38,603 nucleotides of DNA from an uncultured Stigonema sp. Its GTDB lineage: Bacteria > Cyanobacteriota > Cyanobacteriia > Cyanobacteriales > Nostocaceae. The position numbers were made by a program, and so were the translations under genes. The notes beneath the pieces were generated by a model. It worked only from the letters and a program-made list of their open reading frames with translations. It did not search any database and was not told where the DNA came from. Location of the stretch: the NCBI GenBank assembly GCA_964658145.1, contig CAZZYE010000005.1:1-38603 (forward strand). The letters are read 5' to 3'. How positions within the stretch are numbered: the stretch's first letter is position 1; each line of letters starts with the position of its first letter. Positions 1-38,603 of this stretch are shown here, piece after piece.

Positions 1-102
1 CTCTCTCACCTTTTTGTTTTTCTCTGCTACCCCAATTTATTGAGCCGATACGAAATTATCAAGAATTAATAAAGTAAAGTCTTTTAAGATGCTCAGTTTT
101 TG

Positions 103-115
103 GTGATTATATCAC
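103..115. promoter_or_regulatory. 13-bp palindrome GTGAT-TAT-ATCAC, candidate regulator-binding site
   Basis: 5-bp arms are perfectly complementary around a 3-nt spacer in AT-rich non-coding DNA upstream of the cluster. It loosely resembles CRP/NtcA-family or Fur-type half sites, but the spacing does not fit either consensus. Confidence 0.15.
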
Positions 116-350
116 AAAATTTGAGGCGCAAACGTGGCGTTGCACTTGGATAAGCTTGAGCGAACAAGCCGCTATAAAATACTACCTCTAAGGGTACTAT
201 CGCCGTCTAAGCGCACCTTCTATATTTAAGAGGAAAGTAAAACAAAACTTATTTTACCGAAAAGCAGGCAAACTAAACTGAATACTTAAACTGTGGTCTA
301 AACCTAAGTTGATAGGAAAAAGAAACTTGTCATGAGAACGATACCGTTGG

Positions 351-376
351 CAATATTGACGACGTTGTCAACATTG
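351..376. promoter_or_regulatory. imperfect inverted repeat CAATATTGAC-N6-GTCAACATTG, candidate operator
   Basis: 10-nt arms with one mismatch and a 6-nt spacer (gacgtt), in the non-coding leader about 400 bp upstream of the first + strand ORFs. Confidence 0.15.
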
Positions 377-445
377 ATGTTTAACCATGCGGCATAAGCT
401 GTCAAACTTTTAATTTGCATATTGAGCATAGACTAAAGTTTTGTG

Positions 446-467
446 GGGTGGGACGTATTGCCCGCCC
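446..467. other. GC-rich hairpin (GGGTGGG / CCCGCCC, 8-nt loop)
   Basis: 7-bp stem with one G-U wobble as RNA. The arm sequence is nearly the same as in the hairpin at 37235-37259 (tgcccgcccta vs tgcccacccta). No U-run follows, so it is not a classical terminator. Confidence 0.3.
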
Positions 468-620
468 TAAATATGCAAGTTAAAAGTACATTAGCGTACC
501 ACCACACTCATCCTTTTGCCTGGTCGTCGGTGAGCGAGGCAAAAGCACCTTTCTTATTTGTACGCACTGGAGTGCATAAGTGGATATTGCTTAAACCTAC
601 TAAGAATATAGAAGAAAGCG

Positions 621-770
621 ATGATCGCTGATCGCTTAACTTCTATTCAAGACAAAGCACGTAAACTAAAATACCAAGATGACCATATTCATCCTCAAAG
701 AAAGACCCTAGAAGCAAGCTACCAAAGCGTTAGCAAACAAACGGAACGTTGTATTAAAACCAAAAAATAA
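621..770 (+). CDS. candidate small ORF (49 codons), unknown function
   Basis: Read by hand and below the ORF-track cutoff: ATG 621 to TAA 768-770. Translation: MIADRLTSIQDKARKLKYQDDHIHPQRKTLEASYQSVSKQTERCIKTKK. It ends 12 nt before the next same-strand ORF. RBS is weak and I recognise no family. Confidence 0.2.
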   Translation: MIADRLTSIQDKARKLKYQDDHIHPQRKTLEASYQSVSKQTERCIKTKK

Positions 771-782
771 GGAAAGAAAACT

Positions 783-1109
783 ATGAACGAACTTGTCCAA
801 CGATTATCAAAGGGAGAACACCCTGTTGAAGTAAGCCTTAGACCAGAGAAAACGGTTACAGTTTTAAAAGAGTGTATTGACCGTGGATATATTCATATCA
901 AATTCACAGATACTAAAGGCGGTACTGATTTAGGTGTCAGACTCGATCCAACAGCATCTAATTTTAAAGAAGCTGACTTTGATCGCCAAACTGGTCAGGT
1001 TCATTTAGTTGGCAACTTGACACTTAATTACGTAAAAGTTCAATGTGTTGCAGATATTGAGATAGAAACGCTCTTAGGCAAGGGACATCTGGAACCTCTA
1101 GAGGAGTAA
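783..1109 (+). CDS. hypothetical small protein (108 aa) heading the NRPS operon
   Basis: ATG 783 is preceded by AAGGA (769-773). It lies on the same strand immediately upstream of the MbtH-like gene. I recognise no motif in the sequence (KFTDTKGGTDLGVRLD...). Confidence 0.5.
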   Translation: MNELVQRLSKGEHPVEVSLRPEKTVTVLKECIDRGYIHIKFTDTKGGTDLGVRLDPTASNFKEADFDRQTGQVHLVGNLTLNYVKVQCVADIEIETLLGKGHLEPLEE

Positions 1110-1192
1110 GATGTGGCTGTTACTCAAGAAACAGACAAATGCTAATCGCTACATTATGCAAATCAGAATGAGTGAAGGAATTGGAGGCAACA

Positions 1193-1405
1193 ATGAATAG
1201 AGATGACAAAGAAGATACGACAATTTATAAAGTTGTAGTGAATCACGAAGAACAGTATTCTATTTGGCCATCTGACCGAGATAACCCACTCGGCTGGCGT
1301 GACGGTGGCAAAACTGGTGTGAAAGAGGAATGTCTGGAATACGTTAAGCAAGTGTGGACTGACATGAGACCGCTGAGTCTTCGTCAGAAGATGGAGAAAT
1401 CCTAG
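1193..1405 (+). CDS. mbtH: MbtH-like NRPS accessory protein (70 aa from ATG 1193)
   Basis: Carries the family signature [52 protein letters not shown], with the invariant Trp residues and the WTDMRP motif. The track ORF opens at GTG 1172, but GGAGG (1183-1187) lies 5 nt before ATG 1193, which gives the usual family length of about 70 aa. Confidence 0.93.
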
Positions 1406-1502
1406 CACGGTTTTGATGGAAAAGTTGCTGGTTGTCGCCAGCAACGTTCCTTATGTAGAGATGATTGACTGCGTCTGGTTTTGATTGCTAAGGGAACAAC
1501 CA

Positions 1503-3230
1503 ATGACTGCTTATTTAAATGACTTACCAAATACCATATATAACCTTTCAACTTTAGTTGAACTTCTGCGCTACCGAGGGCAATACCAGCCTGACCAAAT
1601 TGCTTATACTTTTCTGCAAGATGGAGAAACTGAATCAAGCAGGCTCACTTATGGAGAATTAGACCAACAAGCACGGGCGATCGCAGCTTCTCTTCAGTCT
1701 ATCGGGACTAGTGGCGATCGCGCTTTACTGCTGTATCCACCAAGTCTAGAGTTTATTAGCGCTTTTTTCGGGTGTTTGTATGCCGGGATTGTGGCTGTTC
1801 CCGCTTATCCGCCTCGGCGGAATCAGAATTCATCTAGATTAGAGGCAATTGTAGCAGATGCCCAGGCGACTTTTGCGCTCACCACGACATCAGAGTTGGC
1901 AAACCTGGAGAGTCGATTGGCGTTGAATCCAGAATTGGCTGGGTTGCGCTGGCTAGCAACTGATAAAATAGACAGCGACTTGGGTAGTCACTGGCGGGAA
2001 CCGACATTAAGCAGGGAAACTTTGGCTTTTCTTCAGTATACTTCCGGTTCTACGGGAAAGCCGAAGGGTGTCATGGTCAGTCATGGTAATATATTACACA
2101 ACGAACGACTGATTAAGATGGCTTTCGGGCATACAGAGAAAACTATCTTTGTCGGCTGGTTGCCATTATTCCATGATATGGGGCTTATTGGAAATGTCTT
2201 ACAGCCCTTGTATTTGGGAATACCGAGCTTTCTGATGTCACCTGTAGCTTTTCTTCAGCAACCTGTTCGTTGGCTGCAAGCTATTTCCCGCTACAAGGCG
2301 ACTACCAGTGGCGGACCCAATTTTGCTTATGACCTGTGTGTGAGCAAGATTACTCCCGAACAAATCTCTAGTCTTGACTTGAGAAGTTGGGAAGTTGCTT
2401 TCAACGGTTCTGAACCTATCCGTGCGGAAACATTACAACGATTTGCTCGCAAGTTCGCTGATTGTGGTTTCCGTTGGGAAGCATTTTATCCCTGCTACGG
2501 GATGGCTGAGACGACTTTATTTGTTTCCGGGGGTTTAAAAACTGCGCCCCCCGTTCTGTACCAGCTTGAGGGAGCAGCCCTTGAAGAAAACCGGGTGCTT
2601 TTATCTACTTTAGACCAAGTTGATTCGCGGACAATTGTGGGTTGTGGTTTAACATTCTTTGACAAAATCGCGATTGTTGACCCCGAATCCAAGACCCAAT
2701 GTTTATCTGACAAAGTGGGAGAAATTTGGGTGTCAGGTTCGAGTGTAGCTCAGGGCTATTGGAATCGACCGGAAGTCACAGAACAAACTTTCAATGCTTT
2801 CATTGCAGAGACTAGCGCAAGCACGCCAGGAGCGTCAGGTCCGTTTTTGCGAACTGGAGATTTGGGATTTTTCCACAATGGGGAATTGTTTGTCACAGGT
2901 CGCCTGAAGGATATGATTATTATTCGCGGGCGCAACCATTATCCTCAAGATATTGAACTGACACTTGAGAAGAGTCATCCAGCGCTGCGCTTAGCTTGTA
3001 GCGCAGCGTTTGGGGTTGAAGTCAATGGCGAGGAAAGATTGGTTATTGCTTGTGAAGTAGAGCGAAGTTACCTGCGTCAGCTAGATGTGGATGAGGTAGT
3101 TAGGGCTATCCGCTCTGCGATATCAGAGCAGCACGAGATACAAGCCTATGGTGTTTTATTGCTCAAGACTGCAAGTATCCCGAAGACTTCTAATGGTAAG
3201 ATTCAGCGCCACGCTTGCCGAGTTGGTTTT
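1503..3230 (+). other. fatty acyl-AMP ligase (FAAL) loading domain
   Basis: N-terminal adenylate-forming domain with FAAL-type motifs (LTYGELDQQARAIAASL, FLQYTSGSTGKPKGV, LPLFHDMGL, GRLKDMIIIRGRNHYPQDIE). It is followed directly by an ACP, not by an amino-acid T domain. Confidence 0.85.
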
Positions 3231-6200
3231 TTAAATGAAAGTCTGGATGTTGTAGGTAGTAGCATCTTAGAAGACTCTTATGTCATAGATAATACAGATG
3301 AACTGATCCGCGAAACTCTTCTGGCAATGGAACCAGAAGACCAAAAGCGGTGGCTTTTGTCTTATGTTCAAGAGCGAGTGGCTCGGGTACTCAAAGTGCC
3401 ACCTTCTCAATTAGACCAACAGCAGCCTCTCAGTACCCTAGGTCTCGATTCTTTGATGGCTGTGGAGCTCAAGAACGAGATCGAAACTAGCTTGGGTGCT
3501 ATTTTGCCCATGACCAGTTTCCTTGAGGGTTCTAGCATTGCCCAGATGGCGATCGAGGTATTCAATCAGTTGACAGCAATTCCCTCTACCTCAGAAATGC
3601 ATCTTGTTCCAATTCAGGAAGCTGATGCTGAATATCCCCTCTCCTATGGTCAAAGGTCTCTGTGGTTTCTGCACCAGTTAGCACCAGAAAGCCCAGCTTA
3701 CAATATTGCAGCGGCTGTACGCCTGAGAGCAGATTTGGATATTCCTGCTCTGCAACGCACGTTTCAGAAACTGGTAGATCGTCATCCTGCCCTCAGGACG
3801 ACTTTCATTGCCCCTGATGGTGAACCTAGACAATGGGTTCATGAGTTCCGGGAGGTATACTTCTACAAGGAGGACGCATCGGCTTGGAGCGACGCATTCC
3901 TAAATAATCGCCTTGTTGAAGATGCTTACCGACCCTTTAATCTGGAGCAAGGTCCTTTACTGCGGGTCAGTTTATTCACTCGTTCAGCAAATGAATATAT
4001 CTTGCTGCTAGTTGTACATCACATTGTCGCTGACTTCTGGTCTTTGTCAGTACTCCTACAGGAGATGGGAAGACTTTATCAGGCAGAAAAAGACGGCACA
4101 ACAGTAGCGCTTGCTCCCTTGGTAATACAATATACCGACTATGCTCGCGCTTCAGCAGAAATGCTGGCAAACGCGGAAGGAGAGCGACTCTGGGCTTATT
4201 GGCAGAAGCAGCTGGCAGGGGAGTTACCAGCGCTGAATCTCCCTACTGACCGACCTCGACCTCCAGTTCAAACCTATCGAGGTGCTTCCCAGCCCTTCAA
4301 GTTAAATGCAGAATTGACTGAGAAGCTCAAAGCACTAAGCCGCGCTCACGGTGCTACTCTTTACATGACTTTGCTTGCTGCTTTTCAGGTACTGCTTTAT
4401 CGCTATACGGGTCAAGAAGACCTATTGGTAGGTTCGCCTACGGCTGGTAGGAGTCGGACTGAGTTGTCAGGATTAGTAGGTTATTTTGTTAACCCTGTAG
4501 TATGCCGTGCAAATTTTTCTGGTAATCCCAGTTTCAAAGCCTTTCTCAATCAAGTACGCTCTTCTGTACTAGATGCTTTTAAACACCAAGACTACCCCTT
4601 TGCCCTTTTGGTTGAGCGATTACAACCAACAAGGGATCTCAGTATATCTCCATTGTTCCAAGTTATGTTCGTCTTGCAGAAAGCGCACTTGCTGCATGAG
4701 GAAGGCTTGACAGCGTTTGCTTTGGGCGAAACGGGAGCACGGATGAATCTGGGGGATCTGGAACTGGAGTCTTTGGGACTGGAACAACGGATAGCTCAGT
4801 TTGATTTGACACTGACGATGGCTGAAGTGGAGTCTGGAATAGCCGCATCGCTTGAGTACAGCACTGACTTGTTTGATGCGAGTACTATAGACCGGATGGT
4901 GGGACATTTACAAACGTTGCTGGAAGAGATTGTCGCTAATCCAGAGCAGCCAGTTTCTAAATTACCCCTGTTGACGGCATCTGAGCAGCATCAGTTGGTG
5001 GAGTGGAATAAGACCCAGACCAATTATCCCCAAGATAAGTGTATCCATCAGTTGTTTGAGTCGCAGGTGGAACGCACTCCCGATACAGTCGCGGTGGTGT
5101 TTGAAAACCAACAACTGACTTATGGGGATCTGAACTCCCGCGCCAATCAACTGGCGCACCATCTGCAAGCCCTGGGAGTAGGACCAGAGGTGTTGGTAGG
5201 TGTTTGTGTTGAGCGCTCCCTAGAGATGGTTTTAGGACTGCTTGGGATTCTCAAGGCAGGTGGGGCTTACGTGCCGTTAGACCCGCAATTACCCAAAGAG
5301 CGCTTGGCTTATATGCTGAATGATTCCCAAGTGTCAGTGATGTTAACTCAAGACAAATGGGTGAGTGGTTTGCCTGAAAATGGGACATGCGTAGTTTTCT
5401 GCTTGGATCAACAATGGGAAACACTTTCTGTTGAGAGTGAGGACAATCTCATCAGTGGTGTGCAAGTCGATCATCTGGCTTATATGATTTACACCTCAGG
5501 CTCCACCGGAAAACCAAAAGGAGCGATGAACACCCACCGTGGAGTTAGCAATCGCTTGCTTTGGATGCAGGATATCTACCGATTAACCGCAGCAGATCGG
5601 GTTTTACAGAAGACTCCTTTGAGTTTCGATGTCTCTGTTTGGGAGTTATTCTGGCCATTGTTGAGTGGAGCGAGCTTAGTTGTGGCGCAACCAGGTGGAC
5701 ATCAAGATAGTGCTTATTTAGTGAAGCTGATGGCCTGTGAGAAAATTACCACAGTTCATTTCGTGCCATCAATGCTTCAGGTTTTCTTGCAAGAACAAGG
5801 ACTGGACAGTTGCAGTGGCTTGCAAAGAGTGTTCTGTAGTGGAGAAGCGTTATCATTTGAACTGCAACAACGCTTTTTTGCTCGTTTAGGGTGTGAATTA
5901 CACAATCTCTACGGTCCGACGGAAGCTGCTATTGATGTCACCTTCTGGCAATGCTTGCAAAACAGCTATCTGACAAAAGTGCCCATTGGTCGTCCCATCG
6001 CCAACACACAAATTTACATTCTTGATCGCCATTTCCAACCGATGCCCATTGGCGTTCCAGGGGAATTGCACATTGGTGGTGTTGGTTTGGCACGAGGCTA
6101 CCTTAACCGCCCTAGCTTAACAAGTGAAAAATTCATCCCCAACCCGTTGAGCGATGAACCAAATGCCCGCCTGTATAAAACTGGTGATCAAGCACGTTAT

Positions 6201-8243
6201 CTAAGCGACGGTAACATCGAGTTTCTTGGTCGCATAGATCATCAAGTGAAAATTCGTGGCTTCCGCATTGAACTTGGAGAAATTGAGGCGGTGCTGAATC
6301 AACACCCACAAGTGCAGGATAACGCAGTCATCACCCGAGAAGATCACCTTGGCAACAAACGCTTAGTGGCTTATATTGTTCCTGTCCAAGAGCCACCTTC
6401 TGTAGCTGAACTGCGAAACTTCCTGAAGCAGAGGGTTCTCGAATACATGGTCCCAAGTGCCTTTGTGATTTTAGAGACGATGCCACTGACGCCGAATGGT
6501 AAGGTAGACCACCGTGCTTTACCAACACCAGATACTTCCCAGCGGAATTTAGATGTTGGTTTTGAGCCACCCTGTACCCCAGTAGAAAAGAGTTTAGCCG
6601 CCATTTGGGCTGAAGTCTTGGGGTTGGAAAAAGTCGGGATTCGCGACAACTTCTTTGAGTTGGGAGGAGATTCCATCCTCAGTATTCAGGTGATTGCCCG
6701 CGCCAATCAAGCGGGTCTAGTGCTCACCCCCAAACAGTTATTTCAGCATCAAACTATTGCCGACTTAGCTACCATCACAGACACAACCCAAGGCGTTCAA
6801 GCTGAACAAGGTATCGTGATCGGTCCAGTACCCCTGACCCCCATCCAGCACTGGTTCAAAGAGCAGAATCTACCCCAGCCGCACCATTATAACCAATCGC
6901 TCCTGCTGGAAGTGCCACCAGATTTGAACCCAGAATTATTAGAGCAAGTCGTGCGGCAATTGTTGCGACATCACGATGCCCTGCGCCTGCGGTTTGTGCA
7001 GTCCGGTGATTACTGGGAGCAAATGAATGCCACCATAGAAGAAACAGTGCCTTTGAGCGTGGTAAATTTGTCACAAATGTCCTCAGACGAGCAGCAAACA
7101 GCTGCCATTGAGGCTGTTGCCAGCGAACTACAAGCCAGTCTTAACCTGTTAACAGGACCAATCATGCGAGTGGCTTTGTTTCAGTTAGGCATAGATCAAC
7201 CAGGGCGTTTGCTAATCATCGTACATCACCTCATGGTGGATGGCGTCTCATGGCGGATTTTGCTGGAGGATCTCGCTAGTGCCTACCAACAGCTGTGCCA
7301 GGGCGAAGCGATTCAACTACCCGCGAAAACAACTTCTTTCCAGCAGTGGGCGCAACGGCTGACGGAGTATGGGCAATCACAAGCCCTAGCTACGGAGTTG
7401 GAGTATTGGCTAGCTCAGTATGAGTCTGGTGTTACTTGTTTGCCAGTGGATTATCCCATAGATCAACAAGTCAACACTGTTGCTTCGGCTGCAATTGTGT
7501 CAGTGTCTCTGAGTGTGGAACAAACCTGCGCCTTACTACAAGAAGTGCCTTCTGCCTACAATACCCAAATTAACGATGTGCTGCTGACTGCTTTAGTGCA
7601 GAGCTTACAAGCGTGGACTGGAGAGCGCTGCTCAGTGCTCATTGACCTTGAAGGTCATGGACGAGAGGAATTATTTAAAGATGTCGATCTGTCGCGCACA
7701 GTGGGCTGGTTCACCACTATCTTTCCCGTGCGGTTAGAGCTAAGGGAGCTTAACCATCCAGGATCGGCTTTGAAGTCGGTGAAAGAACAATTGCGTCGCT
7801 TGCCAAATCGCGGTATCGGCTACGGTATTTTGCGGTATTTGAGTCAAGACGCTACAACGCGCTCAAAACTACAGTCTCTTCCCGAAGCACAAGTAAGTTT
7901 TAACTACCTTGGTCAGTTGAAATGGGTGGATTCAAAATCTTTTGTGCTAGGGTCTGCAAAAGAGTCCTGCGGACCAGCTCATAATCAGCTGGGAAATCGT
8001 CGCCATCTGCTGGAAGTGAACGGATTTGTAGCTTCAGGCAAGCTACAACTGGATTGGACTTACAGCGAGAAGGTTCATCAACGAACCACTGTTGAGCGTC
8101 TGGCTCAGGGTTTTATCCAGGCTTTACAAGTTCTTATTTCCCACTGCCAGTCCTCTGATGTTGGAGGCTATACCCCTTCAGATTTCCCGCTTGCAAGGCT
8201 AAATGAGGAAAAACTTAATAAACTGTTCACTATGCTCGATTAA
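1503..8243 (+). CDS. NRPS 1: FAAL-ACP-C-A(Ser)-T-E (lipoinitiation plus D-Ser module)
   Basis: The track frame opens at TTG 1485; the first ATG is 1503 (MTAYLNDL). FAAL motifs: YTSGSTGKPKGVMVSHGNILHN and WLPLFHDMGLIG. ACP: LGLDSLMAVE (Ser codon 3450-3452). C: HHIVADFWS (about 4015). A: YTSGSTGKPKG, hand-extracted code DVWHFSLIDK, which reads as Ser (compare EntF DVWHFSLVDK). T: GGDSILSIQ (Ser codon 6672-6674), the form typical of T domains that feed E domains. E: HHLMVDGVSW and EGHGRE. The tail TPSDFPLARLNEEKLNKLFTMLD is COM-donor-like. Confidence 0.97.
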   Translation: MTAYLNDLPNTIYNLSTLVELLRYRGQYQPDQIAYTFLQDGETESSRLTYGELDQQARAIAASLQSIGTSGDRALLLYPPSLEFISAFFGCLYAGIVAVPAYPPRRNQNSSRLEAIVADAQATFALTTTSELANLESRLALNPELAGLRWLATDKIDSDLGSHWREPTLSRETLAFLQYTSGSTGKPKGVMVSHGNILHNERLIKMAFGHTEKTIFVGWLPLFHDMGLIGNVLQPLYLGIPSFLMSPVAFLQQPVRWLQAISRYKATTSGGPNFAYDLCVSKITPEQISSLDLRSWEVAFNGSEPIRAETLQRFARKFADCGFRWEAFYPCYGMAETTLFVSGGLKTAPPVLYQLEGAALEENRVLLSTLDQVDSRTIVGCGLTFFDKIAIVDPESKTQCLSDKVGEIWVSGSSVAQGYWNRPEVTEQTFNAFIAETSASTPGASGPFLRTGDLGFFHNGELFVTGRLKDMIIIRGRNHYPQDIELTLEKSHPALRLACSAAFGVEVNGEERLVIACEVERSYLRQLDVDEVVRAIRSAISEQHEIQAYGVLLLKTASIPKTSNGKIQRHACRVGFLNESLDVVGSSILEDSYVIDNTDELIRETLLAMEPEDQKRWLLSYVQERVARVLKVPPSQLDQQQPLSTLGLDSLMAVELKNEIETSLGAILPMTSFLEGSSIAQMAIEVFNQLTAIPSTSEMHLVPIQEADAEYPLSYGQRSLWFLHQLAPESPAYNIAAAVRLRADLDIPALQRTFQKLVDRHPALRTTFIAPDGEPRQWVHEFREVYFYKEDASAWSDAFLNNRLVEDAYRPFNLEQGPLLRVSLFTRSANEYILLLVVHHIVADFWSLSVLLQEMGRLYQAEKDGTTVALAPLVIQYTDYARASAEMLANAEGERLWAYWQKQLAGELPALNLPTDRPRPPVQTYRGASQPFKLNAELTEKLKALSRAHGATLYMTLLAAFQVLLYRYTGQEDLLVGSPTAGRSRTELSGLVGYFVNPVVCRANFSGNPSFKAFLNQVRSSVLDAFKHQDYPFALLVERLQPTRDLSISPLFQVMFVLQKAHLLHEEGLTAFALGETGARMNLGDLELESLGLEQRIAQFDLTLTMAEVESGIAASLEYSTDLFDASTIDRMVGHLQTLLEEIVANPEQPVSKLPLLTASEQHQLVEWNKTQTNYPQDKCIHQLFESQVERTPDTVAVVFENQQLTYGDLNSRANQLAHHLQALGVGPEVLVGVCVERSLEMVLGLLGILKAGGAYVPLDPQLPKERLAYMLNDSQVSVMLTQDKWVSGLPENGTCVVFCLDQQWETLSVESEDNLISGVQVDHLAYMIYTSGSTGKPKGAMNTHRGVSNRLLWMQDIYRLTAADRVLQKTPLSFDVSVWELFWPLLSGASLVVAQPGGHQDSAYLVKLMACEKITTVHFVPSMLQVFLQEQGLDSCSGLQRVFCSGEALSFELQQRFFARLGCELHNLYGPTEAAIDVTFWQCLQNSYLTKVPIGRPIANTQIYILDRHFQPMPIGVPGELHIGGVGLARGYLNRPSLTSEKFIPNPLSDEPNARLYKTGDQARYLSDGNIEFLGRIDHQVKIRGFRIELGEIEAVLNQHPQVQDNAVITREDHLGNKRLVAYIVPVQEPPSVAELRNFLKQRVLEYMVPSAFVILETMPLTPNGKVDHRALPTPDTSQRNLDVGFEPPCTPVEKSLAAIWAEVLGLEKVGIRDNFFELGGDSILSIQVIARANQAGLVLTPKQLFQHQTIADLATITDTTQGVQAEQGIVIGPVPLTPIQHWFKEQNLPQPHHYNQSLLLEVPPDLNPELLEQVVRQLLRHHDALRLRFVQSGDYWEQMNATIEETVPLSVVNLSQMSSDEQQTAAIEAVASELQASLNLLTGPIMRVALFQLGIDQPGRLLIIVHHLMVDGVSWRILLEDLASAYQQLCQGEAIQLPAKTTSFQQWAQRLTEYGQSQALATELEYWLAQYESGVTCLPVDYPIDQQVNTVASAAIVSVSLSVEQTCALLQEVPSAYNTQINDVLLTALVQSLQAWTGERCSVLIDLEGHGREELFKDVDLSRTVGWFTTIFPVRLELRELNHPGSALKSVKEQLRRLPNRGIGYGILRYLSQDATTRSKLQSLPEAQVSFNYLGQLKWVDSKSFVLGSAKESCGPAHNQLGNRRHLLEVNGFVASGKLQLDWTYSEKVHQRTTVERLAQGFIQALQVLISHCQSSDVGGYTPSDFPLARLNEEKLNKLFTMLD

Positions 8244-8279
8244 GTTGATTCAACATCCACATTCTTGGAGAAATTTAAT

Positions 8280-27062: not shown

Positions 27063-27130
27063 AAAAACCCGGTTTCTTTGAATTGGGTCAAGGAAAAATT
27101 AGTCTTTCCAAGTACAGAAACCGGGTTTTT
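27063..27130 (+). terminator. terminator-like 15-bp perfect inverted repeat with U-run between NRPS 4 and NRPS 5
   Basis: AAAAACCCGGTTTCT (27063-27077) and AGAAACCGGGTTTTT (27116-27130) are exact reverse complements. The second arm runs into T6 (27126-27131). The 38-nt loop holds an inner ggaaa/tttcc pairing. The element starts 5 nt after the NRPS 4 stop codon. Confidence 0.4.
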
Positions 27131-27190
27131 TCTGCCCAATGGGTGATTAATAAACCGAGGCTTTAGCAGAATCATCAAGTGAGGTTTTTA

Positions 27191-30100
27191 ATGAAAAAGC
27201 ATATTTCCAAAGATTCTCTAACAATTAACGAGAATAACTTTGACGCCACCGAAGATGATGTCTTTGTATTCCCTGCATCTTTTGCCCAACAACGCTTGTG
27301 GTTTCTCGAACAACTGGAGGGGGGTAGTGCCACTTACAATATACCTGTGGCTTTAAGCCTGACTGGGTCGCTCCACGTCACTGCTTTAGAGCAAGCTGTA
27401 GCAGAAATTGTACAGCGTCATGAAGCTTTGCGGACTACTTTCTTGATGGTAGATGGGACTCCAGTTCAAATGATTGCACCCACCCTAACCATCACCGTAC
27501 CATTGACAGATTTGCAGTCGCTGCCAAAGAGCAAACAGTCCGATGAAGTGCAACGTTTAGCTACAGAAGAAGCACAGCGCCCTTTTGACCTAGTAAAAGG
27601 ACCCTTACTGCGCCTTACTCTCCTGCGATTGGGGCAAGAATCCCACGTGTTGTTGATCACAATGCACCACATCATCTCTGATGGTTGGTCAATTGGGATA
27701 CTCATTCAAGAGTTGTCTGTGCTTTATCAAGCCTTCTCTCAAGGAAACCCTTCCCCTTTATCAGAGTTGCCCATTCAGTATGCCGACTTTGCCCACTGGC
27801 AGCGACAGTGGCTGAGTGGGGAGGTACTGCAAGCACTACTCAACTACTGGCAGCAACAGTTAGCAAGTGCTCCACCTTTGTTGGAATTGCCCACCGACCG
27901 TCCGCGCCCACCAGTACAAACTTTTACTGGGAGTACCGAGCGCTTTCACCTCGATCAGAACTTAACACAAAAGCTACAAGTTCTCAGTCAAAAATTTGGG
28001 GTTTCCATATTTATGACCTTGCTAGCAGCTTTTGTGACTTTACTTGGACGCTACAGCGGTCAGGAGGATATTGTTGTTGGTTCACCAATTGCGAACCGAA
28101 ATCGCAGGGAGACTGAATTACTCATTGGTTTTTTTGTCAATACTCTAGTTTTGCGTACTAGCCTGCAGGGGAATCCCACATTTCAACAACTGCTTAATCG
28201 AATCAAGCAGGTGTCCCTAGATGCTTATGCTCACCAGGATTTGCCCTTTGAGCAATTAGTTGAAGCTTTACAGCCTCAACGCAATCTCAGCCACAATCCA
28301 CTGTTTCAGGCGATGTTTGTTTTGCAGAATGCACCAATGGGGATACTAGAACTGCCCGGTTTGAAGCTAACGCCATTAGAACTAGAGAACGTCACATCTA
28401 AGTTCGATTTAACCCTGTCAATGGAAGAGACTGAACAAGGCTTGGTTGGGTCTTGGGAATACAACAGTGACCTATTCGACGCTACCACGATACAGCGGAT
28501 GAGCCGACATTTCCCGACAATGCTTGAGGGGATTGTCGCCAATCCAGAGCAAAGACTTTCACAACTCCCCCTGCTCAGTGCAGATGAGCGACACCAGTTA
28601 CTACTTGAGTGGAACGACACCCAAGCAGACTATCCCCAAGATAAGTGTATTCATGAGCTATTTGAGTCGCAGGTGGAACGCACTCCAGATGCAGTCGCAG
28701 TGGTATTTGAAGACCAACAACTGACTTACGGTGAGTTGAATGCTAGAGCTAACCAACTGGCACACTATCTTTTGAGTTTGGGTGTAAAACCAGATCTACT
28801 GGTTGGTATTTGTGTAGAACGCTCCGTAGAAATGGTGGTAGGACTATTAGGAATACTCAAGGCAGGTGGAGCTTACGTGCCAGTAGACCCTGCCTATCCT
28901 CAAGAGCGCTTGAGCTACATATTGAATGATTCGCAAATACCAGTGCTATTGACACAGCAGACGTTGGTAGACAGGCTAAGTGAGCATCAAGTGCATGTAG
29001 TCTGCTTGGATACAGACTGGGGGATAATTGCACAAAAGAGTGGGGAGAATCCCGCCAGTGGTGTGCAAGTTAGTAACTTGGCTTATGTGATCTACACCTC
29101 AGGTTCTACAGGTCAGCCCAAAGGAGTTGAGGTGACCCACAAATCTGCAACCAACTTCTTAAATTTGATGCAGCAACGACCAGGACTCCTCCAGTCTGAT
29201 ATTTTCCTAGCAGTCACAACAATATCTTTTGATATTGCAGTCCTGGAAATTTACTTACCACTGATGGTAGGAGCCAAGGTGGTTCTGGTGAGCCGGGAAG
29301 TAGCAACTGATGGTAAACGGTTGAATCAGCTGCTAGTGAGTTCTGGTGCATCTGTGATGCAAGCAACACCAGCAACTTGGCATCTACTGCTAGCATCTGG
29401 GTGGGAGAGTGGCAAGAATTTCAAAGTTCTGTGTGGTGGTGAAGCTTTAACAACTGAACTGGCAAATGAACTTCTCAACAGAAGCACGTCTTTATGGAAT
29501 TTGTATGGTCCGACTGAAACCACCGTTTGGTCATCTATTTATCAAGTCGAAGCGTCCCAATCCCGATGTGGTGCCAAAGACACCCTAGTACCTATCGGTA
29601 CTCCCATCGCTAATACCCAAATCTATATCCTCGACCGCCATCTCCAACCAGTTCCTATGGGCGTTGCAGGAGAACTTCACATTGGTGGTACTGGACTTGC
29701 TCGCGGCTATCTCAATCTTCCAGGTTTGACCAGCGAGAAATTCATTCCTAATCCCTTTACTAATGAGCCAGAAGCCCGCCTCTACAAAACTGGTGATTTA
29801 GTACGTTATTTGCCAAACGGTGTTATACAGTACCTCGGACGCATCGATCATCAAGTCAAGATTCGCGGCTTCCGCATCGAACTCGGAGAAATAGAGGCTC
29901 TACTCAGCCAACACCCAGATGTGCTGCAAACAGTCGTGATTGCCCGAGAAGATGTTCCAGGCGATAAACGCTTAGTTGCTTACTTAGTCCCAGACCAAGA
30001 GCAAACACCAACAGTCAGTGACCTACATCAGTTTCTCAAGGAAAAACTGCCAGAGTACATGATACCTTCAGCATTTGTGCTGCTGGAGTCCTTTCCACTA

Positions 30101-31240
30101 ACACCTAACGGCAAGGTGGATCGTCGGGCGCTTCTCGCACCAGATATTAAACTTAATCTGGAAGCAAGTTTTCTCCCACCCCGCAACCTGCTAGAACTGC
30201 AAATGACTCACATCTGGGAAACTCTTCTAGGTGCTCACCCCATTGGAGTCCAAGACAACTTTTTTGACCTCGGTGGTCATTCCCTTTTAGCTCTTCGCTT
30301 GATGGCTCAGATTCAACAGCAGTTCGGGAAAAGTTTGCCTCTAGCCACACTTTTCCAAGGTGCAACTATTGAGTATCTGACAAGTATTCTCCAAAAGCAT
30401 TCAGATCCTCAACCCTCGTCTCCCTTAGTAGCACTTCAACCTAGTGGTAACCTGCCACCTTTCTTCTGCATCCACCCAGTTGGTGGTAACGTCTTTTGCT
30501 ATACACATTTAGCTCGTCATCTTGGCTTTGAACAACCATTTTACAGCTTGCAATCACCAGGTCTTAATGGAGAACGAGAACCCCATACATGCATTGAAGA
30601 TATGGCTGCCCACTATATTGAAGCACTACAAACTATTCAGCCCCAAGGTCCTTACCACCTTGGAGGTTGGTCGAATGGTGGTGTTGTTGCTTTTGAAATG
30701 GCGCAGCAGTTGCACGCTTGTGGGCATGAAGTTGCACTGCTAGCTTTAATAGATAGCTATGCACCTACTGCCATTGATATCACTGAAGAAATCGATGAGG
30801 CAATCTTAATCACCTCAATTGCTAGTGACTTAGGCGGTCTTTTCGGTAAGGAGTTGGTTATATCAGTCGATGAACTACAGAACCTCGAAACGGAAGAGCA
30901 ATTGAACCATATTTTAGAGCAAGCAAAAATGGTCAATATCTTGCCTCCAGAAGTTGGGCAAAAGCAGATGCGCCATCTGTTGCAAGTTTACAAAGCTAAC
31001 ATCCAAGCTATGTCTCACTATACACCCCAGCCTTACTCAGGTCCAGTGACTCTCTTCTATGCTAGCGAGCAAGTTACGGAAGTAACCGAAGAACAAATTA
31101 TCGGCTGGGGTAAGGTAGCTGTTGGCAGTATAGAAACCCACAACATTCCTGGCAACCATTACACCATTCTCCGCAAACCCCATGTTCATATTCTAGCTGA
31201 ACAGCTAAAAACTTACTTCCAGCAAACAGGGGATAAATAA
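27191..31240 (+). CDS. NRPS 5: C-A(Gly)-T-TE (termination module)
   Basis: The track frame opens at GTG 27179. GAGG (27181-27184) lies 6 nt before ATG 27191. C: HHIISDGW. A: [11 protein letters not shown], code DILQLGLVWK, which reads as Gly. T: [11 protein letters not shown]: GWSNGG (Ser codon 30671-30673), with IPGNHYTIL near the C-terminus. Confidence 0.97.
30430..31237 (+). other. type I thioesterase (release) domain
   Basis: [15 protein letters not shown] (oxyanion region), the GxSxG nucleophile GGWSNGG, and the C-terminal GNH motif. Confidence 0.85.
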
Positions 31241-31241
31241 G

Positions 31242-32567
31242 ATGGCAAAACGCCCTGTGGCTACTAAAATGTGGGCTTTCATTCTTATATGGTTCGGACA
31301 ACTTGTCTCCCTCTGTGGGTCTGCCCTCACTGGCTTTGCCTTGGGTGTCTGGGTTTACCAGCGCACAGGGTCAGTCACCCAATTCGCTCTCATTTCTCTG
31401 TTTGCTCAGTTACCAATGATTGTAATTTCCCCTGTCGCTGGTGTCTTTGTAGACCGATGGAACCGACGTTGGGCGATGATTCTTAGTGACTCTGGGGCTG
31501 GGCTGGGTACTTTAGCGATCGCCCTCCTCTTTGCCACTGGTCGCCTGGAAATCTGGCACATTTACCTACTGACCGCCGTCATCTCTGCGTTCAATGCCTT
31601 CCAGTGGCCAGCTTATAGCGCTGCTACCACTCTGTTAGTGCCTAAACAGCACCTAACTCGCGCTAGTGGTATGACTCAGCTAGGAGAAGCGATCGCTCAA
31701 CTCATCTCACCTATACTGGGAGGTTTGTTAGTAGTCACCATCCAGCTACAGGGCGTGATCCTGCTTGACTTCGCCACCTTCCTCTTCTCCGTGGGCACCC
31801 TGCTTTTAGTTCGGTTCCCTGAAGCCAAAACCACTACCGCAGGAATTGCAAAGAAAACTGCGTTGTTGCAAGACGCTGCTTATGGCTGGACCTACATCAT
31901 CGCCCGACCAGGATTGCTAGGACTGCTCATTTTCTTTGCTGCTAACAACTTCCTTGTAGGAGTTGTTACCGTACTATTCACACCCTTAGTGCTATCCTTT
32001 ACCTCAGCAACCGTCCTTGGCACCATCCTGTCCCTCGCAGGTCTGGGGCTGTTGGTAGGCAGTTTGGCAATAAGTACTTGGGGAGGACCGCAGCGACTGA
32101 TCTACAGTTTGTTAGGCTTTGAGTTGTTGGGTGGACTGTGCATCTTGGTTGCTGGGTTACGCACCTCCGTCCCACTTCTTGCCCTCACAGCTTTCCTGTT
32201 CTTTTTTGGCACAGCAATCATCAATAGTTGCAGTCAAACCATTTGGCAAAGAAAAGTTGCACTTGAGGTGCAGGGAAGAGTCTTTGCCATCAGACGAATG
32301 ATTGCCTGGTCATCCCAACCACTAGCGTATCTCATCGCGGGACCGTTAACTGACTGCGTGTTTGAGCCATTAATGGCACCCAAAGGTCCCTTAGCCAGCA
32401 GCATCGGACAAATCATCGGCGTTGGACCTGGTCGCGGCATTGGCTTACTGTTCATCCTCATGGGATCGCTCACCATGCTCACAACCATTGCTGCCTATCA
32501 GTATCCCCGGTTGCGGCTAGTTGAAAATGAATTACCAGATGCCATTGCTGATGAAGCTTCTGGTTAG
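31242..32567 (+). CDS. MFS transporter (EntS / 'transmembrane secretion effector'-like), putative product exporter
   Basis: ATG lies 1 nt after the NRPS 5 stop. The protein is hydrophobic throughout, with about 12 predicted TM segments. The motif GVFVDRWNRRWAMILSD is typical of MFS loop 2-3 (D-R-x-x-R-R). This family commonly sits in siderophore and NRPS clusters. Confidence 0.85.
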   Translation: MAKRPVATKMWAFILIWFGQLVSLCGSALTGFALGVWVYQRTGSVTQFALISLFAQLPMIVISPVAGVFVDRWNRRWAMILSDSGAGLGTLAIALLFATGRLEIWHIYLLTAVISAFNAFQWPAYSAATTLLVPKQHLTRASGMTQLGEAIAQLISPILGGLLVVTIQLQGVILLDFATFLFSVGTLLLVRFPEAKTTTAGIAKKTALLQDAAYGWTYIIARPGLLGLLIFFAANNFLVGVVTVLFTPLVLSFTSATVLGTILSLAGLGLLVGSLAISTWGGPQRLIYSLLGFELLGGLCILVAGLRTSVPLLALTAFLFFFGTAIINSCSQTIWQRKVALEVQGRVFAIRRMIAWSSQPLAYLIAGPLTDCVFEPLMAPKGPLASSIGQIIGVGPGRGIGLLFILMGSLTMLTTIAAYQYPRLRLVENELPDAIADEASG

Positions 32568-32678
32568 TGGTTAAGAGCAATTAACAATCAATTAATTACT
32601 AACTAGTAGCAGTTTTCATCAGAAATATTGCACTTTAAACGTACATCAAGTCAATTATACAAGAAAGTTGAAAAAACT

Positions 32679-33746
32679 ATGACACATCAATTGATGGATA
32701 TAACTTCAATCACCGATGGGATTTTAGGAACAATCGGTAATACACCATTGGTCAAATTGAACCGAGTTTTCAAAGATGCTCATTTTCAGCTTTTTGCGAA
32801 GTTGGAAATGTTTAATCCAGGAGGTAGTATCAAAGACCGTCCAGCCTTAAACATGCTAAAACATTTGTTTCTACAAGGAGATATTGGACCCGGAACTACA
32901 ATTATTGAATCCAGCTCGGGAAATTTAGGTATCGGTCTAGCGCAAGCATGTACTGTTCTTGGGTTGCATTTTATATGTGTAGTCGATCCCAAAACAACCC
33001 AACAAAATATTAACATCCTCAAAGCTTATGGAGCAGAGGTTGTTCTCGTGAGCAAACCCGACCCCATCACAGGGGATTTTTTGCCAGCTCGCATTAACCG
33101 AGTGAAATCATTGCTCGCTTCCATTCACAATAGTTTTTGGTGTAACCAGTATGCCAACTTGAATAATGCACATGCCCATCATCAGACGATGAACGAGATT
33201 GTTACGACCCTCAATGGAAAAGTTGACTACTTATTCTGCGCCACTGGTAGCTGTGGCACGCTCCGAGGCTGCGCTGAATATGTCAGAAGTCACAATCTCA
33301 ACACAAAAATTATCGCTGTAGATGCTAAAGGGAGTGTCATTTTTGGTGGTAAAAGAGGCAAACGTCTCATCCCTGGGCATGGTGCGGCGCGAGTCCCAGA
33401 GTTGTTACAGCCCGGACTAAAGGATGAACATATATATGTATCTGATTGGAATTGTGTTGTTGGTTGTCGTCATTTGCTAAGTCGGGAGGCAATATTGGCT
33501 GGAGGCTCTTCAGGGGGAGTTATAACGGCGATTGCGAAAAAAGGACATGAAATACCTAATGGTGCAATTTGTGTTGCCATTCTCTGCGATCGCGGTGAGC
33601 GCTACCTTGACACAATCTATTCAGACACTTGGGTCGAGGAACACTTCGGTAGCGTTGAATTGAACATTACACAATTACAGAATGATTTGGTAGTTCAGCT
33701 TCCTAACTCTTGTTCCAAATCATTACACCCTTATGCAAGCGTTTAA
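32679..33746 (+). CDS. sbnA: PLP-dependent cysteine-synthase-fold enzyme, SbnA-like (first step of L-2,3-diaminopropionate synthesis)
   Basis: IGNTPLVKL...KLEMFNPGGSIKDRPA (PLP lysine)...ESSSGNLG...GTGSCGT resembles Staphylococcus SbnA (VGQTPMVQL...KLEYMNPGGSMKDRPA, recalled). It is paired with an SbnB-like gene. The track frame opens at TTG 32628; the first ATG is 32679. Confidence 0.8.
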   Translation: MTHQLMDITSITDGILGTIGNTPLVKLNRVFKDAHFQLFAKLEMFNPGGSIKDRPALNMLKHLFLQGDIGPGTTIIESSSGNLGIGLAQACTVLGLHFICVVDPKTTQQNINILKAYGAEVVLVSKPDPITGDFLPARINRVKSLLASIHNSFWCNQYANLNNAHAHHQTMNEIVTTLNGKVDYLFCATGSCGTLRGCAEYVRSHNLNTKIIAVDAKGSVIFGGKRGKRLIPGHGAARVPELLQPGLKDEHIYVSDWNCVVGCRHLLSREAILAGGSSGGVITAIAKKGHEIPNGAICVAILCDRGERYLDTIYSDTWVEEHFGSVELNITQLQNDLVVQLPNSCSKSLHPYASV

Positions 33747-33782
33747 CAAAAAATTAAAGTTTTTCAACCAAAAGGATTTACT

Positions 33783-34814
33783 ATGAATCGCGATGACATA
33801 CTTTTCTTAAAAGGTGATGAGATTCTTGCGCTGTTCAAAAAATGTGAACAGGAAATACTGCAGACTGTAAAGTTAACTTATCAAATCCATGCTCAAGGTG
33901 ATAGCAGCCAACCTCATTCTAGCTTTTTGCGTTTTCCAAATAATGACAAAAATAGAATTATTGCGTTACCAGCTTACTTGGGTGGTGAGTTGAATACAGC
34001 AGGTATCAAATGGATTGCTTCTTTTCCAGATAATTTAGTTATGGGTATGGAGCGAGCCTCGGCTGTTTTAATCCTAAATTCAACACAAACGGGTCGCCCA
34101 CAAGCTATTATGGAAGCTTCTGCAATCAGTGCAAAACGCACTGCCGCTAGTGCTGCTCTCGCTGCGCATTACTTGCGAGGCGAGCAATTATTAGCTACAG
34201 TTGGAATAATTGGCTGTGGTTTGATAAATTTTGAAACCGTTCGCTTTCTCTTAGCCACTCACCCTGAAATAGAAACCTTGTTCATTTATGACTTAAGTAG
34301 GGAAAGAGCAGAACAATTCAATCGTAAATGCAAACAAATATCCACTCAATTAAAAGTGGTAATTTTGTCAGAAGCAAATGCTATTTTCCAACAGGCTTCT
34401 GTAATTTCCTTGGCGACAACCGCAAGCAAGCCACACATATTCGATATTTCCAAATGTCTTCCTGGTAGTATTATTTTGCATACTTCTCTACGAGACTTAT
34501 CACCGGAAATAATCTTATCATCTGATAACATTGTCGATGACATAGATCATGTCTGCCGTGCTCAAACATCTATTCATCTTGCGGAACAACTAACTGGTGA
34601 CAGAGATTTTATTAGAGCTACTCTTGGTGATGTGCTCAATGGCATTGCCCTAGGACAACAAGACAACAGTAAAATTACCATCTTCAGTCCTTTTGGGCTT
34701 GGCATACTCGACATCGCACTAGGGCAGTTAGCCTACAAATTAGCTATTGAGCAAAACCAAGGAACCACAATCCAATCATTCTTGCCGACTTCTTGGTTAC
34801 AACGCGAAGAATAA
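33783..34814 (+). CDS. sbnB: ornithine cyclodeaminase/mu-crystallin-family NAD-dependent enzyme, SbnB-like (second step of L-Dap synthesis)
   Basis: RIIALPAYLGGE...AGIKWIASFPDN...MERASAVLILN...AIMEASAISAKRTAA...GIIGCGLINFE closely parallels recalled SbnB (RIIAMPSHIGGE...SGIKWIGSKHDN...MERASGVIILN...AVMEASLISSMRTAA...TIIGCGLIGDK). AAAGGA RBS precedes ATG 33783. Confidence 0.82.
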   Translation: MNRDDILFLKGDEILALFKKCEQEILQTVKLTYQIHAQGDSSQPHSSFLRFPNNDKNRIIALPAYLGGELNTAGIKWIASFPDNLVMGMERASAVLILNSTQTGRPQAIMEASAISAKRTAASAALAAHYLRGEQLLATVGIIGCGLINFETVRFLLATHPEIETLFIYDLSRERAEQFNRKCKQISTQLKVVILSEANAIFQQASVISLATTASKPHIFDISKCLPGSIILHTSLRDLSPEIILSSDNIVDDIDHVCRAQTSIHLAEQLTGDRDFIRATLGDVLNGIALGQQDNSKITIFSPFGLGILDIALGQLAYKLAIEQNQGTTIQSFLPTSWLQREE

Positions 34815-34872
34815 TAAACGAAGTCAGAAGCATGTACGTCTAAGCAATTCAAAATTCAAAGTATCAAAGATA

Positions 34873-37056
34873 ATGTTTACCTTTCTAACACATTGGTTTC
34901 ATCTTAGACGCCGAAAACATTCTCCTTCTTTGAAGGATTTACCAAAGGAGAGTAAGCGCTATCCACTTAGGGTTTTCAAAGGAAAATTATTTCCCTGTTT
35001 ACTATTAACTCTCACTCTCATCCTGACTTTACTGGTAGGAAACTATAATCCTACCTTCGGGTCAAGAACAACTGAAATACTCTGGGACACTTATGGCGTT
35101 CCTCATATTTACGGCAAGGATGCACAAAGCGCCTTCCACGCCTTTGGTTGGGCGCAAATGCAAAGCCACGGCAACCTGATTTTACGCCTCTACGGTCAGG
35201 CACGCGGACGAGCCGCCGAATATTGGGGGAAGAAGTACTTAGAATCAGATCAATGGGTAAGAACAATGGGTGTCCCGGCTCGTGCCCAGTCTTGGTACAA
35301 TTCACAAAATCCGAATTTTCGCAAGTATCTTGATGCTTTTGCCGCTGGAATCAATGACTATGCCCAAGCACATGCCGATCTGATTGACGACCAAGTAGAA
35401 GTTGTACTGCCCATCAATGGGGTAGACTTGCTAGCTCATGTTCAGCGCGTACTCAACTTCACTTTTGTAGTCGATCCACAAAGTGTCGCAGGTGTAAGTG
35501 ATAAAGCTCCCTCAGTAGGTTCTAACGGCTGGGCGATCGCCCCTGCACATTCTGGTAGTGGTAACGCGATGCTGCTGGCAAACCCACATCTCCCTTGGTC
35601 AGATTTATTCCTCTGGTATGAAACCCATCTGACCGCCCCTGGTATTAATACTTACGGTGCAGCACTTGTTGGTATCCCCGTCCTGGCAATTGCCTTCAAC
35701 AACAATTTGGGCTGGACCCACACAGTGAATACACACCATGGGTGGAATGCTTACAAGCTAACACTGGCTGACGGAGGCTACCGCTTTGATGGCAAGGTTA
35801 AAGCCTTTGAGACAGAAGAACAAACCCTGAAGGTAAAGCAAGATGACGGCACACTGCGCTCAGAAAAACTTGTCGTCAAGCGCTCAATACACGGTCCTGT
35901 GGTTAGAGAAAAAGATGGCAAAGCTGTTGCACTCCGCGTTGTCGGACTTGATCGCCCTGGTGTACTAGAGCAGTGGTGGGATATGGGGCGTGCCACAAAT
36001 CTCACCGAGTTTGAAACTGCACTTAAGCGCTTGCAGTTGCCCATGTTTACGGTCATGTACGCAGATCGAGAAGGGCACATCATGCACCTGTTCAACGGTG
36101 TTGTTCCAGTTCACTCCCAAGGCGATTTTAAATACTGGTCAGGCATTGTTCCTGGAGATACTTCTACCACTTTATGGACCAAAACTCACCCTTACCGCGA
36201 CCTACCCCGCGTGGTCGATCCACCAAGCGGCTGGTTACAAAATGCCAACGATCCGCCTTGGACAACAACATTTCCACAGGTGCTTAACCCAGATAAATAT
36301 CCACCCTACATGGCTCCACGTGGTCCTATGTCCTTCCGAGCACAGCGTTCAGCCCATATGCTGGCTGAAGATAAAAAAATCTCTTTCCAAAAAATGATTC
36401 AATACAAGCACTCAACACGCATGGAACTAGCCGATCGCCTACTCGACGATCTAATTCCAGCTGCGCGGCAACTAGGTAATTCTAAAGTGCGTCAGGCTGC
36501 TGATGTACTGCAAGCCTGGGATAGTCAAGCCGATGCAAATAGCCGTGGTGCCGTACTCTTTTCCTTCTGGGTAAAACAAATGGGCTTCCCCAAATCATTT
36601 GCCATTCCTTGGAACGAGAAATCTCCACTCACCACACCTGATGGCTTAGCCGATCCAAAGAACGCAGTAGCAGCCCTCGATGTTGCTGCAACCAAAGTAG
36701 AAAAAGCTTATGGTGCGCTTGATGTGCCGTGGGGAGAAGTCTTCCGGTTGCGCTATAATAAAATGGATCTACCCGCTAATGGGGGCGATGGAAGTCTCGG
36801 CATCTTCCGGGTTATCGATTTTGCCCCGACTTCAGATGGACGATTTGCCCCTGTGGAAGGCGATAGCTACGTCGCAGCAATTGAATTCTCCAACCCAGTA
36901 AAAGCTATGGTACTCACCAGCTACGGCAACGCCACTCAGCCCGGTTCGCCGCACACAGGTGACCAGTTGAAGTTATTCGCTCGTAAGGAGTTGCGACCTG
37001 CTTGGCGAACCCGCCAGGAAATACAAGCCAACTTGACTAAGCGCGAAGTCTTGTAG
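34873..37056 (+). CDS. Ntn-hydrolase acylase of the penicillin-amidase / PvdQ / AHL-acylase family, with N-terminal membrane anchor or signal
   Basis: The track frame opens at TTG 34747, inside sbnB; the first ATG is 34873. Hydrophobic segment: LFPCLLLTLTLILTLLVG. The autoprocessing site and nucleophile are at ...APSVG|SNGWAIAP (Ser codon 35521-35523), followed by MLLANPHLPW and the FNNNLGWTHTVN motifs of the family. Confidence 0.9.
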   Translation: MFTFLTHWFHLRRRKHSPSLKDLPKESKRYPLRVFKGKLFPCLLLTLTLILTLLVGNYNPTFGSRTTEILWDTYGVPHIYGKDAQSAFHAFGWAQMQSHGNLILRLYGQARGRAAEYWGKKYLESDQWVRTMGVPARAQSWYNSQNPNFRKYLDAFAAGINDYAQAHADLIDDQVEVVLPINGVDLLAHVQRVLNFTFVVDPQSVAGVSDKAPSVGSNGWAIAPAHSGSGNAMLLANPHLPWSDLFLWYETHLTAPGINTYGAALVGIPVLAIAFNNNLGWTHTVNTHHGWNAYKLTLADGGYRFDGKVKAFETEEQTLKVKQDDGTLRSEKLVVKRSIHGPVVREKDGKAVALRVVGLDRPGVLEQWWDMGRATNLTEFETALKRLQLPMFTVMYADREGHIMHLFNGVVPVHSQGDFKYWSGIVPGDTSTTLWTKTHPYRDLPRVVDPPSGWLQNANDPPWTTTFPQVLNPDKYPPYMAPRGPMSFRAQRSAHMLAEDKKISFQKMIQYKHSTRMELADRLLDDLIPAARQLGNSKVRQAADVLQAWDSQADANSRGAVLFSFWVKQMGFPKSFAIPWNEKSPLTTPDGLADPKNAVAALDVAATKVEKAYGALDVPWGEVFRLRYNKMDLPANGGDGSLGIFRVIDFAPTSDGRFAPVEGDSYVAAIEFSNPVKAMVLTSYGNATQPGSPHTGDQLKLFARKELRPAWRTRQEIQANLTKREVL

Positions 37057-37109
37057 CTAAGCGGTTGTTAAGAAATAACTTCACACTTTTAAGTTAGGAT
37101 AATCATAGT

Positions 37110-37208
37110 ATGCCAGAGGCAGGAGAGTTAGTGAACGAGAAGTACGGTATGTTCACAGTCGAACCAGTGACCGATGATTACGGTCGCACCAACTTGACCA
37201 ACGGCTAG
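37110..37208 (+). CDS. candidate small ORF (32 codons), unknown function
   Basis: Read by hand: ATG 37110 to TAG 37206-37208. Translation: MPEAGELVNEKYGMFTVEPVTDDYGRTNLTNG. A -10-like GATAAT (37098-37103) sits just upstream, and the strong hairpin starts 27 nt downstream. I recognise no family. Confidence 0.2.
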   Translation: MPEAGELVNEKYGMFTVEPVTDDYGRTNLTNG

Positions 37209-37234
37209 CGCACAAAATATTGAAATTTGAAACA

Positions 37235-37259
37235 GTAGGGTGGGCACTGCCCACCCTAC
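37235..37259. terminator. GC-rich perfect hairpin between convergent genes (probable purB terminator)
   Basis: GTAGGGTGGGCA-c-TGCCCACCCTAC has 12-nt perfectly complementary arms. On the minus strand it lies 49 nt after the purB stop and is followed by T-rich sequence (tgtttcaaatttcaatatttt). On the + strand no U-run follows. Confidence 0.6.
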
Positions 37260-37307
37260 ATGAGATTCGCGCCTCAGTATCCGTTTCTCAACCCAGTCTG
37301 CGCAATC

Positions 37308-38603
37308 TCATATACCCAACCTTTGGTAAACCTCTTCTAAATGTCTTAATTGGTGCTGCGGGTCAAAACACGCCTCAATTTCTGCTGGTGACAACTTTTG
37401 GGTAACACGAGGGTCTTTGCTAATCAAGTCGTGGAAATTGCCGTCTGGCTTATTCCAAGCAGCATGAGCACATGATTGTACAATTGCATAAGCCTCCTCG
37501 CGGTTCATTCCCTTTTCTACCAAAGCAAGTAGTACTCTCTGGCTAAACACGACGCCGCCATAGCAATTCATATTCCGCTTCATGTTTTCTGGATAGACCA
37601 GCAGGTTTTTCACCAAATTGGTCATCTCAATTAACATAAAGTGCGTTAAAATGCAAGCATCTGGGAAAATTACCCGTTCTACTGAACTGTGGGAAATATC
37701 CCGTTCGTGCCACAATGCAACATCTTCCAAAGCTGCAATGGCATGACTCCGAATAATTCGCGCCATTCCTGTGAGCCGTTCTGAACGGATAGGGTTACGC
37801 TTGTGGGGCATTGCTGAGGAACCTTTTTGCCCTTTAGCAAAGAATTCTTCAACTTCCAGAACGTCTGTTCTTTGCAAATTGCGAATTTCTACAGCAAAAC
37901 GTTCAATTGATGCCGCCAGTAAGGCTAATTGTTGCACATAATCGGCATGGCGATCGCGTGAAATGACTTGTGTTGATGCAGTATCGGGTTTGAGTCCGAG
38001 TCTTTGGCAAGCGATCGCTTCCACACGCGGTTCAACATTGGCATAAGTCCCTACCGCACCAGAAATCTTACCAACTGCGATTGTTTCCCGGAGATTTGTC
38101 AAGCGTTCTTGATGTCGCAATACTTCTGCCAACCATCCAGCTAGCTTAAAACCAAAGGTAATAGGTTCAGCGTGAATTCCGTGGGAACGTCCAACCATCA
38201 CCGTGTAGCGATGTTCCTTTGCTTTTTCGCGAATGGCTTGAATCAAATCGAATAGGCGTTGCCGTAATAAATCAAGACTAGCAACCAGTTGCAGTGCTAA
38301 AGCCGTATCCAACACGTCTGAACTGGTTAAACCTAAGTGAATGTAGCGTCCTGCATCACCTACATACTCGTTGACATTTGTCAAGAAGGCAATGACATCG
38401 TGGTGGACTTCAGCTTCAATTTCCAACACCCGCTTCGGGTCAAAATTTGCCTTGGCATTAATTTCCTCAACCGCCTCAACAGGAATATAACCTAACTCAG
38501 CCTGAGCCTCACAGACAGCGATTTCAACTGACAACCAGGTTTTTAGCTTATAAGCTTCCGTCCACAGATTGCCCATTTCAGGCAAGGTATAACGCTCAAT
38601 CAC
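37308..38603 (-). CDS. purB: adenylosuccinate lyase
   Basis: The 431-aa product MIERYTLPEMGNLWTEAYKLKTWLSVEIAVCEAQAELGYIP... aligns from the first residue with bacterial PurB (B. subtilis MIERYSRPEM...). It carries the fumarate-lyase signature SSAMPHKRNP. The GTG start is the last codon of the window, so the gene appears complete. Confidence 0.95.
   Translation of the reverse strand: MIERYTLPEMGNLWTEAYKLKTWLSVEIAVCEAQAELGYIPVEAVEEINAKANFDPKRVLEIEAEVHHDVIAFLTNVNEYVGDAGRYIHLGLTSSDVLDTALALQLVASLDLLRQRLFDLIQAIREKAKEHRYTVMVGRSHGIHAEPITFGFKLAGWLAEVLRHQERLTNLRETIAVGKISGAVGTYANVEPRVEAIACQRLGLKPDTASTQVISRDRHADYVQQLALLAASIERFAVEIRNLQRTDVLEVEEFFAKGQKGSSAMPHKRNPIRSERLTGMARIIRSHAIAALEDVALWHERDISHSSVERVIFPDACILTHFMLIEMTNLVKNLLVYPENMKRNMNCYGGVVFSQRVLLALVEKGMNREEAYAIVQSCAHAAWNKPDGNFHDLISKDPRVTQKLSPAEIEACFDPQHQLRHLEEVYQRLGI

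Follow-up and report, generated by a model that had tools for sequence, protein, structure and literature searches.

An intact FAAL-primed NRPS cluster of an uncultured cyanobacterium, predicted to assemble an acylated D-Ser/glycerate/2,3-diaminopropionate peptide

All open reading frames between positions 783 and 37056 of the window (the whole stretch of DNA analysed, 38.6 kb) are on the + strand. The core consists of five NRPS genes (1485-31240), all unbroken and read in one direction, whose products comprise a FAAL-ACP loading module followed by seven modules for extension; the domains were assigned by Pfam and NCBIfam profile searches of the cluster proteins. The features are as follows.

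783..1109, + strand: orf108, a 108-aa CBF-beta-fold protein (Pfam CBF_beta, E 7.7e-8)
1172..1405, + strand: MbtH-like protein (MbtH signature in the ORF translation)
1485..8243, + strand: NRPS1, FAAL-ACP-C-A(Ser)-PCP-E (Pfam domains)
about 1548-3254, + strand: FAAL of NRPS1 (FAAL families, 481-613 bits)
about 6852-8243, + strand: E domain of NRPS1 (motif HHLMVDG present)
8265..12227, + strand: NRPS2, C(DCL-type)-VOC-FkbH-PCP (Pfam Condensation, Glyoxalase_4, PP-binding)
9669-9995, + strand: VOC/glyoxalase-I-like domain of NRPS2 (Pfam Glyoxalase_4)
10704-11672, + strand: FkbH HAD core of NRPS2 (TIGR01686 FkbH, 291 bits; cut-off 147)
12224..20041, + strand: NRPS3, TubC-type docking, C-A(DIWELTADDK)-PCP, C-A(Gly, MOx)-PCP (Pfam domains)
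12609..13958, + strand: copy 1 of a 1350-nt perfect direct repeat, identical to copy 2 (15849-17198)
17807-18745, + strand: luciferase-like monooxygenase (MOx) in the Gly A domain of NRPS3 (TIGR04020, 539 bits; cut-off 244)
20387..27058, + strand: NRPS4, C-A(DIWELTADDK)-PCP-C-A(Val)-PCP (Pfam domains, specificity codes)
27179..31240, + strand: NRPS5, C-A(Gly)-PCP-TE (Pfam domains; code DILQLGLVWK)
about 30458-31207, + strand: TE of NRPS5 (nucleophile motif GWSNG)
31242..32567, + strand: MFS exporter, MFS_3/EntS-like (Pfam MFS_1 and MFS_3)
32628..33746, + strand: SbnA-family PLP enzyme, first step to L-2,3-diaminopropionate (Dap) (TIGR03945, 443 bits; cut-off 350)
33783..34814, + strand: SbnB-family dehydrogenase, second L-Dap step (TIGR03944, 421 bits; cut-off 327)
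34873..37056, + strand: PvdQ/penicillin-amidase-family Ntn acylase (PF01804, 457 bits)

The domain line reads FAAL-ACP / Cs-A(Ser)-PCP-E / DCL-VOC-FkbH-PCP / C-A(X)-PCP in its first half and C-A(Gly, MOx)-PCP / C-A(X)-PCP / C-A(Val)-PCP / C-A(Gly)-PCP-TE in its second half. This is in agreement with an earlier, sequence-only reading, which had described five unbroken NRPS genes with one loading and seven extension modules, accompanied by MbtH, an MFS exporter, a Dap-supply pair and an acylase, and its collinear order fatty acyl-D-Ser-glycerate-X-(OH?)Gly-X-Val-Gly is reproduced by the specificity codes. The two junctions it had quoted for a one-strand, coupled cluster are exact: an ATGA overlap between NRPS2 and NRPS3 (12224-12227) and TAA-g-ATG between NRPS5 and the MFS gene (31238-31244). 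A motif check finds the C/E His motifs, the eight carrier serines and the A core motifs complete across the NRPS genes, and the HAD DxDxT and TE GWSNG motifs are also intact. Independent assemblies from sibling samples match positions 1-12663 of the window at 99.0-100% identity, the only differences being one SNP, N runs and one 29-nt intergenic deletion (L103); no frameshifts are present, and the intactness noted earlier is upheld. Judged from its sequence, the cluster encodes an orphan NRPS assembly line that is intact, FAAL-primed and derived from an uncultured cyanobacterium.

It is very improbable that the locus is an assembly chimera or decayed, for example with the near-identical C domains of NRPS3 mis-joined and the module order or count wrong. 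This explanation draws on the 1350-nt repeat, which takes in the greater part of a C domain and runs into the beginning of the next A domain, and on a second, independent assembly that deviates from the window only within this repeat, at 8 positions mirrored in both copies, the pattern that marks a collapsed repeat; the coverage of the sibling contigs is also low (about 3-6x). The repeat may be partly an assembly collapse. Against a chimera, the same 2605-aa ORF is obtained from two independent assemblies, both flanks of each copy are unique and in frame, the reading frame is undisturbed through the repeat, every motif is intact and other contigs confirm positions 1-12663.

The FAAL of NRPS1 has FAAL 7r7e as its top PDB match and aligns to positions 9-566, the N-terminal acyl-ligase part, of the NCBIfam model NF004282 (613 bits), which we take to be a PvdL-like model. 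The A-domain code DVWHFSLIDK corresponds to Ser and an E domain follows. The FAAL would load a fatty acid, the starter C domain would N-acylate Ser and the E domain would convert Ser into D-Ser, such that the product of NRPS1 should be N-acyl-D-Ser. In NRPS2, the FkbH region (DxDxT motif at residue 820) would load glyceryl-S-PCP from a phosphoglycerate, and the C domain would couple acyl-D-Ser to the glycerate hydroxyl; the bond must then be an ester, because glycerate offers no amine. The VOC domain matches the GlxI structures 2qh0 and 3hdp (E 1e-16), its four metal ligands are conserved among homologues, and in all seven megasynthases tested it precedes FkbH as part of the same protein. Most likely it acts on the glyceryl thioester via an enediolate, and C2 epimerisation is a guess at the reaction.

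The passing of the acyl chain from FAAL-ACP directly to a C domain, without a PKS, had been considered unusual, which does not hold: the vioprolide and corramycin pathways of myxobacteria start in this way, followed by C-FkbH-T (PMC10099666), and Nostoc sp. CCY 9925 encodes a single FAAL-ACP-C-FkbH-PCP protein, of which the FAAL-ACP-C part is 59% identical to that of the window. Shared with vioprolide and corramycin are also the loading of glycerate on a carrier by FkbH and the esterification of the acyl donor by a C domain. The window differs in what separates FAAL-ACP-C from FkbH, namely a complete Ser module (A-PCP-E), another C domain and the VOC domain; the donor to glycerate would therefore be N-acyl-D-Ser instead of a fatty acid alone. 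What follows downstream is an unrelated peptide, and the hydrolase candidate in the window is the Ntn acylase. In the two myxobacterial systems the glycerate is esterified and the acylated precursor is deacylated during export, as reported for vioprolide and proposed for corramycin (PMC10099666).

After glycerate, the chain would be extended with Dap made by SbnA and SbnB, Gly, Dap, Val (code DAFWLGGTCK) and Gly, and released by the TE. The two X modules, in NRPS3 and NRPS4, have the identical acidic-pocket code DIWELTADDK, for which a literature search found no published match. In Nostoc sp. NMS2, the module adjoining a TE-MFS-SbnA-SbnB cassette carries the code DIWE(I/L)TADD, which links this code with Dap supply. 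From the pocket chemistry and the gene co-occurrence, X is probably 2,3-diaminopropionate in both modules, and Dab may be the alternative residue. The scores of both supply enzymes exceed the equivalog cut-offs of NCBIfam, and the closest known systems are the SbnA/SbnB pathways (chemistry in PMC10906522) of staphyloferrin B, SulG/H and CmnB/K. Those belong to an NIS siderophore, a monobactam and a tuberactinomycin, respectively, whereas in the window the pair is clustered with NRPS modules of acidic short-pocket code in a cyanobacterial lipodepsipeptide line.

The monooxygenase of NRPS3 interrupts its Gly A domain (code DILQMGMIWK) between A4 and A5, as shown by alignment. Exactly this insertion of a monooxygenase into a Gly module is shared with MtaG and MelG of myxothiazol and melithiazol (PMC10204066, PMC11411415). 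There, the module is terminal (C-A-MOx-A-T-TE) and the chain is cleaved to an amide, whereas three modules follow in the window. Further modules also follow in SolF of solanimycin, where the insertion is between A8 and A9 and alpha-hydroxyglycine is retained (PMC10204066). In the window, the in-line FMN monooxygenase would alpha-hydroxylate the carrier-bound Gly, and by analogy the resulting alpha-hydroxyglycine would either persist, as it does in solanimycin B, or collapse in the manner of MtaG into a C-terminal amide and a glyoxylyl-peptide. The pro-form is predicted to be N-acyl-D-Ser-O-glyceroyl-Dap-(alpha-OH)Gly-Dap-Val-Gly.

The acylase gene starts 59 nt past sbnB on the same strand and is the last gene before the housekeeping gene purB, which is on the opposite strand. 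Its start is probably ATG 34873 and not TTG 34747, the mechanical ORF start, and the exact 727-aa protein is found on a database record. Sequence inspection shows a hydrophobic anchor at the N-terminus of the protein and an SNGW nucleophile (Ser). In all six cyanobacterial genomes examined, its orthologues (70-86% identity) adjoin NRPS or siderophore loci, the neighbours being MbtH, TE, MFS_3 or NRPS genes. This favours export of an acylated pro-form, followed by its deacylation. The lipid is then probably a removable leader that the final product lacks, like that of pyoverdine, vioprolide and corramycin: once the MFS protein has exported the acylated precursor, the fatty acid would be stripped outside the cytoplasm by the membrane-anchored acylase, leaving a small, polar, cationic glycerate/Dap peptide that could be an antibiotic or a metallophore. 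The whole explanation, a FAAL-primed Ser/glycerate/Dap line of which the lipid leader is removed after export, is given a probability of about one half.

It is possible, though less probable, that the lipid is retained, such that the product is a cationic lipodepsipeptide, perhaps cyclised by the TE, that is membrane-active like polymyxin or octapeptin; the fatty tail together with the amines of both Dap residues would form its pharmacophore, and the acylase would be a general AHL/quorum-quenching or self-protection enzyme. Two short cationic residues with a lipid are a classic antimicrobial design, and the acyl chain is kept in many cyanobacterial FAAL lipopeptides, including the best known. 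The acylase is at the cluster edge, several of its orthologues are named 'acyl-homoserine-lactone acylase' by JGI, it scores 255 bits against the PvdQ model NF051460, far below the equivalog cut-off of 950, and in Nostoc NMS2 it is missing from the 5 kb that follow sbnB. The NRPS-type neighbours in the six loci are, however, unexpected for a general quorum-quenching enzyme, deacylated products are described or proposed for the FAAL-ACP-C-FkbH systems that have been published, and the D-Ser/glycerate ester is a built-in labile joint.

In the pyoverdine system of Pseudomonas, PvdQ removes the acyl chain. The window shares with PvdL/PvdQ a first NRPS with an N-terminal acyl-AMP ligase, an export-anchored PvdQ-family Ntn hydrolase in the cluster and the incorporation of a short diamino acid; it differs, besides the low PvdQ score, in lacking the Glu-Tyr-Dab chromophore modules, a PvdE-type ABC exporter and uptake genes. 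A siderophore or metallophore made by such pyoverdine-like logic (membrane-tethered acylated precursor, EntS-type MFS export, periplasmic deacylation), with the Dap amines and alpha-hydroxy groups as ligands, is unlikely. It would agree with the resemblance of the FAAL start to the acyl-ligase part of NF004282, the confirmed MFS_3/EntS-type exporter and the acylase orthologues of L109 and L115, whose loci also include FecCD, a periplasmic binding protein and a TonB-dependent receptor; in L115, a FAAL-ACP-C NRPS, TonB receptor, MFS_3, acylase and FecCD occur together. SbnA and SbnB are the Dap enzymes of staphyloferrin B, and a genomic study that found them in a limited cyanobacterial subset only suggested a siderophore role for 2,3-DAP (reviewed in PMC9414260). 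Against it, the predicted product has no catecholate, hydroxamate, beta-hydroxy-Asp or free alpha-hydroxycarboxylate, no TonB receptor, FecCD or other uptake genes are present within the 38.6 kb, and nothing above chance emerged when the upstream region was scanned for promoters and terminators by a simple method. The missing uptake genes and the lack of obvious Fe(III)-chelating groups weaken the metallophore option also for the deacylated product.

The earlier statement that the module order cannot be assigned to a known product stands: no characterised close homologue came up, and among 5.8 billion proteins the top full-length match of the glycerate module is a protein of a JGI metagenome contig with 61% identity. 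A literature search found no paper joining Dap, glyceric acid and cyanobacterial lipopeptides. The module mix had also been called unusual, which is overstated: Gly-monooxygenase modules are known, as in MtaG/MelG and SolF, and it is the order in which known building blocks are combined that is new. Novel, at the level of predicted domains, are the insertion of both a D-Ser module and a VOC domain ahead of FkbH, the mid-line position of a Gly-monooxygenase module of MtaG type and two Dap-type modules. Zwittermicin A of Bacillus cereus similarly combines an N-acyl-D-amino-acid leader, FkbH chemistry and SbnA/B-type Dap supply, and a Gly oxidation to a terminal amide is proposed to split its assembly-line product into several; unlike the window, it has a hybrid PKS/NRPS, a ClbP-type peptidase and an acyl-D-Asn leader.

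With the cyanobacterial FAAL lipopeptides (puwainaphycin/minutissamide, cyanochelins) the cluster shares the FAAL start and the recurring orf108/MbtH/MFS set. Those pathways pass the acyl chain to a PKS and aminotransferase, whereas Pfam domain searches find no KS, AT or aminotransferase in the window. The MFS exporter has EntS and macrolide-efflux relatives as NCBIfam matches and is 68% identical to the MFS protein of the Nostoc NMS2 cassette. The ORF at 783 had been placed in the accessory set, but its CBF-beta-like identity was missed: the AlphaFold model (pLDDT 92) matches CBF-beta 1io4_D in Foldseek (TMq 0.77). Its 619 homologues are mostly cyanobacterial and 71-91% identical, and the gene is directly upstream of MbtH in L081, L109 and L111; orf108 is a conserved cyanobacterial NRPS accessory. 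Homologues carry the NCBI label 'MbtH domain protein'. The assignment of orf108 as MbtH is rejected, since Pfam, AlphaFold and Foldseek agree on the CBF-beta fold and MbtH is the separate ORF at 1172-1405, an identical copy of which in L102 is assigned Pfam MbtH. Gene callers place the start of MbtH at 1193.

The window is nearly all of a 38,688-nt contig in NCBI/ENA, and 11 of its 12 substantial ORFs lie on the + strand between positions 783 and 37056. The domain content of the five synthetase genes (NRPS1 to NRPS5) is as assigned with Pfam and NCBIfam; the downstream border of the cluster is the housekeeping gene purB.

Genes of the cluster and its border (positions in the window, strand, description)
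783-1109, +, orf108, small protein with a predicted core-binding factor beta (CBF-beta) fold
1172-1405, +, MbtH
1485-8243, +, NRPS1: FAAL-ACP-C-A-PCP-E
8265-12227, +, NRPS2: C, Glyoxalase_4 (VOC), FkbH, PCP
12224-20041, +, NRPS3: TubC-type docking domain, C-A-PCP, C-A-PCP; the second A domain contains a luciferase-like monooxygenase
20387-27058, +, NRPS4: C-A-PCP-C-A-PCP
27179-31240, +, NRPS5: C-A-PCP-TE
31242-32567, +, MFS exporter
32628-33746, +, SbnA
33783-34814, +, SbnB
34873-37056, +, acylase
from 37308, -, purB (adenylosuccinate lyase)

By Pfam order, complete collinear modules follow the FAAL-ACP, with a C domain directly 3' of the ACP and the TE last. All expected catalytic signatures are present in a motif scan of the NRPS genes: HHxxxD in six C domains and in the E domain (seven copies), the serines of eight carriers, A3, A8 and A10 in all six amino-acid A domains, the HAD motif DxDxT of FkbH and GWSNG of the TE. 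Sibling-sample contigs, which were assembled independently and span positions 1-12663 of the window, differ from it only by one SNP, N runs and an intergenic deletion of 29 nt, on which grounds a frameshifted or decayed cluster is rejected. The claims of the sequence-only reading that the cluster is intact and co-directional therefore hold, the former on the complete motifs and the near-identical sibling contigs, and the two gene junctions that it had quoted (NRPS2-NRPS3 and NRPS5-MFS) are exact on checking. The HIP1 element GCGATCGC occurs 12 times in the window, compared with 0.27 expected by shuffling (for example at 1677, 1714, 37950 and 38011), and this supports the view that the contig as a whole, with its NRPS genes, is of cyanobacterial origin. 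This count and the best named relative of the acylase, from Dulcicalothrix desertica (86% identity), fit a Nostocales-type cyanobacterium.

Within NRPS3, positions 12609-13958 and 15849-17198 form a perfect direct repeat of 1350 nt, which takes in the greater part of a C domain and the beginning of the A domain after it. The protein from the same gene in an independent assembly differs from that of the window at 16 residues, all within the repeat; these are eight positions mirrored in both copies, exactly 1080 residues apart, within a 120-aa patch. The simplest reading of these sequences is that the true copies differ slightly and that each assembler collapsed them onto one variant, the alternative being concerted evolution between strains. 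In either case the frame and the module count are unaffected, and the exact sequence of both C domains is not to be trusted. That the order of the cluster is itself an assembly artefact is very improbable.

The specificity codes of the A domains were obtained by alignment to GrsA-PheA; the reference sequence gave its own code, DAWTIAAICK, correctly.

Modules of the assembly line (module, specificity code, predicted residue)
1, DVWHFSLIDK, Ser; read as D-Ser because an E domain comes next
2, no A domain, glycerate loaded by FkbH
3 and 5, DIWELTADDK, short cationic side chain, probably Dap
4, DILQMGMIWK, Gly
6, DAFWLGGTCK, Val
7, DILQLGLVWK, Gly

The collinear composition proposed earlier (acyl-D-Ser, glycerate, X, Gly, X, Val, Gly, where X is the residue of modules 3 and 5) is thus reproduced by the codes and the FkbH domain. 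The short cationic side chain of X is suggested by the pocket residues Glu278, Asp330 and Asp331, together with the bulky Trp239. SbnA (TIGR03945, score 443, cut-off 350) and SbnB (TIGR03944, 421, cut-off 327) are both matches to equivalog models, and these enzymes are reported from a restricted set of cyanobacteria only (PMC9414260). Among the other fetched loci, just one, from Nostoc sp. NMS2, has a clear sbnAB pair beside a terminal NRPS module; the code of that module is DIWEITADD, and the locus has the TE-MFS-SbnA-SbnB cassette in common with the window (68-77% identity). Its NRPS is probably a second cyanobacterial one that uses Dap. At positions 9986-22540 of this locus there is a different NRPS, ending C-C-A-PCP-TE and followed by MFS, SbnA, SbnB and a HlyD/FtsX/ABC export set. 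On the basis of the pocket residues, the sbnAB equivalogs and this co-occurrence, X is probably L-2,3-diaminopropionate, with Dab as the alternative. No published match to DIWELTADDK was found in the literature searches, which covered main texts and two supplementary tables, and the Dap assignment therefore rests on the logic of the pocket and the co-occurrence with sbnAB. A PDB search with the A domain of module 3 returned generic NRPS A domains, with no Dap or Dab reference structure among them.

The start of the assembly line belongs to a known type. FAAL families match residues 14-590 of NRPS1 with 353-613 bits, among PDB entries the FAALs 7r7e-g, 3kxw and FadD23 match best, and the serine of the adjacent ACP is found within LGLDSL, at residue 655. 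The FAAL also aligns to positions 9-566 of NF004282, a 4334-position NRPS model of NCBIfam, which we take to be PvdL-like. The vioprolide and corramycin lines begin FAAL-ACP-C-HAD(FkbH)-T, and in these systems the fatty acid is joined to glycerate as an ester and taken off again at a later stage (PMC10099666). A contiguous FAAL-ACP-C-FkbH-PCP start is also found in one 1892-aa protein of Nostoc sp. CCY 9925, of which the FAAL-ACP-C part is 59% identical to that of the window, and an orf108 homologue lies upstream of it. The direct feeding of a C domain by the FAAL-ACP without a PKS, which had been regarded as unusual, is consequently shared with vioprolide, corramycin and this Nostoc strain. 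As in vioprolide and corramycin, the FkbH domain of the window has the HAD motif, a C domain before it and a carrier after it (TIGR01686, 291 bits, cut-off 147; LDCDQT at residue 820; PCP at 1232-1295 of NRPS2). The difference is that the contiguous arrangement is absent: A(Ser)-PCP-E-C-VOC intervenes between the first C domain and FkbH. The second of these C domains, in NRPS2, is preceded by the E domain and has the motif FHHLLIDGW, of a type which we take to be typical of the DCL subtype. It would form an ester to a glycerate hydroxyl, the only option because glyceryl-S-PCP has no amine; such ester formation has been reported for the vioprolide start (PMC10099666).

The Glu-Tyr-Dab modules for the chromophore precursor of pyoverdine (PvdL/PvdQ) are not present among the codes of the window, and the puwainaphycin/minutissamide, hassallidin and cyanochelin pathways pass the chain activated by the FAAL to PKS and/or aminotransferase modules, whereas no KS, AT or aminotransferase domain was found in any ORF of the window. 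The cyanochelin cluster, a PKS/NRPS hybrid with beta-OH-Asp, was considered as a relative and rejected. The cluster is classified as a FAAL-primed NRPS, the acyl(-D-Ser)-glycerate unit being its proposed leader.

For the acylase, the probable start is the ATG at 34873, giving the 727-aa form of the database record. Its N-terminus is basic and leads into a hydrophobic stretch, as in an exported enzyme, and the Ntn nucleophile is in the context VGSNGW. The scores (PF01804, 457 bits; the PvdQ model NF051460, 255 bits, cut-off 950) place it in the penicillin-amidase/PvdQ family, below the cut-off for a PvdQ equivalog. Orthologues are widespread in cyanobacteria, in many genera (66-87% identity), and several are annotated as AHL acylases. 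In all six contexts examined the orthologue is beside NRPS-type or siderophore genes, and MbtH, MFS_3 and a type II TE are frequent companions.

Genomic contexts of acylase orthologues (fetched locus, neighbouring genes)
L108, NRPS about 4 kb away
L109, upstream orf108, MbtH, Asp hydroxylase, MFS_3, TE and carrier protein; downstream FecCD/ABC genes
L111, TE, MbtH and orf108
L113, MbtH and TE
L114, NRPS with tailoring genes, MbtH
L115, directly upstream FAAL-ACP-C NRPS, TonB-dependent receptor, periplasmic binding protein and MFS_3; downstream FecCD

In one of the six, Mastigocladopsis repens, the acylase lies between MFS_3 and FecCD, adjoining a FAAL-ACP-C NRPS and a TonB-dependent receptor. 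The consistency of this linkage argues that the acylase works on NRPS products, specifically on FAAL-primed ones. A metallophore product is improbable. FecCD genes stand in two of these contexts (L109 and L115). On inspection, no iron-box-like element was seen in 1-782 of the window.

It is possible that the acylated pro-form is exported by the EntS-type MFS protein and that the fatty acid is then removed outside the cytoplasm, such that the lipid would serve as a leader, as in pyoverdine, vioprolide and corramycin. This reading is favoured, with a probability of about 0.5, because of the acylase linkage, the vioprolide/corramycin precedent and the PvdL-like start. Against it, the acylase is at the edge of the cluster, Nostoc sp. 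NMS2 has no acylase downstream of sbnB, where the export set is found instead, and many cyanobacterial lipopeptides retain their lipid. Retention of the lipid in the product is the less likely alternative.

A second point at which the chain may be modified is the glycine module of NRPS3. The monooxygenase (TIGR04020, 539 bits) is inserted between FDISVLE and NMYGPTE, i.e. between A4 and A5 of the A domain. In the terminal modules MtaG and MelG, which likewise have the insertion between A4 and A5, a terminal amide results from cleavage of the carbinolamide; in SolF (solanimycin), the insertion is between A8 and A9 of a mid-line module and the alpha-hydroxyglycine is kept (PMC10204066, PMC11411415), as is reported for solanimycin B, spergualin and skyllamycin (PMC10204066). 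The luciferase-like monooxygenase of the window is thus like that of MtaG/MelG in its insertion site, but unlike these modules, which are directly followed by the TE, it precedes the TE by three more modules. If the carbinolamide collapses as for MtaG, acyl-D-Ser-O-glyceroyl-Dap-NH2 and glyoxylyl-Dap-Val-Gly would be generated; if the hydroxyglycine is retained, the full heptamer would be released. With a C14:0 acyl chain assumed, the calculated neutral monoisotopic masses are 804.459 for the linear pro-form (C35H64N8O13; [M+H]+ 805.467), 788.464 for its counterpart without hydroxylation, 507.229 for glyceroyl-Dap-(OH)Gly-Dap-Val-Gly (C18H33N7O10), 488.321 for acyl-D-Ser-O-glyceroyl-Dap-NH2 (C23H44N4O7) and 316.138 for glyoxylyl-Dap-Val-Gly (C12H20N4O6).

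The VOC domain preceding FkbH (NRPS2 residues 469-577, window 9669-9995) matches the small glyoxalase I structures 2qh0 and 3hdp (E 1e-16). An exhaustive search of representatives gave 1149 relatives, of which 29 are at E <= 1e-30 and many lie within proteins of 1200-3700 aa, and in the seven relatives tested FkbH is always about 330 residues downstream of the VOC domain. This unit is found in two settings: in a loading module (VOC-FkbH-PCP-C...), and behind a C domain, which is the setting of the window. In an alignment of 38 sequences the canonical metal ligands are all four conserved (His, Glu, His, Glu). Most FkbH modules in the scans of GTDB representatives and metagenomes have no VOC domain, and the FkbH loading modules found in the metagenome scan with the VOC-FkbH part as the query were almost all without it. 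In the literature searched, no mention of FkbH together with a glyoxalase and no functional description of a VOC-FkbH unit was found. Glyoxalase I and methylmalonyl-CoA epimerase use enolate or enediolate intermediates beside a thioester, and by this analogy the best guess is that the VOC domain catalyzes C2 epimerization of glyceryl-S-PCP; it may be a carrier-bound epimerase of 2-hydroxyacyl thioesters. Since a hydroxyl is required by the upstream C domain, dehydration to pyruvoyl is improbable.

Taken jointly, these features allow a speculative scheme, to which we give little weight, of a doubly self-immolative pro-form yielding, in effect, two products. After export the Ntn acylase would strip the fatty acid to give a free alpha-amino ester, D-seryl-O-glycerate, which would be chemically labile and lost tracelessly, and the mid-line MtaG-type monooxygenase would create a carbinolamide splitting the chain into a tiny glyceroyl-Dap-amide, a polar warhead presumably resembling zwittermicin, and glyoxylyl-Dap-Val-Gly. 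In this scheme the VOC domain in front of FkbH would act as a hitherto undescribed carrier-bound 2-hydroxyacyl-thioester epimerase, setting the glycerate stereochemistry in an entire class of NRPS modules.

The nearest relative of the head of the cluster is a 10.9-kb JGI metagenome contig (L081), with identities of 91% for orf108, 95% for MbtH, 61% for NRPS2 (VOC domain included) and 79% for the beginning of NRPS3. The code of its first amino-acid module, DVRHFAFLAK, differs from that of the window, and this module is without an E domain. The A domain of that module is broken at core motif A8 (L081 5780-5830, …QVKIRD*, then a new ORF), either by a frameshift or deletion or by a sequencing error. 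The best full-length relative of NRPS2 is 61% identical, no named or characterized protein close to NRPS2 is among the matches, and megablast of NRPS2 against the plasmid collection gave no match. Scanning the GTDB representative genomes with NRPS2 gave mostly generic C-domain matches; the VOC/FkbH region was matched only by L001-L003, L034 and L067 (the Nostoc sp. CCY 9925 locus), mostly in the FkbH part and in no case above 58% identity. No paper matching the order of the cluster with a known product was found in the literature searched. The earlier interpretation is therefore retained for the orphan status and the composition, and its view of the cluster as unusual applies to the combination, since the FAAL-ACP-C start, the FkbH start and the Gly-monooxygenase each have precedents. 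Particular to the window are the entire D-Ser module and second C domain between the lipoinitiation C domain and FkbH and, in combination, the VOC domain in front of FkbH, the mid-line A4/A5 insertion of MtaG type and the two Dap-type modules.

The points of specialist curiosity are the product, the VOC-FkbH unit, the mid-line monooxygenase and the Dap link; otherwise this is one more orphan NRPS cluster among many in Nostocales-type genomes. If the prediction is true, the cluster provides a concrete route to peptide-bound Dap in cyanobacteria, which bears on the long-running debate over how cyanobacterial samples come to contain 2,3-DAP and diamino acids of the BMAA type. If the lipid is indeed a leader, the logic of pyoverdine, vioprolide and corramycin extends to cyanobacteria, the acylase/MFS_3/MbtH/orf108 set of the window and six other loci marks FAAL-NRPS clusters with non-lipopeptide products, and mass-spectrometry mining of such clusters would change. 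Candidates for enzymology are the VOC-FkbH fusion and the CBF-beta-fold protein beside MbtH.

The latter, orf108 (108 aa), is directly upstream of MbtH and is also found in L081 (324-686), L109 (3689-4015) and L111 (8291-8617). Its predicted fold (pLDDT 92) is that of metazoan CBF-beta (Foldseek TMq 0.77, 25% identity), and the top 38 PDB matches are all CBF-beta. The 619 homologues are mostly cyanobacterial, very conserved and recurrent in NRPS and siderophore loci; they are labelled 'MbtH domain protein' by NCBI, yet match Pfam CBF_beta and not MbtH. One possibility is that orf108 serves the NRPS as another small chaperone or adaptor, besides MbtH. A 49-aa ORF without a family match lies just upstream (621-770) and is called as a gene in the sibling assemblies covering it; one sibling contig (L103) is without 29 nt of the orf108-MbtH spacer (window 1108-1136). 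A promoter scan of the upstream region (1-782) was at chance level. Terminator-like sites in 1-1600 number five, compared with 1.2 expected from the scan, and between MbtH and NRPS1 there is a 9-bp GC-rich hairpin (GTTGCTGG…CCAGCAAC, 1424-1445), which could be an attenuator or a processing site.

Follow-up and report, generated by a model that had tools for sequence, protein, structure and literature searches.

Gene content of the cluster

The window, by which we mean the whole stretch of 38,603 nucleotides that was analysed, carries a series of eleven genes that all lie on the + strand and are separated by gaps of –4 to 345 bp. In order, they encode up108, an MbtH-like protein, a FAAL-bearing NRPS (NRPS1), four further NRPS proteins, an MFS transporter, SbnA, SbnB, and an acylase, which closes the series 58 bp beyond the end of sbnB. 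The first gene, up108 (783..1109), encodes a conserved protein of small size that weakly matches Pfam CBF_beta, and the 77-aa MbtH-like protein (1172..1405) was called as an open reading frame whose family representative matches Pfam MbtH.

Pfam domains and the NCBIfam FAAL models gave the domain order FAAL-ACP-C-A-PCP-E for NRPS1 (1485..8243). The first A domain bears the code DVWHFSLIDK, which we take to be Ser-type, and is followed by an E-type motif, HHLMVDGVSW, at residue 1914. These features bear out the initial annotation, which had read the assembly line as starting with FAAL-ACP-C and a Ser-E first residue, and NRPS1 is predicted to be a lipo-initiation module making N-acyl-D-Ser. The top NCBIfam match of the FAAL was to the N-terminus of PRK05691, a 4334-position NRPS model that presumably represents PvdL-type proteins.

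NRPS2 (8265..12227) is arranged as C-VOC-FkbH-PCP, its glyoxalase-like VOC domain being recognised through Pfam Glyoxalase_4 and its FkbH domain scoring 292 bits against NCBIfam TIGR01686 (cut-off 147); the protein also matches PDB 3slr. An A domain is absent from this protein, which probably loads a unit derived from glycerate. A search with the whole protein was swamped by C-domain matches, with one true C-VOC-FkbH-PCP homologue in the top 120. NRPS3 (12224..20041) consists of a docking region and two modules, C-A-PCP-C-A-PCP, the first with a Dab/Dap-like code (DIWELTA..) and the second with a Gly-like A domain that is interrupted by a MupA-type luciferase-like monooxygenase. By Pfam domains and codes, NRPS4 (20387..27058) has the arrangement C-A(DIWELTA..)-PCP-C-A(DAFWLGGCCK)-PCP, and NRPS5 (27179..31240), C-A(DILALGLVWK)-PCP-TE, is the release module. 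No Asp-type code was found among the A domains of the window.

The MFS transporter (31242..32567), which the initial annotation had correctly placed in the cluster, is of the EntS or MFS_3 type (Pfam MFS_1 and MFS_3; NCBIfam EntS-like) and is a putative exporter to the periplasm. SbnA (32628..33746; 443 against a cut-off of 350) and SbnB (33783..34814; 421 against 327) both match their NCBIfam equivalog models, which identify the pair as the predicted suppliers of L-2,3-diaminopropionate. Beyond the acylase, a perfect 12-bp inverted repeat (37235..37259) lies in the gap where the acylase gene and purB converge and is likely a bidirectional terminator. A promoter and terminator scan of positions 31000-38000 returned the same counts as shuffled sequences; on the + strand, it placed no terminator in the gap that separates sbnB from the acylase gene, a weak negative. 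A Fur-box scan (E. coli 19-mer; NATWAT x3) was uninformative, its best match being 14/19 and the hits lying inside or at the starts of genes.

Neither the window nor its 38.7-kb contig carries a TonB-dependent receptor, a Fec-type importer, or any of the canonical chelator genes (TauD/beta-OH-Asp, hydroxamate, catechol). We regard the cluster as an unusual orphan. It brings together a predicted N-acyl-D-Ser start, a C-VOC-FkbH-PCP protein, two residues of the Dap/Dab type and a Gly module that is interrupted by a monooxygenase.

An Ntn acylase with an export-type N-terminus and a hydrophobic acyl pocket signature

The acylase gene (34873..37056, + strand) encodes a 727-aa Ntn hydrolase that belongs to the penicillin-amidase family and, within it, to the CcsQ-like type of cyanobacteria. 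Its open reading frame is intact from the ATG at 34873 to the stop at 37056; a longer frame from TTG-34747 would overlap the end of sbnB, and the ATG at 34873 is the earliest. The protein matches Pfam Penicil_amidase (PF01804) over residues 67-719, or profile positions 2-675 of 675, with 457 bits (E 1.7e-136; curated cut-off 21.3), and so the family match is far above chance. The predicted autoproteolytic site, Gly216/Ser217-Asn218, is encoded by GGT TCT AAC (35518..35526), with Ser217 (codon 35521-35523) as the N-terminal nucleophile of the beta chain. This serine aligns with Ser1-beta of the glutaryl-7-ACA acylase and PvdQ beta chains, and both it and the asparagine that follows are invariant in the 81 aligned sequences. 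Alignment with glutaryl-7-ACA acylase further revealed that Ser1-beta, His23-beta, Val70-beta and Asn244-beta are all kept, while Glu455-beta is replaced by Asp. The Ntn acylase with a Gly/Ser-Asn nucleophile that had been proposed at this position is therefore upheld by both the profile match and the codons, and the protein is predicted to cleave itself at Gly216/Ser217 into alpha and beta chains. An AlphaFold2 model built from a 26-sequence orthologue alignment was too poor for use (mean pLDDT 47.6, pTM 0.39).

The N-terminal export region (34873..35040, + strand) consists of a long basic n-region followed by a hydrophobic core at residues ~39-55 (LFPCLLLTLTLILTLLVG), with a Kyte-Doolittle peak of 2.6 at residues 42-56. 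The hydrophobic segment is kept across the orthologue alignment, in agreement with the N-terminal anchor or signal claimed initially, and the region as a whole is putatively a signal peptide of the Sec type or a signal anchor. Tat export, raised by an RRR in the n-region, was rejected because the twin arginine is ~25 residues away from the hydrophobic core.

Among solved structures, the closest relatives of the window acylase are the class I glutaryl-7-ACA acylases (PDB 1FM2, 1KEH, 3S8R), which have the same alpha/spacer/beta organisation: the match to PDB glutaryl-7-ACA acylase scored 699 bits (E 6e-209; 47% identity over 673 residues), against 205 bits for PDB PvdQ. The score against the NCBIfam PvdQ equivalog NF051460 was 255.4 bits, below the cut-off of 950, and no pyoverdine-type genes were found in the window; on both counts, PvdQ orthology was rejected. 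The initial designation of the enzyme as PvdQ-like thus holds for the biosynthetic logic discussed below but not for the family, in which glutaryl-7-ACA acylases are nearer.

The class I glutaryl-7-ACA acylases are proteobacterial, and the window acylase differs from them in having hydrophobic residues where they are presumed to bind the acyl carboxylate. Tyr149-alpha, Tyr33-beta, Gln50-beta and Arg57-beta are replaced by Phe, Trp, Leu and Ala, respectively. The Phe, Trp and Leu substitutions occur in all 81 cyanobacterial sequences and the Ala in 72 of them. Going by the crystal-structure papers of 2000-2002, we take Arg57-beta, Tyr33-beta and Tyr149-alpha to be the binders of the glutaryl carboxylate; with these presumed roles, the window acylase appears to lack the polar glutaryl-carboxylate pocket of the class I enzymes.

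Conservation of the acylase with the cluster and its orthologue loci

A second, metagenomic copy of the cluster (locus L086) retains MFS, SbnA, SbnB and acylase genes in unchanged order, with 88.1% nucleotide identity over 5877 nt and an MFS protein that is 89% identical. By blastn, the similarity runs from the start of the MFS gene to 9 nt past the acylase stop, ending at window position 37065, and the genes downstream of the acylase in L086 are unrelated to those of the window. This boundary argues that the acylase belongs to the cluster and not to the purB flank, and purB adjoins the acylase in none of the 80 other orthologue loci. The same metagenome also yielded locus L085, with up108-MbtH-FAAL (91.6% nucleotide identity) and VOC-FkbH-PCP (84%) sequences. 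Homologues of up108 with 74-91% identity, besides heading L085, lie beside MbtH near the acylase at five other loci (L021, L032, L060, L067, L078). This arrangement raised the idea that an acylase already in place had been separated from up108 by the arrival of the cluster, but the NRPS loci in question include up108-MbtH as one of their own parts, and the idea was rejected on that ground.

Cyanobacterial orthologues of the acylase are 66-87% identical to it, the best named relative being that of Dulcicalothrix desertica PCC 7102 (86%). Outside L086, the closest relatives (L003, 86%; L083, 84%; L084, 78%) sit in other gene contexts, and immediate neighbours vary widely across the orthologue loci. 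NRPS, MbtH or siderophore-transport genes occur within 10 kb of the acylase in 66 of the 80 loci. Broken down by gene type, this distance takes in transport genes at 43 loci, NRPS genes at 28 and a FAAL at nine, though flanks of 10 kb under-count large NRPS clusters; the FAALs at those nine loci are 55-58% identical to that of the window. At the remaining 14 loci, no siderophore or NRPS gene lies within 10 kb. Some acylase-linked clusters begin with FAAL-Cys, a start that would leave no cleavable amide if the Cys is heterocyclised.

A candidate delipidation step and its alternatives

A 2026 preprint describes the CcsQ family of acylases from the cyanochelin C cluster of Myxacorys, places CcsQ closest to GL-7-ACA acylases in a lineage named 'cyanobacteriota 1', and finds an acylase in 22 of 31 cyanochelin-like clusters; FAAL-primed cyanochelin C was detected essentially only without its predicted acyl group (bioRxiv 10.64898/2026.07.24.740629). 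The catalytic residues reported for CcsQ are S161, H183, V229 and N403 (bioRxiv 10.64898/2026.07.24.740629), and the corresponding residues of the window acylase, S217, H239, V285 and N459, have identical spacings of +22, +68 and +242. CcsQ (MBW4537642.1) was compared through its published description and this residue spacing. As described for CcsQ, the nearest characterised relatives of the window enzyme are GL-7-ACA acylases, with PvdQ and AHL acylases farther away. Each is an Ntn acylase from a cyanobacterium and bears a signal sequence, a putative one in the window protein; each is encoded at the edge of a cluster with a direct FAAL-NRPS fusion, and siderophore transporters are frequent neighbours of the family to which the two belong.

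The two systems also differ. The ccsQ gene is divergent, upstream of its NRPS genes and beside a transporter cassette, whereas the window acylase is last in a same-strand series after sbnAB, on a contig without such a cassette. Cyanochelin clusters make beta-OH-Asp chelators, a chemistry that is missing from the window cluster, where FkbH/VOC, genes for Dap supply and an A domain interrupted by a monooxygenase are found in its place. Acylation falls on L-Val in cyanochelin C and, by prediction, on D-Ser here. No mention of Dulcicalothrix, SbnA or Dap was found in the supplements of the CcsQ preprint.

Similar steps occur farther afield. In pyoverdine biosynthesis in Pseudomonas, PvdL and PvdQ follow the same logic, in which the first residue receives a lipid from a FAAL-type start and later loses it to an Ntn acylase in the periplasm; PvdQ is of the same Pfam family as the window acylase yet not orthologous to it, and the window lacks pyoverdine chromophore chemistry. 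MhtA/MhtB and BntA (marinobactins), PdnM (pandorachelin) and Tem25 (telomycin precursor) likewise hydrolyse the N-terminal fatty acyl group of finished non-ribosomal peptides outside the cytoplasm. The substrates of PdnM and Tem25 are cryptic lipidated precursors, whereas marinobactin deacylation is optional. In published trees these enzymes fall in the PvdQ/lipopeptide-acylase group, a different clade from the window acylase, and PdnM carries an additional HemS-like domain.

On balance, we favour the reading that the CcsQ-type acylase completes this NRPS pathway outside the cytoplasm by removing a transient lipid. The FAAL-ACP-C start module would N-acylate Ser, which the E domain would turn into D-Ser; the lipopeptide would then grow by the unit derived from glycerate, by two residues of Dap/Dab type and by Gly- and Val-like ones before TE release. 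The EntS-like MFS protein would move it over the plasma membrane, and the acylase, exported through its N-terminal signal, would cleave itself at Gly216/Ser217, upon which Ser217 could hydrolyse the fatty acyl-D-Ser amide to yield free peptide and fatty acid. The lipid would thus serve assembly and export as a temporary handle, in the manner of PvdL/PvdQ in pyoverdine and of CcsQ in cyanochelin C. From the conservation with the cluster, the 66 of 80 loci, the hydrophobic pocket and the CcsQ parallel, we infer that the acylase deacylates the product of this cluster, possibly as an obligatory step; of the proposals made initially, the transient lipid tail is the best supported. A known kind of step, seen in iron-scavenging compounds, is most likely at work, to which this acylase adds one member.

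The acylated lipopeptide could instead be the functional end product, membrane-tethered or amphiphilic, with its tail removed only later, which we consider possible but on the improbable side. Later removal, with the same modest likelihood, might tune diffusibility, serve re-uptake of the metal complex, or act on acylated siderophores of other organisms. Parallels for such conditional remodelling, to which we give no greater weight, would be the MhtA/BntA acylases of marinobactins or the switch that PdnM provides in Pandoraea. Within 10 kb of the acylase, transport genes are commoner than NRPS genes, as would fit this account, but flanks of that size under-count large NRPS clusters. In L084 the acylase lies on the same strand 35 bp downstream of a FecCD-FecCD-FecE import operon, which suggests uptake-side roles, and in L014 and L027 it comes after ExbB-ExbD; in the window and in L086, however, it is attached to a block for biosynthesis and export, not to importers. 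The wide variation among neighbouring genes, the optional deacylation of marinobactins and the functional switch reported for pandorachelin also speak for remodelling, while cyanochelin C, found essentially only in deacylated form, speaks against it (bioRxiv 10.64898/2026.07.24.740629).

A role unrelated to the NRPS product, as an AHL (quorum-quenching) or general acylase brought to the cluster edge by synteny or a recombination hot spot, is quite unlikely. Many of the orthologues are labelled acyl-homoserine-lactone acylase by JGI, and hydrophobic-pocket Ntn acylases, PvdQ included, commonly also cleave long-chain AHLs, a hydrophobic acyl preference that the window acylase probably has in common with AHL acylases of the AiiC/QuiP type, which are of the same Pfam family. 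The preprint, too, discusses AHL cleavage by such enzymes, but it places AiiC in the PvdQ/AHL lineage rather than in the GL-7-ACA-like lineage of CcsQ, and notes that AiiC is not adjacent to a biosynthetic cluster (bioRxiv 10.64898/2026.07.24.740629). The window family, in contrast, is cluster-embedded. The 14 loci without a siderophore or NRPS gene in reach would suit an AHL acylase; against them stand the 66 loci that have one, the L086 block that takes in the acylase and stops 9 nt beyond, and the absence of purB beside any other orthologue. These conservation data disfavour the alternative, raised in the initial annotation, of an AHL acylase that merely adjoins the cluster, even if the chemistry itself is possible. 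The prodrug or self-protection logic of acyl-D-Asn motifs, also invoked there, relies on a different enzyme class, and the context points instead to siderophore-type maturation; this prodrug reading and that of an AHL acylase are both weaker than that of a transient lipid. Highly improbable, finally, is that the enzyme works as a genuine glutaryl/cephalosporin-type acylase and takes off an acyl group that is small and polar (glutaryl, succinyl), for instance a short dicarboxylic cap: glutaryl-7-ACA acylases are by far the top PDB matches, but the presumed carboxylate binders are replaced by Ala, Trp and Phe and Gln50-beta by Leu, and the cluster starts with a FAAL, not with a dicarboxylate-activating unit.

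With the transient-lipid reading preferred, the product is probably a metallophore. Its siderophore label is borrowed by analogy from the orthologues, since the contig has no TonB-dependent receptor, Fec-type importer or canonical chelator genes. As no known chelator pathway is present in the cluster, the product may be something other than a siderophore, or a metallophore of a new chemical type, although we hold this to be unlikely. In that case, which has the same low likelihood, the CcsQ-family enzyme would indicate that cyanobacteria use cryptic lipidation and periplasmic delipidation as a general strategy for pro-lipopeptides, not confined to beta-hydroxyaspartate siderophores, and the freed D-Ser amine might activate a Dap-rich peptide that contains an ester, or cause it to rearrange.

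If the acylase does strip the tail, the medium would contain a hydrophilic product peptide in place of a lipopeptide bound to the cell, and genome-based predictions for this cluster and the many cyanobacterial FAAL-NRPS clusters like it would be seeking the wrong mass and polarity. The acylase has been kept together with a cluster that differs from the cyanochelins in its chemistry (Dap, a glycerate unit, no beta-OH-Asp), and so the window offers a test of the reach of CcsQ-type maturation. The clade-wide replacement of the presumed glutaryl-binding residues, in turn, suggests positions at which a cephalosporin-acylase scaffold is turned into an amidase for fatty acyl groups, and these may be of interest for enzyme engineering.

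A glutaryl-7-ACA-type acylase

The acylase gene runs from an ATG at 34873 to a stop at 37056 on the forward strand and encodes 727 aa, which Pfam Penicil_amidase covers end to end (457 bits, E 1.7e-136). Nucleotides 35518-35526 read GGT TCT AAC, placing Ser217 (codon 35521-35523) within a Gly|Ser-Asn motif and bearing out the Ntn-hydrolase nucleophile proposed in the initial annotation. Ser217 aligned with beta-chain residue 1 of solved glutaryl-7-ACA (GL-7-ACA) acylases and PvdQ, and the gene is intact, with catalytic residues and pocket signature present. The hydrophobic N-terminal anchor or signal described earlier was also found: the sole strongly hydrophobic stretch, residues ~39-55 (LFPCLLLTLTLILTLLVG), follows a basic region and is kept in 25 orthologues, several of which share a long n-region, 'MF..L..W..LR'. 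The N-terminus is thus export-like, and the enzyme is probably exported.

A PDB search returned GL-7-ACA (cephalosporin) acylases at 699 bits (E ~1e-209; 47% identity over 673 residues) and PvdQ at just 205 bits, and the NCBIfam PvdQ equivalog model scored 255 bits, below its cut-off of 950. These scores indicate that the protein is, going by sequence, homologous to PvdQ yet not a PvdQ; what stands of the earlier label 'PvdQ-like' is the homology, and the PvdQ-type identity gives way to a CcsQ/GL-7-ACA type.

We then aligned the acylase and 80 cyanobacterial orthologues (81 sequences) with the GL-7-ACA acylase sequence. Ser1-beta, Asn2-beta, His23-beta, Val70-beta and Asn244-beta are conserved, and Glu455-beta is replaced by Asp. 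Tyr149-alpha, Tyr33-beta and Gln50-beta are Phe, Trp and Leu, respectively, in 81/81 cyanobacterial sequences, and Arg57-beta is Ala in 72/81. Tyr149-alpha, Tyr33-beta and Arg57-beta are reported to hold the glutaryl carboxylate in crystal structures of 2000-2002. Because this carboxylate clamp is lost and hydrophobic side chains are gained, a fatty-acyl substrate appears to fit the pocket better than a glutaryl one.

PvdQ, the marinobactin acylases, PdnM and Tem25 are Ntn acylases with an established role in stripping lipids from siderophore or antibiotic precursors. In Myxacorys, the cyanochelin C cluster carries a FAAL fused to an NRPS, and the siderophore was detected without an acyl group (bioRxiv 10.64898/2026.07.24.740629, version 2026-09-16). 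CcsQ, the Ntn acylase adjoining that cluster, was proposed as its deacylase from phylogeny and AlphaFold3 docking of myristate, and is nearest to GL-7-ACA acylases and further from PvdQ, MhtA/B, BntA and AiiC (bioRxiv 10.64898/2026.07.24.740629). Compared by published residue numbers, CcsQ S161, H183, V229 and N403 (numbered without the signal) have exactly the spacings of S217, H239, V285 and N459 here. The enzyme is probably of the CcsQ/GL-7-ACA type, not the PvdQ type, and of a recently described kind; the remaining novelty lies in its partner cluster, an unusual orphan.

The partner cluster

From 783 to 37056 every gene lies on the forward strand, and the spacing between neighbours ranges from -4 to 345 bp. 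The series opens with up108 (783-1109), a small conserved protein of 108 aa with a weak Pfam CBF_beta match, and an MbtH-like ORF of 77 aa (1172-1405) that is absent from an ORF list with a 100-aa minimum. This pair recurs near the acylase in five orthologue loci (L021, L032, L060, L067, L078) and in the related metagenome contig L085, often accompanied by a further unknown 110-aa protein.

NRPS1 (1485-8243) is FAAL-ACP-C-A-PCP-E, with the E motif HHLMVDGVSW and the A-domain code DVWHFSLIDK, which, going by published codes, we take to be Ser-type; the predicted FAAL-ACP-C start with a D-configured first residue is consistent with these domains. NRPS2 (8265-12227) is C-VOC(glyoxalase-like)-FkbH-PCP without an A domain (FkbH TIGR01686, 292 bits against a cut-off of 147). 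Among the best 120 matches in a 5.8-billion-protein set, one other protein has this architecture, P0124 of L085 (61% identity); speculatively, the VOC domain might act on the glyceryl thioester, perhaps with an epimerase activity like that of methylmalonyl-CoA epimerase. NRPS3 (12224-20041) is C-A-PCP-C-A-PCP, its second A domain, with a partial Gly-like code (..MGMIWK), being broken by a MupA/Atu3671-type luciferase-like monooxygenase (~17771-18763; TIGR04020, 524 bits) in mid assembly line. Similar monooxygenase domains are known from terminal modules, where they lead to alpha-hydroxyglycine and then amide release. The only long intergenic space within the cluster (20042-20386, 345 bp), which could hold an internal promoter, precedes NRPS4 (20387-27058), followed by NRPS5 (27179-31240), which ends in a TE. 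Two A domains of the cluster carry a Dab/Dap-like code, DIWELTA...

The exporter noted earlier is present as an EntS-like MFS transporter (31242-32567), its export function being predicted. SbnA (32628-33746) and SbnB (33783-34814) both pass NCBIfam equivalog cut-offs and therefore point to L-2,3-diaminopropionate supply. The acylase is last in the series, and the scan found no forward-strand terminator-like site between sbnB and it. Beyond it lies purB, convergent on the opposite strand, and between the two, at 37235-37259, a perfect 12-bp inverted repeat (GTAGGGTGGGCA / TGCCCACCCTAC; 1 nt between arms) that the terminator scan missed because it has no T-run. Domain and profile annotation and A codes revealed no receptor, importer or known chelator pathway in the window, and a Fur-box scan of it was uninformative; the label 'siderophore' would thus be inherited from the acylase orthologues.

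Conservation of the acylase with biosynthetic and uptake genes

The JGI metagenome contig L086, found via an SbnB search, carries an NRPS end, MFS, SbnA, SbnB and acylase in the same order. By blastn, 31235-37065 and L086 1296-7172 are 88.1% identical across 5877 aligned nt, from the MFS start to 9 nt past the acylase stop codon; beyond that point, a transposase fragment and a lanthipeptide synthetase take the place of purB in L086. L085, from the same metagenome, shares up108-MbtH-FAAL (91.6% nt identity) and VOC-FkbH-PCP (84%), and its first C-A-PCP module differs (56% aa identity, code DVRHFAFL-K, without an E motif). The boundary at the acylase stop and the L085 blocks suggest that the acylase moves together with the FAAL, FkbH, MFS and SbnAB blocks as modules are swapped and is not tied to the chromosomal flank; L085 and L086 are contigs of one metagenome and may share a genome. 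Similarity to L085/L086 is block-wise (713-3278, 9642-12819 and 31235-37065; 84-92% nt within blocks), and the first C-A-PCP(-E) module and last NRPS module between blocks are far more diverged (56% aa, ~66% nt), a pattern that suggests recombination has replaced modules. A stop inside a motif of 13 residues (~5780-5830) also splits the first A domain of L085, either through a frameshift or deletion introduced by misassembly or because the gene is a pseudogene. At four further cyanobacterial sbnAB loci (L087-L090), NRPS/PKS genes are adjacent and no acylase lies within 10 kb.

More than 4600 acylase relatives were found at E <1e-50, the best 120 being cyanobacterial (66-87% identity). For 80 orthologue loci from species-representative genomes, ORFs in 10-kb flanks were clustered and recurrent families annotated with Pfam. 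By raw count, NRPS, MbtH or siderophore-transport genes occurred in 66/80: a TonB-dependent receptor, FecCD/FecE, periplasmic binding protein or ExbB/ExbD/TonB in 43, NRPS genes in 28, MbtH in 22, and a FAAL 55-58% identical to that of NRPS1 in nine. None of the 80 had purB adjoining the acylase. Typical layouts are TonB-ExbB-ExbD-acylase-TEII-PepSY-TBDT-FAAL/NRPS (L014) and NRPS-TBDT-PBP-MFS-acylase-FecCD-FecCD-FecE (L055). Conservation with the NRPS genes in related genomes, a check set by the initial annotation, is supported by the L086 block and by the 66 loci with NRPS, MbtH or siderophore-transport genes. Published figures are ~47% association with cyanochelin-like clusters for the cyanobacteria-specific lineage, acylase in 22/31 such clusters, and 8% NRPS association for a sister lineage (bioRxiv 10.64898/2026.07.24.740629).

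Some genomes hold two paralogous acylases: Dulcicalothrix desertica PCC 7102 (L003, L038), where both adjoin NRPS genes, and Scytonema hyalinum (L007, L024, on one contig), where the L007 copy does and the L024 flank has none of the marker genes. Around the D. desertica copy nearest to ours (86%) are an NRPS, an amidinotransferase-like ORF, OCP/FRP genes and IS elements.

A probable transient lipid tail

Cluster conservation, the pocket signature and the family's siderophore contexts support the initial proposal of an acylated intermediate, and removal of a transient lipid tail by an exported acylase is, in our judgement, probably the best explanation. The FAAL-ACP-C module would form N-acyl-Ser, which the E domain would convert to D-Ser; after extension and TE release, the lipopeptide would be exported by the MFS protein, and the acylase, exported and self-cleaved at Gly216|Ser217, would hydrolyse the acyl-D-Ser amide. 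The substrate, the compartment, any obligatory nature of the deacylation and the product's function are inferred. The suggested parallel with acyl-D-Asn prodrugs fared less well: their peptidase is of another class, and we found no support for self-protection.

Deacylation that is conditional or belongs to the uptake side is an unlikely but serious rival to this maturation role: the family is linked to uptake genes no less strongly than to NRPS genes, and in the Logan contig L084 (3512-8522), FecCD-FecCD-FecE is followed after 35 bp, on the same strand, by an acylase 78% identical to ours, with ExbB/ExbD genes upstream and carboxynorspermidine-type polyamine genes downstream. An AHL acylase merely lying beside the cluster, the alternative raised at the outset, is disfavoured by the conservation boundary 9 nt past the acylase stop in L086, and we consider it improbable. 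Least credible of all is a true glutaryl acylase, against which the pocket residues speak.

In two acylase-linked FAAL clusters (L005, L063), the first A domain has a Cys code, DLFNNALTYK. Heterocyclisation of this Cys, as known from cyanochelins A and B, would leave no cleavable acyl amide and would then argue against a simple picture of one cluster, one maturase.
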